Positions 1-64,000 of a DNA stretch of 64,000 bases are shown one piece after another. Location of the stretch: positions 45,486-109,485 of IMG/VR virus record IMGVR_UViG_3300021471_000006, one strand, 5' to 3'. Within the stretch, counting starts at the first letter, position 1, and the number at the start of each line of letters is the position of its first letter. Source of the stretch: a virus. The translations under genes and the position numbers were made by a program. The notes beneath the pieces are model-generated. The model had not been told where the DNA came from, searched no databases, and worked only from the letters and a program-made list of their open reading frames with translations.

Positions 1-116
1 AGGATGCTTTACAGCTTTAGCTTATATAGATAATCATTGGACATTCTGGATTTTTTTACTATTAGAGCTTACAGTATTTTTGTTTGACGAGAGTCTAAGA
101 AAATTTTTAGAAGAAG

Positions 117-503
117 GTGAGAATTTTGAAGTTAAAGAAAGGCAAAATAATTAAATACTTGAAGTTTCTTAATAAATATAAAGAGCTAGTAGGTTTTGCT
201 GGATGGAAAGTATTTTTGTATAACAAAGTTGAGCCTAATGATTCTATAGCTAGAATCTGGGCAGATGCCGCCGAAAAGGAGCTAGAAATCTATCTGTTTG
301 AAAGTTTTCTAGAACTGTCTGACGACCAGCAAAAGAATGTCTTGTTTCATGAGTTAGTCCATGCGAGAGTTGCTTATTTTAGAGTATTATCTAACAGGGC
401 AACTGGCTTTCTTGAAGAAGACTTGGTCAATGATTTGGTTAGAGGATTTGAGAAATTTGGTGATTTTAAATGGCTAAAAACACGAAGGAGCAAGAGTACA
501 TAG
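117..503 (+). CDS. Zincin-like (HExxH) metallopeptidase-domain protein
   Basis: HELVH motif with downstream EE. Confidence 0.55.
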   Translation: MRILKLKKGKIIKYLKFLNKYKELVGFAGWKVFLYNKVEPNDSIARIWADAAEKELEIYLFESFLELSDDQQKNVLFHELVHARVAYFRVLSNRATGFLEEDLVNDLVRGFEKFGDFKWLKTRRSKST

Positions 504-781
504 ACGACCTAGAAGCAAGAGTAGGCAGATTTTATACTGAAACAAAAAGAAATCTAAGATTTAGTGCAAGAGGCGAGTGTGGAGAGATAGACTTCATGGG
601 ACGTGCAGCAAACAACGGCTGGCATGTTTATGAGATAAAGGCTACAGGCCATTCCAGAGCTTTAAAAAGAGCCAGAAAGCAGCTGGAAAGAGCTAAAAGA
701 TGCCTGCCATATCAAGTCTCGGACTTGTTTATTTATATAGGGAGCTGTCAAGAGCTGATACCATATAGAGGACAAAAATGA
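470..781 (+). CDS. PD-(D/E)XK nuclease-fold protein
   Basis: GEIDF...VYEIK...QL pattern; GGTGA RBS. Confidence 0.6.
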   Translation: MAKNTKEQEYIDDLEARVGRFYTETKRNLRFSARGECGEIDFMGRAANNGWHVYEIKATGHSRALKRARKQLERAKRCLPYQVSDLFIYIGSCQELIPYRGQK

Positions 782-927
782 TTCGTTATTCTAGAGCAGG
801 CATCCCATATGGGCAGTATGAGAAAGCAGAGAAAAAATATATTGAGAAACCAAATTCGGTGGGCTGGACTAATATTCTTTTAGTTGGGCTCTTAGCTCTT
901 GTAATATTGTTGTATCTGTTAACATAG
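778..927 (+). CDS. Small protein with C-terminal transmembrane helix (49 aa, not in ORF track)
   Basis: ATGA overlap with previous gene; ends ILLVGLLALVILLYLLT. Confidence 0.55.
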   Translation: MIRYSRAGIPYGQYEKAEKKYIEKPNSVGWTNILLVGLLALVILLYLLT

Positions 928-1139
928 TCAATAAGCTGCAGCTCGTAACACCAAAAAACTGGCTTTTTTCTCCCGAACCCGGGAAACTAGAAGTATCTTC
1001 TATTTAGATTAACTTCTCATAACAAAAATGGTTCTCCAGGAGTACCGAGGACGGCGAAATGGCTAAAACTTCTCTCCAGCTACACACGGCGTACTATTCT
1101 TTATACGCCATAAAGCAGAATGACGCCACTTCAAGCAAG

Positions 1140-1397
1140 ACTGTTACTACTATGTAGTGGTTGCGGCGGAGTCGCCATTATCTCGACAATTATCTGTAAA
1201 ATCTCGTGTCGCCATTTTATCGACACTCTAAAAACTGTTACTACTAATAAGTAATAAACTACTGTTACTACTGCCTAGTGAAACAAGCTTCTCTTTATAA
1301 ATCTTTTGGTTTTAAACGTCTTTTTTTGTCTTTACTTCCTAGTAGTAAAAAGTGCTTTTTCTCGTCTTAAAAAACCGTTTCACTATTAATAAGTAAC
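1140..1397. repeat. Array of five imperfect TTACT-N7-AGTAA palindromic boxes plus two GTCG-N10-CGAC boxes
   Basis: ACTGTTACTACT exact at 1140, 1234, 1261; degenerate boxes near 1332 and 1380; GTCGCCATT..TCGACA at 1171 and 1208. Confidence 0.75.
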
Positions 1398-1408
1398 AAC
1401 CCAAAAAC

Positions 1409-1422
1409 AAAACATTTAAATA
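1409..1422 (+). promoter_or_regulatory. Archaeal BRE-TATA promoter
   Basis: AAAACATTTAAATA about 25 nt upstream of ATG 1445, consistent with a leaderless transcript. Confidence 0.7.
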
Positions 1423-1444
1423 CTTACTAAAATACTATATACTT

Positions 1445-2026
1445 ATGGCAACAGCGAAAACAAACAAAAGCAAACAAGCCAGAACTAATAAAATAAATGT
1501 GGTGTTGTCAAAAATGACAAAACAAAATGACTTTAAGAAAGTTGAAACAAAAGACTTAAATTCTGGCAACGTGGCATATTTTGAAAATAGCCATACGCCA
1601 GCAATAGAAAATGGTGCATACGTACACCATAGACCAAGTGAAGCAGTTTGGTTCACTGTGGACGCAATGAAAAAAATACAAGACAAGCTTGGCGTGGACT
1701 TTATGACAGTAAGTCCAATGAGAGCCACAATACAAGCTTTTAGAAAGCTTGGTGTAGAACTAGAAACAGAAGACTTTAATCGTTCTGCAAAAGCTGGATT
1801 ACCAGCTGTGGCAAGTGATGACACAATAGAACTTAAAGAACTACAACTAGCAGTACAGAAACTTTATGCGCCAGATGGCAAAAGAAAACCACAAATAAGC
1901 AAAGAAGACTTAATACAGAAATTTAAAGAGAGTGGCTTAACAGATGAGCAGATAAGAAAAGTAATTCCAAGCTACAAAGAAGTAAGCGTATTAGATAAGC
2001 TTACTGAATTAATTAAAAATATTTAA
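1445..2026 (+). CDS. Hypothetical protein (monocistronic)
   Basis: 193-aa ORF with its own promoter and terminator. Confidence 0.8.
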   Translation: MATAKTNKSKQARTNKINVVLSKMTKQNDFKKVETKDLNSGNVAYFENSHTPAIENGAYVHHRPSEAVWFTVDAMKKIQDKLGVDFMTVSPMRATIQAFRKLGVELETEDFNRSAKAGLPAVASDDTIELKELQLAVQKLYAPDGKRKPQISKEDLIQKFKESGLTDEQIRKVIPSYKEVSVLDKLTELIKNI

Positions 2027-2056
2027 GTGGCGAAAAGCCACTTTTTTATTTTTTTA
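2025..2056 (+). terminator. Hairpin plus T-tract terminator
   Basis: AAGTGGC-GAAAA-GCCACTT followed by T run. Confidence 0.7.
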
Positions 2057-2593
2057 ATGGAGAGTGAAGCAAAAATGACATACACAATACAAGAGAACAA
2101 GATAATAAGCGAAAAGACCATAGAGCAAATCTCTTTAGAAGTTGGCTTAAGCTTAATAAATGGAGTGTGGAAAAAATGATTTTTTTTATTTTTAATTATA
2201 TTCGGAAACAGCTGACTTTTTACAGTTGGCAACACTTTAAGAGCGAAATAAAACAGCGTTTTAGAGAATGGAACTTAACTGATTTAATAGGAGCGTTTAT
2301 ACAATGAAACCACCAAGACCACCAAGACAGAATATAATAAACGTATGTTATCGTTACTTAGTACTATATTTATACTTAGTGAGTTTTATAATTGGTTACT
2401 TGATGGCTCACATCTACTACTCAGTTAAGAAACGTCTTAGCTGAGCCCTTTTCTTTTTTACTACTGATAGATAGTGAACCGACGTCTCTCTGGAGCCGAG
2501 GGGAGGAGAGCAGTGGACATTATAGGCAGTCCAAACCTAGGCGACGCCTGTCCTAGATAGAGAGGCAGCACCACTAGAACCTTGTAATATATA

Positions 2594-2607
2594 GAAATAT
2601 TTATAAA
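2594..2607 (+). promoter_or_regulatory. Archaeal BRE-TATA promoter
   Basis: GAAATATTTATAAA upstream of ATG 2630. Confidence 0.65.
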
Positions 2608-2629
2608 CGCAAATGTATTAAACAGACAC

Positions 2630-3172
2630 ATGAAACTAATTAATGGCACTTTCAACGATTATAAAGTTCTTGCTAGTTATCACTATTTAGATAGACCATA
2701 TTATATCACTTCTGTTTATAGTCTTGTCAAAGATAATATTATAATTGGAGTACTTGTTGCTGGCTTGCCATATCCAAACTGCAGAGCCAGAGATAAGAGA
2801 ATTAACAAGATGAACATAACTTCTATTAAGAGAATAGTCATACTGCCAAAATATAGACATAATGGCTATGCTACACTTATGTTAAAAGAGTTTCTTAAAG
2901 TGGCAAAGACCAAATACGTTGAGATAATAGCAAAAGAACAGTTAGAGCCACTATTTAAGAACGCTGGTTTTAAGACCAAGAGATATATTAACTATAAGAA
3001 TGAAAAGAAAGTCTATGCCATCAGCAGTCGCCAGAATGACGCCTGTTCAAGACAAAACGGTATTTTCCGGGAGGTGTTAAGAGTGTATGATGAAAACGAG
3101 CCGGTAGAGTTTGGTGCTACATACTCAGAGGCATATCCAGATGACTGTGGACTAGACATCTACGGCGATTAA
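2630..3172 (+). CDS. GNAT-family acyltransferase, paralogous to the C-terminal domain of 39523..41016
   Basis: DYKVLASYHY and RIVILPKYRHNGYA acetyl-CoA-binding motif. Confidence 0.7.
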   Translation: MKLINGTFNDYKVLASYHYLDRPYYITSVYSLVKDNIIIGVLVAGLPYPNCRARDKRINKMNITSIKRIVILPKYRHNGYATLMLKEFLKVAKTKYVEIIAKEQLEPLFKNAGFKTKRYINYKNEKKVYAISSRQNDACSRQNGIFREVLRVYDENEPVEFGATYSEAYPDDCGLDIYGD

Positions 3173-3337
3173 TTTTTTTTCAAATTATGATAGTCGCCTC
3201 GGTCCGGCGTCATTCTAGCCGAGCCGAGGAAAGCTACAAACACATATAGACAGGCAGAAAAGAAAGTTTGGCCGCTCGCGCCTCGGCAAGGTCGGTGCCA
3301 GTGCCGAGGCGAGGTTGGCACTTTTGGACAAAAAAAA

Positions 3338-3625
3338 TTATCGTTTTTTTGGGCGAATTATCCAAATGCCATCAACAGTCGTTGGTGCAGAGCCACTTTT
3401 ATTTAATCTAACTTCTGTATATGTTGGATATTGTGCTCTAAAACCAGCCCTTATACATCTTAATCGTTCTTTACTGTCTATTGCGTGTCTTGTAAACTGA
3501 TGTGGATTAAAGCAGATAACGTGATGACTTTCCACATATTGCTTTAGTCTTGTCAGTTTAGCTATTCGTTCATCTAATATATCCAATACAACGGACTTAT
3601 CTAATGTTCTCATTGCCATCACCAA
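3338..3625 (-). CDS. Hypothetical protein
   Basis: ORF with reverse TATA box at 3646-3659 and downstream T-tract. Confidence 0.6.
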   Translation of the reverse strand: MVMAMRTLDKSVVLDILDERIAKLTRLKQYVESHHVICFNPHQFTRHAIDSKERLRCIRAGFRAQYPTYTEVRLNKSGSAPTTVDGIWIIRPKKR

Positions 3626-3763
3626 TATAATATAATATTTTCCTATTTATAAACTTTTTGTTTTTTTATTTAGGCGATTTCTGGACAGAAAACTTTGTTT
3701 GAGTCGGCGTCTTTCTGGCCTGCCCTGGGAGAGGGACTTTTGGCTAAATAAAAAAAATATGGG

Positions 3764-3934
3764 TCACATATTACAATAGGCGGCTATGATAGCTTCTATC
3801 TCTAGAGCCGTATTGTAATATTTTAGACAGTCTTTATCGCACCAGTGGCGCCCAGAACTATCTGTATAAGGCTCTGTAAGTTCTGTCTTACACCAGCCGC
3901 ATTTAATTACTTTCTCAGGCGTTAATAGTTCCAT
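3764..3934 (-). CDS. Small Zn-finger protein (56 aa, not in ORF track)
   Basis: MELLTPEKVIKCGWC...WCDKDC; GGTGA RBS; reverse TATA at 3967-3980; T-tract after stop. Confidence 0.65.
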   Translation of the reverse strand: MELLTPEKVIKCGWCKTELTEPYTDSSGRHWCDKDCLKYYNTALEIEAIIAAYCNM

Positions 3935-3966
3935 TTTTATCACCAGCTTATATAAATACTTTAAGC

Positions 3967-4020
3967 TTTATAAATGTTTCGAAAATTTGACGGCTTAAAA
4001 GGAATGGAAAATTTTATAAA
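3967..4020. promoter_or_regulatory. Divergent BRE-TATA promoter pair
   Basis: TTTATAAATGTTTC (minus, 3967-3980) and GAAAATTTTATAAA (plus, 4007-4020). Confidence 0.65.
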
Positions 4021-4154
4021 TGGTAATTGCTTAATCTCTCTTGTAGTTAAATAAATTAGTTTAACTATGGCGGTGGAAATTTTACCCCCCAAAACACAAC
4101 AAAGTAATTCTTTCCACCGTCTTAAACTCTCATAAACTTATGGAGGTGAGAACA

Positions 4155-4430
4155 ATGGGAGCAGAAATAAAAGAAATACCCTACCAAAGGGGACCGAAAG
4201 CTGGACAAATGGCTCCGCCTAGATTATTTCTTTCTAGAGGAACCAAGACTCCAAGTGATACAGCATTTAGGCTGACACACAAGACAGCTAAATTAGTGTT
4301 AGCCAACATAGGCAACATAGAGAAATATGTTAGCTTTATGGAGAACCGTGGAACAAAAACAGTTGCGGCAGCTGACAGCAGTAAATCCGATATCGTTAGT
4401 GAGATAGTTGACCTAGTAAAACAACTTTAA
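4155..4430 (+). CDS. Hypothetical protein
   Basis: GGAGGTGA RBS before ATG 4155. Confidence 0.75.
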   Translation: MGAEIKEIPYQRGPKAGQMAPPRLFLSRGTKTPSDTAFRLTHKTAKLVLANIGNIEKYVSFMENRGTKTVAAADSSKSDIVSEIVDLVKQL

Positions 4431-4431
4431 A

Positions 4432-4686
4432 ATGCCCAATAGAGTATATGTCAGAGACGGCAGATATTTGATTAGACTGTCTGAGGCGACGCCAGAGCAA
4501 CGCCGGACCTGTGACCGGGTCATCTTGGACAATAAATTTGAGGTCATTAAGGTGATACCCGCCAAGAAACTCAGGCTTATTGATGCAAACCTGAGCCTAG
4601 TTAATCCGGTAGATAGAAACAAGTTAACCATCGGAGATGTTACAGGTTTTAATAAGCCAGAAGATAGGCTAATACAACTTATTTAG
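4432..4686 (+). CDS. Hypothetical protein
   Basis: Adjacent to previous gene; T-rich terminator follows. Confidence 0.65.
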   Translation: MPNRVYVRDGRYLIRLSEATPEQRRTCDRVILDNKFEVIKVIPAKKLRLIDANLSLVNPVDRNKLTIGDVTGFNKPEDRLIQLI

Positions 4687-5343
4687 TTTCTTTTTCTTTT
4701 TTTTTCAATTTTTTAGATGGGGCTACTGCCGTCCGGCGTCATTCTGGCCGAGGCAAGGTGAACCCATCCGCCTTACCGGCGGCTATACGCACGCCGTTAG
4801 AGAGCCTCAGGCATCCAGCCTTAGGCGCACAGTGGACGGCTGACGCCGGGCAACTATCTGTAACAGTAAGACATCTATCTAGGGTAGGTGGCTAGGTGGA
4901 TAGGGACAGTTTTCCAGCACCATTTAGCCGTACCAGCTGATAGTTATTTCACTACTTTCTAACCGTATCTTATTGTATAGACATACATAGTTGCCCGTGG
5001 GCTTCTATCTAGTCGCACTTACTCACACGCCGATAGGAATTCTTTATACATTTATTATATACTGATAGTTGCCCGAGGAGCGTGTGGAACGCAGGTAAAT
5101 ATGGCAAAAATCGAGGTTCTCTCCCACCCTAATAAAACTACTTGGGGCATATAAAACGCCAACCTACATATATAGGATTGCGTCAGGTTGAAATAGCTTT
5201 GATACCCTAGTTTAATATAGTTTTTGATATACTTTAGGCGACTTTTGAATAGAAAAATTTATAAATGGTTTTTCACTATTAGCTACTGTCAGCAAGACAA
5301 CACCACTAAGTCGGGCTGAACAAGCTAACGGAGGTCGATATAA

Positions 5344-6105
5344 GTGGCAAAAGAAAAACCAGCACGTAAAATAGAGGTTAAAAGTTCCTCATTGGGAAAC
5401 TTTATCTACTATGCACGTGATACACCTAAAGAAACTACGTTTGGGCACAGTTTCTTTGGAACAATAGACGCAAGAGGACTTAATTTGCTACAAGCAAATA
5501 AAGTACCCGTATATAGTGCGAAAGAGTATTGCGACGCCCTAGCACAAGCACTAACATTGCTTATGCGACAACACAACAAGAACGCACCCGCATTTCCAAG
5601 AGAGTTCTTGGGTAGTAGAGGTCCGTCTTGGAAAACTTCTAGAGAGAGAGAGGGAAACGAAATCTATATAGACGGAGTAAGATTTTACCCTGAAATAAAA
5701 CAGAGATATGAAGAGGCAGAGAGATTGAAAGAACTTGCTAAACAGCAAAAAGCAGTAAAAGTAGAAACGCCTAAAGTAGTTGCACAACCACAAACAATAG
5801 AGGTAGAGATGCCTCAGGCAGTACCATCTGCTCCGACACAAGTAGTAACAGCAAAACCACAAGCAGTAAATACACCCGTTACAGCAGTTGCAGATAGCAC
5901 AAAAGACCCGGATGCTGAAGCCGTCAGAAAAATTCTAACAGCAAGAGATACAAAGAATTTTACCGACAAGCAGATACAAGAGGCTTTAGTAGCTAAATAC
6001 GGGAAACAAAGAGGAGCAGAATTGTGGAACAAGGCAATAGCTTCTCTAACACCGACAACACCAACAGTTCCAGAGATACCCGTGCCACCACAAATTGATT
6101 TATAA
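5344..6105 (+). CDS. Hypothetical protein with Pro/Ala/Thr/Gln-rich linker
   Basis: TATA at 5252-5265, GGAGG RBS, hairpin/T-tract terminator after stop. Confidence 0.8.
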   Translation: MAKEKPARKIEVKSSSLGNFIYYARDTPKETTFGHSFFGTIDARGLNLLQANKVPVYSAKEYCDALAQALTLLMRQHNKNAPAFPREFLGSRGPSWKTSREREGNEIYIDGVRFYPEIKQRYEEAERLKELAKQQKAVKVETPKVVAQPQTIEVEMPQAVPSAPTQVVTAKPQAVNTPVTAVADSTKDPDAEAVRKILTARDTKNFTDKQIQEALVAKYGKQRGAELWNKAIASLTPTTPTVPEIPVPPQIDL

Positions 6106-6440
6106 GAGGGGATTTTTCCCCTTTTTATTTTTTTAAGAGGTAAACAAAATGAACGAATATGGAATAAGACCCGAGTCTCAGCCCTATGTGTGTTCAAAAT
6201 GTGGAATAAGTTTTAATAGTAGAGGAGAATTATTTGAGCATAAACAATTAATACACAAAAGAGGCGATTAAAATGAACTACTGTATTAAATGCGGAAAAA
6301 GAACAAGCACTTATAGGACTTTTTGTAGTGATAAATGTAGAGGTGAATTTTATGGTAACATTTGCTAAAAAAGGACATCCTAAGGATTGTGAATGCCGAA
6401 TATGTGTATGGAATTTTTCAGATAGACGGAGGTAAGTAAA

Positions 6441-6626
6441 ATGTCTAGAAAGAAAATGAAAACAAGAACAAACCCTAAGAAGGAAAAATATAGGGCACTT
6501 AAAACCCCTGATAGTGAGAAAGGCAGATATAAGCCAAAAGTTCCAGAACTAACACCCGAGCAAAGAAAACAAAAACTCTGGAATGAGAGAAAAATAAATC
6601 GGTTCTTTAGAAGAAGGAGGAGATGA
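6441..6626 (+). CDS. Small basic protein
   Basis: GGAGGT RBS; Lys/Arg-rich. Confidence 0.6.
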   Translation: MSRKKMKTRTNPKKEKYRALKTPDSEKGRYKPKVPELTPEQRKQKLWNERKINRFFRRRRR

Positions 6627-7042
6627 AAATGAAAAGAGTTACGAAAAGTGAACTGATTATCTATGATAGTGGGTGTATTATGGGAGCCGATAATCTTTTT
6701 GAGAGAATTAAAAGGATTAATATTGATTATTCACAGGAGAACTTTTTAGTCTTTTATATGAACACCAAACACAAGATATTACATACCGAAATATTGTTTA
6801 AGGGCGGTTTAAATAGTAGCATAGTAGATTTAAGGACTTTATTTAGAAACACACTATTGCAAAACGCCCATAAAATTGTTGTTGCTCATAATCACCCGAG
6901 TGGAAATTTAACTCCTAGTGAAGAGGATTTAGATGTTTACAAGAATATGAAGGAAGCAGGTAAGATAATACAAATAGAGGTTCTTGATTTTGTAATTTTT
7001 AATAGGACCGAATTTTTTAGTTGTGGGAGGGAGTATGAATGA
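6623..7042 (+). CDS. radC: RadC-like JAB-domain protein
   Basis: QE...HNHPSGNLTPSEED...VLDFVI motif. Confidence 0.9.
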   Translation: MKMKRVTKSELIIYDSGCIMGADNLFERIKRINIDYSQENFLVFYMNTKHKILHTEILFKGGLNSSIVDLRTLFRNTLLQNAHKIVVAHNHPSGNLTPSEEDLDVYKNMKEAGKIIQIEVLDFVIFNRTEFFSCGREYE

Positions 7043-7347
7043 AAAACTATGAAATAAAATATTTAGCCCGTTTAAGTGGAACATTAAACGAGGAACAAGT
7101 AGCAGAACTAATGTTAGATATAGGGAACCCTAATGGACTAATTCTCAAAGGCATTAGAAAGATAGGAGTACATAAAAAGTGTTTATCTGTTTGTAAAAAC
7201 CCCTATTGTTCTAATCAAATATCCGAGAATAGAACATTTTGTAAAGTATGCGCATATATAAACAAAATAGGATATCAACGTGGATATATTATTGGAAAGA
7301 ACGGGTGGAGAAATAAATATGAGAAAAAGGCTAAAATTAAAATATGA
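7039..7347 (+). CDS. Hypothetical Cys-rich (Zn-binding) protein
   Basis: CKNPYC...FCKVC. Confidence 0.55.
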   Translation: MKNYEIKYLARLSGTLNEEQVAELMLDIGNPNGLILKGIRKIGVHKKCLSVCKNPYCSNQISENRTFCKVCAYINKIGYQRGYIIGKNGWRNKYEKKAKIKI

Positions 7348-7540
7348 CCCACTCATTTCTTTTTTTTGTCCTGTATGTAAGAGCAAGACAAGACAGGCTA
7401 GAATAAACAATAAAAGAGTATGTGTGGGCTGTAATCTTTCTCTAACTCCCAATGAGTGTCTTATTATAGATAGGCGAGACAAGAATAAACATTTTAAACT
7501 AGGAACTGATTATATTTTACCTTCACATTATAAACTATAA
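7319..7540 (+). CDS. Zn-ribbon protein
   Basis: CPVC...CVGC. Confidence 0.55.
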   Translation: MRKRLKLKYDPLISFFCPVCKSKTRQARINNKRVCVGCNLSLTPNECLIIDRRDKNKHFKLGTDYILPSHYKL

Positions 7541-8201
7541 GGAGGCGATAGAAATGCAAATTGGAACATTTAAGGAAGGCAACATTGATTTAGACCCGTG
7601 GCAATTATTAAAGTTAATAGCACTCATTCTTATTCAGGCGGGACTAGTTGGTTTTGTCATATTCTTTACCTTAATGCTTTTGGGCGGCATCATAGGTGCC
7701 GTCTGATTTTTTTTTGTTAGGATTTCTAGGGGCCGAGGCGAGGAGAGGTAGCAGAGTGACGCCGGTTCGTGATAGGCAGAAGGAGGCTTCTGAAAACCTA
7801 TTAGAAGGCTCGAGTTTAGTTAGGAGGCTCGAAGGAAATATGGAGGCTCAATGACGGAAGCATACGACCGTACTAGTTCCGTTATCTAGCCTGGCCTGTC
7901 CTAGACTGGGCAATGCTCGCCCACCAAAAGATTTATAAAACTATCTAATTTAATTTTTCGGCTAATTGAGGAATGTTTTCTCCCAAATCGTGCCTGTTTA
8001 TGCCCACCGATTTCCGAAATTATAGGACTTTTTATATACACACATCCGTGCGGAAGAACGTGCATCCTGTAGGTTTTCCGAAAATTGATTAAGTAACCGA
8101 CCATAAAGTCGCCCAGAAAAAAACCAAAAAATTTATAAATGAATTTGATTTATAAGAGAATAACAATATAAATTATTTAAAACTGTAAAGGTGAGGACAG
8201 T

Positions 8202-8402
8202 ATGGAAGAGATAGAAAAAGAAATTTTACAGGACGAACAAATTGAAGAAATGTTAGGATATTTCGAGTTTGATGAAAAAACTAAATCAATACCCGAAGAA
8301 TTGCCTAAGGAATTCTATGAGCAACTTGAAGCAGATATAATTAAGGAGCAAACAGGAGAGGCTTATTTTGAAAGAATGAAAGAACTAGGTGAGATGTTAT
8401 GA
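8202..8402 (+). CDS. Small acidic protein
   Basis: TATA at 8126-8139; GGTGAGG RBS. Confidence 0.7.
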   Translation: MEEIEKEILQDEQIEEMLGYFEFDEKTKSIPEELPKEFYEQLEADIIKEQTGEAYFERMKELGEML

Positions 8403-8806
8403 GAGTTCTTACTAAGGTAGGACAAACACCAAGAGAAGCATTAGAGGACGCATATCTTCAAGCATATAAAGAACTCGAAGTTACCGAACTAGATTTCTTA
8501 TTTGATAATCCTAGAGAGTGGCATAATGTAAAGCAAATAGTAGGAGATATTATGGGGTGCATAATGTTTGGAAGAACTGTGCCAAAGAGGGCGTCCAGAA
8601 TGACGCCGGTTCGAGAGGGAATGAAATTCCTAAGAGACCGACCAATTAGGACTTATCCCCGAAAGATAAAAAATAAAAGGCAGAAGCTAAATTATCTAAA
8701 AAATCTATTCCTAAATGGTGAAATTGACTTCGGAGTGTTCTGCGATTTAGCAGATATGATAGGAAACAGAACTAAAAAGAAAATATACCTTATGAAGGTG
8801 TTGTAA
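8399..8806 (+). CDS. Hypothetical protein
   Basis: ATGA overlap, GGTGA RBS. Confidence 0.7.
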   Translation: MRVLTKVGQTPREALEDAYLQAYKELEVTELDFLFDNPREWHNVKQIVGDIMGCIMFGRTVPKRASRMTPVREGMKFLRDRPIRTYPRKIKNKRQKLNYLKNLFLNGEIDFGVFCDLADMIGNRTKKKIYLMKVL

Positions 8807-8808
8807 AA

Positions 8809-8997
8809 ATGTCCCCATATATGAGTTATATATTAACAAACGACCCGACTATGACAGATTTGAGAGAAAAATACTTAGGAGTTCCAGAAACCCAAAAGGA
8901 AAAGGAAGCTAGAATAATAGCTATGGTTACAGAGAGAGTTACCGAAGAAATAAGAAAGGAGTTAAAAACTGAAAAACTCCTAATGGAGTTGATTTAA
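8809..8997 (+). CDS. Hypothetical protein
   Basis: Operonic ORF. Confidence 0.6.
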   Translation: MSPYMSYILTNDPTMTDLREKYLGVPETQKEKEARIIAMVTERVTEEIRKELKTEKLLMELI

Positions 8998-9323
8998 CGT
9001 GAACGAAATCCAACTAACGGTGCTTGGAGAACTAACTCAAGAGATGAACTTATCTCCTAAAATAGTTGAAACAAGTATGAAACACCTTGAGAATCTAGAG
9101 GGACAAAAATGACAAAAGAAGAGGAATGGGAGAACAGATTTGACCTAACTGTCGGAGACAGAATGTTTTGGTGGGAGTTATGCTCACGAAATTTTTACAA
9201 GAGAGAGGTTTAGAAAAATGAAAGTAGGAGAATGTACTACACAAGAACAAATTGACGAAATTATAAGAATAAGAGCCGAAATATCCAAACTAAAAAGCCG
9301 AGTAAAAGAGTTGGAGGATAAAA

Positions 9324-9539
9324 TTGTCCGACAAAATTATTGTTGAGGGATTACCGTTAGCAGAATTAGAAGAATTGCTTGCCCAAGTGGCAACACTTCA
9401 AAAGAAAAAAGAACGGTTAAATAGTTTAATTAATAAAATACTTGAAATTGCCGACGAGCAAATTCATATAATTCATTATGACAAGACATCAGCAAAAGTA
9501 AGAGGCTTAATAAGAGAATATAGACGAAAGACAATATAA
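9324..9539 (+). CDS. Hypothetical coiled-coil protein
   Basis: GGAGG RBS, heptad pattern. Confidence 0.55.
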   Translation: MSDKIIVEGLPLAELEELLAQVATLQKKKERLNSLINKILEIADEQIHIIHYDKTSAKVRGLIREYRRKTI

Positions 9540-9929
9540 AACATTGTGGAGGGAGAATGAAAAATGAGTATTAAATGTCCGATATGTGGAGAAATTACAC
9601 CACCCAAACAACCCACACACAGAATAACTTATAAAGAGTTCACAAAAGAAGGCTCTAAAATTACAGGCGAGATAACTGTTTGTCAGAACTGTGGCAGTAG
9701 GCACAGAAAATTGGTTGAGGTGATTTAAATTGAATAATACCCAAGTATACGAAAGGTGTCCCAAGTGTGGACATTTTGAAATAAAAAACATTCTTTTTAA
9801 TAACGGTTGTGAAGAATGTGGATATACAGGTGGAGAAATTGCTAGAACAGGATAGAAAATGCTACTTTGATGATATAGAGGTAGATGAAGATACCTATGA
9901 ACATTATTTAATGGAGGCTAGACTAGAAA

Positions 9930-10169
9930 ATGGCATATAAATATCCGGAAGGCACAGAAATCCTTTGCATTAAAAATGGAGAGCCTTTTGTAGCAGGAAG
10001 AATATATACTGTCTATCATAGTGAGAGGTGGAGAGAGGCTCACGGCTATAGGTTTAAAGATGTTGAGTGGGAAGAAGACCCGGGCTGGTCTCAGTCCTTT
10101 ATTGAAAGTCCCGACTATTTTAAGAAAGTAGAGAAAAAGGTAACAAGTTGGAGAAAATTAATAGAATGA
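9930..10169 (+). CDS. SH3-like small protein with C-terminal W-tag
   Basis: YKYPEGTEILCIK start; ends KKVTSWRKLIE. Confidence 0.75.
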   Translation: MAYKYPEGTEILCIKNGEPFVAGRIYTVYHSERWREAHGYRFKDVEWEEDPGWSQSFIESPDYFKKVEKKVTSWRKLIE

Positions 10170-10252
10170 AATTCAAATTAGGATTTAAAGAGAGAGACCT
10201 AGAACTTAATAATATAAACTTCTGGAGGCGTCATTTAAATGGGGAGATTTAA
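10166..10252 (+). CDS. 28-aa micro-protein consisting of MKFKLG start plus W-tag (not in ORF track)
   Basis: MKFKLGFKERDLELNNINFWRRHLNGEI; overlaps both neighbours. Confidence 0.5.
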   Translation: MKFKLGFKERDLELNNINFWRRHLNGEI

Positions 10253-10466
10253 AGTGGGAGACAAAATTAGATTTATTGAAAACGGAGACTTTTTACATAA
10301 TGATTACGGTATTAGTGAAAGTTGTGCAGGTCATACGGGAACTATTGTTGCGGAATACAGGAACTCTGAATATAGTATCAGATGTTCCTGTGGAATATTA
10401 TGGTTGGCTTTTGAAAGACATTTTACGTCCCCGAGAATAGATAATTGGAAAAAGGTAATAGAATGA
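10239..10466 (+). CDS. SH3/KOW-like small protein with W-tag
   Basis: RFKVGDKIR start; ends RIDNWKKVIE. Confidence 0.75.
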   Translation: MGRFKVGDKIRFIENGDFLHNDYGISESCAGHTGTIVAEYRNSEYSIRCSCGILWLAFERHFTSPRIDNWKKVIE

Positions 10467-10750
10467 CAATAGACCCAGAAACGAAAGAAGAACACATTAG
10501 TCCCGTTGGATTAGAACATCAGGGACCCCAAATTAGTAAAGGAGGCATTTATTATGCTAACATTAAACTTAGGCATTGGATTATCTGTCTTATTCAAGAC
10601 GCATACCCGGAACTAAAAGAACGTATGACTAACAACCCAAATGCCATTAACATCCTGTCGGCATTCATAGCTTTAGTTCCACTACAGACTAAGGGGAAAC
10701 TAACTCCCGAGTTAAAAAGAAAAATATTAAAAAATTATAAACTAATATAG
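10463..10750 (+). CDS. Hypothetical protein
   Basis: ATGA-coupled ORF. Confidence 0.65.
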   Translation: MTIDPETKEEHISPVGLEHQGPQISKGGIYYANIKLRHWIICLIQDAYPELKERMTNNPNAINILSAFIALVPLQTKGKLTPELKRKILKNYKLI

Positions 10751-10758
10751 GTGATAAA

Positions 10759-11028
10759 ATGACAACACTTTACAATAGTAGGTACGACCATTTTAGACGT
10801 GGTAGAGTAAGTATAGAAACTGCAGAAACAGGCAGAAGCAAGTGCCAGAAATGTAATAGAATAATAGGTAAGGGAGAGCCCCGACTTGTTTACGACGGAT
10901 ATAATTATAAATATTGGTGTAATGCCTGCACTTTAAGAGAGTTAAAAAGGGAATTTGAAAAATTAGAGAAAATCTTGAGTGTTTCTTGGAGAGCCCGAAT
11001 AGAGGCAGAGCCAGAGGTGGAAAGATGA
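10759..11028 (+). CDS. PARP-type Zn-finger protein with W-tag
   Basis: IETAETGRSKCQKC...I.KGE.RL...WCNAC; SVSWRARIE. Confidence 0.7.
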   Translation: MTTLYNSRYDHFRRGRVSIETAETGRSKCQKCNRIIGKGEPRLVYDGYNYKYWCNACTLRELKREFEKLEKILSVSWRARIEAEPEVER

Positions 11029-11171
11029 AACTAATCTTTAATATGTATATAAAGAGAGAAGATATGGGAAAAGAAGAGGCTAAGAAACTTGCAATAGAAA
11101 CCGGTATAGCAATACAAGATTTTCAAATGAAATATCCTGTAGAGTTTGAAGGTGTTGAATTTGAAGATTGA
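11025..11171 (+). CDS. Small hypothetical protein
   Basis: GAGGTGG RBS, ATGA overlap. Confidence 0.55.
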   Translation: MKLIFNMYIKREDMGKEEAKKLAIETGIAIQDFQMKYPVEFEGVEFED

Positions 11172-11490
11172 CCTATCTGTTTACAGTTTAGTTTTTCGAG
11201 CAAAAGAACTTAACTCAAAGTTCTCCCTAAAAGAGGGAGACTTAATCGTAGCTAGAAAGGAATGTCATAATGATATGGAAAAGAAAGTTGTAGAGGTAAT
11301 ACAAGTAAATCACCCAATAGAAAAAAAAGGATATGTAGTTAAAGTTTTAGAGAATATGGACACACGCCTATTACCGAGATTTTCCTCTGGAACAATTTGG
11401 AATATGAGGCATATGAAAAACTCTATACATACGGACTGCGACATATATAGAAAAACTAAAATAAAAAGTTGGAGGGAGAAAATAAGATGA
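11146..11490 (+). CDS. SH3-like protein with W-tag (start uncertain)
   Basis: LKEGDLIV; ends TKIKSWREKIR. Confidence 0.65.
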   Translation: MKVLNLKIDLSVYSLVFRAKELNSKFSLKEGDLIVARKECHNDMEKKVVEVIQVNHPIEKKGYVVKVLENMDTRLLPRFSSGTIWNMRHMKNSIHTDCDIYRKTKIKSWREKIR

Positions 11491-12110
11491 AAATAACAAC
11501 CGTGAATGGTAAAGAAATTAAGAAAGATATGCTTGAGGAACTGTCCCCAAGGATAGAGGATATTAGAAAATGGTTTGAGAAACAAGAGTTTTATAAAACG
11601 GATGAATTATGTCCAGATTATTTTGAACTAATCTATTCTCCGGAATGTATTAAATTAATTAAATCCAGAGTAGACCTTACTATGCTAACAGAAATAAATC
11701 CTGAGGCTGTTAATTGGTATGACTTAATAAGACAAAACGAAAGGGAGGTAGAAGATATGAGTCCGGAAATACTAGAGAAACGATATGAATTTGAAGAAAC
11801 AGGCATTTGTGAAGAACACATATTAGTACCCACAACGCCGTTCAAGACAGCTGCCGGAGAATTTAAAGTAGAGAACTGTGCAATATGTAGACAGGCATGG
11901 GTAACAATAGGAGAAACAACTTACCAAGACGATTTACTTAAATTACTTAGGTGGATAGCATACATAAGCATTAAACAGGAGCAAAAAGAGAAGAATGTTA
12001 AAGACATTATGAACTTATTGGGGCTCGAAGAAGAAAAGAAACAACAAATAATAGTGGGCGATTTAATGACTACAACAAACCCGTCTAAAGAACTAATGGA
12101 GATAATTTAA
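11487..12110 (+). CDS. Hypothetical protein
   Basis: ATGA-coupled; CEEH and CAIC possible Zn ligands. Confidence 0.7.
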   Translation: MKITTVNGKEIKKDMLEELSPRIEDIRKWFEKQEFYKTDELCPDYFELIYSPECIKLIKSRVDLTMLTEINPEAVNWYDLIRQNEREVEDMSPEILEKRYEFEETGICEEHILVPTTPFKTAAGEFKVENCAICRQAWVTIGETTYQDDLLKLLRWIAYISIKQEQKEKNVKDIMNLLGLEEEKKQQIIVGDLMTTTNPSKELMEII

Positions 12111-12335
12111 ATGGAAAATTTTACCTTTGGTGATATAGAAATAGGAGATAAGTTACTAATGGGAGAACGACAACGCAGAATTAGTTTTCCTGTTGTTGAA
12201 ATTCATAAAAAATCTAATAAGGTCTCAATTAGAAAGTTAAGCGGATATATATATAAAGTAAATCCTCTAAAATATTCGGCACTTAGAAAGTCCAAAAAGA
12301 AAAAAGTTAAATCTTGGAAAAGGTTAATAGAATGA
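12111..12335 (+). CDS. SH3-like small protein with W-tag
   Basis: DIEIGDKL; ends KKVKSWKRLIE. Confidence 0.7.
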   Translation: MENFTFGDIEIGDKLLMGERQRRISFPVVEIHKKSNKVSIRKLSGYIYKVNPLKYSALRKSKKKKVKSWKRLIE

Positions 12336-12571
12336 AAAGTATTAAAGTCAAAAACTTTATAATAGAAGAAGGAGATATATTAGGAAATAACCATTATTGG
12401 TATAAGGTTTTGAAACTTTATCTTCCCAAGAAGAAAGGCTGTTTTATAGCACAGCTTGTTCAAATCGAAAATAACAAAGAGAAAGGGCTTCCATTTGATT
12501 ATGAGGACTTTGATTGGATTACAAAAATAAAGAAATCTAAAATTAAAAATTGGAGGGAGTACATTGAATAA
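12332..12571 (+). CDS. SH3-like small protein with W-tag
   Basis: IEEGDIL; ends SKIKNWREYIE. Confidence 0.7.
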   Translation: MKSIKVKNFIIEEGDILGNNHYWYKVLKLYLPKKKGCFIAQLVQIENNKEKGLPFDYEDFDWITKIKKSKIKNWREYIE

Positions 12572-12833
12572 AGAAATTAAAATAGGCGATGAAGCAAGAA
12601 TAAATCCTGACATTACTTGTGAACTATGCGGAGCTAGAGAGGTACTTGTTAAAACTAATTTAGGAACTTGGGTGTCTAATCTAATTTACTATATGGGACA
12701 ACTTGTTTGTAAGGACAGAGCAGATTGTATTAGAGCTCGGGAACTTAATAGCATAGGAGTTTACGGTATTGATAACGGAATTATAGTTGAACAAAATGGA
12801 GAAACTATTTTTGAGGCGTTTAAAGAAAAATGA
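12564..12833 (+). CDS. Hypothetical Zn-binding protein
   Basis: IKIGDEAR; CELC...CKDRADC. Confidence 0.6.
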   Translation: MNKEIKIGDEARINPDITCELCGAREVLVKTNLGTWVSNLIYYMGQLVCKDRADCIRARELNSIGVYGIDNGIIVEQNGETIFEAFKEK

Positions 12834-13387
12834 TTAAACTAACGGCAGAACAAATCTATAATTTATTTGTCCACAGAAAGGATGTATTCGCAAGACAATA
12901 CAAAGGTGGCTTTTATATTCCCGTTAGAAGACCCATAACAGTTGCAGATATAGAAAAACATTTAAGAGGAGAGGCAACATATGGACTGTATTGTTTAGAT
13001 TTAGATAATACAATAAAGTGGGCTTGTATAGATTTAGACGCAGATATAAAGGGAGAGAATAAGGAAGCAGAGTTACGCCGGATGGAAAAAGACAGCAAAG
13101 TTATTTATGAATTATTCCACGATTTCCCTAGAATGAGAGAGTTTAGTGGTAGAAAAGGTTATCATATTTGGATATTTTTTAATCCGCCCGTAACAGCAGA
13201 ATTTGGGAGAACTTTAGTTCGTGCTAGACTAAATAGCATTCAGGCCCTAAAACACGAGGTATATCCGAAACAAACTGAACTAAATAAAAATCGAAAGTAT
13301 GGAAATTTAGTTAAAATTCCGCAAGCAGTTCATCAGGTTTCAGGAAAACGAAGTAAAATACTTGAAATGTGGGGTATAAGACTATGA
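12830..13387 (+). CDS. Archaeo-eukaryotic primase (AEP) catalytic-domain protein
   Basis: Motif I CIDLD, motif II SGRKGYHIW, motif III GNLVKIP. Confidence 0.85.
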   Translation: MIKLTAEQIYNLFVHRKDVFARQYKGGFYIPVRRPITVADIEKHLRGEATYGLYCLDLDNTIKWACIDLDADIKGENKEAELRRMEKDSKVIYELFHDFPRMREFSGRKGYHIWIFFNPPVTAEFGRTLVRARLNSIQALKHEVYPKQTELNKNRKYGNLVKIPQAVHQVSGKRSKILEMWGIRL

Positions 13388-13635
13388 GAAAGTTCAAGAT
13401 AGGAGATAGAGTAAAATTAATTAACAAAGATATGGTGTTTTTTAAAGTGGGAGAAACGGGTACTATAAGATGTTTTTACGAGGGTGCTAGACCAGATGTG
13501 GGAGTTGAATGGGATACTAAAAGTAATCATAGACACTCTTTACACGGAAACTGCAAAGAAGGATACGGCTATTATGTTTTTGAGGAAGATTTAGAACTAG
13601 AAAAGATAAAAAGCTGGAGGGAACTGTTAAAATGA
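13384..13635 (+). CDS. SH3/KOW-like small protein with W-tag
   Basis: KFKIGDRVK...VGVEWD; ends EKIKSWRELLK. Confidence 0.75.
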   Translation: MRKFKIGDRVKLINKDMVFFKVGETGTIRCFYEGARPDVGVEWDTKSNHRHSLHGNCKEGYGYYVFEEDLELEKIKSWRELLK

Positions 13636-13841
13636 AATTTAAGGTTGGAGAGATAGTAAGACAAATAAAAAATCTATCGAAAAGTGAAGACCCGTTATGT
13701 GAGATAGTGGAAATAAGAAAAATCGGAAAAAAAACAGAAATAGTGCATAGGCACTTAAATAAGGATTTTACATCTAGTGCCCTTGAAGACAACTTTGAAA
13801 AAGTTGAAATTGATAATTGGAGGAAGATTATTGACGTTTGA
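13632..13841 (+). CDS. SH3/KOW-like small protein with W-tag
   Basis: MKFKVGEIVR; ends EIDNWRKIIDV. Confidence 0.75.
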   Translation: MKFKVGEIVRQIKNLSKSEDPLCEIVEIRKIGKKTEIVHRHLNKDFTSSALEDNFEKVEIDNWRKIIDV

Positions 13842-13879
13842 AACGATTATTCGGAAAGAGGACTGTTCCCAAGAAAAGC

Positions 13880-13893
13880 AAAACATTTATAAA
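13880..13893 (+). promoter_or_regulatory. BRE-TATA promoter upstream of the ubiquitin-like locus
   Basis: AAAACATTTATAAA, same consensus as other promoters in the window. Confidence 0.6.
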
Positions 13894-13957
13894 TAAAACT
13901 GATTTACTAGAGAATAACAAAAAATTAACTTATGGTAACAGCAAAACGGAGAATAAA

Positions 13958-14716
13958 ATGTTTAAGAAATTTGAATTAGCTAGACAAATGTATAATCAGT
14001 ATTGGGGCTATCTGACACCGTTCCAAAAACGAAACGTTGTACAGGCATTAAATAATAATAAAACTATTATTAAACCAAGAAAAACAGTTTCGTCGGTTAA
14101 AAAAACCAAATTAGCTGATAAATATAAGGCAATAAGAAAGAAAGATTGTCCTAATAAAATTCGTGTAAATAATTTAATTGCAGATTTAATAAAAAAGGAC
14201 TCACGCTTAAAAAAGGGAACTGCTCTAATTTTAGACGCAGAAACTACCCTTACTTTAAGAACTCTGTTAGCTATCGGGTATCCCAAGTATTTGATAGATA
14301 GTGTCAATTATATTGAGGACACCTATAAACAAATCAAGGCACATCACCGTCAAACCTATCATATGCTATTAGGCGACTATATAGATATGATAGGTAAGAT
14401 ACCCGAAAATAAACATTCAGTTACGGTTGCGTTTCCAGATTATTGTTGTAGTATTAAAGGAAATAAAGATATGAAACCAAGAGAGGACTTAATCAAGTTT
14501 TTCACTTATAAGTTATTAGCTAAACCTAGTTTATTAGCCATAACTTTCTCTTGGAGAGCAGGGAAGAAAGAGGTGAAAGAAGGGCATTTCGAGTCCCTAA
14601 CTAAATTAGATAATTTAATAACTCAAACTGCGAAAGATAACGGCTATCTAGCAGTTATTAAAGACGGACTATCTTATAAAGGTAGTATGTTTTTTAGAAT
14701 ATATAAAATACATTAG
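13958..14716 (+). CDS. Possible SAM-dependent methyltransferase-fold protein with N-terminal LARQMY module
   Basis: GGAG RBS at ATG 13958; ALILDA...FPDYC...LAITFS Rossmann-like pattern (weak). Confidence 0.45.
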   Translation: MFKKFELARQMYNQYWGYLTPFQKRNVVQALNNNKTIIKPRKTVSSVKKTKLADKYKAIRKKDCPNKIRVNNLIADLIKKDSRLKKGTALILDAETTLTLRTLLAIGYPKYLIDSVNYIEDTYKQIKAHHRQTYHMLLGDYIDMIGKIPENKHSVTVAFPDYCCSIKGNKDMKPREDLIKFFTYKLLAKPSLLAITFSWRAGKKEVKEGHFESLTKLDNLITQTAKDNGYLAVIKDGLSYKGSMFFRIYKIH

Positions 14717-14827
14717 TTATGTTTCTGGCACGAAAAGGTAAGCCCAGTTAGTAGGACGAAGAATAGTATCTCGTGTTTTTAACGAGAGAAGGTAGTAGTC
14801 TATTTGATACGTGTTTGGTACGGATCC

Positions 14828-14861
14828 GGGGGACATTTTAGTCCCCCTTCATTTTTATTTT
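14828..14861 (+). terminator. GC hairpin plus T-tract
   Basis: GGGGGAC-ATTTTA-GTCCCCC then T-rich run. Confidence 0.65.
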
Positions 14862-14929
14862 CCCTTATCGGGGATTAGGGAAGTTAAAATATGTCCCCAC
14901 AAAAAAACAGTATTGGAGGTGTCCGCAAA

Positions 14930-15274
14930 ATGGCTACAAAAGGACAATTAGCTAGACAGATGTATGGTAAAGCACTATACGAGTTGTCAGCAGGAGAGAA
15001 AGCCGCAGTAACAAGAGCATTTAACTCACAAGGAGCTTCTAGCTCAAGTGCCACAGTTACAGCTGAAGTGGGAAGAATTGGTGTCAATGGCACCCAAAGA
15101 TGTATTTTATCCGAGGGTGAAACAGTTGGCGAGTTAATCGAGCAGTCAGGCTTCAAACTTGACAGCAAGAAAGAAGGAGTTGTTGCTCAATCAACCGGAA
15201 AGAGGGTTTTACTTTCTGAACCTGTTGTACACGGGGAAACCTATGTTATAACACCAGAAATAAAATCAGCTTAA
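14930..15274 (+). CDS. Ubiquitin-like (beta-grasp) modifier with N-terminal LARQMY module
   Basis: GETVGELIEQSG...EPVVHGETYVITPEIKSA ThiS/MoaD/Ub-like pattern; directly upstream of E2/JAB/E1 genes. Confidence 0.75.
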   Translation: MATKGQLARQMYGKALYELSAGEKAAVTRAFNSQGASSSSATVTAEVGRIGVNGTQRCILSEGETVGELIEQSGFKLDSKKEGVVAQSTGKRVLLSEPVVHGETYVITPEIKSA

Positions 15275-15337
15275 ATAAATTTTTTGGGGCATTTGCCCCA
15301 CTTTTCATATTCATTATACAATAAACGGAGGATTAAA

Positions 15338-16885
15338 ATGATAAAAACATTTGATAAATTTGTATTGGAAAGCTTTATAAGGGAAACTATGAAAGCTTAT
15401 ACTTATAAATGGATAGACGACAACACCCTAGAATTTTATAAAAAAGACAAGGTTGTTGGAAAATATAAATTAGATAATACACGCATAGAAGCAAAAGGAA
15501 AAGTAATAGAGAAATTTCTTAAAAACTTAATTAAACAAAAAGAAGAGGCAGATAAGAACAAACTAACAAAACAGAAAGCCGCAAAAAGTGTATTCAAAAC
15601 AATTTATAACGATTTGAATAGCTACAACGGACTTGCAGATAATTATATTATGTTTGACCTTATGAATAAACAGTTTAAAAAAATAGGGGTTGAAGAGGTC
15701 ATAATTAGAAAAACAATAAATTCAAATAATCTAGCGCCTAAGAAAATAACTTTAAATATGGACGGAAATCCACAAGAAAGAATAAGCGTTTACAATGATG
15801 AAGGATATTATACTAGATTAAGGGATTTTCTGTTTGCAGAATACGAACACGACGTTAAGGAAAAATCTAGTTTTTATGTTTCTAACAAGCCGAAGTGGCT
15901 TTTTCAAGCCGAGAACGAGAAAATAAAAGATATTAAACTCCGAAATATGTTAGTTGGAAGATATTATCTGGAAAGAAACTTTATACATTTGTACTTTAAT
16001 CCGTTTTTAGTTAAAAAAATTCTTCCATTAGGGTCCGTTATGCCAAAGATATTTATAGAGTTATTTAAGGAGTTACAAAAACTAAATATTAAGGTACGAG
16101 ATACCTCAAGTTTCTCTAAAAAAATGTTTGTTGCAACATTTTTAGAAGGTTCCAGAAAAAGACTAAAAAGACTAATTCAGGATAAAAAAGATAATATAAA
16201 TAGAATAAGTGATAGAGAAACCCAAATTAGATTAGCCTTAGAAAGGCTTGCAGAGATAGAAGAAGAAACCGCTTTTATTGAAAAGAATATTCGTATGAAA
16301 GGAAAAGGAATGCTTAAGGAACTAGACACAGTTAGAAAGCTAAAATTCATAAAAGATTTAAAAATGGGCACAGATTACATAGAATTAAAATATGTTCCCA
16401 CAACTTTAACTTTCTCTGATTTTAAACGTTCAGATAGGGGAAAGGGATATGGGAAGAGAACAATTTATCTAGGAGAGATAACTGCAAGAATAACTCCCGG
16501 AAGTTTCACTATTAAAAACTCAATTAATATAGACAGAGGCGGACACGCACATTCTCACGCAGACGGAAATCCCGGAAGTCCCTGTTTTGGTAGTGGGGGT
16601 GGAAGAAATAAAATATATGAACTGCTTTCCCAAAACAAGTTTACCGAACTTGCCAAGATACTTTGGTTTTGGATTAAAACCCACAGAAACGAAGGTGCAT
16701 ATGTGAAGATGTGGACTATTTATGACTATATGTTGAGCAACGGTTATCCTGTTTGGGACGAAAAGGGCAACAGAATTAAAATTAATGACGCAAAGAGGCT
16801 GAAATCCAAAGAGCAAAGAAAGTTAGATAAGTCCTCAAAATATGCGACTAATATAAAGAAATTCGCCGATTTCAAATTGGTGTAA
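15338..16885 (+). CDS. Prokaryotic E2-like (UBC-fold) protein with long N-terminal and coiled-coil region
   Basis: C-terminal HAHSH...GSPCFG resembling the E2 HPH/N...C[LF]G catalytic region; operon context. Confidence 0.6.
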   Translation: MIKTFDKFVLESFIRETMKAYTYKWIDDNTLEFYKKDKVVGKYKLDNTRIEAKGKVIEKFLKNLIKQKEEADKNKLTKQKAAKSVFKTIYNDLNSYNGLADNYIMFDLMNKQFKKIGVEEVIIRKTINSNNLAPKKITLNMDGNPQERISVYNDEGYYTRLRDFLFAEYEHDVKEKSSFYVSNKPKWLFQAENEKIKDIKLRNMLVGRYYLERNFIHLYFNPFLVKKILPLGSVMPKIFIELFKELQKLNIKVRDTSSFSKKMFVATFLEGSRKRLKRLIQDKKDNINRISDRETQIRLALERLAEIEEETAFIEKNIRMKGKGMLKELDTVRKLKFIKDLKMGTDYIELKYVPTTLTFSDFKRSDRGKGYGKRTIYLGEITARITPGSFTIKNSINIDRGGHAHSHADGNPGSPCFGSGGGRNKIYELLSQNKFTELAKILWFWIKTHRNEGAYVKMWTIYDYMLSNGYPVWDEKGNRIKINDAKRLKSKEQRKLDKSSKYATNIKKFADFKLV

Positions 16886-16900
16886 ATGGAGGGAATTTAA

Positions 16901-18322
16901 ATGGAATATAAAGCAAAAGTAGTTTTGTCCTATGATGTATATAGGAGAATAAAGTGGCTAACTCACAATTTCGATAAGGAGATAGCTGCGGTGGGGACCG
17001 GAAAAATCCGAAAAAATGTCAATGACGAGGAGAAACATTTTTACATAAGTAAATTATATTTTCCAAATCAGAAAGTTACCGGAGCAAGTGTCCACATTAC
17101 ACAAGAAATGTGGGGAGATATTATCAAGAAAGTTCCTAAAGAAGAGTGGGGAGATATATGCTTCTATTGGCATAAACATCCCGGAAGTGCAAGTCATTCA
17201 TCCGTAGATGAAGAAGATACATTTGAAACTTTTATGTCTCCAGAGGCGGGACGTAAGTGGTTTGTTTTCTTGCAAACGGCGGCAAAAGGAGAAGATAGTA
17301 TGGATATAGAATTAAGAATAGAATTGAGAGAGCCCATTAGAGCAACTCTTTTAGGTAAATCTGTTACTAAATTAACTTATGAGATAACAAAAGAAGAACT
17401 TAAACTTAGGGACAAGATAGAGAAACTACAGGAGAAAATTGAGGAATTAAGAAACAAACCAAATGAAAGACTAAAGAAGGAGTTGGAAGAAATAATAGAG
17501 AATTGTGTAGAGAAGGACGATTTCTGGAATAAAGATAATTCATATAGAAGAGGCAACTATTATAATTCTTCAAGAGGTCCGCCACCGGAAGACTCCGATA
17601 TTATAGCATTAAGATTACTCTTTGAGAAAGGAGAACAAAATTCAGAGTATATGAACAACGATACTCTTATGGGAGTTCCAACTAGAGATGAAGAAAAGGT
17701 TAGTATAGAATTTAAGAGTGGAGGAGTTTTAATAAAGGCTGGAAAGATGTTTCGTTCAGTTTTACAAAACGCCCTTAAACCGAAAGAAGGTAAATTGGCT
17801 AGTGTAGTCAAGAGGTTTACAATAATAGAGCCAAAAGAAAGTAAAATATTTTACACATACAAACTACAACCAATGAAAAAGGCGTATAAAGTCTTAAAGA
17901 CAGTAATGAAAAGGCTATTTATAGCTTATAATGACGCCCTATTAGCTAAATGGGAGAATGAGGGAAGACTGGAGACCCCAAAGAGTGAGCCCCAGAAAAT
18001 AGAAACGAAAAAGAATTTTAAGAAGCCTTTAACTTTAACTCTAAAGAACACACCATTAATAAATGATGTTCTTTCCGAATTAGAAATGGTTGCGGACTTG
18101 GATTGGACAAGTAAAAGATATGCTATCGCATATCAGAGAGGAGAAAAGAAGAATAATAAGTTTGTTCTGGGGTCAGTCTTTAATACCGAACATACTTTGT
18201 TAATCTCGGGCGACGATATTGTTTCAATTACTAATGCTATAATAGCCGAGCTCTCCGAACAAAAAAATTATTCAGGTGATAAAGTTGAAGAAAAACCAAA
18301 AGCAAGAGCAAAAGCTTCCTGA
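16901..18322 (+). CDS. JAB/MPN+ metallopeptidase (deubiquitinase-like)
   Basis: N-terminal E (KEIAA) plus WHKHPG...S..D JAMM motif. Confidence 0.85.
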   Translation: MEYKAKVVLSYDVYRRIKWLTHNFDKEIAAVGTGKIRKNVNDEEKHFYISKLYFPNQKVTGASVHITQEMWGDIIKKVPKEEWGDICFYWHKHPGSASHSSVDEEDTFETFMSPEAGRKWFVFLQTAAKGEDSMDIELRIELREPIRATLLGKSVTKLTYEITKEELKLRDKIEKLQEKIEELRNKPNERLKKELEEIIENCVEKDDFWNKDNSYRRGNYYNSSRGPPPEDSDIIALRLLFEKGEQNSEYMNNDTLMGVPTRDEEKVSIEFKSGGVLIKAGKMFRSVLQNALKPKEGKLASVVKRFTIIEPKESKIFYTYKLQPMKKAYKVLKTVMKRLFIAYNDALLAKWENEGRLETPKSEPQKIETKKNFKKPLTLTLKNTPLINDVLSELEMVADLDWTSKRYAIAYQRGEKKNNKFVLGSVFNTEHTLLISGDDIVSITNAIIAELSEQKNYSGDKVEEKPKARAKAS

Positions 18323-19208
18323 AACAAACGAACAAAACGAATTAAATCTCTCAAGGCAAAGTAAACTAATTCCAAAAGATAAAATAACCCAATATACATT
18401 AAAAGTATTTGGTGTAGGAAGTATTGGTAGTCATTTTGTCAAAACGGCTGCAAAGACAGGATTTACTAATATTGAAGTCTTTGATACCGATATTGTGGAA
18501 GAAGAAAACATTGCCGCCCAAGCATTTGACTTTAGACATATTGGAATGAAGAAAGTTGAGGCTATGAAAGAGATAGTTCTTGAAGGAGCGGGAGTTGAGA
18601 TAATAGCAACTCACGGAACAGTAACAAAAGAAACAGATATAGTTCCGGAACCAAATACTATTTATTGTTGTTTCTTTGATAGTATGGAGGGAAGAAAAAT
18701 AGTATTTGAAAAAGTCAAAGATTTTCCTGTAGTCTTCGTGGACGGAAGAATAGGAAGATATGATATGCGACATTATCTAGTAGATTGTTCCGACAAAAAC
18801 GAGGTACAAATATATGGAGATACACTAAACGTTAAAGGCGTTTCAGATTTGGCTTGTGGAGAGAAAGCAAGTGCGCCCATAAATGTCCAGATAGCAGGAA
18901 TGATAGTAATGAATATAGTGAACTTTATTTCGGGTAAAGATTACACTAAAAGATTTATCGGCAATGCAGCCACTCCTAAAACATCAATCCATATTTTAGA
19001 AATTAAGGAGAAAAAAGAAGAACTATTATATGACGTATCTCAAGAAATAGAGGAAGAAATCTCATTAGAACTAGATGATGATGAATTCCCTTTAGCAGAA
19101 CTAGTAGCTGATAATACCGATGAAGTTAAAGAGGATGAAGATAATGAAACAGAAGACGAAGAAGAGGCTAATGAAATCGAAGAAGAACCTATCGAAGAAG
19201 AACATTGA
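18276..19208 (+). CDS. ThiF/E1-like activating enzyme with acidic tail
   Basis: SRQ, VFGVGSIGS, FDTDIVEEENI, IGMKKV, FDS...R, candidate catalytic Cys in LACGEK. Confidence 0.9.
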   Translation: MIKLKKNQKQEQKLPETNEQNELNLSRQSKLIPKDKITQYTLKVFGVGSIGSHFVKTAAKTGFTNIEVFDTDIVEEENIAAQAFDFRHIGMKKVEAMKEIVLEGAGVEIIATHGTVTKETDIVPEPNTIYCCFFDSMEGRKIVFEKVKDFPVVFVDGRIGRYDMRHYLVDCSDKNEVQIYGDTLNVKGVSDLACGEKASAPINVQIAGMIVMNIVNFISGKDYTKRFIGNAATPKTSIHILEIKEKKEELLYDVSQEIEEEISLELDDDEFPLAELVADNTDEVKEDEDNETEDEEEANEIEEEPIEEEH

Positions 19209-19215
19209 GGAAGAT

Positions 19216-19545
19216 ATGTTTTTACTTTCTGTTTGGGAAAAATATGAGAGCAAATATAAGGGACTCCATTGTCCGGAATGTGAGGCACAAATAAGTGAAA
19301 AACTAGTTAATGATTATGATATGTTCACCTGTCCAAAGTGCGATACTAGAATAGAGGTTGTAAACAGAGATACCGAACATTTAATTTCAATAAAAGATTT
19401 TAGTAATAAACCAATATCACAGTGCCTGCAATGTGAAAGACTTATAACAGAGGAAATGGCTATTCAAGACGTATTTTATTGTGTGTGTGGTGCCCAACTA
19501 CTTGTTGTTTCACGAGACCCTTTTGAGATAGCAACATACTTATAG
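19216..19545 (+). CDS. Tandem LysW-like Zn-ribbon protein
   Basis: CPEC..CPKC..IEVV and CLQC..CVCG..VVSRDPFEI. Confidence 0.65.
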   Translation: MFLLSVWEKYESKYKGLHCPECEAQISEKLVNDYDMFTCPKCDTRIEVVNRDTEHLISIKDFSNKPISQCLQCERLITEEMAIQDVFYCVCGAQLLVVSRDPFEIATYL

Positions 19546-19554
19546 GTGATATGA

Positions 19555-19833
19555 ATGGAGAAAAAAGATTTTTTAAAGCTAGTTTCAAAAATATATGAGG
19601 ATAAATTTGAACAATTAAAAGTAATGTCAAAGGATGGCTCAAAAGTATTTAATGTTGCAGGAATAAAAGTGGGTTGCCCGAGATGTGGAGTTTCTATGTA
19701 TTGGAATAGTCCAAGACCGGGAGATGTTCAAGCCTGTAAACAATGTTATTTTGAATTTAAATGTATAAGTATTAATCCATTTAAAATTGAACTCACAGAA
19801 GAATGGGCAAGTTTCCAAAAATATTGGGAGTAG
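19555..19833 (+). CDS. LysW-like Zn-ribbon protein
   Basis: CPRCG...GDVQACKQC...SINPFKIE. Confidence 0.6.
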   Translation: MEKKDFLKLVSKIYEDKFEQLKVMSKDGSKVFNVAGIKVGCPRCGVSMYWNSPRPGDVQACKQCYFEFKCISINPFKIELTEEWASFQKYWE

Positions 19834-20169
19834 GTGAAAAACAAAATGGCTTACTATTGTGAAAATTGTGATAATGCCGAAGAGTTTGAAGTGTGGGCAG
19901 AATTTACTGAGTGGGGAACAGAACAACTCTTTATAGATGGAGAGGGCTCTATCCAAGATTATGGAGAGAGAGAAACCTCGGACTCCGAGAGTGGAGAATG
20001 GGGTCCGGTGGAATGTAGTAGATGTGGAGAAGAGGCAGAAGAATTAACCGATGAGGAAATAATGGAGATTAGAAACAGGGGAAGAGAGCCAGAAGAAGAG
20101 GTGCCCAGAGTGACGCCGGATAAACGGAAAAATTGGAAAAATATAATAGAGGGTAATGAAAAATCGTAA
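19834..20169 (+). CDS. Acidic Zn-ribbon protein with W-tag
   Basis: CENC...CSRC; KRKNWKNIIE. Confidence 0.7.
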   Translation: MKNKMAYYCENCDNAEEFEVWAEFTEWGTEQLFIDGEGSIQDYGERETSDSESGEWGPVECSRCGEEAEELTDEEIMEIRNRGREPEEEVPRVTPDKRKNWKNIIEGNEKS

Positions 20170-20195
20170 AAAAACACTCTTCGGATAGAGAACTT

Positions 20196-20393
20196 TTGAA
20201 ATTAGTGGAAGATTTTTATATTTTGAGATTTTCGGATGACTGGGTAATTTGTCCCTTTTGTGAAACAGAGTTAGAATTTAAAAAGGAAGAATTGCCTATT
20301 GAGTTAGGCGACACATTTAATTGCCCGAGTTGTGGAATAGGTTTGGAAATTGTAGAACTGACACCATTAGAGGCTGAACCGATTTTTGATTAG
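20196..20393 (+). CDS. LysW-like Zn-ribbon protein
   Basis: CPFCETELE...GDTFNCPSCGIGLEIVELTPLE. Confidence 0.65.
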   Translation: MKLVEDFYILRFSDDWVICPFCETELEFKKEELPIELGDTFNCPSCGIGLEIVELTPLEAEPIFD

Positions 20394-20590
20394 ATAATAA
20401 TACTTGAGATTATGCAAAAAAACACCATATTAGGGTTAAAAAGAACAAAGCCTTGCTCTGATGGGTTTGTTTGCCGACACGAAAACATATTAGGGGAAGA
20501 AAATTTCAGAGCAATATGCCTAATGTGTGGATACGGAGCCTATTGTGTTTTTGCAAGATAATTTCAGGTTAAAAATGTGGTGGTAATACT

Positions 20591-20833
20591 ATGAAAAAAA
20601 TAGAAATGAAAAATAAGGAAGATTTAGAACTCCTTTCAAGAGTTCTTGATGTGCCCATAAAAAGTTGTGTAATATTTGAGAATATAGTATTTACTCTGAC
20701 AGAGGAAGCAGAATTAGACAAGCAAATTTCTGAGGAAGACTTAGACGACCTAGTTGATAGACATTCTAAAATGTTAGACGAGTTTGAAGAGGAAGAAGAT
20801 TCCCAAAAAGAAATTAAAACCTTATCTATTTAA
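20591..20833 (+). CDS. Acidic hypothetical protein
   Basis: ORF with RBS. Confidence 0.6.
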   Translation: MKKIEMKNKEDLELLSRVLDVPIKSCVIFENIVFTLTEEAELDKQISEEDLDDLVDRHSKMLDEFEEEEDSQKEIKTLSI

Positions 20834-20834
20834 A

Positions 20835-21077
20835 ATGCCACAGATAAATATACAGTTAGGAGAAATTACTGCTATAATTAATTTTGAAAGTGATAAGGAA
20901 TTAAATAAAGATGAGAAAATTAAGATAATTAAGATTTTAAGAGGGGAAATATTAACAATTTTGAAACTAAAGAGAGAGTTCCCCTATCTCACACTTAAAA
21001 GCAATGGAACATTAATATGGGACGGAGAAAAATATCTATCTAGACCGGGTGTCTTTGGAGGAATTTATTATGAATAA
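20835..21077 (+). CDS. Hypothetical protein
   Basis: Operonic ORF. Confidence 0.55.
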   Translation: MPQINIQLGEITAIINFESDKELNKDEKIKIIKILRGEILTILKLKREFPYLTLKSNGTLIWDGEKYLSRPGVFGGIYYE

Positions 21078-21324
21078 AATAAATTGGAAAAAACAGTTAG
21101 AACTTCCGTCTGTAGGAGATATATATAGACTAAAAATAGCTATTGATATATCTGAATGGAGTTTTAATCCCGGAGAAGAAGGTTATTTTGAAAATTTGTG
21201 GATAGTACAAAGTACTAACGCTCCGGGCAAAGTTGCCCGTATTGAACTAACAGATATGAAAAATAAAGAAATAGTATGGTGGGTTTCATTAAAGTTTCTA
21301 AAGAAAAATTTTGTTAAAACATAA
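21070..21324 (+). CDS. SH3-like protein with W-tag at the N-terminus
   Basis: MNKINWKKQLE then PSVGDIYR. Confidence 0.65.
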   Translation: MNKINWKKQLELPSVGDIYRLKIAIDISEWSFNPGEEGYFENLWIVQSTNAPGKVARIELTDMKNKEIVWWVSLKFLKKNFVKT

Positions 21325-21344
21325 CCTTTGTCCTATAAAAAATC

Positions 21345-21358
21345 GAAACATTTATAAA
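21345..21358 (+). promoter_or_regulatory. BRE-TATA promoter
   Basis: GAAACATTTATAAA. Confidence 0.7.
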
Positions 21359-21518
21359 GATTAATAGACTAAAAGAGAATAGAGATTAAAAATGAAAACT
21401 TTAACAAAAGAGGAACTAGATAAAATGCTTGGACTAATACCTACACAATTCTGCGATAATGTTAAGCTTGCCGAATTGTGGCTACCTGTAATAGTAAAAT
21501 ACGCTTAAGGAGAACAAT

Positions 21519-21701
21519 ATGGTATCAATAGCACCCGCCAAAAGCAGTAGAACAACCTGCAAGATATGTAAAAAGAAAATTAAAAAAGGAGAATTAAGAG
21601 CAACTTATACAAGTTGGAGAGTTGGATATTATCCGTCTAATAGTTATAAATGTTATGAATGTTATAGAGGGCCGATTAGTTGGAAAGAAAGAATAGGTTA
21701 A
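21519..21701 (+). CDS. PARP-type Zn-finger protein with W-tag
   Basis: AKSSRTTCKICKKKIKKGELR...CYEC; PISWKERIG. Confidence 0.7.
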   Translation: MVSIAPAKSSRTTCKICKKKIKKGELRATYTSWRVGYYPSNSYKCYECYRGPISWKERIG

Positions 21702-21702
21702 A

Positions 21703-21945
21703 ATGAAAACTCCAAAATTTAAAGTAGGAGATTTGCTCAGATGTAAAAAAATTCGAATAAAAAATGACTATGCTGGAGAGGGATATGAAGAAGGTCTTAT
21801 TATTAAGGTTGAAGAAGTTGTTGTATATTCAGATGTGGTTGTATATTTTCCCGGGAAAAACGGTGACGGGGTTTTTGAACGTTTTTTAGAATATGATAAA
21901 ATAAATAATTGGAGGCAAGTAATATGTCAGAAGGAAAAGAATTGA
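21703..21945 (+). CDS. SH3/KOW-like small protein with W-tag
   Basis: PKFKVGDLLR; KINNWRQVI. Confidence 0.75.
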   Translation: MKTPKFKVGDLLRCKKIRIKNDYAGEGYEEGLIIKVEEVVVYSDVVVYFPGKNGDGVFERFLEYDKINNWRQVICQKEKN

Positions 21946-22868
21946 AAGTTGCTTTAAAGGAAGAGCCTTTAAAGCCACAGAAAAGATTAAGCCCCACAAG
22001 TATTAATACTTACTTTGAATGTCCTAGAAAGTATTTTTATACTTATATAGCTAAAATTAAGATAAAACCTAGTATTCACTTGGTAAAGGGAATGGTAGTG
22101 CATAAAGCACTAGAAGATTTCTTTAGAGGTTACAGAAAGAATTTAGAAGAACATATGGTTAAGAGGCTGGAAAACGCTTGGAAAAAACATTATAAAGACC
22201 TTAGAGATTTGGAATTACCAGCTGAGGAACTGGAAACGGCAAAAGAAGATTGTTTAGGAATGGTAACAGAATATTACATCGCCTTAGATAGAAAGATGAA
22301 GATGTTACAAAAAGTAGGAAAAGCAAGTAACGAGGCACACGCATATTACTTATTGAAGCCCAAGTTCAGAGAACTTTGGATAGAAGATAAGGACTTGCAT
22401 TTGTGTGGATATATAGACAGAGTACATCAGGACTATGACGGAATAGTAACACTTGGAGATTACAAAACAAGCAGTAAATACGGTGTGGGATTAGAAAGCA
22501 AATATAAAAGACAATTAGCCTTATACTCTCTTCTGTACGCAAATAAAGAGAAGAGTTTGCCCCACTATGTTGCAGTTATTTTTCTGCGATATGGAGAGGA
22601 ATACCTTCTCGAGGTGACACCATCGCTCCTAAAATTAGCACGTGAAACTGTTAGATATGTTTACGGGCATACTCGTTCTGTTGATATAGAAGACTATCCC
22701 CTTAAGGAGGGGAAGTTATGTCGGTGGTGCACCTTTAATAAGATTTGCTCTGGAGAGGAAGAATGGGAGAAAGTTCTGAGGGAGCAGAAACTAAAGAAAA
22801 TTGTAGAGGAACGAGAGAAAAAAGAAAAGAAAGAAAAATCTAAAAAGGTAGAGGAAGATGTTTTATGA
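21924..22868 (+). CDS. Cas4/RecB-like PD-(D/E)XK exonuclease with Fe-S cluster cysteines
   Basis: LSPTS...CPRKY, GYIDRV, DYKT, QLALY, CRWCTFNKIC. Confidence 0.88.
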   Translation: MSEGKELKVALKEEPLKPQKRLSPTSINTYFECPRKYFYTYIAKIKIKPSIHLVKGMVVHKALEDFFRGYRKNLEEHMVKRLENAWKKHYKDLRDLELPAEELETAKEDCLGMVTEYYIALDRKMKMLQKVGKASNEAHAYYLLKPKFRELWIEDKDLHLCGYIDRVHQDYDGIVTLGDYKTSSKYGVGLESKYKRQLALYSLLYANKEKSLPHYVAVIFLRYGEEYLLEVTPSLLKLARETVRYVYGHTRSVDIEDYPLKEGKLCRWCTFNKICSGEEEWEKVLREQKLKKIVEEREKKEKKEKSKKVEEDVL

Positions 22869-23058
22869 CCAAATGACCATTACTGTAATGTGGTGGCTTA
22901 TCTTTTCAGGAATGATATTTTGGATATTAATACTTTCAGTATTAATAGAAGAATATAAATATGAATTAAAGGAATATTGGAATATCCTTTGTTCATTACT
23001 CAAACTTTGGAAGAAAAGACCCGAGAAAATTAAATCGTGGAGGAAGAGAATAGAATGA
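22858..23058 (+). CDS. Membrane-anchored small protein with W-tag
   Basis: N-terminal hydrophobic helix; ends EKIKSWRKRIE. Confidence 0.7.
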   Translation: MFYDQMTITVMWWLIFSGMIFWILILSVLIEEYKYELKEYWNILCSLLKLWKKRPEKIKSWRKRIE

Positions 23059-23348
23059 AATTCAAAGTTGGAGATAAAGTAAATGTTATAGATTATATAA
23101 ATGTCGATATTTCAACGGGGAGAATAGAGAAAGTGCCTGTTGAAGATATAGAATACCCCTGGGCAAAAGTAATAGAGGAGAAAATTGAATGTGAAATAAA
23201 AAACATTGAGAAAGAGGAGAACTATCCATATATTGTTAAGGTTTATATTCCAGAGGATGACGACTATTATAGTGAGGGTTTTACAGAAACGGAACTAGAG
23301 CATATTAAGATTAAAAATTGGAAACTAAAATTGGAAGGGCGTTTGTAA
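23055..23348 (+). CDS. SH3/KOW-like protein with W-tag
   Basis: MKFKVGDKV...FTETELE; KIKNWKLKLE. Confidence 0.75.
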   Translation: MKFKVGDKVNVIDYINVDISTGRIEKVPVEDIEYPWAKVIEEKIECEIKNIEKEENYPYIVKVYIPEDDDYYSEGFTETELEHIKIKNWKLKLEGRL

Positions 23349-23371
23349 TGCCCCAATAGTAAAATAAATGG

Positions 23372-23439
23372 GAGGAGTCTAGTTCAATAGGCAGAACATC
23401 TTGTTAGAAGGTTAAGGGTTCGAGTCCCTTGGCTCCTCG
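23372..23439 (+). ncRNA. tRNA-like RNA lacking a normal anticodon arm (pseudo-tRNA)
   Basis: Acceptor GAGGAGTC/GGCTCCTC, D arm GTTC-AATAGGCA-GAAC, T arm AAGGG-TTCGAGT-CCCTT; anticodon arm is only TCT-TGTT-AGA. Confidence 0.7.
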
Positions 23440-23465
23440 CCTATCGATTTAGATTTTGGGGACAC

Positions 23466-23538
23466 GGGCTGTAGGTGAAGATGGCGTCACGCCCGCCTTG
23501 CAAGCGGGAGACGGGGAGTTCGAGTCTCCCACAGTCCA
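23466..23538 (+). tRNA. tRNA-Ala(TGC)
   Basis: Acceptor GGGCTGT/ACAGTCC with G3:U70, anticodon arm CCCGC-CTTGCAA-GCGGG, T arm GGGAG-TTCGAGT-CTCCC, discriminator A, no encoded CCA. Confidence 0.88.
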
Positions 23539-23555
23539 CTTTAGAGGTAAATAAA

Positions 23556-24083
23556 ATGATATGGTTCACCGCAGATTATCATCTCGGACACAAGAACATT
23601 ATAAAGTATTGTGAACGCCCTTTTAAGAATGTAAAGGAGATGGACAAAACTATTATAAGAAATCATAATTCACGAGTGAAACCAAACGATACGGTTTATT
23701 TTTTGGGAGACTTTTGTTTTAGAAACACTAATAAGGATAGAAAAGCAGAACGATACATTAAAAAACTTAACGGAAGATTTGTCTTTATAAGAGGTAACCA
23801 CGATAACAATAACTCTTTAAAGACTAGACTTTATGCCTGTATAATAAATATGGGGAATATGTCCATTTTTTTAGTTCATAATCCTATAAATTATATGAAG
23901 AACTATCATATGACGTTTCACGGGCACGTTCACGGATTATGGAAGTTCAAATACGAAAAAGATAATCACCCGTTGGTAAATGTAGGCGTAGATGTATGGA
24001 ACTTTATGCCTGTTACGTTTAATGAGATTATGAAAGAGTTTCAAAGGTGGAAGAAAATAGAAAACCAATATTTAAAAAAATAG
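23556..24083 (+). CDS. Calcineurin-like metallophosphoesterase
   Basis: DYHLGH, LGDF, GNHD, HGHVH, NVGVD. Confidence 0.9.
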   Translation: MIWFTADYHLGHKNIIKYCERPFKNVKEMDKTIIRNHNSRVKPNDTVYFLGDFCFRNTNKDRKAERYIKKLNGRFVFIRGNHDNNNSLKTRLYACIINMGNMSIFLVHNPINYMKNYHMTFHGHVHGLWKFKYEKDNHPLVNVGVDVWNFMPVTFNEIMKEFQRWKKIENQYLKK

Positions 24084-24096
24084 AGGTGAAATACAA

Positions 24097-24426
24097 ATGA
24101 AAAAGAAACATAAAATACTAAAGTATGAACCCAGCAAATCTTGGAAATTTAGACAAGAGTGGGGACGAAAAGGCTATGAACTGATTAACATAACACCGCT
24201 TTGTGAAGCAAAATTAGGAGTCAGCGGAAGCTGTAACGACTTTAATGAACCCGATGAAAGCATACATCATATACAATTATGGTATAGGGACGAAGTAATA
24301 GCAAATATAGTAGATGGAATAGAAATTATAGACGAAGATAAATATTGTTACTTTCTAACCGACAAATGGAAAGGAGACAAGATTTCGGATTTTATAATAT
24401 TTAGAAAAGTGAGTAAACCAATATGA
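24097..24426 (+). CDS. Hypothetical protein
   Basis: GAGGTGA RBS. Confidence 0.65.
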   Translation: MKKKHKILKYEPSKSWKFRQEWGRKGYELINITPLCEAKLGVSGSCNDFNEPDESIHHIQLWYRDEVIANIVDGIEIIDEDKYCYFLTDKWKGDKISDFIIFRKVSKPI

Positions 24427-24623
24427 GAACAATTGAAGGATTTATGATAAAAGTTAGTTGCTCTAGATGTGGAACATATCTTTACACCCACGACGATATT
24501 AGAGGACTTAGACAAGAGTTAGAATTGTTTCCGCTTGTTTGTGGAAAATGTGGTTTTAATGAAAGAATAAAGGCAAGAACTGTTCATAGAAGAATACTAG
24601 ACGGTGCTATGGTGGAGGCGTAA
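24423..24623 (+). CDS. Zn-ribbon protein
   Basis: CSRC...CGKC. Confidence 0.6.
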   Translation: MRTIEGFMIKVSCSRCGTYLYTHDDIRGLRQELELFPLVCGKCGFNERIKARTVHRRILDGAMVEA

Positions 24624-24624
24624 A

Positions 24625-25185
24625 ATGAAAACGTGGGAACAGAGAAGAGAGAAGGCAATAAGAGACGGCTGTTATTCTCTTAATGAGACCTCTAGAATAA
24701 AATTAGCATTATCTTTTAAAGAGATAAAAGAAAGGCTAAAAGATAAAGAGATATTTAGGGAGTCCACGTTTGAGGGCGTTGTACGACACTTAAAAAGTGA
24801 GGTCTATTTAAAGAGAATTAGAAACACTAAAAAGGATTTGACGGAAGGAATGTTTGACTATGAGATTAGTTTAAGAGAAATGTTCCAAAAATTATTTTGG
24901 GAAGAATATGTTTATAGCTACGACATTTGGGACGATACTGATTTAAAACAAGTTCAAAAACGGGCTGAAATCTTAACAAAGATAAAAAACTTTCTAGATA
25001 AGAACCCAAAGTATCTAGAATATTGTGGGAGCAGATACCAAAATTCGGAACTATGGAATAAAATTAAAAGATTAACGGGAATGACTCTCTCTATGAGAGC
25101 CTGGGGCGGTTTGATGGCAGCCTATATGAACTCTAAAATAGAAAAAAGAAAGTACGATTATATGAGTTACTATTATAATTGGTGA
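24625..25185 (+). CDS. Hypothetical protein
   Basis: GGAGG RBS; 186 aa. Confidence 0.7.
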   Translation: MKTWEQRREKAIRDGCYSLNETSRIKLALSFKEIKERLKDKEIFRESTFEGVVRHLKSEVYLKRIRNTKKDLTEGMFDYEISLREMFQKLFWEEYVYSYDIWDDTDLKQVQKRAEILTKIKNFLDKNPKYLEYCGSRYQNSELWNKIKRLTGMTLSMRAWGGLMAAYMNSKIEKRKYDYMSYYYNW

Positions 25186-25190
25186 ACGAA

Positions 25191-25394
25191 ATGGAAGATA
25201 AAATGAAAGAATTTTGGGACAAATATGTAGAGGACGAATTACATAAAGAGAAAACTCTTGAACCGATAATTAAGAATATAGAGAAAATATTTACAGTAAA
25301 GAACATAAAAACTAGAAGGCAAGCTCTAGCTCTTATTTTAAGAGGCTATTTTGATGATTTATTAGAATATTGTAATCAGTTTGAGGAAGAATGA
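25191..25394 (+). CDS. Small helical protein, paralog of 34364..34576
   Basis: PII.NIEK...R..AL..IL.GYF.DL shared. Confidence 0.7.
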   Translation: MEDKMKEFWDKYVEDELHKEKTLEPIIKNIEKIFTVKNIKTRRQALALILRGYFDDLLEYCNQFEEE

Positions 25395-25642
25395 AAACAA
25401 TTAAAGAAATTTTATTCTGTTGGTTATTGGGCTATCACAAGATAGAACAAAGGAGTCTTACAGTTAAAGAGAGAGAACAAGATATAAACATTAGTTGGTT
25501 TTTCTGTCCTATCTGTGAACATAATTTCTTTGCTTATGAAGAAGATGAAGAGGAGTATGAATTACAGATGAACGTAAGTGAGAAACTTACCGACCAATTA
25601 TTTATAGACAGGGTTTTAGGTGATAAAATATGGAGGAAGTAG
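25391..25642 (+). CDS. Hypothetical Zn-binding protein
   Basis: C....H...CPIC. Confidence 0.6.
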   Translation: MKTIKEILFCWLLGYHKIEQRSLTVKEREQDINISWFFCPICEHNFFAYEEDEEEYELQMNVSEKLTDQLFIDRVLGDKIWRK

Positions 25643-25866
25643 TATTAGAATATATTGATGATACGGATAGAGTTGCTGTAGTTCCCGTTTATGATAAAGA
25701 AACCAAATCAATAGGAAGTCCCATAGAGGTTACAACAAAGTTTGACGCAGAAGAAAAGTATTCTGTGATAGGTTATATAATAGACGGCGAAGTACAGTTG
25801 CACGAAGAAACGGAAGACTACGAAATAGACTATTATTCGGAATTTGGAATAGAAGAAGATGACTAA
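25630..25866 (+). CDS. Acidic hypothetical protein
   Basis: GGTGA RBS. Confidence 0.6.
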   Translation: MEEVVLEYIDDTDRVAVVPVYDKETKSIGSPIEVTTKFDAEEKYSVIGYIIDGEVQLHEETEDYEIDYYSEFGIEEDD

Positions 25867-26086
25867 AAAACCTAAGTTTAGAATCGGAGATAGAGTTGTC
25901 GTAGCCCGCAACAAGTTCAATGGGGGCGACTATCCAATAGGAACAGAACTAGTTGTAAAAGAGATTTTATCTGACTCAATAGCGGGTATTTACTGTTATT
26001 TCTTTATAAACAAATATATAGGAGTATATGAGCCCAATCTAGAGTTGGCAAAAATATCTTCTTGGAAAAAAGTTATTTGTCCTTAG
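25859..26086 (+). CDS. SH3/KOW-like small protein with W-tag
   Basis: PKFRIGDRVV...GVYEPNLE; KISSWKKVICP. Confidence 0.75.
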   Translation: MTKKPKFRIGDRVVVARNKFNGGDYPIGTELVVKEILSDSIAGIYCYFFINKYIGVYEPNLELAKISSWKKVICP

Positions 26087-26148
26087 TCCTATTCCTAAAC
26101 GAAACATTTATATAGTTAAAGATTTATTATTATTTCTATGGTGAGTTT

Positions 26149-26433
26149 ATGGCTAGACTTAAAGCACTTGATAAGGCATTTCTTTTAGTTAAAAATGAAA
26201 ATGTTTTTAACAGCAGTGAGACGCCTAACTACGAATATTGGATAGTGAAAGGCAATGGTAGACCCACTTATGATGTTATTTACCATAAGAGAAAAGACAT
26301 TTACACTTGCGGATGTAAGAATATGCGATTACTGCCCTGTAGTCATATATTAGCAGTTAAGATAGTTAAAGGGGAAATAAATGGAAAAAATAATAAGACC
26401 TATAAAAGAAATAGTTTGGAACTTGTTCTTTAG
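26149..26433 (+). CDS. SWIM Zn-finger protein
   Basis: YTCGC...PCSHILAV; TATA at 26101-26114. Confidence 0.75.
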   Translation: MARLKALDKAFLLVKNENVFNSSETPNYEYWIVKGNGRPTYDVIYHKRKDIYTCGCKNMRLLPCSHILAVKIVKGEINGKNNKTYKRNSLELVL

Positions 26434-27196
26434 GAACGATATCGTATTTGTACAAAACCATTATGTTCCGGCACAACAATTACAGTTAATAGCAGAATTA
26501 GAAACTACCTTAGATATGGTAAAACAATTACAGAAAAATTCAGAAGAAGAAAACAAGGAACTAGAAAAGTATATTACAGAACTTGAGGAAAAAATTAGAG
26601 TACTTAAAAACGAAGAACGAACAGTTACCAAACCCGAGTGGCTAAAGTATGCTAGTGTTTTCATTCCGAAGGTTATAGTGCCTTCAAAATACGGAGACAG
26701 AACAGTTTCTATACAACCTAATGATATATATACAAGTTCTAACAGAATAAGAAATATAGTAGCACAAAATAAATGGAAGAAACTTTATATGTCCGACAAG
26801 AAAGCCTGTGCTTATGAAATTTGGAAATATGTAATAAAGGCTATAAAATACGAACTAGATAAGTCAGAGGATTGGAGATATAGTCCTACTACACTAGCAT
26901 ATGAGAAAGGTGATTGTGAAGACGGAACCATACTATTTCTAGACCTTGCTAAAGAAGCCGGTTTTAAGGCGGATGAAGTTTTTAATGGACTGGGGTGGGT
27001 AAAAACCAATAGTGGAAACTTTGGACACTCCTTTCCAATATTAAACTATGGAGAAGGCTGGTTTATTTATGAAACTACCATTGACTATGTGCCAAGCTCT
27101 CCTATGAAGTTCGACGGAAGTAACTATGACGCTTCTTTTGGAGTAGTGAATTGGAGATTTGCTGGAAAGATAAACAATTCCAAGCAACAAATATAG
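26381..27196 (+). CDS. Transglutaminase-like cysteine protease with N-terminal coiled coil
   Basis: P..TL...KGDCEDG, GHSF, YETT putative Cys-His-Glu triad. Confidence 0.75.
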   Translation: MEKIIRPIKEIVWNLFFRNDIVFVQNHYVPAQQLQLIAELETTLDMVKQLQKNSEEENKELEKYITELEEKIRVLKNEERTVTKPEWLKYASVFIPKVIVPSKYGDRTVSIQPNDIYTSSNRIRNIVAQNKWKKLYMSDKKACAYEIWKYVIKAIKYELDKSEDWRYSPTTLAYEKGDCEDGTILFLDLAKEAGFKADEVFNGLGWVKTNSGNFGHSFPILNYGEGWFIYETTIDYVPSSPMKFDGSNYDASFGVVNWRFAGKINNSKQQI

Positions 27197-27342
27197 GTGA
27201 GAAGAATGGTTAAAGAAAAGATACACCGTGGAAAGGCTAAACAATCTGCTATAAACGAATTGTGGAAAGAACACGAAAAGAAAGAGAAAGAGAAACAACG
27301 AAAAATAAAGCGATTTAAAGCATATAAAATTTTAGACTAGTA

Positions 27343-27590
27343 TTTATACTAGAAAGAAAAAATAATTGAGTTTTGGTATGTTTACCTGCTCCCAGTGGCA
27401 AAATTATGAAACAGTTGATTACCAATGAGAAAAACACACCATTTAATAAACATCTTTAATAATATATGTATGTTGTTAATAGTAGTTATAACAGTATTAA
27501 GAATGTTTTAACAACCTATATATGTTTTAAGACTAGTTATATATTTTTAACGAACAGTTATATAACATCGTTGATGGCGTTATTCGTCAT
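27343..27590. other. Non-coding AT-rich region with conserved box; candidate replication origin
   Basis: Box shared with 50986-51049 followed by a very AT-rich tract with short repeats (ATGTTTTAA x2, AGTTATA x3). Confidence 0.4.
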
Positions 27591-27613
27591 ATAACTAAGG
27601 GAGGCGATTCATT

Positions 27614-27862
27614 TTGGGAATACCGGAAACATTTGAAGTCATTTGGAGCGGCTGTAACCATACAGAGAAAGAACGTGGCTCTGTCTTTGATGGTGATTAT
27701 AACCGTTTCTGTGCTAAATGTGGCAATCTATTGACAGGCACTTGGCAGTGTATTTTGTGTAATGTAAAGCCAATTAAGATAGACATAGATGTCGAAAAGA
27801 TAAAAGCACAACTAGAGATTTGTCCTAAGTGTGGAGAATTTTTTAATTATCAACTTAGATAG
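27614..27862 (+). CDS. Double Zn-ribbon protein
   Basis: CAKC, CILC, CPKC. Confidence 0.6.
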   Translation: MGIPETFEVIWSGCNHTEKERGSVFDGDYNRFCAKCGNLLTGTWQCILCNVKPIKIDIDVEKIKAQLEICPKCGEFFNYQLR

Positions 27863-28106
27863 GACAATGGACGAGATTTTAACATTAGAGGAAACAGTAC
27901 GGCTTCTTCTAGAAGAGAAAATAGAGTTTGTTGATTTTCTTAGCGGACCGCCCCAAATAAGACTTTTTGAGCACAATACGTGCCACTATTATAGACTTAA
28001 TCTGGACAGGAGACCATTGGTTTATGAACATTATGCTTCCCATTATGTAGGTGAGATGAATGAAAAAACAGGAAAGAATAAATCAGGCTATGAGATTATT
28101 GAATAG
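27831..28106 (+). CDS. Hypothetical protein
   Basis: Operonic ORF. Confidence 0.5.
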   Translation: MENFLIINLDRTMDEILTLEETVRLLLEEKIEFVDFLSGPPQIRLFEHNTCHYYRLNLDRRPLVYEHYASHYVGEMNEKTGKNKSGYEIIE

Positions 28107-28419
28107 TTCTTTTAGGACCGACTTTAATTCTATTAGATTAAACACACACAACACTTTAGAACACGAAATAAGTAAACTTATAGAAGCTTATAGACTTATT
28201 AAAGATGATAAGAAGAAAGTTATTACAGAGGCGATATTCCATAATGGAACTAGAGCGGACATATTTATTCCAGAGGACTTTAGAGTGATAGAAATTCTAC
28301 ACTCTGAAAAGGAAGCAGAGGCTCTAGAAAAGACTGGAACATATCCTGAACAACTTGATATTACTCTTAAGACAAGTGAAGAGGTTTTAAAAAATGCCGG
28401 AAATTTATTTTACCAATGA
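28060..28419 (+). CDS. Putative PD-(D/E)XK nuclease-fold protein
   Basis: TEA.F...RADI...IEILHSE. Confidence 0.5.
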   Translation: MKKQERINQAMRLLNSSFRTDFNSIRLNTHNTLEHEISKLIEAYRLIKDDKKKVITEAIFHNGTRADIFIPEDFRVIEILHSEKEAEALEKTGTYPEQLDITLKTSEEVLKNAGNLFYQ

Positions 28420-28747
28420 TAGAAGCATAATTGATACTTTTTATGACTTTTATTTAACGGACAATATTTCTTCTCAAGAAACAGCTGAAACTGATAATAT
28501 TTTAAGTAAATTAACAGAGAAATACGGGCTTGCAAACATATATATAGATTTTGATTTAACACAAGAGATAATCAATATTACTTGCGTATCAAAAGAGAAT
28601 ACCGCTTATAAGACTGGGATAACAATGCGATTATATAATGAGGCGATGGACAAGATACATTTAATTGAGAACAGTATTAAAAAAGCTGTGCATTTTTTAG
28701 ACATTTCTAAAAAAATCTCTTGGAGAGAAATAATAGAGAGGCGATGA
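28394..28747 (+). CDS. Hypothetical protein with W-tag
   Basis: Ends KKISWREIIERR. Confidence 0.7.
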   Translation: MPEIYFTNDRSIIDTFYDFYLTDNISSQETAETDNILSKLTEKYGLANIYIDFDLTQEIINITCVSKENTAYKTGITMRLYNEAMDKIHLIENSIKKAVHFLDISKKISWREIIERR

Positions 28748-28750
28748 AAA

Positions 28751-28939
28751 GTGAAAGAAATACAATGTAAACACTATAAGGGAGATGGTTATGGATATGA
28801 AATAAGTAAGGAAGAAAAGTTATTTCTATGTAATCAATGCCACTTAAATCTAGTAAAGGAACTGTTTGGACAGGTGGCTATAGAATATTTCATATCAGAT
28901 TTCTTTAAAAACAAAGAGGTGAGAGAAAATTCTGATTAG
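28751..28939 (+). CDS. Small hypothetical protein
   Basis: CKH...CNQC. Confidence 0.55.
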   Translation: MKEIQCKHYKGDGYGYEISKEEKLFLCNQCHLNLVKELFGQVAIEYFISDFFKNKEVRENSD

Positions 28940-29312
28940 TTTTTTATTTAAACAAGATATAGAAAAGATATTAAACTGTGGATTTGTAAGATTTGAGGGG
29001 GACTTAGACTCGTCGAAGGGATTAACATTCGTTCTCGGTCAGTCCAAACCAATAAACCTTATAAATCTAGACGCTTTACAATGGAAAGGTCTTCTAACTC
29101 TTGGAGAAGATGTTTTTATTAACTCATTATCAAATACCATTATCCACGAGAACTGTCACGGAATAATAAAAACAAGTGAAATAGAGGGCAGAGTGACGTC
29201 GGATGGAGAAGAGAGAGTTTGTAGACTACTTGCAGAACAGGAAGAGATTAATGGGAACAAGGGCTCCGCCCATATAAAAGCGAAACATTTAAATAGTAGA
29301 AGTAACATTTAG
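28929..29312 (+). CDS. HExxH zincin-like protein with non-canonical (ATT or CTG) start (not in ORF track)
   Basis: 127-codon open frame; GAGGTGA RBS 6 nt before ATT; TIIHENCHG...EERV. Confidence 0.55.
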   Translation: MLISFLFKQDIEKILNCGFVRFEGDLDSSKGLTFVLGQSKPINLINLDALQWKGLLTLGEDVFINSLSNTIIHENCHGIIKTSEIEGRVTSDGEERVCRLLAEQEEINGNKGSAHIKAKHLNSRSNI

Positions 29313-29338
29313 TTCTATATTATATTGGGTTTAGGGCA

Positions 29339-29680
29339 ATGAAAGTCATATTAAACGAAAGTGATGTAAGAGACCTTATCGAGAAGAGTTTCGAGGGCGT
29401 CAAGAAAGTAGAGTTTAAATTTTCTGATAAAGATTTTGAAGTACATTTAGAAGTGGAAAAAGAAAAATTCTCAACAATTTCCACTAAAACGGGAGTTATA
29501 GTAGATAAAACCGTGAATGTGTTAACGGTTCCACAATTAAAAACAGTTAAAAAACAAATGACTTCTAAAGAACAAGACGCAGCCTTGGATAGGGCTGAGC
29601 GAGCTAATTTAGCCCAAAAAAGAAAGAAGAACGTTATGGTGAGCCGAGGCGAGGATAGACCATTGATTAATGTGGGGTAA
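29339..29680 (+). CDS. Hypothetical protein
   Basis: TATA at 29282-29295. Confidence 0.65.
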   Translation: MKVILNESDVRDLIEKSFEGVKKVEFKFSDKDFEVHLEVEKEKFSTISTKTGVIVDKTVNVLTVPQLKTVKKQMTSKEQDAALDRAERANLAQKRKKNVMVSRGEDRPLINVG

Positions 29681-29681
29681 A

Positions 29682-29993
29682 ATGGGTAGAAAACAAAAGC
29701 CAAGTACAAGAAAGAAGATTTCAAAGGCACTTATGGGTAAGAAGAATCCGGCTTATAAAGACGGTAGACGAAGCTATAGAAAGATAGCGAAAGCAAAACC
29801 CGGAGAGGCAGTACATCATAAAGACGGCGATAGACGAAATAATTCTCCGAGTAATTTGAAAAAATATAAAATAAAAGGAAAAAGCAGGTCTGAACACGAG
29901 AAGAAACATAACAGAGCCGCCAATTTTAGAGCTTCTGGCGGACGAAAAAAGAAACCCAGTGCATATAAAGCGAAACGTTTGAAGAAAAGGTGA
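29682..29993 (+). CDS. HNH endonuclease with NUMOD-like basic N-terminus
   Basis: RKKISKAL.G..NP; VHHKDGDRRNNSPSNL...EH...H. Confidence 0.75.
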   Translation: MGRKQKPSTRKKISKALMGKKNPAYKDGRRSYRKIAKAKPGEAVHHKDGDRRNNSPSNLKKYKIKGKSRSEHEKKHNRAANFRASGGRKKKPSAYKAKRLKKR

Positions 29994-30123
29994 GAATTAA
30001 TTTTCTCAACTCAGTATATTACGGAAAAACATTTTAAATTATTTACAGTTCTACCCTCCGTATAAGCGTGGCTCTAGAAGTACTAATCTTCTGGGGTCAC
30101 GTTTTTTTAGAGGTGGTAAGATA

Positions 30124-30435
30124 ATGGCAACAGATGAAGAAATTGAAAAACTAATAGAAGAGGAAATAAGATTGGCAAACGAAAAAGATATAACACAAGA
30201 AGATAGTATAGCAAAAGATATAGTAGAAGAACAGCTAGGTGGAATGGGATTTCTATGGGATACTGTTAATTCTAAACTAAAAAAAGACAGTATTTGTTAC
30301 TCTTGTAAGAAGCAAATAGACTTCTCAGGCAGTAAAGCCCATGTGAGAGAAGCCAGCGGAGTAGATAAAGGAGTTGTGGCATTTGTAAGCTTATGCGACG
30401 ACTGTCTAAAGAAATTGGAAAAAGGTGAGAAATAA
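30124..30435 (+). CDS. Zn-binding hypothetical protein
   Basis: CYSC...LCDDC. Confidence 0.65.
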   Translation: MATDEEIEKLIEEEIRLANEKDITQEDSIAKDIVEEQLGGMGFLWDTVNSKLKKDSICYSCKKQIDFSGSKAHVREASGVDKGVVAFVSLCDDCLKKLEKGEK

Positions 30436-30436
30436 A

Positions 30437-30997
30437 ATGGCAGATGAACAAGAAGTTAATCCAACTTTAGTCTTTAAGGATTTGCCCTTGATGGGAGACC
30501 CAATAAAGATTAGATTAGATTGTTTCGAGCCCGTAAAGACCGGAGAAAATAAATTTGGTAACTGGTATTTATGGTTTGGATATGTGGAGAACGCAACTGT
30601 ATGGAAAGGACGCAGACCACATCAGGAAAAAATAGAGAATTACAGTGGAAAGGTAATATTTTTTCCATCAGAGAAACTGAATGAAGAATTGATTGCGGCG
30701 GCTAATGGAAAGCTAGATGTAGAAGTTACAGTACAAAGACGAGCAGAAGAGGGCAGAAGGGGTTTAATAACTAAATACAAAGTAGAAAAGTTATCAAATG
30801 GAAGAGAGCCGATGAGTAGTTTAACTCCGGGCGAAGTCAAGTTATTAGAGAGTGTACAAAATCTTATAAATAGTGGAGTAGTAATAACAGAAGAAGACTT
30901 CATTAAAGCGGCTCAAGAACCAGAGTACGGCGGAAATATTAGTATACTGAGAAGCAAGCAACTATATGAGTACTTAATGAGTGACTCAACCAGCTAA
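30437..30997 (+). CDS. Hypothetical protein, possibly OB-fold ssDNA-binding
   Basis: Beta-rich with aromatic residues, in the replication module; function is inference. Confidence 0.45.
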   Translation: MADEQEVNPTLVFKDLPLMGDPIKIRLDCFEPVKTGENKFGNWYLWFGYVENATVWKGRRPHQEKIENYSGKVIFFPSEKLNEELIAAANGKLDVEVTVQRRAEEGRRGLITKYKVEKLSNGREPMSSLTPGEVKLLESVQNLINSGVVITEEDFIKAAQEPEYGGNISILRSKQLYEYLMSDSTS

Positions 30998-31262
30998 GGT
31001 TGATACTATGGGATATCTCGATGAGCTTAAGAAGAAATACGAGAGTGAACCCAAGACTGTTCCTCTGGAAAAAATCCTTAGAAAGGAGGGCTATATATGG
31101 GTTAATATGCTCATAAGATATGACCTCACCGGTAAAGCAGAAATTGTGAGAGTCTTCTCACAACCAGCAAAACAGTCAATGATTAAAACTGTTAAAAAAG
31201 AGAAAAAAACATCTAAAGTAATTAAAATTGAGAAACCAGAGGAGACAAAATCATTATTTTAA
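30981..31262 (+). CDS. Hypothetical protein
   Basis: Operonic ORF. Confidence 0.6.
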   Translation: MTQPAKVDTMGYLDELKKKYESEPKTVPLEKILRKEGYIWVNMLIRYDLTGKAEIVRVFSQPAKQSMIKTVKKEKKTSKVIKIEKPEETKSLF

Positions 31263-31263
31263 A

Positions 31264-31779
31264 ATGAAAATTTACACAAGAACCGGAGATAGAGGAGTTA
31301 CATCAACATTGAGTGGACAGCGAATACCGAAAGATGATTGTCTAATAAAAGTAAACGGCGAACTAGACGAACTACAAACACAAATAGATAAAGTTATTTC
31401 TTATATGAAGAGGTCAGTTTCTTTTGCTGAAACATTAGTTCAGCTTGAAAGAATACGAACTCTTCTCTGGCAATTGGGTGGAGAGATTTCTTTTGGTGAG
31501 AGAAACAACCTAGTTAAGCAGCCGATAATGAAATACGATGTCAAAGATTTAGAAAACTGGATAGATAACTTTAATCTAGAAATTAAGGGTTTTCAGAGGT
31601 TCTATAATCCTATTGCAATAGAAATAAACGAAGCTAGAGTGCGTACAAGGCGTTTAGAACGCACACTCACCAAGTATCTTAGAAAGAGAATTCTAAGAAT
31701 AGAAGTTTATATGTATCTAAATAGACTTAGTGACTATTTCTTTACACTGGCTGTAGCAATAGAAAACATAACAAAATAA
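31264..31779 (+). CDS. pduO: PduO-type ATP:cob(I)alamin adenosyltransferase
   Basis: MKIYTRTGDRG.T, G.LDEL, AR...RR.ER, YLNRLSDYFF. Confidence 0.92.
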   Translation: MKIYTRTGDRGVTSTLSGQRIPKDDCLIKVNGELDELQTQIDKVISYMKRSVSFAETLVQLERIRTLLWQLGGEISFGERNNLVKQPIMKYDVKDLENWIDNFNLEIKGFQRFYNPIAIEINEARVRTRRLERTLTKYLRKRILRIEVYMYLNRLSDYFFTLAVAIENITK

Positions 31780-31790
31780 GAGGTGAGACA

Positions 31791-32960
31791 ATGGACGAAT
31801 TAGAATTTATCTTTCATAACGACTGTATGGCTAAATTTAATCAGAGATTGTATTCCGGCATATTTACTGATGAAAATATAGTCAGCCCCAAGAAAGCAAT
31901 TAAAGTAAATGGAAGCAAATATTACGGTTATTTTCTTGAAAAAGGTAAAGAGAAATTTTTTGCTTTAAGTGAATTGGTTGAACGCCTTCCATTTAGAGTT
32001 ATGAATTCTGTAGAGACAGATTATAGAAATGACGTATTTAAAATAATTTCAAAAGTTGACCCCATTTCAATTCCATCCGAAAAGAGAATGGAATTTAGAA
32101 AACTAATAGATGTTATGCCCAAATTTAGACACACTAACCCTACTCACTGGACTCTGTATAAAATAGTATCTACTGCGGCATATGTAGACAGAATAAACAC
32201 AAGAATTTCTACTGATGCGGGATTTGGAAAAGATTCTGTAATAGCAATAATAGGGGGACTCGTTGATTCGACGGCTAACTTATATGGTGCAACCTTTGCA
32301 AAATTAGAATATGTGCTTACCAATAAGTTAATAGTTCTAAACGAGTTAGGTAATCTAAAGAAGGACGAACTTATAAATATGCAGGAATTTCTGTTAGCTA
32401 CTGGAGCTTTCTTTAATACTTATTTAAAGCGGTCTAGAAAAACGAATACGACGCAAGAACAATACGATATTAGTAATTTAAGTTTGTTGCTTTTTTATAA
32501 TCTTCCTAGTTATTATGTTAACAAGGCACAAGAATATTTTGACCAGATGTTTACAAAAGCAGTTATCAATCGTTTCATTCCTTTTACTTTTGAAGGGCAA
32601 CTAACTACTAAATTTGAGACATTATTAGATATCGACTATCTTGTAGAAAAATATGAGTCTTTATATAAAGACTGTATTGCAACACTAAATTACTTTAGAG
32701 AGAACAAAGTTAAAGAAATAAAATATAATGTGGATAGGTCGACCATCTATTTTCCAAAAGAGTTAATGAGATATTCAAGAACTTTCAATGTAATACTTAA
32801 ATACATATCTGAGTATTCTAAAGACCAAAAGGAATTTGATGTCTTGTCTAAAGAACTTTACAAATGTTATCTAAAATATAATACTCTAATAGAGGATAAA
32901 ACACAAATAGATAAACTTGTTACAGCCTTAGAAAAGGGGGCGGAGATTGAAATAAAATGA
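31791..32960 (+). CDS. Divergent MCM-like AAA+ ATPase/helicase
   Basis: Walker A DAGFGKDS, altered Walker B IVLNE, AVINRF arginine finger; in the replication cluster. Confidence 0.55.
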   Translation: MDELEFIFHNDCMAKFNQRLYSGIFTDENIVSPKKAIKVNGSKYYGYFLEKGKEKFFALSELVERLPFRVMNSVETDYRNDVFKIISKVDPISIPSEKRMEFRKLIDVMPKFRHTNPTHWTLYKIVSTAAYVDRINTRISTDAGFGKDSVIAIIGGLVDSTANLYGATFAKLEYVLTNKLIVLNELGNLKKDELINMQEFLLATGAFFNTYLKRSRKTNTTQEQYDISNLSLLLFYNLPSYYVNKAQEYFDQMFTKAVINRFIPFTFEGQLTTKFETLLDIDYLVEKYESLYKDCIATLNYFRENKVKEIKYNVDRSTIYFPKELMRYSRTFNVILKYISEYSKDQKEFDVLSKELYKCYLKYNTLIEDKTQIDKLVTALEKGAEIEIK

Positions 32961-33211
32961 CAAAGAAAACAACATACAGCCAAGTGGTCAAGGATATTAA
33001 GTCAGCAAAAGAGTTTTGTGATTTAAACAAGATAACGCCAGAGATGGTAATAGTTGTGTGGAATGAATGACAAAAAAAGAACTTAACGGAGTTGGGGTTA
33101 GAATGAACCTGAGACCTACGAGCATAACAGATTCAAACGGATTGGCGTATTTTGAAAGGTGCAAGAGTAATATATTCAAAGAAAGATGGCTGTAACTGAT
33201 AAGAAAGAAAA

Positions 33212-33436
33212 ATGACAGAACTAAAAACATTGAAAGATTTGTATCTTGGCGCTATTGGTATAAATTTAAAAGAAGCAATAAGAAAAGAATTAAAACAAGA
33301 AGCGATAAAGTGGATAAAATATTATAGAGAAAGAAGCAAGAGGCACGATTTGCCTGTTTTTGAAAGACCCATTTGTAAAAGGGTTGCAGATGTTTTTGAA
33401 ACTTTTTTCAACATAACAGAGGAAGATTTGAAATGA
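33212..33436 (+). CDS. Small conserved viral-type hypothetical protein
   Basis: LKTLKDL...ELKQEAIKWIK...FFNITEEDLK. Confidence 0.65.
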   Translation: MTELKTLKDLYLGAIGINLKEAIRKELKQEAIKWIKYYRERSKRHDLPVFERPICKRVADVFETFFNITEEDLK

Positions 33437-34362
33437 ATGAACTATTAGAATTAAAAGGGTTGGGCGAGGCAACCTTAAAAAAACTCGATGACGCTGGCAT
33501 ATCTACTCTTATGGCTCTAGCAGTAAGTAATCCAGCAGAGGTTGCAGTAACTGCAGGCATTAGTGAGAGTATAGCTAGAAAACTTATACGACAAGCTAGG
33601 GATGGACTTAAGTTAGGTTTTGAGAAGGCAAAAGAATTTGCAAAGAAACGAGATTTAATTAAGAAGATTGGAATTGGCTGTTCTGGCTTCGACAATATTT
33701 TAGATGGGGGATTTGAGTCGGGAGCAATTACTGAAGTTTCTGGAAGAGACGGAACAGGTAAGACACAACTAGCACATTTACTTGTAGTAAGGGCATTAAA
33801 AGAGAGTCCAGAGAACAAAGCTATTTTTTTGGATACTGAAAATACTTTTAGAGGCGACAGAATAGCAGATTTTGCAATAGCTAACGAACTAGACCCAAAT
33901 GAAGTAATGGAACGCATTTATGTGGCTAGAGCATACAATTCAGACCATCAGATATTATTAGTAGACGAGATAGAAAAAATGTTGCAAAAAGACGACACAT
34001 TCAGAGTTTTGGTGGTAGACTCACTTACTTCTCACTTCAGAGCAGAATATATAGGGAGAGGCACATTAGCAGGACGACAGCAACTTCTTAATAAGCACAT
34101 GCACCATTTACTTAGACTAGCAGACTTGTATAATTTAGTAGTGCTCTGTACTAATCAGGTCATGAGTGACCCAGGACAATTTTATGGAGACCCAATTAAG
34201 CCTATAGGTGGAAATATTGTAGGCCATAACGCAACATTCAGAATTTATCTAAGACCCGGAAAGGCTGGAAGCACTTACGCTAAACTTGTGGAAAGTCCAA
34301 ATCTGCCACAGGCCGATTGTAATTTTTTAATTACTAAAAACGGCTTTGAGAACGTGAAATAA
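33433..34362 (+). CDS. radA: DNA repair and recombination protein RadA
   Basis: N-terminal HhH, G..GTGKTQ, DTENTFR, RAYNSDHQ, VDSLTSHFRAEY.GRG.L..RQQ. Confidence 0.96.
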   Translation: MNELLELKGLGEATLKKLDDAGISTLMALAVSNPAEVAVTAGISESIARKLIRQARDGLKLGFEKAKEFAKKRDLIKKIGIGCSGFDNILDGGFESGAITEVSGRDGTGKTQLAHLLVVRALKESPENKAIFLDTENTFRGDRIADFAIANELDPNEVMERIYVARAYNSDHQILLVDEIEKMLQKDDTFRVLVVDSLTSHFRAEYIGRGTLAGRQQLLNKHMHHLLRLADLYNLVVLCTNQVMSDPGQFYGDPIKPIGGNIVGHNATFRIYLRPGKAGSTYAKLVESPNLPQADCNFLITKNGFENVK

Positions 34363-34363
34363 A

Positions 34364-34576
34364 ATGGAACTTGATTATAAATTTTGGAAAGAATATTATG
34401 AATCTGATTTAATAGGAAGACTTAATAAAATAAAACCTATAGTAGAGAACATAGAGAAAGCTTTATACATTAAAGACAAGATACTCAGAAAAAACGCTTT
34501 AACTACAATACTAAATGGTTACTTTGAAGATTTAGTAAACTTTATGTTGGGCGAGGCAAGAAGAGAAACAAAATGA
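34364..34576 (+). CDS. Small helical protein, paralog of 25191..25394
   Basis: Shared NIEK / ILNGYFEDL. Confidence 0.7.
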   Translation: MELDYKFWKEYYESDLIGRLNKIKPIVENIEKALYIKDKILRKNALTTILNGYFEDLVNFMLGEARRETK

Positions 34577-34601
34577 AATGTAAAGTAAGAGGAGATGCGT
34601 A

Positions 34602-35309
34602 ATGAAAATAAAAAGAGAAATATTAGAAGCCTTCTTAACGAAAGCTAGTCTAAATAAAAGAATAAAAACAATAAACTTAGACTTTACTGAAGAGGGAGTA
34701 AAGTCAGCAGTAATGGACACCTCTCAGATAGCAGTAACCTTTACCAGTCTTTCTAAAGAGGCTTTTGAAGAATATAAGGCTTTTGGAGAGATATATATTA
34801 AGAACTCAGAGCAACTATTAAATTACGTTAAGAGTTTCGGTGATATAATAGCGATAGAGAGAATAGGAGATTATAAACTTAAGTTATCTGGAAACGGAAG
34901 AGAAGTGTTTCTTATGCTTGGAGCAAAGATAGTATGTGATAACAAGTATGAGAAACCAGAACCCAAACTAGACTGGAAGACAACATTAGCAATAGATAAG
35001 CAAGTGCTCTATCGGCCTATACAAGATATGAGAGTTCTGGAAACGAATTGGATTAACATAACTGTAAAAGATAAAGAACTAATCTTACAGGTTGGAGACA
35101 TTGATGAAGCAGATTACACTAAACAAACTACTGAGGCTCCAGAAGGAGAAGGACAAATTAAACTTGGTGAGCTAATAGTAGATTTTTACAATTCTGTAGA
35201 AGACAAATTCACTATGAGTATAGGAAACAATATACCTGTATTGTTAAAAGAATCAACTGAATTTATAGACTTCACTTGTGTGATTGCACCGATAGTATCG
35301 GTGGAGTAA
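34602..35309 (+). CDS. pcn: PCNA sliding clamp
   Basis: 235 aa; F.EEG....MD.S.IA...L...F.EY; C-terminal IAP; next to RFC. Confidence 0.85.
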   Translation: MKIKREILEAFLTKASLNKRIKTINLDFTEEGVKSAVMDTSQIAVTFTSLSKEAFEEYKAFGEIYIKNSEQLLNYVKSFGDIIAIERIGDYKLKLSGNGREVFLMLGAKIVCDNKYEKPEPKLDWKTTLAIDKQVLYRPIQDMRVLETNWINITVKDKELILQVGDIDEADYTKQTTEAPEGEGQIKLGELIVDFYNSVEDKFTMSIGNNIPVLLKESTEFIDFTCVIAPIVSVE

Positions 35310-35311
35310 AA

Positions 35312-36244
35312 ATGAACATTCCGTGGATTGAAAAATATAGACCTAGAGAATTTAATGAGGTTGTGGGCTTAAACACCGAAATTCTCAAGTTCAATGAGAT
35401 AATCAAGAAGCCTATGGAAATGCCAAACTTGATGTTTGTCGGTCCCCAAGGAACTGGAAAGACTAGTGTAGTAAAGATTATACTAGATAAACTAGCTCCT
35501 ATAGACGTGAAGCGAATTAACGGCAGTGATACAACTGGAGTAGACACGATTAGAAATGTAGTCTACAACTTTATAACTTCGATGTCTACAGAGCCAGATA
35601 AGCCCAAAATAGTTTGGATAGAAGAGTTTGACTTTATGAGCGATTCGGCATTTGCGGCACTGAGAGCTATGATGGAACAGTACATCAAGAATGCAAGATT
35701 TATAGTGACTTGCAACTATCCAGATAAGATTCCTGAACCTATAAGGTCTAGATTTGCAGAATTTAAATTCAATCCAGTAGCTAGTCAAGATATGTATTTC
35801 AAACTTGAAGAAATAAAGAATGCAGAAAGGGTGACTATTAGCCACGAAGCTTTGCTGAAACTGGTTCAGAAAAGTAGAGGAGATTTAAGAAGAGCGATTA
35901 ATACTCTTCAAGAGCTGTCAGCTAATGAATTAAATATTGTAAGCGATAAAGCAGTAGAGGAACTAGAAAGTCTTGCTACAAGAATCTATAATCTTATACT
36001 AAATCATGACTGGAGTAAAATAAGGTACGAAATACCACAAGAGTATCCAGATTATGATAATTTACTTGTGGAACTAGATGAATTATTTTTTCAATCAGAC
36101 CTTCCAACATATGTTAAGGCAAACATTAATGAAATCATAGCAGAAGGACAGTTTGAAATGGCATTTAGTTTTAATAAAGATATTTGCTTTGCGGCTATAG
36201 CAAGTAGATTAATAAAAGAGTTAGGAAGAATGAAAAATGCTTAA
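35312..36244 (+). CDS. rfcS: Replication factor C small subunit (clamp loader)
   Basis: PWIEKYRP, GPQGTGKT, IRSR, GDLRRAIN.LQ. Confidence 0.95.
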   Translation: MNIPWIEKYRPREFNEVVGLNTEILKFNEIIKKPMEMPNLMFVGPQGTGKTSVVKIILDKLAPIDVKRINGSDTTGVDTIRNVVYNFITSMSTEPDKPKIVWIEEFDFMSDSAFAALRAMMEQYIKNARFIVTCNYPDKIPEPIRSRFAEFKFNPVASQDMYFKLEEIKNAERVTISHEALLKLVQKSRGDLRRAINTLQELSANELNIVSDKAVEELESLATRIYNLILNHDWSKIRYEIPQEYPDYDNLLVELDELFFQSDLPTYVKANINEIIAEGQFEMAFSFNKDICFAAIASRLIKELGRMKNA

Positions 36245-36449
36245 AGACTTAGAGAAAAGAATAATTGAAATGCTAGAGGATGACACTTGTAACTTTAGAG
36301 CACAGTGTGTAGCACAAGAATATGTTACAGAAACGGGGTGTAAAATATACCATCCAACTTGTCCACTATTTAAAGAATATATAAACAGGTATATACAATC
36401 CCAGATGGATAATTACATACGGAGAATAACTAAGAATGGGGAGAAATAA
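36237..36449 (+). CDS. Small hypothetical protein
   Basis: Operonic ORF with Cys residues. Confidence 0.55.
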   Translation: MLKDLEKRIIEMLEDDTCNFRAQCVAQEYVTETGCKIYHPTCPLFKEYINRYIQSQMDNYIRRITKNGEK

Positions 36450-36452
36450 AAA

Positions 36453-39400
36453 ATGATTAACGGAGATAATGGAGTAGACAAGATATTTTTTAAGCTAAAG
36501 GATAGCTTTATAGAGAATTACAAAGACAAACAACCAGAATGGGGATATGGTGGTCTGGGCTATACGGTTTACAAACGTACATATGCTCGTCGCTTGAATG
36601 GTTCTACAGAAGAGTTCTGGCAAACTCTTAGAAGAGTAGTAGAGGGAGTTTTTACTATTCAAAAAAGACACTGTATTAGGAATTTAGTTCCTTGGTCAGA
36701 GCTTAAAGCCCAAAATTCGGCACAGAAAATGTTTAAGCTTATGTGGGAATTTAAATTCTTACCGCCGGGAAGAGGATTGTGGATGATGGGAACAGACTAT
36801 GTATACAAACGAGGCGGAATGTCATTAAATAATTGTGGATTTGTAAGCACGCAGAACATTACTACTAACTTTGCTGAGCCATTCTGTTTTCTAATGGACG
36901 CTTGTATGCTTGGAGTGGGAGTTGGAGCAGATACAAAAGGAGCCGGAAAGATGACTGTTAGAGAGCCAAAGATTTCAAATGAAGCATTTCTCATTCCAGA
37001 CACAAGAGAAGGGTGGGTAGAGGCTCTACGAAAAGTACTAAATGCTTTCTCTGGAGAAGGAGAGCTGCCAGCTAGTTTTGATAGTTCTTTAATTAGACCA
37101 TATGGAGAGCCCATAAATGGTTTTGGAGGAACAGCCTCTGGACCGGGACCACTGCTTGAGATGTTAGCAGATGTAGAGAAAGTACTCAGAAAAAGAATTG
37201 GAGAAAAGATAACATCAACTGATATTGTAGATATTTTTAATTTAATAGGGAGATGTGTAGTTGCCGGAAATGTAAGGAGAACTGCAGAAATAATGTTTGG
37301 TGAACAAGATGATGAAGAGTTTCTTAATCTTAAAAATCCAGAGATGTTTAAAACTGAACTTCTGCACCATCGTTGGGCCAGCAACAATTCCATTTTTGCA
37401 AAAGTTGGGATGGACTACTCAAAAGTTGCAGAACTTACTGCAAAGAATGGAGAACCCGGATATGAATGGTTAGACAATGCTAGAGCATTTTCAAGGATGG
37501 GAAAAGAACCAGATAATAAAGATTATAGAGCCGGTGGAGGCAATCCATGTTTGGAACAAACGCTTGAACCATATGAACTTTGCTGCGTAACTGGTGATAC
37601 CAGAATTCAAACACGGTCAGGTTTACCGAAAATTAAAGATGTCGTCGGCAAAACAGTTGAAGTGTGGAATGGCGTATGCTGGTCAAAGGTAAAACCATTT
37701 AAAGCCGGTAAAAACAAAAAAATACTGAGGGTATACATATCAGATGGTTCATACTTGGATTGTGATAAAAAGCACGAATTTTTAGTAAGAGAAAGAACAA
37801 AGAGAAGATACGTTAAAAAATATGCTAAAAATTTAAAGCCCGGAGACACGTTACCAGAATATTCTTTAGAACCAGACATGGGGGGAAAACACGTTGAAAA
37901 CGCATATGAATATGGTTTATTTGCCGGAGATGGATGTGTAGATAAAAATAATCCAATATTATGTATTGGAGGAGATAAAAACAAGTTAAAGAACAAAATT
38001 AAAGGAAAGTGGTATAAACCAAGAACCAACGAATATAATAAACCAATGTACAGAGTCTCTATGAAAAATATTCTAGATTTAGAAATGTGTAGACAATTAA
38101 GACAAAAAGAATTACCAGAGGATATTTTTAGTTGGGATTCCAATTCAATAATGGAGTTTATAGCGGGTTACATTGATTCTGATGGAAGTGTTGGAAAATA
38201 TGGTAATACACATAATTATAGAATATTTGGCCTAGAACAAAAGATGCGAGACCTTCAAATTTTGTGTAGAAGAATAGGTATAAACCATGCTACAGTTAAC
38301 TTAATGTCAAAAAAAGGGACTAAAACTAATTTTGGTACTAGAAACGAAGATTTGTGGTTCTTATATATACCAACATATGAATGTGCGGGAATTCCAACAA
38401 GATTAAAAATAGCAACTAAATTTGGAAGTGGTTTAAAAAATAATAACGCGCATGTTAATGGAAGGCAAATTTCTTATAAACGAAGACAAAAGATTGTTGG
38501 TATAACTGAAAAATTACAAAGAGAAGACACATATTGTTTTACAGAGCCAATGTATAATATGGGCGTGTTTGGTAACGTTTTAACATTTCAATGTCTTGTT
38601 GAAACTTTTCCAGTTAAGCACAATACACTTGAAGAGTGGATAGAGACACTTAAATACGCATATTTATATGCGAAAACTGTCACACTTATTCCTACACATA
38701 ATAAGCTTACAAATGCTGTTATGTTAAGAAATAGGAGAATAGGTTGTTCAATATCTGGAATTACTCAAGCTTTCAAGAAGTTTGGCCGACGACATTTTTT
38801 TGAAAAAATAGACGAGGGCTATAAGAGAATCCAGGATTGGGACAAGACTTTTTCAGACTGGATGTGTATTCCCAGGAGCATCAAGATGACTTCTATAAAG
38901 CCGTCTGGCACCGTTTCGCTGTTGCCTGGTGTAACTCCTGGAATACATTATCCAATATCTGAATACTATATACGCAATGTGAGATTTATGAAAGGCAGTA
39001 AACTGCTTGAGAAACTAGAGAAAGCCGGATATCTAGTAGAGAAAGATAAATATACTGATAATACTTATGTAGTGAGCTTTCCAATAAAAGAAGAATACTT
39101 CGAAAGAAGTGTCAACGACGTTTCAATGTGGGAGCAATTAGAGAATGTAGCGCAAATTCAAGAGCATTGGGCAGACAATCAGGTAAGTGTCACTGTTAGC
39201 TTTAAAGATTACGAAGCTAAAGATATTAAATATGCTTTAGAACTTTACGAAACTAGACTGAAAGGTGTGAGTTTTTTGCCTATTAAAGACCATGGATATG
39301 AGCAAGCGCCTTATATACCCATAACAGAGAAGGAGTTTAAAAACTTAAGACGAAAAATAAAAGATAAAAATTTATTAGGCAAGATAACTAACTCAATACA

Positions 39401-39461
39401 CGAAATAGATGATAAGTTTTGTGATAGTACAACTTGTGAAATTGAGGTGGAATTAACATGA
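36453..39461 (+). CDS. nrdJ: Class II (AdoCbl-dependent, RTPR-like) ribonucleotide reductase containing an intein
   Basis: PPGRGLW, LNNC, VVAGNVRRTA, NPCLEQ, KPSGTVS, C-terminal CDSTTC. Confidence 0.95.
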   Translation: MINGDNGVDKIFFKLKDSFIENYKDKQPEWGYGGLGYTVYKRTYARRLNGSTEEFWQTLRRVVEGVFTIQKRHCIRNLVPWSELKAQNSAQKMFKLMWEFKFLPPGRGLWMMGTDYVYKRGGMSLNNCGFVSTQNITTNFAEPFCFLMDACMLGVGVGADTKGAGKMTVREPKISNEAFLIPDTREGWVEALRKVLNAFSGEGELPASFDSSLIRPYGEPINGFGGTASGPGPLLEMLADVEKVLRKRIGEKITSTDIVDIFNLIGRCVVAGNVRRTAEIMFGEQDDEEFLNLKNPEMFKTELLHHRWASNNSIFAKVGMDYSKVAELTAKNGEPGYEWLDNARAFSRMGKEPDNKDYRAGGGNPCLEQTLEPYELCCVTGDTRIQTRSGLPKIKDVVGKTVEVWNGVCWSKVKPFKAGKNKKILRVYISDGSYLDCDKKHEFLVRERTKRRYVKKYAKNLKPGDTLPEYSLEPDMGGKHVENAYEYGLFAGDGCVDKNNPILCIGGDKNKLKNKIKGKWYKPRTNEYNKPMYRVSMKNILDLEMCRQLRQKELPEDIFSWDSNSIMEFIAGYIDSDGSVGKYGNTHNYRIFGLEQKMRDLQILCRRIGINHATVNLMSKKGTKTNFGTRNEDLWFLYIPTYECAGIPTRLKIATKFGSGLKNNNAHVNGRQISYKRRQKIVGITEKLQREDTYCFTEPMYNMGVFGNVLTFQCLVETFPVKHNTLEEWIETLKYAYLYAKTVTLIPTHNKLTNAVMLRNRRIGCSISGITQAFKKFGRRHFFEKIDEGYKRIQDWDKTFSDWMCIPRSIKMTSIKPSGTVSLLPGVTPGIHYPISEYYIRNVRFMKGSKLLEKLEKAGYLVEKDKYTDNTYVVSFPIKEEYFERSVNDVSMWEQLENVAQIQEHWADNQVSVTVSFKDYEAKDIKYALELYETRLKGVSFLPIKDHGYEQAPYIPITEKEFKNLRRKIKDKNLLGKITNSIHEIDDKFCDSTTCEIEVELT
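37584..38591 (+). mobile_element. Intein (336 aa) with LAGLIDADG endonuclease, ending in Gln
   Basis: Starts CVTGDT; block B CDKKHEF; GLFAGDG and FIAGYIDSDG; ends VLTFQ before extein Cys; removal restores ELCCLVE. Confidence 0.92.
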
Positions 39462-39522
39462 TATACTTTGAACTTCAAGAAGATGGAAGTGCATCTTTCG
39501 AATATACAATATTTATAGAAGA

Positions 39523-41016
39523 ATGAAAATAAACAACTATGAAGAGTTTCAGAGAAAGTCTTATCATTTTAAGATAAACAAGAGTTTCAATACTAGAACT
39601 GAACTCTCTCCAAGAATTCTAGAGATATCTGAAGCCTTTGGATTGGGCGTCAGCGAGTTAAAAAAATTTTCAGTGTTTGAAGATTTCTATATTGGCTTTA
39701 ATAAAGGTGAAATTATTTATATTACTGGAGATTCTGGAGGCGGTAAGAGTATACTGCTTAAGGAACTAAACAAGAGACTTATGATGGAAGGGAGTAGAAT
39801 TTTTCTAAGTTCTATAATTCCTAATCCAGAAGATGTTATAGTAGAGTCAATAGGAAAGACTACTGAAGAGGCAGTCAGATTACTTTCTGTAATGGGACTT
39901 AATGATGCATTTATCTTTCTTAGAAAATATAAAGAACTTAGTGATGGTCAAAAATACAGATATAGGCTTGCTAAGATGTTAGAAACTGGCATGGACTTCT
40001 ATTTCATCGATGAATTTTGTGCTAAACTAGACCGCATAACTGCCAAAGTAATAGCATACAACTTACAGAAAGTTGTCAGGCGAACCGGCGTCACTCTGTT
40101 TATCGCTACTACTCACTTGGATTTGATTACTGACCTAAATCCAGACATATTAGTTACAAAAAACTATATGGATAAAGTAAAGATTGAATATTTAACTCAT
40201 GAAAAAAGAAAAATCAGCTTTTATAATAAAGTGAAAATCGAAAGAGGTGTTATAGATGACTATAAGAAACTGGCGAAATTTCATTACAAGAATCCCAGTA
40301 CAGACTTCCCGTACTCGAGAATATATTGTGCAAGAATGGGAACGGAACTTGTTGGAACTTGCGTCTATAGTCCTCCCTTTTTACAAACAAAAGGAAGAAC
40401 AATTAAATTTGATGGAAAATATAGCTTAATGAAGAAAGAAGTGGTAGCTGAAATCAATAAGCTTTTTATTAGATGTTCTAGAATAGTAATTTCTCCAAAG
40501 TTCAGAGGCTGTGGACTTGGACAGAAATTGCTGCTTGAGTCTATGAAACTACAGAAAGATAAAAAATATGTAGAACTTATCAATATTATGGGAAAATATA
40601 ATCCATTTGCGGACAGAGTCGGCATGGAGAAAATAGAGATTAGCGAGGAGACAGACGCACCCACAATTGCTCTGGATAAATGGTTATGTGAAAAAGGTCT
40701 TAAGACCGATGAAATTCACAATCCAGTCTACTGGAGACAGTTTGTGGAATCTCTATCTCCTGCCGACAAAATCACTCTAACTAGAATGACTGGCAAAGTA
40801 CTTCACCATCCTAAGATAGGTCTATCGAGCAAGGAAGGCAAGAGGGCTGAAGTCGTTAGAAAAGAAAAGATTTATAAAGAGGTAGATTTTAATACGGTAA
40901 AAGAAGAAATTATAGACTATGTTCCAAAACTATATTCGGGACATACTCTATATTATATCTGGATAAATCCAGATTACCAAGAGAAAAAAATGAAAACAAT
41001 TGAAGAGTGGTTTTAA
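39523..41016 (+). CDS. ABC-ATPase fused to GNAT acyltransferase, with C-terminal PIP-like box
   Basis: GDSGGGKS, LSDGQKYR, FIDEF, ATTH; RIVISPKFRGCGLG; ends MKTIEEWF. Confidence 0.85.
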   Translation: MKINNYEEFQRKSYHFKINKSFNTRTELSPRILEISEAFGLGVSELKKFSVFEDFYIGFNKGEIIYITGDSGGGKSILLKELNKRLMMEGSRIFLSSIIPNPEDVIVESIGKTTEEAVRLLSVMGLNDAFIFLRKYKELSDGQKYRYRLAKMLETGMDFYFIDEFCAKLDRITAKVIAYNLQKVVRRTGVTLFIATTHLDLITDLNPDILVTKNYMDKVKIEYLTHEKRKISFYNKVKIERGVIDDYKKLAKFHYKNPSTDFPYSRIYCARMGTELVGTCVYSPPFLQTKGRTIKFDGKYSLMKKEVVAEINKLFIRCSRIVISPKFRGCGLGQKLLLESMKLQKDKKYVELINIMGKYNPFADRVGMEKIEISEETDAPTIALDKWLCEKGLKTDEIHNPVYWRQFVESLSPADKITLTRMTGKVLHHPKIGLSSKEGKRAEVVRKEKIYKEVDFNTVKEEIIDYVPKLYSGHTLYYIWINPDYQEKKMKTIEEWF

Positions 41017-41025
41017 AAATGAATC

Positions 41026-41571
41026 ATGAAAACGGTGACAGCCAAAATGAGTAATCTAACAGATGAGTTTAAGAAATTAGTATTTAAGAAAGAAATGCCA
41101 GATACTAATTTATTAGTTCCATTGATGATTTGGTTATCTGGAGACTACCTTAATATAGAAAACACGCAACTGGTGAATTTGAGATTTAAAAATATAGCGA
41201 AAAATATAAATATGAGAAGTTTATTACTAAAGAATAGAGTAAAACGCTTCCTTCGATACCCAAAGGTGAAGAAAGATAAAGACAGACTTAAATTCTTTTA
41301 TGACGACGTGTGTAAATACTTTGGGTGGTCAAGTCGTGAACTGCAGAAAAACAATCGTGTTTTGGAGTGGAACGAAGTTAAGATAGCAGTTTCCAAAGCG
41401 TTTGGATATGATAAAAAAGAACTGAAAATACTGGAGGGGTACAATGGGAAAAGATTTGGAAACAAGAGTAATAAAACTTCTAAAACAACGACGATGGACA
41501 AAAAAAGAGCTAGCCACAACATTAGAAATACCGCAAACGAAGATACTAGCAATATTAAGAATATTAGATAA
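41026..41571 (+). CDS. Hypothetical protein (possible clamp-loader accessory subunit)
   Basis: ORF in the replication cluster; function speculative. Confidence 0.5.
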   Translation: MKTVTAKMSNLTDEFKKLVFKKEMPDTNLLVPLMIWLSGDYLNIENTQLVNLRFKNIAKNINMRSLLLKNRVKRFLRYPKVKKDKDRLKFFYDDVCKYFGWSSRELQKNNRVLEWNEVKIAVSKAFGYDKKELKILEGYNGKRFGNKSNKTSKTTTMDKKRASHNIRNTANEDTSNIKNIR

Positions 41572-42382
41572 AAAAGGAGTCGATATATCAAAATTTGGAA
41601 AAGGAAAAGACAAAGAATTTTATTTATCTACCTCACCAGAAAGCTCGCAACCACAGTATGTGGTACTATCTGGTGTTAAATCGTCTCCACAAAAAATTAA
41701 ATTTGCGTTAACATCAGATTGGCATGTGGGAAGTATACAACACAACAGAAGCGGACTTGAGGACTGCATTCAAAGAGCAGTTGATGAGGGAGCTAAATTT
41801 GTCTTACATGCTGGAGATGTTCATGATGGATATAAAGTATATCGAGGACAACTTAACAATTTAACCGTGTGGAGAGCAGAAGACCAAACAGACTTAAGTG
41901 CGGATATTATAGATAGATTCCCTATACCAGTATACGGAATTGCAGGAAATCATGACTACAGTTATACTAAATTAGCAGGAATTAGACCTACCAAACTATT
42001 GGCATCTAAAACAGACAACTTTAAAGACCTTGGAGATGCCAGAGCAGATTTAGTAATTGGAGGAATTGAATTGAGATTATTACATGGAGCTGGAGGCAAT
42101 GCTTATGCAATAAGTTATCCGGCACAAAAATATCTTAGAAATATTGCAAGAGGTGACCCATCTGCAATACCTGAGATGTTGGGATTAGGACATTATCATA
42201 CTAACACTCAATTTGAAAGCCATGATTGTGTAGTAATTCATCCAGGTAACTTTCAGGGACCAAATGAGTTTACTGAAAGAAGAGGACTATTAGGTCCCAT
42301 GGGATTATATGTTGTAGAACTTACAACACAAGATGGAACTATTCTAAATTATAAAACTAAATTTTTAAAAGCAAGAAGTTGA
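41444..42382 (+). CDS. wHTH plus metallophosphoesterase
   Basis: N-terminal HTH; SDWH, AGD, GNHD, HG, GHYH. Confidence 0.85.
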   Translation: MGKDLETRVIKLLKQRRWTKKELATTLEIPQTKILAILRILDKKGVDISKFGKGKDKEFYLSTSPESSQPQYVVLSGVKSSPQKIKFALTSDWHVGSIQHNRSGLEDCIQRAVDEGAKFVLHAGDVHDGYKVYRGQLNNLTVWRAEDQTDLSADIIDRFPIPVYGIAGNHDYSYTKLAGIRPTKLLASKTDNFKDLGDARADLVIGGIELRLLHGAGGNAYAISYPAQKYLRNIARGDPSAIPEMLGLGHYHTNTQFESHDCVVIHPGNFQGPNEFTERRGLLGPMGLYVVELTTQDGTILNYKTKFLKARS

Positions 42383-42406
42383 AATATATGATATGTTGGT
42401 GAGACA

Positions 42407-44779
42407 ATGGTTTTTTTAGTGGAATCTATTCAAAGAGACAAGTATACAGAACTAATTCTCTTTCAAAGAGATAAAGACGGCAAGAAGTCTTATAAGATAG
42501 TAAAGGACTTCAGACCTAGATTCTTTGTTCCAGAAAGTGACCCAGTACCAGAAGATAGGAGAATAACTGGTGTAAAGAGCGGCTATAAAGACATAGATAA
42601 TAATCCAGTAAAAAAAATCTATACGCAAAAGTCAGTACATGTGCCAGAACTAAGAGACAGATTTTCCAAACACTATGAGGCTGATATTTTGTTCACTCAT
42701 AGATATATAATAAATCGTATAGGTCCTATAGAGCCGTATCCACTGAAAATTCTCTATATAGATATTGAATTGAATACTGTGGATAGTTTTCCAGATATGT
42801 TTGACCCAGACCAAGAGATAGTAACTATTTCTATGGTTGATAGTTTTGATAACAGAGAGATTCTTCTTTATTATGAAAGTCCAGAATGTAAAAAACCAAT
42901 TAAAGAAACTGAAACTATTAAGAAATTTAAAACAGAAGAAGATTTACTCAATGCATTTATAGTCCAGATGCAGAAATATGACCCAGATGTGATAACAGGA
43001 TGGAACATAGAGAAATTTGACCTGACTTATTTGATTAGAAGAATGGAGAAACTTGGATTAAATTATAGAAAACTTTCTCCACTATATTCAGTTAGAATAG
43101 ATGAAAAGTGGGGCGACGTAATGATTAAAGGAAGAGTAATTCTGGACATGATGAAGGGCTACAAATATTTTAGAAAGATTTCAAATCAAGGACGAGCTGA
43201 AAGTTATTCATTAGAATACACTGCTCAAGAAGTATTAAAAAAGGGAAAGATACCACATAAAGATAATTTTCACGACATGTGGATAAATAGTCCAGAAAAA
43301 CTCATAGAATATAACAAAAGAGATACATTATTAGTTAAAGAAATAAATGATACTTTAAACATAATTGATTTCTTTAATTCTATTCGCTGTAAAGCATGCG
43401 CTCAGCTCAGAGATATATATTCAACTTCTAAACTTACAGACGGTTTTCTTCTCAGAAAATGTAGAGATAAATATGTTCTTCCAAGTGGAAATAGAAACAT
43501 ATCTGATATAGAAAAATACTCTGGAGCGATAGTAATCAAACCAACTCCGGGAATTTATAAAAATGTAATTGGATTGGATATTAGCAGTATGTATCCAAAT
43601 TTGATGAAAACTTTTAACATAGGTTATGAGACCTTTAATCCAGATGGAGAAATACAATTAGCCGACGGAATAGGTTTTAATAACGGCATAGGTCTTATTT
43701 CTGAGACTCTTAGAGAACTTGAGCAAGAGAGAAACTACTGGAAGAAAAAAATGAGAAAGGCTGCTATAGAGAAAGACGAAGACAAAAGACAGCTTTATTA
43801 TTTTAATCAATATGCTGTCAAGGTAATAACAAATGCAATATACGGATATCTTGGATATCCAAGGTCTAGATTATACAAGAAAGAAGTAGCAGGGGCCGTT
43901 ACTACTGCCGGAAGAGAATTAATTATGTACACGAAACGAAAAGTCGAAGAACTTGGTTATAAAGTTTTATATGGAGATACGGATAGTGTATATGTTCAGG
44001 CAAAGAGTAATGGACTAATTCCACTTTTAACTGAAGGAAAGAAATTGTGTGACATATTGAATAAAAGTTATAAAGATTTTGCAAAAGAAAGGGGTGCAAA
44101 AATATGTACATTAAGTATGAAATTTGAAAAAGCCTTAAAAAGTATTATGTTTGTTTCAAAACGTGGAGAGAATGTTGGAGCAAAAAAGAAATATGCTTAT
44201 TTACCTCTTTGGATAGATGGTAAAAACGTTGAAGATAAAGTAGAGTTTACGGGATTTGAAACGATTCGTTCAGATACTCCTAGAATAGGAAGACTAGTTC
44301 AGAAGAAAGTAGTAGATATGGTTCTACACGGAGTTGAGAAAGAAAAAGTACTGGAGTACTTGAGAGACCTAGATAGAAAAATTAGAAACAAAGAAATTCC
44401 AGATGAAGAAATAGGTTTTCCAAAAGGCATTTCAAGTCCATTAAGAACTTACGGAAAACAAAAACGACACGGTAAGACTAATATAAGAATCGGCATTCCT
44501 CCAGTAGTAAAAGGCGCTCTATATGCAAATAAATACTTAGGAAAACGATATGGACAGGGAAGTAAACCTAAGTGGATTTATGTGAAAAGAGTTTCTCCGG
44601 GATTTCCAGAAACAGATGTAATTACTTATGATGAATTTATTCCAGAAGGTTTCATACCAGATTATGACGCAATAAATAAAAGAATTTTCGATTTTAAATT
44701 ATCTGAAATATTTAGAGCTGCGGGGTGGGGAGATTTTCCAGAATTAAATCAAAATACTTTAAACAAGTGGGGGATGTAA
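42407..44779 (+). CDS. polB: Family B DNA polymerase with proofreading domain and PIP box
   Basis: DIE, GWN...FD, DISSMYP, K...NAIYG, YGDTDS, KKKY; ends NQNTLNKWGM. Confidence 0.97.
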   Translation: MVFLVESIQRDKYTELILFQRDKDGKKSYKIVKDFRPRFFVPESDPVPEDRRITGVKSGYKDIDNNPVKKIYTQKSVHVPELRDRFSKHYEADILFTHRYIINRIGPIEPYPLKILYIDIELNTVDSFPDMFDPDQEIVTISMVDSFDNREILLYYESPECKKPIKETETIKKFKTEEDLLNAFIVQMQKYDPDVITGWNIEKFDLTYLIRRMEKLGLNYRKLSPLYSVRIDEKWGDVMIKGRVILDMMKGYKYFRKISNQGRAESYSLEYTAQEVLKKGKIPHKDNFHDMWINSPEKLIEYNKRDTLLVKEINDTLNIIDFFNSIRCKACAQLRDIYSTSKLTDGFLLRKCRDKYVLPSGNRNISDIEKYSGAIVIKPTPGIYKNVIGLDISSMYPNLMKTFNIGYETFNPDGEIQLADGIGFNNGIGLISETLRELEQERNYWKKKMRKAAIEKDEDKRQLYYFNQYAVKVITNAIYGYLGYPRSRLYKKEVAGAVTTAGRELIMYTKRKVEELGYKVLYGDTDSVYVQAKSNGLIPLLTEGKKLCDILNKSYKDFAKERGAKICTLSMKFEKALKSIMFVSKRGENVGAKKKYAYLPLWIDGKNVEDKVEFTGFETIRSDTPRIGRLVQKKVVDMVLHGVEKEKVLEYLRDLDRKIRNKEIPDEEIGFPKGISSPLRTYGKQKRHGKTNIRIGIPPVVKGALYANKYLGKRYGQGSKPKWIYVKRVSPGFPETDVITYDEFIPEGFIPDYDAINKRIFDFKLSEIFRAAGWGDFPELNQNTLNKWGM

Positions 44780-44781
44780 AG

Positions 44782-45867
44782 GTGATACAATTAAAAACAA
44801 TTCAAGATTTTTGCAAAAACGCATCATATATTATGGTTAGATTTGAAAAAACAGAAAATGAAGAATTTGGAAAGATACTTACTAATAAGGAAATAATGAA
44901 TTTAGACCTATCAAAGAATGAAATAAGAAGAAGTATAACTAATGTTAATGATGACAGACTTTTCGTGTTTGACCTTCTTCCAGAAGAGGGAGGAGTAACA
45001 CATAATAGTCCACTACAATTAGTAAAGAGCAATCTAAAAGATGCAAGAATTATAGAGAAAGTTTATCCACAAATATTCTCTTGGGCATTCGATGGAGTGA
45101 GTATTAGATGTTATGCGATAATTCCTTCTGGAAATCCAAAGGCACATTCAACTATAAGTCGTTATGGTGGAACAGATATGTTTTATAAGATTTTAAGACA
45201 ACATCTTAAAAATATTGCAAACATGAGCAGGGGCAAGACACCAGATTATAATTTTCTACAATGTCAAGAGAGAGTTCCAGAGACAGAAATAGCAATAGGC
45301 TCTATAAATAGATTTAATAACATGTATGCAATAGGAATAGGCTTGAAAAGTTCATATATAGACATAATTAGTAACAGTATAAATAATAAAAATGCCTTGA
45401 GACCTTTAAAAACTTTAAATATGAAATATTGGGCTAGAGAAATTAATCCAGACTTCATAGTAGAAGCAAAATATGTGAAACTGAAAGAGCCGTTAGAGCT
45501 AGATTTAAAGGAAGCATACGAGCTTTATCCTAAAGCTATAAAAAATCTTATGGCTTTGCCTCACAAGGGCAACTATCAGAGATTTCTATTAACTCGGTTT
45601 CTTCTTTCAGTTCATAAACCAAGTGACGCAAAATTTATTTATTATTCAGTACTTGGCGATGAAGACTTAAAGCATGTAAAATATGGAAATTGTAAAACAC
45701 AATGGAACTATATACTTAACAATATGTATAGATATAGTTGTCCAACGTTTCAAGAATTAAGCCAATATGCGGACCCAGAGGATGAGGGTCTTTCTCATCC
45801 TCTTGAAAAAATTCAAAAATACATGGACGAGAAGAAAAATGGTGAGAACTCGAAAGATAAACTATAA
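44782..45867 (+). CDS. Putative primase-related protein (degenerate AEP-like N-terminus, PriL/PriX-like C-terminus)
   Basis: Follows polB; YP.AI..L...GNYQRFLLTRFL...YSCPT reminiscent of primase large-subunit C-terminal domains. Confidence 0.5.
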   Translation: MIQLKTIQDFCKNASYIMVRFEKTENEEFGKILTNKEIMNLDLSKNEIRRSITNVNDDRLFVFDLLPEEGGVTHNSPLQLVKSNLKDARIIEKVYPQIFSWAFDGVSIRCYAIIPSGNPKAHSTISRYGGTDMFYKILRQHLKNIANMSRGKTPDYNFLQCQERVPETEIAIGSINRFNNMYAIGIGLKSSYIDIISNSINNKNALRPLKTLNMKYWAREINPDFIVEAKYVKLKEPLELDLKEAYELYPKAIKNLMALPHKGNYQRFLLTRFLLSVHKPSDAKFIYYSVLGDEDLKHVKYGNCKTQWNYILNNMYRYSCPTFQELSQYADPEDEGLSHPLEKIQKYMDEKKNGENSKDKL

Positions 45868-46153
45868 ATATGAGACATATAAACTCAGAAAACATACAAA
45901 AGTTTTAAATGACATTATAAAAAAATTAAATAACCAAACAAAAGTTATGCACGACAATATGATTTTTTTGAAAAAATATGCAGAAGAACAAGGTACAAAG
46001 ACATTTGAATACAAAAAAGAGAGAATAAAACTTTTGGAAAAAATAAAAGAATTAGAAACAGAACTTAAAAACTTAAAGGAGTTGAGAAAAAGTGAACGAA
46101 AAACCGTTAAGCGAAAGCCAGTTAAAAGTGCTTCTAACACTAGAAGAAAATGA
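45839..46153 (+). CDS. Basic coiled-coil protein
   Basis: Heptad repeats. Confidence 0.55.
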   Translation: MVRTRKINYKYETYKLRKHTKVLNDIIKKLNNQTKVMHDNMIFLKKYAEEQGTKTFEYKKERIKLLEKIKELETELKNLKELRKSERKTVKRKPVKSASNTRRK

Positions 46154-47246
46154 TGCACTAACTTACGAAGAATTGGCTATGGAATCTGGTCTTTCTTATG
46201 ATGGGGTACGTGGAAGAGTATCTGAATTAAGACAGAGGGGATTCAATATAGAAAGAGTTAAGGAAGGAAAAAATACTCTACTCTCTTTTTCTGGAAAATT
46301 AGAAAAAGAAAGAGATAAACTTTTACGACCACATACATATGGAGACATGATAAGTAGAAGAACAAGAAGTTTAGAAGACTTCTATGGAATTACTGACTTT
46401 TTAAATGAGATTAGAAAATCTAATCCAAAAGTAAAAAAGAAGGCAATTCATTTAAAAAATAAATGTGGACTACTAATGTTATCAGATATACATTTTGGTA
46501 GTATAGTGAGAGATGGAGAAAAGAAAATATACGATACAGAAATTGCACTCTCAAGAATGAGAGAACTTACAGAAAAAGTCATAGATAAAATAAAAGAAGA
46601 AAAACTAGATAGCATATATATTGCTGTTCTTGGAGATATAGTAGATGGAGACGCAGTTTATAGAAACCAGACTTACAATATTGAAAAGGCTGCTGTAGAA
46701 CAAGTCAAAGATGCAGTAACTGCAATATCTAATATGATAAAATCTTTAATTAATGCTGGCGTTAAAGTTGTTGTTGGCTGTGTTCGTGGAAATCATGGAG
46801 TAACTAACTATAAAAATCTAGAACAGGATAATTGGGACAATGTGGTTTATGATATGTTAAATCTGGTTTTCACAGATAATAAGAATGTAATTATAAATCA
46901 TTATGCAAACAGAGAGGCAAAAGTAAAAATACTAGATAAACAAGTAGTAATAACGCATGGAGACATTCTTGGAAATCAAATAAGAACCGCATCTGGAGCA
47001 CAGGCATTTAGAGGACTGATTGGAAAACATAAACTCTTTGATAATGACTTAATCTTAATTGGACATCTACATACATTTGAATTTATGGTAGACCAGAGCA
47101 AGATGTTAGTTAGAAATGGCGCTATGCAATCAACTTCAGATTATGCTCTAAGTAATAACTTTTATAATGTTCCAGAACAAACATTTATGGTATTGGAAGA
47201 GGGAATAGTATATCCCAAAATATTTCCAATAGAATTTAGTGGGTGA
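46092..47246 (+). CDS. wHTH plus metallophosphoesterase (DP1/exonuclease-like)
   Basis: HTH (LSYDGVRGRVSELR); SDIH, GDIVDG, GNHG, HGD, GHLH. Confidence 0.85.
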   Translation: MNEKPLSESQLKVLLTLEENDALTYEELAMESGLSYDGVRGRVSELRQRGFNIERVKEGKNTLLSFSGKLEKERDKLLRPHTYGDMISRRTRSLEDFYGITDFLNEIRKSNPKVKKKAIHLKNKCGLLMLSDIHFGSIVRDGEKKIYDTEIALSRMRELTEKVIDKIKEEKLDSIYIAVLGDIVDGDAVYRNQTYNIEKAAVEQVKDAVTAISNMIKSLINAGVKVVVGCVRGNHGVTNYKNLEQDNWDNVVYDMLNLVFTDNKNVIINHYANREAKVKILDKQVVITHGDILGNQIRTASGAQAFRGLIGKHKLFDNDLILIGHLHTFEFMVDQSKMLVRNGAMQSTSDYALSNNFYNVPEQTFMVLEEGIVYPKIFPIEFSG

Positions 47247-47252
47247 AAAAAA

Positions 47253-47648
47253 ATGACAATAGATAAATATATTGGTTATCTTGGAGCATTGGTTCTGGGA
47301 GCATATGGCACCTATCTTTATATGCTCATAGATAAAATAAGAATTGAAACTAGAGATAAATTATTTCTATTAGAACGCACTATAAGAAGTGAGTTGGAGA
47401 ATAGACTTCTATCTTTAGATGCCCAGATTAAAAAAATAGATGAACTAATTGCAGAATTTCCCACAGTTGAAGAAATTGCAAGAGAAGTGATGTCAATGAA
47501 AATTCCAATATCAAGTCTTCCTAAAAGTACACAAGATGCAATAGGAAGAGCACTTGGAGAAATGAAAAGACAAGATACTAAAAAAAATAAGAAAGACTCA
47601 GACCTTCCATTTACTACTAAAACAGATGAGGACACATATATAGGATAG
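47253..47648 (+). CDS. Membrane-anchored coiled-coil protein
   Basis: N-terminal hydrophobic helix. Confidence 0.65.
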   Translation: MTIDKYIGYLGALVLGAYGTYLYMLIDKIRIETRDKLFLLERTIRSELENRLLSLDAQIKKIDELIAEFPTVEEIAREVMSMKIPISSLPKSTQDAIGRALGEMKRQDTKKNKKDSDLPFTTKTDEDTYIG

Positions 47649-47658
47649 AGGTGAAAAA

Positions 47659-47913
47659 ATGGAGAGAGAAAAGTTAGTATCTAGTTGGGACGAGCTAGTG
47701 AAATTTGTAGATAACATAAACTATTTTCAAAAAACACTAGTTTTAACTGGATGGATTAGAGAGCCCAATAACGGGGATTTTTTTATTAGAAAACTGTCTT
47801 TTTCAACTATACCAGTTAAAATTATAAAAGAGCTGAAAAAAGATGTCGACAGTACAAAGCAGAAAACAAAAAGCAAGAAGACTACAACAAGAAGTCGTAA
47901 GAAAAATACTTGA
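47659..47913 (+). CDS. Hypothetical protein
   Basis: GAGGTGA RBS. Confidence 0.55.
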   Translation: MEREKLVSSWDELVKFVDNINYFQKTLVLTGWIREPNNGDFFIRKLSFSTIPVKIIKELKKDVDSTKQKTKSKKTTTRSRKKNT

Positions 47914-48184
47914 ACTATTTCCAGAAGAACTTACAGAACGAGATGTACGTTCAGCTCCTATGGGAACAACTGGAGAGGATGTAGTGCTTTCAGAAAAGGG
48001 AACAAAGAAATTTCCATTTGCTGTGGAATGTAAGAATAGGGAAAAATTGAATATTTGGGCAGCACTTGAACAAGCAGAGTTAAGAGATGGAAATCTGACT
48101 CCGTTAGTAGTATTTAAGAGAAATTTCTCTGAAATCTACTGTACTCTTAAATTTGATGATTTTCTGAAAATTTTAAAAAAATAG
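47843..48184 (+). CDS. Holliday junction resolvase-like PD-(D/E)XK nuclease
   Basis: K.K.R.LQ..V, MG..GEDV, FAVECKN.E, P.VVFKRN. Confidence 0.8.
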   Translation: MSTVQSRKQKARRLQQEVVRKILELFPEELTERDVRSAPMGTTGEDVVLSEKGTKKFPFAVECKNREKLNIWAALEQAELRDGNLTPLVVFKRNFSEIYCTLKFDDFLKILKK

Positions 48185-48408
48185 GCTAGAAATAATGATT
48201 TTTTTAATAAAATTTGTGTTTTTAATATACTGAGGTATGTTTTACACAAAAAACAAGCTATAAAAGCGAAAAGTTTAAATATGAGAAGTGACTTAATTAT
48301 TATTAACCCGCTAATGAGGGTAAAATTTTAATACATTTTCTACAATTTTAACTAGATAGTATTGGATTGTAGAAGATGTCATTTAAAAAATAGAGAGGTG
48401 TATACAAC

Positions 48409-50106
48409 ATGGCTAAGAAAACAGATGCATCTGCAGAAAAACTAAAAGCAGTCAAAAAGTACGGCCCTATGGCTTTGGCTTTGATTTTGGCAGCATTAGT
48501 ATTGTTTTTTGCTGGTGCGAACTCCGGTCTGAAAAACGACTTGGAAGTTGCTGAAGTAGAGATAGCTAATCTTGCAGAAGAGAGAGCAGCTCTAGTAGAA
48601 GTAAATGAAGAGTTGGATAGTAGGGTTGGAGCGTTGGAAGAGCAAGTGTCAGACCTTGAGTCCGTAAATGAAGCTCTAGAAACAGAGAAAAGTGAACTCG
48701 AGGAAATACGTACAGAACTTGAACAGGAACTGGCACAGATAGAACTTGGAGAGGTGGTTGAAGGGTATTTAATAGATGAAATAGACTTCGGAAGCGACCT
48801 TGAAGAAGTTATCGACGACGGAGAATACGATGTTCTACAGGATGGAAAAATCGAATTCGATGGAGATAAGTATGATGTCCACGAAGAGATATTACTATCT
48901 AGTGATGTAGTCTTAATGACAAGTGGATTCGGGTATGACGAAGAGTTGGCAGAAGCACCCTACCTAGGATTTTTATCCAAAGGTGCAATAGCTTATAGAT
49001 TTGTCTTTGATGATGATTTTGATATGACAGAAGTCAGTGAAGATGAACCATTAAAGATGGACTTCCTTGGAAGGCGCTTAGAGATTATAAGCATCGATGC
49101 CGACGAAATGGTAGTCAGAGATGCTAACAAGTATACATTACTTGAGAGCGAAGAGCAACTAGTAGAGGGATTATCAATAACTCTAATCGATGTTGGGTTA
49201 AACGAGGATGTAGCTATTCTAGAGATAGATGGTGAATTGTTCTATGTTGACCTAAATGAAGACATATCAGTTGGTGATAAAGAACTAATAGTTGACGAAA
49301 TTATAGCGACCAACTCAGAAGATAAAATAGATGTAGCTATAGTATATGTCGGTGACGGTGTTGCAGATGAATACGAGAATGGCGACTATTTACTAGAGAA
49401 ACCAGATTGGTATTTTTATTGGGATACTGCGAGCGACAATTTGAATTTCTTTGAACTATCGTACGAAGAAAAATCCGACGAATTAGATGACGACTATTCT
49501 CCACTGGCTATTGGAGAGAGTTTAATGTTCCCCTGGGAGTCATTTAAACTTGAATTCATGGGCTATGAGAGTGAAGTAAGTTACATGGACGTTGAAATGT
49601 TTTTCGATTGTGAAGACGCCAAAGACGATTTAACATCAGATACTTGTGGTGTCTGGTTAGAAACAAACGAAGAAATATTTTTAGTAGATGATGAAGAAGT
49701 GGACTCAGTATTCCTAGTGAGAACTGGTTCATTTAATTGGGATATCTACTATGAAAACGATGACGGCGATTTCACTGAAGCTGGTTCTGATTTAGATATC
49801 AAATTCGAAGATACTGAATTAGAAGTAGAACTAGAAACAAGTGGAGACGGAGATATCGTCATAGACGATGGATTTGGTGAAATAAGATTCGATGTGAGGC
49901 CGCTAGATGAAAAACTGGGGGACATCCAAGACGAATCTGAAGCTGATGAAATTAAATACGGTGGCAACTCATTTGGTACAAGTGAATTTGACGTATTAAC
50001 TGGATATGGAATTATTCTAGTGAGTCCAGATTCACATGGAGAAGATGACGAGGCATTGTTCAGAATTCCGTCAGAACAAGTACAAGGAAGAGTAAGAGTT
50101 ATTTAA
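48409..50106 (+). CDS. Acidic S-layer-like surface protein with N-terminal membrane anchor and coiled coil
   Basis: Signal/TM helix, heptads, L.DG.I.FDG.KYD.HEEI...YRFVFD...L...FLGR.LEI resembling archaeal S-layer proteins; own promoter (48268-48281) and terminator. Confidence 0.65.
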   Translation: MAKKTDASAEKLKAVKKYGPMALALILAALVLFFAGANSGLKNDLEVAEVEIANLAEERAALVEVNEELDSRVGALEEQVSDLESVNEALETEKSELEEIRTELEQELAQIELGEVVEGYLIDEIDFGSDLEEVIDDGEYDVLQDGKIEFDGDKYDVHEEILLSSDVVLMTSGFGYDEELAEAPYLGFLSKGAIAYRFVFDDDFDMTEVSEDEPLKMDFLGRRLEIISIDADEMVVRDANKYTLLESEEQLVEGLSITLIDVGLNEDVAILEIDGELFYVDLNEDISVGDKELIVDEIIATNSEDKIDVAIVYVGDGVADEYENGDYLLEKPDWYFYWDTASDNLNFFELSYEEKSDELDDDYSPLAIGESLMFPWESFKLEFMGYESEVSYMDVEMFFDCEDAKDDLTSDTCGVWLETNEEIFLVDDEEVDSVFLVRTGSFNWDIYYENDDGDFTEAGSDLDIKFEDTELEVELETSGDGDIVIDDGFGEIRFDVRPLDEKLGDIQDESEADEIKYGGNSFGTSEFDVLTGYGIILVSPDSHGEDDEALFRIPSEQVQGRVRVI

Positions 50107-50153
50107 CTCTTCCATTTTTTATTTTTTTTAAATATAATATAGAGAGGTAAAAT

Positions 50154-50285
50154 ATGAATTTTGATTTAGAGATGCATAAAGCTGTTTGTTCAGAATGTGG
50201 TAAAGAATGTGAAGTTCCTTTTAAACCAGATGCAGATAGACCAGTTTATTGTCAAGAATGCTATAGAAATAAACGAAGATACTAG
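50154..50285 (+). CDS. CxxC-x17-CxxC domain protein (43 aa, not in ORF track)
   Basis: MHKAVCSECGKECEVPFKPDADRPVYCQEC. Confidence 0.85.
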   Translation: MNFDLEMHKAVCSECGKECEVPFKPDADRPVYCQECYRNKRRY

Positions 50286-50340
50286 TTCTTAGTTGAATTT
50301 TTAGAAACATTTATATATTAGAAGTAGCTTTAGCTATAAT

Positions 50341-50655
50341 ATGAGCCTAAATAAATCTCTAAAAACTGCTCTAAGAAAGCAATATAATTTACCAGAGAAA
50401 GCTCTAGAATTAATAGTAGAGCTTGAATATGACGAGTTTAGAAGAGAAATAGAAAATGTAGTAGATATGCATCTTTTAAAAATAGATGAGCATCAAAGCT
50501 CTATCGTATATGCAAAAAGAGCGTTTTACAGAGCTACCGATTATAGAAAAACTCATTTAGTAAAATATTATAAATTACCAGACGGCACTGTGGGATTTGT
50601 AGTTATTAGAAGAAAACCTAAAATTGGATACGAGTCTAAAAATGGAACAGAATGA
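50341..50655 (+). CDS. Hypothetical protein
   Basis: TATA at 50304-50317, leaderless start. Confidence 0.7.
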   Translation: MSLNKSLKTALRKQYNLPEKALELIVELEYDEFRREIENVVDMHLLKIDEHQSSIVYAKRAFYRATDYRKTHLVKYYKLPDGTVGFVVIRRKPKIGYESKNGTE

Positions 50656-50941
50656 GATGCCCGAATATCTAGAAGATTTAGTAAACACTCTTATAGATAA
50701 ATATGTAGCATATATGTTTAAAAGAGGGACTAGTAAAAAAGAGGGCTGTGGCTGCAGAAGCTGTTATAATGATGCTGTTTCTATAGCAAACTGGTATTTA
50801 AGAAAAGAAAAAAGAGTTGCACAATTAGAAATTGATGACTTAGAATATGCTACTATAAAAGATTATTATAGGCACCATCCCGAAGAATTTCATGACGATG
50901 ATGATTTTAGAACAAGGGGCTTATACTCAAATTCTACTTGA
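50642..50941 (+). CDS. Hypothetical protein
   Basis: CGCRSC motif. Confidence 0.6.
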   Translation: MEQNEMPEYLEDLVNTLIDKYVAYMFKRGTSKKEGCGCRSCYNDAVSIANWYLRKEKRVAQLEIDDLEYATIKDYYRHHPEEFHDDDDFRTRGLYSNST

Positions 50942-51049
50942 CGCAGGTAAATGCATCAAAAATCGATTATTTTCTGAACCATATTTTTATACTAGTTAGA
51001 AAAAAAGATTGAACCTATAGCCATTTACCGAACTCAGGTGGCAAATTTA
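50941..51049. repeat. Inverted pair of conserved boxes at the strand switch
   Basis: GCAGGTAAA-N5-CAAAA-ATCG on + and a related copy on -; homologous to 5089-5114 and 27343-27406. Confidence 0.6.
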
Positions 51050-51062
51050 TACTATATTTCTA

Positions 51063-52343
51063 TTATACTATCAGACTTTTAATAAAGTCTACTACTTTCT
51101 TAATTTTATAAACAAGTTCTCCAAATGTTCCTGGAGATGTATTTCCAGAAACAGTCACACTCCAAGGATTTCCAGCACCACCAGCATCAGATAATGCCTT
51201 TCCAGTTGAACCGGCTGTGGTATGGTCTGAAGTAGGTTCGTCCCAAACAGCATCTGTAATATTGCTTGGATTAACTACGTTTTCACTAATTATTGTTGCT
51301 CCCATTGAATTATCATTTAAACCTGCTACTCCTCTTATGTAAATAGTTCCAGCTGTAACAGTACTATCTATAGTTACTTCGCCCGCATTCATATCTATTG
51401 TTGCTTTTTCTGTTCCTGTTTTGTTTATTAACTTAATATGACCATTATGTCCACTCAGACTGAGTTTCTGTCCACTTCCACCAAAATCTATAATTGGAGG
51501 ATTAGAATCAACTGCAGTCCAACAATTTAAAATATTAGCATCAGCACCATTTCCCAACTGTATTGTTCCCGGTTCAAATAAACAGTTACATATAAATCCA
51601 TCAAAATATATAATATCGGCAAGTCTGCTATTCGTAATTATATTACCACCGTCTAGAGTTCCAGTAAGTCTGCAATTTTGAAATATGGTATCTGTAACAT
51701 TTGCTCCTGTCTCTACTGTAACAGTGGTATGTACTTGGTCTTGTCCATGAATATTCATTCCAGATACGTTGTCTCCCGTGGTTAGAGTAATATCGTCTTT
51801 TATATATAAGTTATAAAAACCGCGCTCTGCTGCTATACTCATAGCATCAGAAATATTATTCACCGGCTGTAACGGCGTCCCTACTGGAAAGTCTGTTCCT
51901 GAATATGGACTTGAAATTTCCACAGTTACTCCATCATTAAATGAGGAGTGTTGTATAGAAGATAATTCTTGTAATGTTGCACTTGAAGAAGCAGTTAATG
52001 TAACTGTAACATAACTTGCTGGCTCTATGGGATTACCATAAGTCTCTGCTACTGTATCATATCTTACTAAGTTCCCTCCAGTAACATTACAAAGAGTATA
52101 ACTTGGTCCCGCACGGTCTTGAAACTTTAGTTTCCAATCTAATAAAGTTACAGTAATACCAACCAAGACTCCCCCACCAAGGTCTTGTTTTCCAGAAGCA
52201 TCAAGAACTTTATACATTTCCATATTATCTAATTCATCTTCCCAGTCTCTCACTAGGTTGACCAGTTCTTGCATAGTTATCTCTGTATCTGGTGCTAATA
52301 CTGTAATTATCTTATTGGGCTTGTCAAAACTAAGTGAAACCAT
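51063..52343 (-). CDS. Putative virion/tail fibre-associated protein (beta-helix-like)
   Basis: Thr/Gly/Asn-rich; AVWDE...H...GSTG motif typical of viral structural proteins. Confidence 0.6.
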   Translation of the reverse strand: MVSLSFDKPNKIITVLAPDTEITMQELVNLVRDWEDELDNMEMYKVLDASGKQDLGGGVLVGITVTLLDWKLKFQDRAGPSYTLCNVTGGNLVRYDTVAETYGNPIEPASYVTVTLTASSSATLQELSSIQHSSFNDGVTVEISSPYSGTDFPVGTPLQPVNNISDAMSIAAERGFYNLYIKDDITLTTGDNVSGMNIHGQDQVHTTVTVETGANVTDTIFQNCRLTGTLDGGNIITNSRLADIIYFDGFICNCLFEPGTIQLGNGADANILNCWTAVDSNPPIIDFGGSGQKLSLSGHNGHIKLINKTGTEKATIDMNAGEVTIDSTVTAGTIYIRGVAGLNDNSMGATIISENVVNPSNITDAVWDEPTSDHTTAGSTGKALSDAGGAGNPWSVTVSGNTSPGTFGELVYKIKKVVDFIKSLIV

Positions 52344-52406
52344 TTATCTTCCTCGCTTCTTATTTGCTTCCCTCCCAAAAATAAAGAAGGAAAAAAAATA
52401 AAAAAT

Positions 52407-54824
52407 TTAAGACACAATACTGTCGGCTGTTCTAATTGCTGCTACAGACAATCCACTAGTATTAATTGTACCAGATGTTTCGAAAGGTAAGATACCTTTT
52501 AAACGCACTCTAATTAATACTGCTCTGTTAGAACTGTAAATAACAGTTTCTTCTGCAGATGTACCAGTTGCTGTAGTATCAATAAACGGTATATATATCG
52601 TATCAGTACTACCATAACCACCACTATGTGCAGTAGATAAGTTAATTGCACTTCCAGACCAAGAGTCATAAAATATTCTCTCTTCAGTCTCTGCAGATGT
52701 ATCAACAATTCTGACATATCCCGAGTCTGGTGTATCGCTATCTAAAGCTGTTGCAATCCACAGTGTAGTTCCAGCACCGGAATTATCGTCTGTTAGAGCA
52801 TACATAGCCTTATCTATACTTCCAGAACTTGTTCTAAATACAGAAACTCTATCTCCAGCCTGTATAGATGAAATTTTAACTGTAACACTAACAGGCGGCG
52901 TTCTTGTATTTCCATTAGAATCTATTAACTGGAAATTTTGACTGTCAGCACTAGCCATGTTTTGTAACCAGACACCCTGTGCACCGAATAATACTCCACC
53001 AGCGAATGTTCCAAGCGGACTCGCTTTTTTAGGCGTATAACTATTAGCCGGAGTGTCTTCATCGATGTAGGCTCTGATATATTCTTCACCATCTAAGGTA
53101 TTGAATGTTAAAGACGCACCAGAAAGTTTTAAACTATACATACTAAATGTACTGTCTTCTCTAGTTACATACTTAAAATATTCATACACTTGTGCCAAAG
53201 TTCTTCCTCTACATTCAACAACCACATCATAATCGTAAGCTGATTGCTGAGAGAAATTCTTTTGTACTGTGTGGTCAAGAGTTAATGCACTGTTTGTTGT
53301 AGCATATTCGCTTCCATCATCATTGAGCATTGTTTCGCCAGATTCCCATGTACCAGTAACGTTTCCTAAGAACACGGAACCACCACTTACTCCTGGGTCG
53401 TATAATACTACTCCAGTAGCTCCAGAATTTTGTCCAGTGACATTCATGCCCACATCTAGTGTATTATTAGAGTCTACTCCAATATGTCCATTCATAAACC
53501 AGATTCCAATATCGTCATATCCTGCTACTGCTCTTAAGTTTGTAACTCCATCTAAAGTGACTTTTCCTTCTGTAGAGCCATTAACTATTTCAGAAGACTG
53601 AAAAGCGGTATAATAACTTGAATCAGCTTGATAGTCTCCATTTGTATCCATAAGAAGTAATCCATCATTAGATAAATTAGACACGCCTCTAAGAATACCC
53701 TTAGCTCCAGATGCGCTGCCCACCATAACTTGTCCTAAAGTTGTGGGTTCTACTGTTTCTGTATCATAACTAACTAATATGCTTCCATCTGTACCATTAG
53801 TACTTCCATATGCACTCGATGTGTGTCCCCAAAATGTATCATTGTCACTTATAGTACCCTTTAATCCTCCAATTCCTACATATCCTGTGGAACCATTGTC
53901 CTGAACTGAAACTACTTCTGCGCTCCATGTTCCATTTAATTCTTGAACAATTTCTCCAGCTGAGAAAGTTAAGTCTGTACTATCAAATAACAAATATTTT
54001 TCTGGACTATCGTTATCGAGGTCAGTTGCTGTAGACAACGGTACCGCATTACGTCCACCATCTGTAAGGTCAATCTCAAAGTTATCATACAGGTCTCCAT
54101 ATTGTCGTGCGAAAACTGTAATGACTGCATTATCTATCTCTGTACCAGCCTCTTTGACTTGAATAAGCACATCTATATGTCCCCTTTCCCAATTTGTTAG
54201 GTCGCTCCACTCGCTTATAGCGGAACCGTTTTGGAATATATAGATTTGTGGTGATGGAGAACTCTCAATTGTACCAAGAGTATAAACGTTAGCAAACAGT
54301 TCTTCTCCAGAAGCAGATGCTCCATCTGCAGTTCCATCAGCTGAAGACCCTGTTATAGTCATAGCTGAAGAGTCAGCTATCTGTGCCGGGGTTTCTCTCT
54401 CATCCCTAACCCACCACGTTTGAGTTGTTCCAGACTTAGTAATAAAACCAAGTAACGGTCCTACCGTAGTACCATCATCTTTTACGTCTTTACCAACATC
54501 AGATGACTGTGCCTGAGTTGATTGTGAATCAACCTCTAACTTTTGGATGACCCAATTAGCATATCCACTAGTTTCGATTGCACCACCACTAAGATATTTG
54601 TGGGCATAGCTATCTTCACTAATGTCAAGCCACCAGCCATTAATCATGGTATAAGCGGTAGGAGTCTGTGCACTCATAGGTACTTCATCGTCCATTTGAT
54701 TTAATTCATCAAAAGTGTCTTGCAACCAAGAGTACAGAGCATTTACTGTATACACTGTGTCCCCTGTATTATGATAGATTCTCTTGTTTGTATAATCTAT
54801 TGCAAAGTCGTCTCCTATTGCCAT
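52407..54824 (-). CDS. Putative virion structural (tail) protein, paralog of 54864..57380
   Basis: Internal F..GE.V.G..SGA.G repeats; C-terminal KGILPFETSGTI. Confidence 0.65.
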   Translation of the reverse strand: MAIGDDFAIDYTNKRIYHNTGDTVYTVNALYSWLQDTFDELNQMDDEVPMSAQTPTAYTMINGWWLDISEDSYAHKYLSGGAIETSGYANWVIQKLEVDSQSTQAQSSDVGKDVKDDGTTVGPLLGFITKSGTTQTWWVRDERETPAQIADSSAMTITGSSADGTADGASASGEELFANVYTLGTIESSPSPQIYIFQNGSAISEWSDLTNWERGHIDVLIQVKEAGTEIDNAVITVFARQYGDLYDNFEIDLTDGGRNAVPLSTATDLDNDSPEKYLLFDSTDLTFSAGEIVQELNGTWSAEVVSVQDNGSTGYVGIGGLKGTISDNDTFWGHTSSAYGSTNGTDGSILVSYDTETVEPTTLGQVMVGSASGAKGILRGVSNLSNDGLLLMDTNGDYQADSSYYTAFQSSEIVNGSTEGKVTLDGVTNLRAVAGYDDIGIWFMNGHIGVDSNNTLDVGMNVTGQNSGATGVVLYDPGVSGGSVFLGNVTGTWESGETMLNDDGSEYATTNSALTLDHTVQKNFSQQSAYDYDVVVECRGRTLAQVYEYFKYVTREDSTFSMYSLKLSGASLTFNTLDGEEYIRAYIDEDTPANSYTPKKASPLGTFAGGVLFGAQGVWLQNMASADSQNFQLIDSNGNTRTPPVSVTVKISSIQAGDRVSVFRTSSGSIDKAMYALTDDNSGAGTTLWIATALDSDTPDSGYVRIVDTSAETEERIFYDSWSGSAINLSTAHSGGYGSTDTIYIPFIDTTATGTSAEETVIYSSNRAVLIRVRLKGILPFETSGTINTSGLSVAAIRTADSIVS

Positions 54825-54863
54825 TTTTCCCTCCTTTATATTTTATATTAATTATCTCTCACC

Positions 54864-57380
54864 CTATGGATTATAATTAGGGTCTGCCTGCCAAATTGCT
54901 TTGATAGTCAAGTCCCCTGTAATAGTAGCACTTGTTTCAAAAGGTAAATAACCTTTATATCTAGCCTTAACTGTAACTGGTTGTGGATTTGTATAACTAA
55001 ACTGTTGAGTCGCCTTATACTTTCCACCATCTGAAACACTTGCATAACTATTCATAAGTGTGTCTCCTTCTGCTAAATCTCCACCAGCTGCTGCCTCTAT
55101 ATAACATCTTACATAAGCAGTGGGCTCGTCTCCACTTACAACACTACCAATTGTAAGAGTAACTGTAACTGGAGGAGTATAGGTTGTTCCATAATCATCT
55201 GTCATATAGTCTATACTTCCGCCGCCTCTATTTGCTAAAAACACGCCTTCATTTAAATTCACGTTTCTTTCTGTATAATAGCCTTCGGGACCAGAATATA
55301 TTAACTGAGACTGTTCATCTTCTCCCCATTCCAAAACATTAATATATGTTCCGGTTGGAGATGTACTAGACATTCTTGCAGCTAAATAATCGTAAGTAAT
55401 AGCCATTGACTTATTACGACAATCAACCCACCAAGAGTACGAACGTTCGGTATTATCTGTATAAACTCCAGACCATGTAAACTCTGGATTAATAAGTGTT
55501 TCTCCATTACTAAATGTACTTGCGTTTCTATTCTTTAAAAATATTTTTCCATCACTTGCATCTCCTTCTTCAAAACTAACTACCACTCCCTCCGCTTTCG
55601 ATGTTGTACCTCTTACCGTACTTCCAATACTTAAAGTTCCACTTCCAGTACCAAATTCAATTAACGTCGCTGGATTTGTTTCTTTCCAAGTAATAATACC
55701 GCTTCCATTACTATATGCTGTATTCCAATCTGTTTGGGTAATTGCAGAATCTGGAACTAGTGTAATAGTAGATACTATACCGGCATTCACCGTTTGTGCA
55801 GCAACATATGGTGAATAAGTATATTTATAAACTTTAAGAGCAAAATCTCCATAAGCAGTTACTAATAATGAACCGCCAACATCACTGCTTGTATATTCTC
55901 TAGCTAATATGTTTGAACTTGCTACTCCACTTGAGTCAGTACTCTGTCTATTTGCACTTGGTAAATTTTGTCCAGTTGAGCCTTCATAAATATATGTTTG
56001 CGCAGTTCCTATGGCTGTTCCATCAGATTGCTGAACTGTTAAATCTAGCGAGTATTTCTCATTAACTATATTTCCACTAGTTCCTACAAAATTTAATTCT
56101 GTTGTTCCAGTGGGGTCTATAGTCCACGACGGATTAACAACATTCCATGTCTCATTATCTTCTAATGTAATATATGGAGTTGTAAAGTTATTAAAATTAT
56201 AATCTTTAAGTTCTATAGCCGCAGTTCCAGTACTACTTGACTGAAATCCTGGACCTTGAATAATATTCCATTCAGATGAATCCATATTAGCCATATCTTT
56301 AATGTCTATAGATTTAACACTATCTTTAGCAAAAGTAACTTGATTTCTTAAATAAAGAGGCGCATATGAACTGTCATCAACATCTAGTTCTACATAATTC
56401 ATATCGTTAAAAGTGCAATCAACTATTTTACAAGCAGTGCCAAGGACAGCAGCGCCCCCAATAACTGCTGCACTCCCCGCCGATAATGTAACTGAATATA
56501 AGTTAAAAACATCAATATCTTTATCTGAAACTTCCAATGTCCACGGTTTTCCAATGCTCTTTATAATGGATGGATTGGAGCCCAAAGTATTAGACCCGGT
56601 ACCAACACTATCTCCAAGTTGGAAACTTGTAGTTCCTGCTGAAGAGCCCACAACACTAATCTTATAATGAGTACTTGACACTTTCATGTCATCAAATATT
56701 ACAATTTGGTCTTTATCTTCAAAAAATAAATTATCATTTCCAGTAGTTCCAAACTGTACAGGTCCCACAAGAAAATAACTTCCTCCTCTTTTTCTAATAA
56801 AACCCGCTACAACTGCATCATCTGCTGTAACCAATGCATCAAAATCATCTGGAGCACCAAGTGTGCCGCCAGTAACAGTCATTGGGTCATTTCCATATCT
56901 AATATAATCTACATAACAGTTGTCTGCAAGCTTGCTTTTTGCCGTACATTTAAAACCTACTCCAATATTTGTAATTGAAGATAAATTTGCATTTGTTCCA
57001 TTGTTTGAATCTGGAGCCGCGCCCGTATGAATGGAAAAACACTGCCAGCCGCCCTTGTATGTATCACTTCCTCCCACATACCAATAGCTTTCATTTCCAG
57101 AATTATCTCTGAGACATATTTGCATACCACCAGCAGCTCTAGTATCCAATGTTGGAGCTGTCATAACCATCAACCAAGCGTATATGGCAGTATTACTGAG
57201 ATTTGTAGCAGTTTGTGATGCACCAAATACTCTTAAAGTCTCTATATCAACATCAAAGGCAATTGAGCCAGAGCCTTCTACATAAAAGTCTGTATCAACA
57301 CCAAGTGTTGCATCACCAGTCCAATTATCTGTTTCACAGTAATCCCATACAGTTGTTTTATCTAATGCTGTCAGTGCCAT
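54864..57380 (-). CDS. Putative virion structural (tail) protein
   Basis: Thr/Gly/Ser-rich; C-terminal KGYLPFETSATI. Confidence 0.65.
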   Translation of the reverse strand: MALTALDKTTVWDYCETDNWTGDATLGVDTDFYVEGSGSIAFDVDIETLRVFGASQTATNLSNTAIYAWLMVMTAPTLDTRAAGGMQICLRDNSGNESYWYVGGSDTYKGGWQCFSIHTGAAPDSNNGTNANLSSITNIGVGFKCTAKSKLADNCYVDYIRYGNDPMTVTGGTLGAPDDFDALVTADDAVVAGFIRKRGGSYFLVGPVQFGTTGNDNLFFEDKDQIVIFDDMKVSSTHYKISVVGSSAGTTSFQLGDSVGTGSNTLGSNPSIIKSIGKPWTLEVSDKDIDVFNLYSVTLSAGSAAVIGGAAVLGTACKIVDCTFNDMNYVELDVDDSSYAPLYLRNQVTFAKDSVKSIDIKDMANMDSSEWNIIQGPGFQSSSTGTAAIELKDYNFNNFTTPYITLEDNETWNVVNPSWTIDPTGTTELNFVGTSGNIVNEKYSLDLTVQQSDGTAIGTAQTYIYEGSTGQNLPSANRQSTDSSGVASSNILAREYTSSDVGGSLLVTAYGDFALKVYKYTYSPYVAAQTVNAGIVSTITLVPDSAITQTDWNTAYSNGSGIITWKETNPATLIEFGTGSGTLSIGSTVRGTTSKAEGVVVSFEEGDASDGKIFLKNRNASTFSNGETLINPEFTWSGVYTDNTERSYSWWVDCRNKSMAITYDYLAARMSSTSPTGTYINVLEWGEDEQSQLIYSGPEGYYTERNVNLNEGVFLANRGGGSIDYMTDDYGTTYTPPVTVTLTIGSVVSGDEPTAYVRCYIEAAAGGDLAEGDTLMNSYASVSDGGKYKATQQFSYTNPQPVTVKARYKGYLPFETSATITGDLTIKAIWQADPNYNP

Positions 57381-57852
57381 ATTTTGTAAACCTATCGTAT
57401 AATATTATAGGGACCACTAAAACGTCCCACAATAAACCTTTTCTAGTTGTTGGAATATATACGTATTCACATTTTTTCAAGTTGTCAGTCTTTAAGTCTG
57501 TATAGTTGGGTCCTATAACATAAAAAACATTGTCTTTAGGATGTTTAAAATCTTTGAGTTTTGTCTTTTTAAAGTTCTTAGGAATGTTATGCTCTTGCAT
57601 CAATATAACAAATTTGTAATTCTCGTATTTTTTCATAACCTCTTCCAAAGAATTAAACTTTTGGAAATTGATTTCGGCGTCCCCATAATATGGGTCAGTA
57701 TTATCTAAATCTATAAGTATAAAATTTTTTACATTGAAAGACTTGAGTGCATAAGACCACATTCTTAGAATGTGCTTTTGAGCATATCCCGAAATCTTAT
57801 CATTCTTATAAATCCAATCTGGGTTTTCCCAATGTCCGACTACTCCTATCAT
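57358..57852 (-). CDS. SPOUT (SpoU/TrmH-like) methyltransferase-fold protein
   Basis: L.DF.HP....YVIGP...V.IP.....L......IILYDR knot-like pattern. Confidence 0.6.
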   Translation of the reverse strand: MIGVVGHWENPDWIYKNDKISGYAQKHILRMWSYALKSFNVKNFILIDLDNTDPYYGDAEINFQKFNSLEEVMKKYENYKFVILMQEHNIPKNFKKTKLKDFKHPKDNVFYVIGPNYTDLKTDNLKKCEYVYIPTTRKGLLWDVLVVPIILYDRFTKYGTDSIR

Positions 57853-58052
57853 AGTTCCACCTCTGGATTCTCTTTTTTAAAATCTTCAAGAGGTATCCAT
57901 TTCTTCCAGTTCCAGTTTTTCCCTATTACCATAATTTCTACATATTCTTCGTCTACTATGTTTCCATAAATATCTGGAACTTGATGAATTATTTCTTTAA
58001 CATATTCTACCTTTCTTTCTTTTCCATCATCATTTATTTTCAATCTTCTCAC
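57849..58052 (-). CDS. Small hypothetical protein
   Basis: Operonic ORF. Confidence 0.6.
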   Translation of the reverse strand: MRRLKINDDGKERKVEYVKEIIHQVPDIYGNIVDEEYVEIMVIGKNWNWKKWIPLEDFKKENPEVEL

Positions 58053-58054
58053 CT

Positions 58055-58381
58055 CTAATTTAGCACTGCGTCTACAGTGAATGATTTATACAACGAATAT
58101 GAAAGAGAAGTTCTATTGTCCCATATATTGTTGTATTTAGTGTCTCCATCGGCAAATACTACTGAAATTAAGTTGCCATCTGAATCATAAAAATATTTTC
58201 TAATTTGCCATACAGCCTCTGAAGTAGCTGAGCCCGCCACAGCAATTCCATAATATTCTAAATCTCCATCTGAATTGTAAGCAAATCTGGACGTATACTT
58301 AGCAGTAGCAGTATTTATACTACCATCTGCATTGACACCCATTTTATTCGACGGGTTGTTCCTATCTTCAATTTGAGCCAT
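58055..58381 (-). CDS. Small structural-region protein
   Basis: G.A..GSATS.AVWQI.K...WDNR.SL.Y pattern. Confidence 0.6.
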   Translation of the reverse strand: MAQIEDRNNPSNKMGVNADGSINTATAKYTSRFAYNSDGDLEYYGIAVAGSATSEAVWQIRKYFYDSDGNLISVVFADGDTKYNNIWDNRTSLSYSLYKSFTVDAVLN

Positions 58382-58727
58382 CTTGCTCTATTCCTTCTTT
58401 CTGTATGTCTACATTGGCCTTCTCATCACTCATTCTAATAGCCGGTAAAGGCGGGTTTATTGAAGTTGGCACCACTATTGTAGAGATATTTGTTGGCTCT
58501 GGTAATCTAAATGTCAATTGGATTGCTCCAATAAACGCTATATCGTCAAAGAATCTTTCTAAATTCTCTATCTGGTCTCTAAAAACAGTTGTCTTTACTA
58601 TGAGACCTTCTGATAAAAAATGTAGTTCCAGATAATTTTCTCCTTCATAGTAGTATATTCTTTTCTTGTTTTCTCTAGCCAACTTTAAAAAGTCGCTATA
58701 GTGTATTCCAATTATATTTCCTGCCAT
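58368..58727 (-). CDS. Hypothetical protein
   Basis: Operonic ORF. Confidence 0.65.
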   Translation of the reverse strand: MAGNIIGIHYSDFLKLARENKKRIYYYEGENYLELHFLSEGLIVKTTVFRDQIENLERFFDDIAFIGAIQLTFRLPEPTNISTIVVPTSINPPLPAIRMSDEKANVDIQKEGIEQDGSN

Positions 58728-58739
58728 TTTATTCTACCA

Positions 58740-59078
58740 CTATTTTCTCCCGAATGCTGTAAGTACTGTCTCTTTCCCGTAAACAATTATTGAACTCCAT
58801 TTACGTAGCAAGTAAATTAAACCAGTAGATACCATAAAATCATACACATACGGAGCGTCATATCCAGTTCCATATTGTGCAAGACCACTTATGACACCAG
58901 CAGCTACTGCTACCAATAGTGTTGCTCCCATTTTTTTCCAATCAAAAGGAGCATCTGCATCTTCTTTTCTTTTCTCAACCCAGTACTTCCAATAGCCTGA
59001 AAGTGTATAGGCCAGACCACTAACTACAGACCTTCCTATTGTTTGTAATACGGGAACTAAAGCGTTCCAGTCTACCAT
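58740..59078 (-). CDS. Small multi-pass membrane protein (holin-like)
   Basis: Three hydrophobic segments; FDWKKM..T motif; GGAGG RBS. Confidence 0.55.
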   Translation of the reverse strand: MVDWNALVPVLQTIGRSVVSGLAYTLSGYWKYWVEKRKEDADAPFDWKKMGATLLVAVAAGVISGLAQYGTGYDAPYVYDFMVSTGLIYLLRKWSSIIVYGKETVLTAFGRK

Positions 59079-59093
59079 TTTATTTCAACCTCC

Positions 59094-59417
59094 TTATCCA
59101 AAAAATTTTTTAAAATATGATATTACACCTATGAAACCACCAATGAAACCAGATACAAAACCTATAAGTCCAGACTTTACCTCAACTTTAGTAACTCTAT
59201 TTTCCATTTCTTTAACATAATTATAATTTAACTTGATTTGCTTCTCTATTAAGTTCTTGACTTCATCTAACTTTTTATAGTTTTGCTCAACTTTTTTTTC
59301 AACTGAAGCTATATAGCTTTCCTGGTCTTCCAGTTTAGCTCTAGTCCATCCCCAACGTTCCGCTTGAGTGGCTTTCCACGTGCCATTATTGTTGTTATTT
59401 GACATTCTATCCCTCAA
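59094..59417 (-). CDS. Coiled-coil protein with C-terminal TM helix
   Basis: Heptads plus GxxxG-rich hydrophobic tail; reverse TATA at 59464-59477. Confidence 0.65.
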   Translation of the reverse strand: MRDRMSNNNNNGTWKATQAERWGWTRAKLEDQESYIASVEKKVEQNYKKLDEVKNLIEKQIKLNYNYVKEMENRVTKVEVKSGLIGFVSGFIGGFIGVISYFKKFFG

Positions 59418-59476
59418 TTTACTTTTTTGTCTCCCTGTATATATTAAATATATTAACTTCCTATATATAAATGTTT

Positions 59477-61072
59477 CTATTTAAATAACACACAAATAGC
59501 ACCAAATTCCGGTGATATGTCGTCTGAAGTTGCTAAATTAATTCTTACTCTTAATTTTTTTCCACTTGAACTAAATGTATGTAACGTTCCAGGAGTAACA
59601 GTCTCCCACGTATTACCATCATTGTTACTAACTTCATATGTACAGTTTGTGTAATTATTTGCATCAATTCTGAGTTCACATTTAGTTATATTTTCATCTG
59701 CTTGTCCATCTGTAACTGTAGACACAATTCTACTTTCACATACTCCACTTGCCTGTCCAGAAGACAGTCTTAATATGCCTTCACTCAATTCACAATTTGA
59801 AAGCACTAATAAAGAGCCTTCATCATCATCAAAATCAAAATTCAAGCTATTACTCATATTGTTTAAGTTATTATAAGGAGTAAGTGCTTTTTCAATATCG
59901 TAAGCATCCTGAAACAAATCAGAAACTCTGTCTGTTTTTTTAGATACATTTACGGTTGTAAAACTTCCGCTATTTCTCCCATATTCTGTAGTAAAACTTG
60001 AAATCTTATAGTTTCCATCAATATCACAGTACGGAACTGTAATTCTAATAACTTCTCCGGGATTGAGAGTAGACAATACCAGTGAAGTTAATCTGCCTTT
60101 TTGTGTTGAAGTAGAGCTCTGTGATAATTCTGAAAGAGCCCTATTTGTTAACTCACTTACTTCACTAAGCGAGCTATCTGTGATTACCTTTGTTTTAATC
60201 CAAAAATTTGCTTGCGATGTGGCGTCCTCTTTGGTTTTTATTCTAATAATATTATTATTGTTCTGTCCATAGACTATTATTTTATTCTTTACTTCATTAT
60301 TATTATAGCCGAACTCACCCACAGTACTGAGATTTTCTCCATAAGATATATATTCGTCTGAATTTATTATACTTTCTTCCTCAAATACTCTGATTAACCA
60401 ATCATTTCCATCATAATGTATGTAAAAATCTAATCCTGCCTGTTTACAAATATCTCTCATAATTTCAAGATAACTTCTATTCTGATATGCCTGAGTTATA
60501 GTTGTGTCAACATCTCCTACAGTGATTGTGTTAGCTGGGTCCCATTTTAGTCCTGTTCCATAAAGTATTCCGTCATCCCAATTTCCTTGTGAATCTATAA
60601 GAGTGCCCCCAGAACTGCTTCCTTTTAGCGCATATATTGCGTTTTTATTTGAAAACTGAATTATAGTGACATCGTCAGCTATTTCTGGATAATCTCTTCC
60701 ATCAAGATACACTACCCAGCCTTCTGCAAATGTAAGTCCATATGTTACATTATCAACCTTTCCTCTAAATACTCTGGTAGTAGCATCTGTGAAATCTAAA
60801 AAAATATCTACTATTTCCCCTCCATTGAACTTTCTAAGAAACTGCCCATCTAAATTTGATAAAGTAATTCTAAAACTACCTAAACTATCTGTAGCAGTTC
60901 TTGTAAACTGTGCTGATAATGTTCGTGCTTCGTCTACTGCTCCACTATATGAGTTTAAAACAGTATGTGTCGTATTTAAATCGTCTATAATCTGTATTTT
61001 CCATAGAGGTTCATATCTAGATAAGGGAATAAATATTCCGCCTCTGCTAACAAATGTTGTTGGTCGTGGCAT
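59477..61072 (-). CDS. Putative baseplate hub / tail protein
   Basis: F.I.L.N.DG, F.G.VD, GRDY, ICKQAG.DFY, N.IIVYG, L.PGE.I pattern of hub-type tail proteins. Confidence 0.6.
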   Translation of the reverse strand: MPRPTTFVSRGGIFIPLSRYEPLWKIQIIDDLNTTHTVLNSYSGAVDEARTLSAQFTRTATDSLGSFRITLSNLDGQFLRKFNGGEIVDIFLDFTDATTRVFRGKVDNVTYGLTFAEGWVVYLDGRDYPEIADDVTIIQFSNKNAIYALKGSSSGGTLIDSQGNWDDGILYGTGLKWDPANTITVGDVDTTITQAYQNRSYLEIMRDICKQAGLDFYIHYDGNDWLIRVFEEESIINSDEYISYGENLSTVGEFGYNNNEVKNKIIVYGQNNNNIIRIKTKEDATSQANFWIKTKVITDSSLSEVSELTNRALSELSQSSTSTQKGRLTSLVLSTLNPGEVIRITVPYCDIDGNYKISSFTTEYGRNSGSFTTVNVSKKTDRVSDLFQDAYDIEKALTPYNNLNNMSNSLNFDFDDDEGSLLVLSNCELSEGILRLSSGQASGVCESRIVSTVTDGQADENITKCELRIDANNYTNCTYEVSNNDGNTWETVTPGTLHTFSSSGKKLRVRINLATSDDISPEFGAICVLFK

Positions 61073-61074
61073 TT

Positions 61075-63999
61075 TTAACTACAATAGTCGCTCGTATTCA
61101 CACAATCTGTACATAATGAACTTATTAAAAATACTGGCTCATAATAAGCTAAACTGCTGGGGTCACACGAAGTTAAATTTACAAACCAATAAAGTTCTAT
61201 TTGTTCATCTCTAAATAACTGGTCTTCTATCTCAGTACAAGTATCTGATACACTAACTCTACTAGGAACATACGGAATGTTCCACCAAATTGCCTCCTCA
61301 TATAGTTTTCCAGAATGGGCATCGGAAGAACCATCATAAACTGTTTCCCACCCAGTAGAGTTTTTACAATACCAGGCTCCATAAGAGTTTGATACTGGAG
61401 TATTGGATATCTCTCTCAATTCTATTGGGTCTTGTGCAAAACAAGAACTTGAAATTGTCCAGTTGTTTCTGTCAGATGGATACCCCCCTCTTTTAACCTC
61501 CCATTTAGCTCCAGTAGCTCTAGACGGTTTACTATAGTTTAAATAAATATAGCTTGGGTTGCCACCAACTTCGTCCATAGAGTAAGTGCTCCAAATTCCA
61601 TCATAACCATTTGAACATGGATATGACCCATCGAAAGTTCCTGAACAGACAGTGCTGTTTGCATTCTCCTGATAAGTCCAGTCTACACTATCTGTCGAAT
61701 ATTTATCATATGCTATATTAAGACATGCCGGAACACTTGAATTCATTCTTATATTTATCTTTGCATTTTGATTAGGTCTTTGTAACATTGTAATAGTATG
61801 GAATGGTACTCCGGTTTTATTATCTTGACCAAATGGTTCTAAATTCTTTGAATTAACAGTTGTTGGAAAAATCCAAAAATCGTCAACATTGGGTGGTAAT
61901 GTTACATTGAATGGACTATATTTTGTATATATATATGTATTTACATTAGATGGAGTAATATTTATCTCTATTGTATCATTTCCATAGTGATTCAATTCCA
62001 TATTATCTATAGTCACACTTTGGTCACCAGTACCAGACCAAGATATGTTAATATCTATCTGGCAAGGATCCTTATCGCACTCGCTTGTAAATTTACTTAT
62101 ATTTAAATCTCGTTTATGGGCGTTAATGTTAAATGCTGTTATATTTATACTAAAATTTAATAATCCTGTAGAATCTGAATATATTCTAAAAGGCACCGGA
62201 CAGCTATCTACATAACTAAAATCACAATTATTATCTATATATATATTATATAGGCTCTTCCCAGTATCTTCATTGGTAGTGTTTTCAGATATGTCATATT
62301 TTCTCTCCGTATCAATTTGAGTATTATTAATCCAATCTAATATGCCATCATCTCCTATATCTATAGATATGTTGATAGGAAAAGAACTGGTAAAGCCTTT
62401 TATTATTGAAGTATTTATTATAGGAGTTATTTGCATATCACCAGTTTTAAGTCTCCATTTTAATTTTATTTTATTTCCAGTACTACTGAAATTATGCTGG
62501 TATTCGATATTATCATATATTATATTTTCCCAATTACTTCCATCGTCGGCACTAATATATGTGTCAGTTTCTCCATCTGTTCTATTGTCTAGTGTCACTT
62601 TAACTGTAACATTTGTAATTGTGTAGTTTGTCTCCAACAGTGTTTTGGTAATAGTGTCTTGCCACTCATCTGTTATAAATGCGTCAAATTCTACTTGTCC
62701 AGTTTCGTTGGGTTCAACTGTTCCGTGTAATATTACTTTAGCGTTGGGCTCAATACTATATCCGCCAGAAGAATATCCATATACATTTACATTAAGTACA
62801 ACAAATTTTGAACTATTAACATAATCTGCTCTATTTGTATCATTTATTTTAAAATTTGAGTTAAGCGAATCGCAGCTCTCATCATTATCTGTATTATCAT
62901 AACAAGAATCTATAATATCATATGTGTTGGTATTCCAATTATATACTGTTATATTTGAGTTAGCTATATCTCCGTCGTCATATATTTCAGCACTTACACG
63001 ATAGTTTATAGTCATATTTCTAGAGGAAGTTATATTAGGTATTTCCAAAGTATAGTATCCTTGGAATGTCTCTCCCGGGCTCATATCACCATATATACGT
63101 ATTCTTGTTTCACTATTAAAATCTTCATCAAAAGAATACCAAAAACGGTCCGTATATTTACCATCCGGTGCATCAGAATACAATGAATCAATATATACGC
63201 CAGGACATGTGGTAGTTTGTGAACAAAAGTCATACTTATGGAACCATGTAGTGGGCTCCATTTCTAGTACTTCTGATTGAACATTCCAATTTGACTCTGT
63301 GTTGTCAGAATCTTTATATAGAGTATTTGAAAAATCTATAGTAATATTGTCTTCTAATGTTTCACCAGACAGTGTAAGTGTAGTATAAAAATTAAAATCT
63401 TCCCCAATAGGGAAATTTACATATCTTAAAACTGAGGAGTCTTGTGTATAATACGGCAATTTCTCTGAAAATAAGCCGTTAGACAGTCTCTTCAATTTTA
63501 ATTCGTTGTTTCCCAAAAAACCAGGTAACATATAATCTATCACACCATCGTTTCCCACATCTAAAGTTACATTTTCTGGTTCGTTTTCTCCAGAAAGGGT
63601 TAAAGACATATTAATAAACTTCGAATAGTTGCTAGCTTCTATTGAAACAATTGACCCCTTGGAAGTAATAGTTTTGTTGTCAGTCAAATCATTAAATTTC
63701 CAGATAAATGGTATTACGCTAAAATTATAATAAAACGGTGCATTGGCACAATAATAGTTTTTCTTGTTATTAATGTCAAGACAAGTATATGTTGTTCCAT
63801 TTACATAAAGTTCTGCATTTGTCTCTACTTCGTATGTTCTGTTTTCAGATAAATTGTTTAAAAAGATTGTGGACAGATATTTCTCGTCTAATGTATATAT
63901 TGTATAACTAGTAATTTCAGGACTTATTCCTCCCGTATCATTAATTCGAATTTTATAATATAAGGGACTTCCACTTAAATTAACTACATTTGTCCCGTC
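61075..63999 (-). CDS. Large sequon-rich surface/extracellular protein (5' end outside the window)
   Basis: Frame stays open to the window edge; about 30 N-x-S/T sequons, paired Cys, two D[VI]G.DG..D[YW] motifs. Confidence 0.7.
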   Translation of the reverse strand, partial: DGTNVVNLSGSPLYYKIRINDTGGISPEITSYTIYTLDEKYLSTIFLNNLSENRTYEVETNAELYVNGTTYTCLDINNKKNYYCANAPFYYNFSVIPFIWKFNDLTDNKTITSKGSIVSIEASNYSKFINMSLTLSGENEPENVTLDVGNDGVIDYMLPGFLGNNELKLKRLSNGLFSEKLPYYTQDSSVLRYVNFPIGEDFNFYTTLTLSGETLEDNITIDFSNTLYKDSDNTESNWNVQSEVLEMEPTTWFHKYDFCSQTTTCPGVYIDSLYSDAPDGKYTDRFWYSFDEDFNSETRIRIYGDMSPGETFQGYYTLEIPNITSSRNMTINYRVSAEIYDDGDIANSNITVYNWNTNTYDIIDSCYDNTDNDESCDSLNSNFKINDTNRADYVNSSKFVVLNVNVYGYSSGGYSIEPNAKVILHGTVEPNETGQVEFDAFITDEWQDTITKTLLETNYTITNVTVKVTLDNRTDGETDTYISADDGSNWENIIYDNIEYQHNFSSTGNKIKLKWRLKTGDMQITPIINTSIIKGFTSSFPINISIDIGDDGILDWINNTQIDTERKYDISENTTNEDTGKSLYNIYIDNNCDFSYVDSCPVPFRIYSDSTGLLNFSINITAFNINAHKRDLNISKFTSECDKDPCQIDINISWSGTGDQSVTIDNMELNHYGNDTIEINITPSNVNTYIYTKYSPFNVTLPPNVDDFWIFPTTVNSKNLEPFGQDNKTGVPFHTITMLQRPNQNAKINIRMNSSVPACLNIAYDKYSTDSVDWTYQENANSTVCSGTFDGSYPCSNGYDGIWSTYSMDEVGGNPSYIYLNYSKPSRATGAKWEVKRGGYPSDRNNWTISSSCFAQDPIELREISNTPVSNSYGAWYCKNSTGWETVYDGSSDAHSGKLYEEAIWWNIPYVPSRVSVSDTCTEIEDQLFRDEQIELYWFVNLTSCDPSSLAYYEPVFLISSLCTDCVNTSDYCS

Positions 64000-64000
64000 T

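Follow-up and report, generated by a model that had tools for sequence, protein, structure and literature searches.

The window analysed here is a stretch of 64,000 nucleotides (positions 45,486 to 109,485 of the virus record IMGVR_UViG_3300021471_000006) from a virus of hydrothermal-vent metagenomes, whose genes include those for RadA, PCNA, a clamp loader, PolB and tail proteins. About one third of the small early proteins of this virus end in a tryptophan-centred tag of about ten residues, which has the core [KR]-[IV]-x-[SN]-W-[KR]-x-x-[IL] and is also present in at least two relatives. All 17 tags listed in the original prediction were found in frame in the ORFs assigned to them, each on the + strand. 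The tryptophan codons of C-terminal copies lie at 10149, 10223, 10446, 10987, 11470, 12315, 12551, 13615 and 13818, and those of the further copies at 20134, 21085 (N-terminal), 21681, 21910, 23038, 23319, 26063 and 28721. An 18th tag (..DNWRERIE, followed by the stop codon) precedes the start of the window by 139 bases (position 45326 in the record, which is 109,485 bp long).

The first carrier is a 79-aa protein (9930..10169) ending in KKVTSWRKLIE, with the tag coded at 10137-10166 and an ATGA stop/start overlap with the next gene; it had no Pfam match, and its counterparts in a relative are the tagged G1_22305 (E 8e-11) and G1_16104. A 28-aa ORF follows (10166..10252; MKFKLGF..DLELNNINFWRRHLNGEI) and, judging from its MKFKLG start and LEL..I..W end, is probably a collapsed FKVGD paralogue of which the N-terminus and the tag remain. 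The 75-aa FKVGD SH3-like protein at 10239..10466 (SH3-body HMM, E 3e-16) ends in RIDNWKKVIE; it is a TGG AAA copy, and the Shine-Dalgarno (SD) sequence of the next gene (AAGGTAA) lies inside the codons after the tryptophan. An 89-aa PARP-type zinc-finger-like protein (10759..11028) carries its tag, SVSWRARIE, 13 codons upstream of the stop and out of SD position, the next gene having its own GAGGTGG. Proteins of 114 aa (11146..11490, start uncertain between 11146 and 11161; end KIKSWREKIR), 74 aa (12111..12335; end KVKSWKRLIE, a TGG AAA copy) and 79 aa (12332..12571; end KIKNWREYIE) come next, the first two with ATGA overlaps and the third followed by a gene that starts from TTG at 12564. An 83-aa FKVGD SH3-like protein (13384..13635; end KIKSWRELLK), which is matched by the SH3-body HMM, has outside homologues with the same tag (P0008 and P0021), and the 69-aa FKVGE SH3-like protein beside it (13632..13841; end EIDNWRKIIDV) has a TTGA overlap with a methyltransferase-like gene.

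Further along the window, a 107-aa acidic zinc-ribbon protein (19846..20169) carries KRKNWKNIIE followed by GNEKS, with no coupled gene. An 84-aa protein (21070..21324) has the tag at its N-terminus (MNKINWKKQLE) ahead of a VGD-type body, and its gene has its own GGAGG 8 nt upstream of the ATG; this copy would be an in-frame fusion of a tag with the downstream gene. The 60-aa PARP-type zinc finger at 21519..21701 ends in PISWKERIG. It is followed by an 80-aa FKVGD SH3-like protein (21703..21945) with KINNWRQVI and then CQKEKN, where TGGAGG lies 8 nt upstream of the ATG of a nuclease gene. A 66-aa protein (22858..23058; end KIKSWRKRIE) contains one hydrophobic segment, which presumably spans the membrane, and overlaps the next gene at an ATGA. 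The 97-aa FKVGD SH3-like protein at 23055..23348 carries KIKNWKLKLE and then GRL, with tRNA-Ala next and no coupled gene, and its orthologue G1_23306 ends in KITNWTERIK. As had been predicted, the copy on the 75-aa FRIGD SH3-like protein (25859..26086; end KISSWKKVICP) has no coupled downstream gene, the next ORF starting only at 26149. The last carrier is a 117-aa protein (28394..28747) with the end KKISWREIIERR, followed by a gene with its own GAGAGG and a GTG start; the protein syntenic with it in the JGI contig L004 is a different one of 43 aa that is tagged too (..KIVSWKNKLKK).

The placement of the tag was compared with residue shuffles. A set of 224 rough gene calls contains the strict motif 16 times no further than about 20 residues from a C-terminus and twice at other positions, against a mean of 0.11 terminal copies (maximum 4) in 2000 shuffles, which bears out the proposed terminal enrichment. 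The tryptophan is the sixth-from-last residue in 12 proteins. The tag is restricted to one small clade of tailed viruses of the archaeal type. No more than three virus lineages, plus some individual metagenome proteins, carry it, so the sampling is thin.

The bodies of the carriers had been described as unrelated, and this stands for about nine of them, between which no similarity was detected. It does not stand for the remainder: with the tags trimmed, the SH3-body HMM matches six carriers (10239, 13384, 13632, 21703, 23055 and 25859; E 1e-10 to 1e-19), the 28-mer is a likely remnant of the same FKVGD type, and 10759 and 21519 encode a pair of paralogues (E 7e-7). The resemblance of the latter two to PARP-type zinc fingers was upheld by zf-PARP Pfam matches that stay under the gathering score (E 5e-4 and 1.6e-5) and, for the 21519 protein, by PARP1 chains in the PDB (E 8e-6). 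At least five kinds of body therefore carry the tag: SH3-like FKVGD proteins, PARP-type zinc fingers, a zinc ribbon, membrane-anchored proteins and others without a match.

The relative G001 (IMGVR_UViG_3300033145_001237; 47 kb) is syntenic in its primase, nuclease, ubiquitin-like (Ubl) operon and RadA genes, and its PCNA is 40% identical to that of the window virus. Here 29 of 46 small ORFs end in K-I-[TEDI]-N-W-[KR]-[EQK]-R-[ILF]-[KRI], which in short form is K-I-T-N-W-K/R-E-R-I-K before the stop; most of these are FKVGD-type, and tagged proteins with membrane segments are also present. Portability of the tag between different bodies is supported, and it rests on a minority of carriers since most of those in G001 belong to one family. 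Contig L004 has three tags, two of which are TGG AAG and not at SD distance from a start. Orthologues keep the tag while bodies and linkers drift: downstream of the domain in four zinc-ribbon orthologues nothing but N-W is invariant, preceded by an acidic linker that cannot be aligned, and one orthologue reads W-S-S-E-I and is extended by six residues.

The conclusion that selection preserves the tag as a peptide and not merely as an SD sequence is supported by codon statistics together with the uncoupled copies, the relatives and the orthologues. In K-I-x-S/N before the tryptophan the synonymous sites track genome codon usage, and the predicted synonymous variation was found, with serine encoded by TCT four times, AGT three times, and AGC and TCG once each, so that serine at -1 is drawn from both codon boxes. 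The prediction that several copies read TGG AAA was also correct (7 of 18). Six window copies retain the peptide with no start codon at ribosome-binding distance. In G001, body identity is 20% against a tag identity of 69%, and where tag residues before the tryptophan are the same, the codon is the same in only 52% of cases (codon-usage expectation 0.38-0.64). Isoleucine at -3 is ATA 17 times, ATT 11 times and ATC once, which fits usage (p = 1), and arginine at +3 has both AGR and CGN codons. One G001 tag (reverse complement, 24232-24441), with a separate GAGGTGAT after it, reads AAA GAA AGA and still encodes WKERIK. These data show purifying selection on the amino acids of the tag.

The tag DNA is nevertheless dual-coded, as in the tandem arrays the codons after the tryptophan supply the SD of the next gene across the ATGA overlap. 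Where the next gene overlaps in this way, the codons directly after the tryptophan are skewed to the SD-forming AGG, AAG and GAG. Of the 11 arginines at W+1 in the window, 7 are encoded by AGG, a codon with 11% usage (p 4e-5), whereas the six uncoupled copies have solely the preferred AGA or AAA; the difference in AGG between coupled and uncoupled copies is borderline (Fisher p 0.15 with 13818 taken as uncoupled, about 0.04 when recounted with it as coupled). In G001, AAG, AGG and GAG are enriched at W+1 and W+2 (p 2e-3 to 3e-6), giving AAGGAG or AGGGAG 8 nt upstream of the ATG. The ribosome-binding site accounts for part of the conservation after the tryptophan, and this alternative is therefore half true.

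We lean, with modest confidence, towards a candidate function of the tag as a portable C-terminal docking peptide that has spread over tandem gene arrays. In a short helix or turn, I(-3), W(0) and I/L(+4) would lie on a common face, which would plug into a pocket of a single partner common to the carriers. Numerous small modules that diverge fast could in this way be brought to the same place, as is done by PIP boxes or SSB tails. The tag may have originated as the tail of the SH3-like family and moved to other ORFs when genes recombined or fused at their repeated junctions. It counts against the docking reading that a peptide of ten residues is short for an interaction of its own.

A rather unlikely alternative is that there is no shared hub, the tag being a structural cap or self-association element of the FKVGD family and the non-SH3 carriers passengers of junction recombination. 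FKVGD-type proteins make up six of the carriers in the window and most of the 29 in G001, their conservation extends further upstream (..FE..LEL.KI.NW), and the 28-mer and the N-terminal copy resemble junction rearrangements. In the AF2 model of the 13384 protein, a short helix (residues 78-82, W-R-E-L-L) is set beside the SH3-like barrel with a pLDDT of about 81 in the tag region, so the tag may pack on its own domain and not be free. The NifZ-like SH3 match in the Atlas model of the 25859 protein spans residues 1-66, placing the tag outside the SH3 core, and residues 79-107 of the zinc-ribbon protein have pLDDT <50 in an AF2 model that is weak as a whole. Against this alternative, the tag is retained on PARP-type zinc-finger and membrane-anchored carriers too, and zinc-ribbon orthologues from four lineages keep N-W behind a drifting linker, one of these copies being uncoupled and extended. 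Furthermore, the FKVGD domain is common outside these contigs, where 2296 proteins of the library have it at E <= 1e-3, frequently in tandem copies, and there the tag is found on a few single-domain members only (P0008, P0010, P0011, P0014, P0019, P0021, P0105 and P0160); as most have no tag, it is not needed for the fold.

It is quite doubtful that the carriers are adaptors for the virus's own ubiquitin-like system, with the tag docking variable modules on the E2-like protein, JAB, E1 or Ubl in the way that F-box or PRANC elements serve cullin ligases. The tagged genes bracket the Ubl-E2like-JAB-E1 genes as originally reported, and do so in G001 as well; a tagged zinc-ribbon gene lies close downstream of E1 in both viruses, with small ORFs between, and substrate adaptors have the same design of an unchanging tail attached to bodies that diverge fast. 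Since tags fill the entire small-ORF region, alongside primase, nuclease and phosphoesterase genes, this co-location is weak evidence, and the PARP-type zinc fingers indicate DNA transactions instead.

We see a similarly small chance that the tag is a degenerate PIP-like tail by which the sliding clamp of the virus or of the host would recruit the small proteins. PIP motifs (QXXhXXaa) are terminal, lie behind a poorly conserved linker and dock many clients on one hub (PMC4929162), and the tag shares this placement as well as the hydrophobic-x-x-aromatic core. The virus encodes PCNA and a clamp loader, several carriers are zinc fingers of the DNA-end type, and the viral PolB ends in Q-N-T-L-N-K-W-G-M, so that the clamp's own client uses L-x-x-W. 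Against this, Q is absent at -6, the second aromatic position is K or R in all copies, and 18 to 29 clients are many for one virus.

That the tag is a nucleic-acid signal only, the translation either of a conserved ribosome-binding and termination-reinitiation sequence at overlapping junctions or of a recombination linker, is very improbable. Tags do lie directly upstream of an overlapping or adjacent start in 12 of 18 window and 25 of 29 G001 cases, and besides the SD-forming codons after the tryptophan, a final E or K is frequent at all ATGA junctions of this genome. The best-conserved part, K-I-x-N-W, is however upstream of the SD and varies freely at synonymous sites, TGG is not in the canonical SD register (GAGGTGA 4-6 nt upstream of ATG), the peptide persists in uncoupled, extended and N-terminal copies, and many ATGA junctions have no tag.

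It is scarcely credible that the tag is an amphipathic helix for membrane targeting, as at the C-termini of MinD and FtsA: the tail is basic, C-terminal and contains tryptophan, and some carriers are membrane-anchored, but there are only three hydrophobic residues per tag, the version in one orthologue is acidic, and the Wimley-White interfacial sums are +0.6 to +5.4 kcal/mol against about -0.6 for MinD and about 0 for FtsA. The original suggestion of a conjugation site is unlikely, as K and R interchange at every basic position.

Considered as a docking peptide, the tag resembles PIP boxes and SSB tails in being a motif of 8-10 residues at the extreme end of many unrelated proteins, with a weakly conserved linker and a hydrophobic-x-x-aromatic core. 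It differs from the PIP box in having no Q, K/R in place of the second aromatic and a conserved hydrophobic residue at +4, and from both in that its carriers are mostly one expanded family of tiny proteins. F-box and PRANC domains fold into Skp1-binding units of about 40-50 residues. The poxvirus ankyrin-PRANC/F-box adaptors share with the tag carriers a constant C-terminal docking element (here a candidate), variable bodies and a viral multigene family; the tag carriers adjoin ubiquitin-like conjugation genes, a link that is positional only, and the tag is a 10-residue peptide with no Pfam match.

CAP-Gly domains read the C-terminal EEY/F tails of their partners, zinc-knuckle proteins included. 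Such domains are among the top structural matches to the SH3-like body (Foldseek probability 0.99, E about 0.02), a weak match of a kind that is generic for SH3-like barrels; the likeness suggests a possible domain-tail network among the viral proteins, although the tag is basic with tryptophan at -6 and not acidic with a terminal aromatic. The tag junctions share with ordinary ATGA translational coupling a stop-start overlap in which the SD constrains the last codons of the upstream gene, but the tag peptide is fixed upstream of the SD and persists without a downstream start. In T4-type phages, mobile promoter-early stem-loop cassettes flank small ORFs in hyperplastic regions and are non-coding DNA. 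Repeated tag junctions between small, fast-evolving early genes could likewise promote ORF shuffling; in contrast to the cassettes, the tag repeat is coding, conserved as protein and saturated at its synonymous sites.

A six-frame search recovered every copy of the tryptophan tag listed in the original prediction, each in frame with the ORF to which it had been assigned, and an additional copy was found just upstream of the window. The core of the tag is [KR]-[IV]-x-[SN]-W-[KR]-x-x-[IL]. This strict motif occurs 16 times at the C-terminus among 224 rough gene calls, against a mean of 0.11 and a maximum of 4 in 2000 residue shuffles; chance thus falls far short of explaining the tag, which is real, and the possibility that it would be no more frequent at termini than in shuffled controls did not hold.

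The tryptophan (position 0) is invariant in the tags of the window and in those of a related 47-kb contig, IMGVR_UViG_3300033145_001237 (G001). Residue -3 is an I or a V in 13 of the 18 window copies (at least 15 if tags shorter by one residue are allowed) and I in all 29 G001 tags, and position +1 is K or R in 18/18 and 27/29 copies, respectively. Position +3 holds a hydrophobic residue in roughly half the window copies and R in 29/29 G001 copies, the flanks are basic, and position -6 is variable (K, L, P, I, Y and others in the window; P, S, K, N and F in G001). Ending in E or K is no peculiarity of the tag, as the untagged ATGA junctions of the window genome do so too. Looser look-alikes end three larger or unrelated proteins 5' of the window (..DYWREEIKNDENN, ..FREWKDVIIK and ..GIWKQHLKKKRKR, at record bases 31106-32095, 36314-36919 and 40608-40784); these may be due to chance.

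G001 was found by searching with a degenerate DNA version of the peptide motif, which matched this one IMG/VR contig seven times. It is syntenic with the window (primase, nuclease, methyltransferase-like gene, E2-like, JAB, E1 and RadA) and also carries a Ubl ending in PEIKSA and a PCNA 40% identical to that of the window. In its corresponding zone 29 of 46 small ORFs end K-I-[TEDI]-N-W-[KR]-[EQK]-R-[ILF]-[KRI]. Across 28 short carriers the bodies are 20% identical and the tags 69%, and the synonymous sites inside the tags are saturated, which indicates selection on the peptide rather than recent duplication or gene conversion. Three tags lie within 4.9 kb of a second relative (JGI contigs L004-L006; GC 28%); two of them read TGG AAG and are not at Shine-Dalgarno (SD) distance from a start codon. 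Pairs of neighbouring small ORFs with common endings (..IKEWR twice, ..MEVTKR twice) were also seen in G001 at rc 8900-9273 and 7750-8069, and these endings suggest additional families of small paralogues whose tails are conserved.

The main alternative is that the motif is conserved as the ribosome-binding site of the next gene, and this was borne out in part. In the aligned tag DNA, TGG is followed by AGG, AGA or AAA, and about half of the copies continue ..ATA GAA TGA with the next ATG overlapping the stop. A GGAG-type purine run lies 4-10 nt before an overlapping or adjoining start at approximately 12 of 18 window tags and 25 of 29 G001 tags, and the ATGA overlap itself is present at 25 of the 29. 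In G001 the SD, AAGGAG or AGGGAG, spans codons W+1 and W+2 and has the canonical spacing of 8 nt; these codons are skewed from usage toward AAG, AGG and GAG (p 2e-3 to 3e-6). Across all window copies, an Arg at W+1 is encoded by AGG in 7 of 11 cases, whereas AGG makes up 11% of Arg codons genome-wide (p 4e-5); the difference in AGG use between coupled and uncoupled copies is borderline (Fisher p 0.15), and p is ~0.04 in our own recount with copy 13818 (TTGA overlap) taken as coupled.

Nucleotides alone are nevertheless insufficient to account for the conservation. The usual ribosome-binding site of this genome is GAGGTGA, ending 4-6 nt 5' of the ATG; the GGAG within the window TGG-AGG sits one codon too far upstream for the SD register, and the TGG-AAA copies have a separate AAGGT at the usual place, within the next codons. 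Six window copies, with W codons at 10987, 20134, 21085, 23319, 26063 and 28721, lack a start codon within ribosome-binding distance; they retain the peptide, and their W+1 codon is only the genome-preferred AGA or AAA. One G001 tag with a separate GAGGTGAT 3' of it reads AAA GAA AGA, and WKERIK is nonetheless encoded. Conservation at the peptide level, as originally proposed, is supported by these uncoupled copies and by codons before the W that are at usage expectation. For the K-I-T-N codons of G001, Ile is ATA 17, ATT 11 and ATC 1 times and Thr is ACT 10, ACA 7 and ACG 2 times, while the invariant Arg at W+3 uses both AGR and CGN codons. The predicted synonymous variation was likewise found, with Arg and Ser each drawn from two codon boxes. 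The tag is thus a peptide under purifying selection, the DNA of which also serves the next gene as a ribosome-binding site. It represents a clear-cut example of dual coding in nature, with the uncoupled copies as built-in controls that separate the two pressures.

Three other nucleotide-level readings were rejected. The T before GGAG is not part of an extended SD, as T precedes GGAG throughout this genome; a promoter or TATA reading of the A-rich stretch 5' of the W leaves the fixed residue order and codon periodicity unexplained; and a -1 frameshift fusing the arrays, for which a slip is possible at the G001 A-AAA-TGA, is impossible at the window GAA-TGA.

The carriers had been described as unrelated, which does not apply to eight of them. 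With the tag trimmed, six match the profile of an SH3-like body (HMM E 1e-10 to 1e-19) and have an N-terminal F-K-V-G-D strand in common, and two are paralogues with putative PARP-type zinc fingers; the other carriers do not match the SH3-like profile. The PARP-type pair scored 21 and 26 bits against PF00645, under its gathering cut-off of 39.3, and the N-terminal half of a PARP-type carrier matches PARP1 zinc fingers in the PDB (E 8e-6). For the rest the description stands, as no mutual similarity was found between the zinc ribbon, the membrane-anchored protein and proteins of 65, 74, 79, 79, 84, 114 and 117 residues; one of the two 79-residue carriers matches tagged proteins of G001. Carrier 13384 matched phrog_22041 (E 1.5e-10); the PHROGs search gave nothing for most carriers. 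An AF2 model of one SH3-like carrier is an SH3-like barrel (pLDDT 77.5) in which residues 78-82 are helical, and the folds closest to it are SH3-like domains of a generic kind (CAP-Gly, CPH, YorP and PsaE).

Elsewhere the FKVGD domain, as this SH3-like family is termed here, is widespread: 2296 library proteins match it at E <= 1e-3, often in tandem copies and almost never with the tag. Library proteins P0030-P0167 carry it in long tandem repeats, with up to 25 matched stretches per protein; in the clade of the window virus it is distributed over many separate translationally coupled genes, each tagged. Two ORFs have unusual arrangements: a 28-codon ORF (10166-10252) consists of an FKVGD-family N-terminus and the tag with no body between, and an 84-residue protein (21070-21324) has an N-terminal tag followed by a VGD-type body. 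From their sequences the 28-mer is probably a remnant of the FKVGD family, and both look like rearrangements at repeated gene junctions.

The zinc-ribbon carrier (19846-20169) has three orthologues, at ~35-41% identity over the whole protein, with the G001 orthologue at 45% within the ribbon. Their acidic linker is unalignable, and after the domain only N-W is invariant. One orthologue has I-T-N-W-S-S-E-I followed by six further residues, so neither the basic residues nor the exact end is required and the core reduces to I-x-N-W-x-x-x-I. The AF2 model of this carrier is poor (pLDDT 49), and its disordered tail is a weak hint. A GC-rich 14-mer, CAGAGTGACGCCGG (20106-20119), lies within this gene, 15 bases 5' of the tag W codon.

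The IMG/VR record is linear, 109,485 bp long and estimated to be 77% complete. Among the window genes are those for RadA (Rad51 family, E 6e-71), a PCNA-like protein (34602-35306), a family-B DNA polymerase, a ThiF-type E1, a clamp loader, an exonuclease, a tail protein, an AEP primase, a PD-(D/E)XK nuclease and a phosphoesterase, a gene set consistent with a tailed virus of an archaeon. The ribonucleotide reductase (36453-39461) has a LAGLIDADG-type insertion, probably an intein judging from Pfam hits. Four or more runs, drawn from different studies, contain contigs with near-identical copies of 9930-28747 (three labelled hydrothermal vent metagenome and one marine metagenome); no RNA run was among the matches listed. 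These contigs differ from the window by a handful of single bases, none within any tag, and are therefore uninformative on selection. No close relative was found among GenBank phages, and viral-contig scans with the nuclease, primase, JAB, FKVGD alignment and library protein P0011 found distant relatives or none. The exact window-type junction pattern gave zero matches and K-I-K-[SN]-W-R-E chance matches only. A one-genome-per-species scan gave lone scattered matches with no multi-tag contig among the matches listed, and so no host lead.

The architecture seen here, in which differing bodies carry a short conserved motif at the terminus, set off from the folded domain by a drifting linker, is typical of docking motifs, and the three constant hydrophobic residues, spaced by 3 and 4, could form a single face of a short helix. 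We favour the reading that the tag is a docking peptide which would recruit many fast-diverging small modules to one partner. It may have originated as the tail of the SH3-like family and spread by rearrangement at repeated junctions; the 28-mer and the 21070 protein with its N-terminal tag may be traces of this.

The ubiquitin-like machinery is one candidate partner, as tagged genes bracket the Ubl-E2like-JAB-E1 operon in both the window and G001, in agreement with the original prediction. A fuller version, in which the tagged proteins are a viral substrate-adaptor library whose small, fast-evolving modules (SH3-like, zinc finger, zinc ribbon and membrane-anchored) each grip a different host or viral target while the W-tag plugs them all into this machinery, giving an archaeal virus programmable ubiquitin-like targeting, is in our judgement improbable. 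PCNA is another candidate: the viral PolB ends Q-N-T-L-N-K-W-G-M (44750-44779), which is PIP-like and also L-x-x-W, and there are putative DNA-end-type zinc fingers among the carriers, but the tag has neither the Q nor a second aromatic residue. In the PolB tail, W is the single aromatic residue. The SH3-like bodies themselves are a third candidate and might form a CAP-Gly-like domain-tail network with the tags, for which the basis is the weak fold matches. Membrane targeting is unlikely given unfavourable interfacial hydrophobicity (Wimley-White sums +0.6 to +5.4 kcal/mol), and so is the suggested Lys conjugation site, as K and R swap at every basic position.

On the docking reading, one ten-residue handle on about a third of the small early proteins, kept in diverged relatives, is a lever for 18 to 29 proteins. 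The function of small early proteins of archaeal viruses is almost always obscure, and a single handle may unlock dozens. Should the sliding clamp or the viral ubiquitin-like machinery prove to be the partner, the tag would represent a new viral mode of organising host takeover.

A second recurrent C-terminal ending, x-[SDNP]-L-F-stop (..TKSLF, ..KKDLF, ..IKPLF, ..EENLF and ..SESLF), was seen on otherwise differing proteins, some within the replication module, at 31008-31262 of the window and on the reverse strand of G001 (L032-L034; rc 5167, 6059, 7091, 7323, 9536, 37680 and 37915). The ending is reminiscent of single-strand-binding proteins, whose tails have a terminal aromatic residue. The window virus and G001 may have several terminal docking motifs.

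No description of the W-tag was found in a literature search, and Asgard viruses from hydrothermal sediment that carry E1-like genes are on record, without such a tag (bioRxiv 10.1101/2021.07.29.454249). The PIP motifs of archaeal PCNA partners exemplify the terminal docking-motif layout (PMC4929162). Against the PIP-box QXXhXXaa, the tag has the hydrophobic residue at position 4 (I/V at -3) and the aromatic at position 7 (W) but not the Gln at position 1 or the second aromatic at position 8, where W+1 is K/R. F-box and PRANC adaptors resemble the carriers in placing a constant docking element on variable multigene bodies, here of several types; however, theirs is a helical domain of ~40-50 residues, the shared part of the carriers is only ~10 residues, and no carrier had an F-box or PRANC match in Pfam. 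The Atg8-family interacting motif (LIR/AIM), [WFY]xx[LIV], has a hydrophobic W+3 and acidic flanks, whereas in the tag W+3 is R throughout G001 and mixed in the window, and the flanks are basic. Unlike amphipathic tails of the MinD/FtsA type, the tag lacks net favourable interface partitioning. It shares with SD or translational-coupling elements the purine run before an overlapping start, but not conservation of nucleotides only. The tag behaves like a terminal short linear motif; it is outside the sequence definition of the PIP-box, does not qualify as an F-box and amounts to more than a coupling element.

Follow-up and report, generated by a model that had tools for sequence, protein, structure and literature searches.

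The virus genome studied here carries, as adjacent genes on the + strand with a 213-nt spacer between them, a gene for an enzyme of methyltransferase-like fold and a gene for a ubiquitin-like protein (Ubl), and the products of the two genes begin with similar stretches that include the word LARQMY. The question raised by this locus is whether the two N-termini are truly homologous and, if so, what a segment common to an enzyme and a protein modifier would do there. The original prediction took the segment for a shared docking or oligomerisation module that links the enzyme to the conjugation system.

Organization of the locus

The window, i.e., the whole stretch of 64,000 nucleotides that was analysed, belongs to a single record of 109,485 bp and 34% G+C in which gene orientation is strongly strand-biased. 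The gene content of the record, with an AEP primase, a class-II ribonucleotide reductase that contains a LAGLIDADG insert, a family-B DNA polymerase, and numerous small ORFs, is that of a virus. The features referred to below are as follows.

13958..14716, + strand: codes for the methyltransferase-fold enzyme of 252 aa (coordinates include the stop codon); GGAG before the ATG; AlphaFold2 (AF2) pLDDT 89.6
13958..14059, + strand: shared module as carried by the enzyme (residues 1-34), with a sequence match to the Ubl; helices predicted at 2-18 and 21-33
13974..13993, + strand: 20-nt DNA island, enzyme side, encoding (E)LARQMY; 19/20 identical to 14946-14965
14060..14128, + strand: Lys-rich enzyme linker, residues 35-57, predicted to be disordered; pLDDT 57-58, no secondary structure
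14129..14713, + strand: Rossmann methyltransferase-fold core, residues 58-252; invariant D161-Y162 within a DYCC motif
14828..14847, + strand: terminator-like hairpin and T-run between the enzyme and Ubl genes
14930..15274, + strand: gene for the 114-aa Ubl, stop codon included
14930..15034, + strand: shared module as carried by the Ubl (residues 1-35); helices predicted at 4-12 and 21-35; pLDDT 85-92
14946..14965, + strand: 20-nt DNA island, Ubl side, encoding (Q)LARQMY
15053..15271, + strand: Ubl beta-grasp domain, residues 42-114, last residues KSA; Foldseek and VIA-align matches
15285..15300, + strand: terminator-like hairpin immediately 3' of the Ubl gene
15284..16885, + strand: conserved protein of about 520 aa, 3' of the Ubl; syntenic orthologues in loci L001, L002, L022, and L029
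16901..18322, + strand: protein with an N-terminal JAMM-like HxH...S..D stretch; syntenic in relatives
18276..19208, + strand: ThiF-family E1-like adenylyltransferase; Pfam ThiF E 8e-21, with NCBIfam and PADLOC E1 matches

The enzyme ORF extends over 13838..14716, and its likely start is the ATG at 13958, 7 nt downstream of a GGAG. The sole other in-frame ATG, GTG, or TTG ahead of the enzyme core is the ATG at 13988, which lies within the shared segment and lacks a GGAG, so the N-terminal extension of the enzyme is most likely translated. The Ubl start (ATG 14930) is preceded by GGAGGTG and agrees with the starts of its orthologues. The spacer between the two genes displays no overall RNA structure (z -1.4) and has no Rfam match, and tblastn of phage GenBank records retrieved no relative of the enzyme or the Ubl, the intergenic DNA being unmatched as well. 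As for the rest of the cassette, the protein of about 520 aa has no match in Pfam, PHROGs, NCBIfam, or PADLOC, the JAMM-like protein has no Pfam match, and the Ubl and the JAB protein retrieved weak, non-informative matches at most from PHROGs, NCBIfam, and PADLOC.

Similarity of the enzyme and Ubl N-termini

When residues 1-34 of the enzyme and the Ubl are compared with each other alone by BLASTP, they align without a gap at 13/34 identical and 19/34 positive positions (E 4e-5). The ungapped BLOSUM62 score of the pair is 49; the best of 28,358 other 34-mers drawn from the ORFs of the genome reaches 28, and none of 200,000 shuffles attained the score of the pair (maximum 37). When 352 ORFs were compared all against all by BLASTP, the pair came 10th with 28.9 bits (E 0.007 per query), which is only 2-4 bits over the noise plateau, and 62 hexapeptides are common to different ORFs of this Lys/Glu-rich proteome. 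A profile of the Ubl segment built without both window proteins, then run against the whole genome, placed the enzyme N-terminus second genome-wide at a borderline E of 0.05 (0.02-0.12 across four profile variants), and its 14.5 bits stand against a maximum of 14.3 among 20,000 composition-matched shuffles. The enzyme segment scores 50 against each of the Ubl segments of two foreign proteins, P0011 and P0006, and 47 against that of the resident Ubl, and its matches to the foreign ones include YLTP; since the foreign segments score as well as the resident one, the similarity is family-wide and is not carried by the LARQMY word alone. These comparisons indicate that the N-terminal segment of about 34 aa (hereafter the module) is a case of true homology between the enzyme and the Ubl, and the claim of a shared LARQMY module is thereby confirmed. 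The module occurs in exactly two copies in this genome, namely these two.

The claim had also pointed to a DNA match beneath the protein match. The 18-mer TTAGCTAGACARATGTAT is indeed present exactly twice, both in the window and in the genome, and absent from relatives; it lies inside an island identical at 19/20 nt, beyond which identity is 40%. The match is therefore real, but it adds little to that of the proteins. Each of the codons TTA, GCT, AGA, CAA, and TAT is among the two commonest for its own residue in this genome, and, given identical residues and the codon usage of the genome, at least four of five codons would be shared with P ~0.16. Because identical residues together with codon bias account for the DNA match, it does not count as independent evidence. 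Three further readings were set aside: a duplication that took a promoter or ribosome-binding site along is rejected, as the DNA upstream of the enzyme and Ubl starts is unrelated; the island as a regulatory word is rejected, since the genome has just two copies, relatives have none, and codon bias suffices to explain it; and we do not favour recent copying from the resident Ubl within the genome, given the equal scores of foreign Ubl modules. Beyond the 20-nt island the DNA has reached saturation, so the enzyme copy appears to be old and to have been kept intact.

The module as a constant part of the Ubl family

The Ubl retrieved 18 homologues of 78-125 aa from metagenomes, to which 25 metagenomic loci and three viral-contig loci were later added. 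The module stands at the N-terminus of every full-length orthologue found (about 30), followed by a linker that varies in length and composition and is in many cases Arg-rich, and then by the beta-grasp domain, which closes with EIKSA and at most one further residue. Its consensus reads TKdqiAneMYGdDFeyLsaGEKAAVTRaFNaQ, with GEKAAVTRAFN nearly invariant. Across 20 aligned Ubl modules K4, K24, and N32 are invariant, and A8, Y12, L19, G22, E23, A25, T28, and Q34 nearly so. Among the orthologues the module is at least as conserved as the beta-grasp domain, and the divergent Ubl of locus L029 keeps it though its C-terminus differs (DSSL). By hand count the consensus is about neutral in net charge, and its loop is acidic.

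The AlphaFold2 model of the Ubl (pLDDT 86) places a helix at residues 4-12, a short helical turn at 16-18, and a second helix at 21-35, followed by a linker of lower confidence and the beta-grasp domain at 42-114. No solved Ubl covers the module in Foldseek or VIA-align searches, in which full-length Ubl queries are dominated by the beta-grasp domain and all matches begin at residue 32 or later. The module matched no Pfam family, and the 18 Ubls matched no helix-turn-helix (HTH), SAP, or HhH model of Pfam even at E up to 10. A profile search of the PDB matched the module to ribosomal protein bS20 only, at the chance level of E 0.4; an ESM Atlas feature search with residues 1-38 gave no usable match, the structure matches being generic helical hairpins; and a motif scan of 185,579 prokaryote genomes found no relative. 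An index search by words for longer proteins with the module carries no weight here, since it came back empty even for the known window enzyme. Judged from alignments and predicted structure, the module is a private two-helix element of about 34 aa belonging to this viral Ubl family.

The copy on the enzyme keeps K4, K24, and N32, plus A8, Y12, and L19, of the Ubl module. The second helix differs more, in that G22-E23-K24-A25...T28 of the Ubl reads F-Q-K-R...V in the enzyme, so that K24 alone is kept and E23 has become Q. A helix hairpin is nevertheless predicted for this segment (residues 2-18 and 21-33, pLDDT 66-81) without any aligned homologue covering it. In both copies, then, a two-helix hairpin is predicted to precede a disordered linker, and the suggestion that a flexible linker separates the module from the main domain agrees with both models: pLDDT is 57-58 over residues 34-57 of the enzyme, dropping below 50 at 36-40, and about 64 over residues 36-41 of the Ubl.

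Fold and family of the upstream enzyme

The AF2 model of the enzyme, built with 99 sequences (pLDDT 89.6), consists of the helix hairpin, a Lys-rich unstructured stretch (residues 34-57), and a Rossmann core. At least 500 of its best Foldseek matches have E <= 0.001, and every match listed is a methyltransferase. VIA-align gave Z 14-16.6 to RlmI-like, RsmD-like, Trm1, and HemK2 enzymes; residues 52-252 superpose on methyltransferases of the RsmD/RlmI/Trm1 group over 150-177 residues at an rmsd of 2.2-3.2 A. The idea that the upstream protein has a methyltransferase fold, pursued with Foldseek on 13958..14716 and with VIA-align (Z up to 16.6), thus held at the level of the fold.

The motifs tell a more cautious story. 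The Gly-rich motif I (GxGxG) of the RsmD/RlmI/Trm1 enzymes is absent: the window enzyme has LDAETT in its place (ILDAETTLT), and the family consensus LDxxxxxT contains no conserved Gly. Also absent is the acidic residue that ends strand 2, a nearly invariant Asn117 following strand 113-116. Asn117 could still hydrogen-bond the ribose of SAM; it weakens the case for membership among the methyltransferases, while SAM binding would still be possible. After strand 155-159 come the invariant D161 and Y162 of DYCC, which resembles, and is not identical to, motif IV, (D/N)PP(F/Y). Because the Gly-rich loop is missing, an Asn follows strand 2, and the motif is DYCC, we describe the protein as methyltransferase-fold and not as a proven SAM-dependent methyltransferase. 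No model in Pfam, NCBIfam, PHROG, or PADLOC matches it.

A profile search (E up to 0.001) assembled 798 representatives of the enzyme family, with a core of about 188 aa. The N-termini vary widely across the family, and other members are fused to SF2 helicase, helicase-associated (HA), or APOBEC-like domains, or to chromo domains, AT-hooks, or HTHs; fusion to nucleic-acid or chromatin modules is a trait shared with the RsmD/RlmI/Trm1 group. HTH-like segments, read by eye, were found at the N-terminus of the Ubl-linked enzymes of loci L007, L015, and L018 and at the C-terminus of the enzymes P0036, P0039, P0053, and P0059. Given appendages at either end, we take the core for a unit directed at nucleic acid or chromatin and open to add-on modules.

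Gene pairing and carriage of the module in relatives

Of the 22 informative related loci, 19 have the enzyme gene as the immediate upstream neighbour of the Ubl gene. In L029 the enzyme gene is three small genes away from the Ubl gene, and in L022 an HNH-type ORF occupies its place. Synteny 3' of the Ubl (the protein of about 520 aa, the JAMM-like protein, and the ThiF E1) is kept in L001, L002, L022, and L029.

The expectation that relatives would carry the module on both proteins together largely did not hold. The roughly 30 Ubls bear it, and the related enzymes do not: it is on none of the 20 that were located (the 19 encoded directly upstream of a Ubl and that of L029), nor on the closest homologue of the window enzyme, P0020 (210 aa, 51% identity). 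Given this count of 0/20, joint carriage is rare and lineage-specific and not a feature of the system.

A module scan covering 150 of the 798 enzyme-family representatives nevertheless found, among 151 family members, one bearer besides the window enzyme, in which the module is N-terminal. This is P0035, a protein of 257 aa that shares 45% identity with the window enzyme and is encoded on a Logan contig of 2,995 nt; its core occupies residues 19-213 and its module is C-terminal, at residues 221-249 (31.9 bits, E 7e-10 among the 151 members). P0035 also bears an N-terminal AT-hook (KRGRPKK), and a scan of viral contigs with it returned one weak partial match. With a C-terminal module in P0035 and an N-terminal one in the window enzyme, the module has been joined to the enzyme in two lineages and at opposite ends. 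We would like to note that P0035 may instead be a truncated or frameshifted fusion of an enzyme and a Ubl; a frameshift is made less likely by a module whose divergence from the near-invariant Ubl consensus makes it look unlike an ordinary Ubl start.

Candidate roles of the module

We give roughly even credence to the reading in which the homologous, private Ubl module is a putative protein-protein docking or oligomerisation handle that was fused onto the enzyme at least twice. In this reading the module would bind a second copy of the module or else some conserved part of the Ubl machinery, a module-bearing enzyme would be brought to the partner of the Ubl or to Ubl-tagged targets, and the nucleic-acid targeting of the enzyme would probably be supplied separately by its basic linker. 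Since the module is at least as conserved as the rest of the Ubl, it is likely to meet a conserved partner, and a conserved small amphipathic hairpin on a flexible tether, of neutral charge and with an acidic loop, favours docking or oligomerisation. The retention of K4, K24, and N32 in the enzyme copy while other conserved positions change argues in the same direction, and docking is preferred over DNA binding because the window enzyme and P0035 have, besides the module, a Lys-rich linker and an AT-hook, respectively. Domain fusions are classic evidence for physical interaction, and the docking reading is further supported by the gene order (19/22 loci), by the second fusion at the opposite terminus in P0035, and by the readiness of the enzyme family to accept appendages at either end (HTH, AT-hook, chromo, SF2-helicase, and HA). 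Against it stand the genome-wide profile E of only 0.02-0.12 and a pair score just over BLASTP noise, the change in the enzyme copy of G22, A25, and T28, which belong to the best-conserved part of the Ubl module (a change to be expected if constraint was relaxed or altered), and the 20 enzymes beside or near related Ubl genes that do without the module.

A second possibility, in our view unlikely, is that the enzyme copy is a neutral remnant, i.e., that recombination or partial duplication placed the 5' end of a Ubl gene before the enzyme gene, where it survives as a start codon and reading frame without a function. Presence on one of about 21 Ubl-linked enzymes, the low profile score, and the loss from the second helix of three residues that are nearly invariant in Ubls (G22, A25, and T28) are what one would expect of such a remnant, in a family whose N-termini vary widely and in a gene whose translation must start in or before the module (the sole other start, ATG 13988, having no GGAG). 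A remnant sits poorly, however, with the retention of all three invariant polar residues (K4, K24, and N32), with a hairpin that is still predicted at pLDDT 66-81 in a segment without an aligned homologue, with the P0035 fusion at the opposite terminus, and with saturated DNA outside the 20-nt island, which implies an old and intact copy. Mere chance likeness of two unrelated helical N-termini in a Lys/Glu-rich proteome is, by our estimate, very improbable: the 62 hexapeptides common to ORFs of this genome and the margin of 2-4 bits over BLASTP noise would allow for it, but no shuffle reached the pair score (0/200,000) or the profile score (0/20,000), the genes are adjacent, the match runs in the same register from the start codon, its boundaries coincide with those of an independently defined conserved module, and P0035 displays the same fusion within the enzyme family.

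Two other functions were weighed against docking. The module could be a candidate conjugation acceptor, K24 or K4 receiving the C-terminus of a Ubl, so that Ubl chains would form via the modules and a module-bearing enzyme would be a substrate. Both lysines are invariant among the 20 Ubl modules, the window enzyme and P0035 retain them, and a parallel is provided by SUMO-2/3, whose chains form on a lysine of a flexible N-terminal extension; a conserved, folded hairpin of 34 aa with a hydrophobic core would nevertheless be needless for an acceptor motif, and we consider this role rather improbable. Less credible still is a minimal nucleic-acid-binding motif (HTH-, SAP-, or HeH-like) that would bring both proteins to DNA or RNA. 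It would account for a module located where other family members have an HTH or AT-hook, for a Ubl model that runs helix, short helix, turn, long helix, and for the many Arg-rich Ubl linkers. On the other hand, matches of the 18 Ubls to HTH, SAP, or HhH models of Pfam were lacking up to an E of 10, the consensus carries about zero net charge by hand count, P0035 and the window enzyme keep separate AT-hook or basic segments, and the sole hint in its favour is the chance-level bS20 match (E 0.4).

Relation to known systems

The proposal that the downstream protein is a beta-grasp Ubl encoded near a ThiF-type E1 was borne out by its fold matches and by the Pfam ThiF match of the E1 (E 8e-21). VIA-align superposed the Ubl on RnfH (Z 9.7), SAMP1 (Z 9.2), and MoaD (Z 8.2), Foldseek matched it to ubiquitin, SUMO, MoaD, and TtuB, and weak sequence matches were found to SAMP2/PF1061. 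Like the ThiS/MoaD/SAMP modifiers, it has the beta-grasp fold (in its C-terminal 73 residues), a ThiF-family E1 in the cassette, and a JAMM-like protein alongside. In contrast to those modifiers, it ends not in Gly-Gly but in KSA, all 18 aligned Ubls ending in S-A plus zero or one residue, and it carries the N-terminal two-helix module on a flexible linker.

Two helices ahead of a ubiquitin-like fold are reminiscent of Atg8, LC3, and GABARAP, ubiquitin-fold modifiers that are preceded by two alpha-helices mediating protein contacts. In Atg8, however, no flexible linker intervenes and the helices pack on the core; a sequence relation to the viral Ubl was not seen, and we know of no case in which the Atg8 helices are shared with a neighbouring enzyme.

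To our knowledge, virus-encoded cassettes of Ubl, E1, and JAB genes have barely been characterised. E1-like genes in Asgard viruses have been noted (bioRxiv 10.1101/2021.07.29.454249), and the bacterial Bil/Bub ubiquitination-like operons keep Ubl, E1, and peptidase together on one strand (PMC11601596). The viral cassette likewise groups Ubl, E1, and peptidase on one strand, and its Ubl superposes on BubA and on a bacterial E1-E2-Ubl complex with Z of about 7.5. It differs from Bil/Bub in being virus-borne, in its unclassified partner of about 520 aa, its methyltransferase-fold neighbour, and its module-bearing Ubl, and in that no PADLOC model other than that for E1 matches it.

Significance

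The locus varies two known themes: the attachment of an extra module to a Ubl, and the shuffling of domains among neighbours in an operon. What it defines is a Ubl family whose appended two-helix module is at least as conserved as its beta-grasp domain, a conserved pairing of the Ubl gene with an unclassified methyltransferase-fold family of about 800 representatives, and two fusions of the module onto a methyltransferase-fold enzyme at opposite termini. If the enzyme copy were a mere remnant, the finding would reduce to an ordinary domain-shuffling event. We also put forward, very tentatively and as something we would not yet bet on, that the module may be a portable handle whose bearers are docked to the Ubl machinery or to Ubl-tagged targets, or are themselves Ubl-modified on K24; a methyltransferase-fold enzyme would then be coupled to protein conjugation by a Ubl that comes with its own adaptor. 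A binding partner for the module, whether the module itself or a part of the machinery, would give access to what the cassette as a whole does.

Enzyme gene and Ubl cassette in related loci

In L022, one of the related loci with an orthologue of the ubiquitin-like protein (Ubl), the place that the gene for the methyltransferase-fold enzyme holds in other loci is taken by an ORF (3951-4472) whose CxxC...HH...CxxCH pattern is HNH-like; the next 500 nt contain no ORF. This position suggests that the enzyme gene in L022 was replaced by a mobile endonuclease. At a further related locus, L011, the enzyme homologue (3484-4153) is divided between two overlapping ORFs (3484..3738 and 3653..4153); the cause is a frameshift or else an error in sequencing.

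The spacer between the enzyme and Ubl genes measures 213 nt in the window, versus about 62-66 nt in the related viral contigs L001 and L002. G+C-rich hairpins, each followed by a T-run, flank the Ubl gene on both sides (window 14828-14847 and 15285-15300), and because of these the Ubl gene may form its own transcription unit, with attenuation ahead of the gene for the ~520-aa cassette protein. L002 carries a 201-aa ORF (824-1429) that resembles the C-terminal domain of this ~520-aa protein, contains an HPH...C.G stretch and the WYW...GY...FP.WD..G.RI motifs, and looks like a stand-alone paralogue of that domain. Small proteins with a C-terminal "W-box" of the (I/V)TNW(K/R)ERIK type are abundant near the Ubl cassette in both viral contigs:

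L001, 4851-9271 and 14417-16234: W-box small proteins
L002, 2102-3928 and 9722-12043: W-box small proteins

Other features of the window

A LAGLIDADG-type insert, probably an intein, interrupts the class-II (B12-dependent) ribonucleotide reductase (window 36453-39461) at about residues 567-615. The contig's first 117 bases recur exactly at window 61783-61899 (genome 107268-107384), within a long minus-strand ORF and 2.1 kb short of the contig end; an assembly artefact would explain this, as would an internal repeat.

Reach of the enzyme family

Pfam holds no model for the enzyme family. Proteins of 700-1,550 aa with SF2 helicase, helicase-associated (HA) and APOBEC-like domains (homologues P0064, P0069-P0072, P0115 and P0118) end in the family's ~188-aa methyltransferase-fold core, and chromo domains are found in five shorter members. 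The family extends well beyond these viruses.
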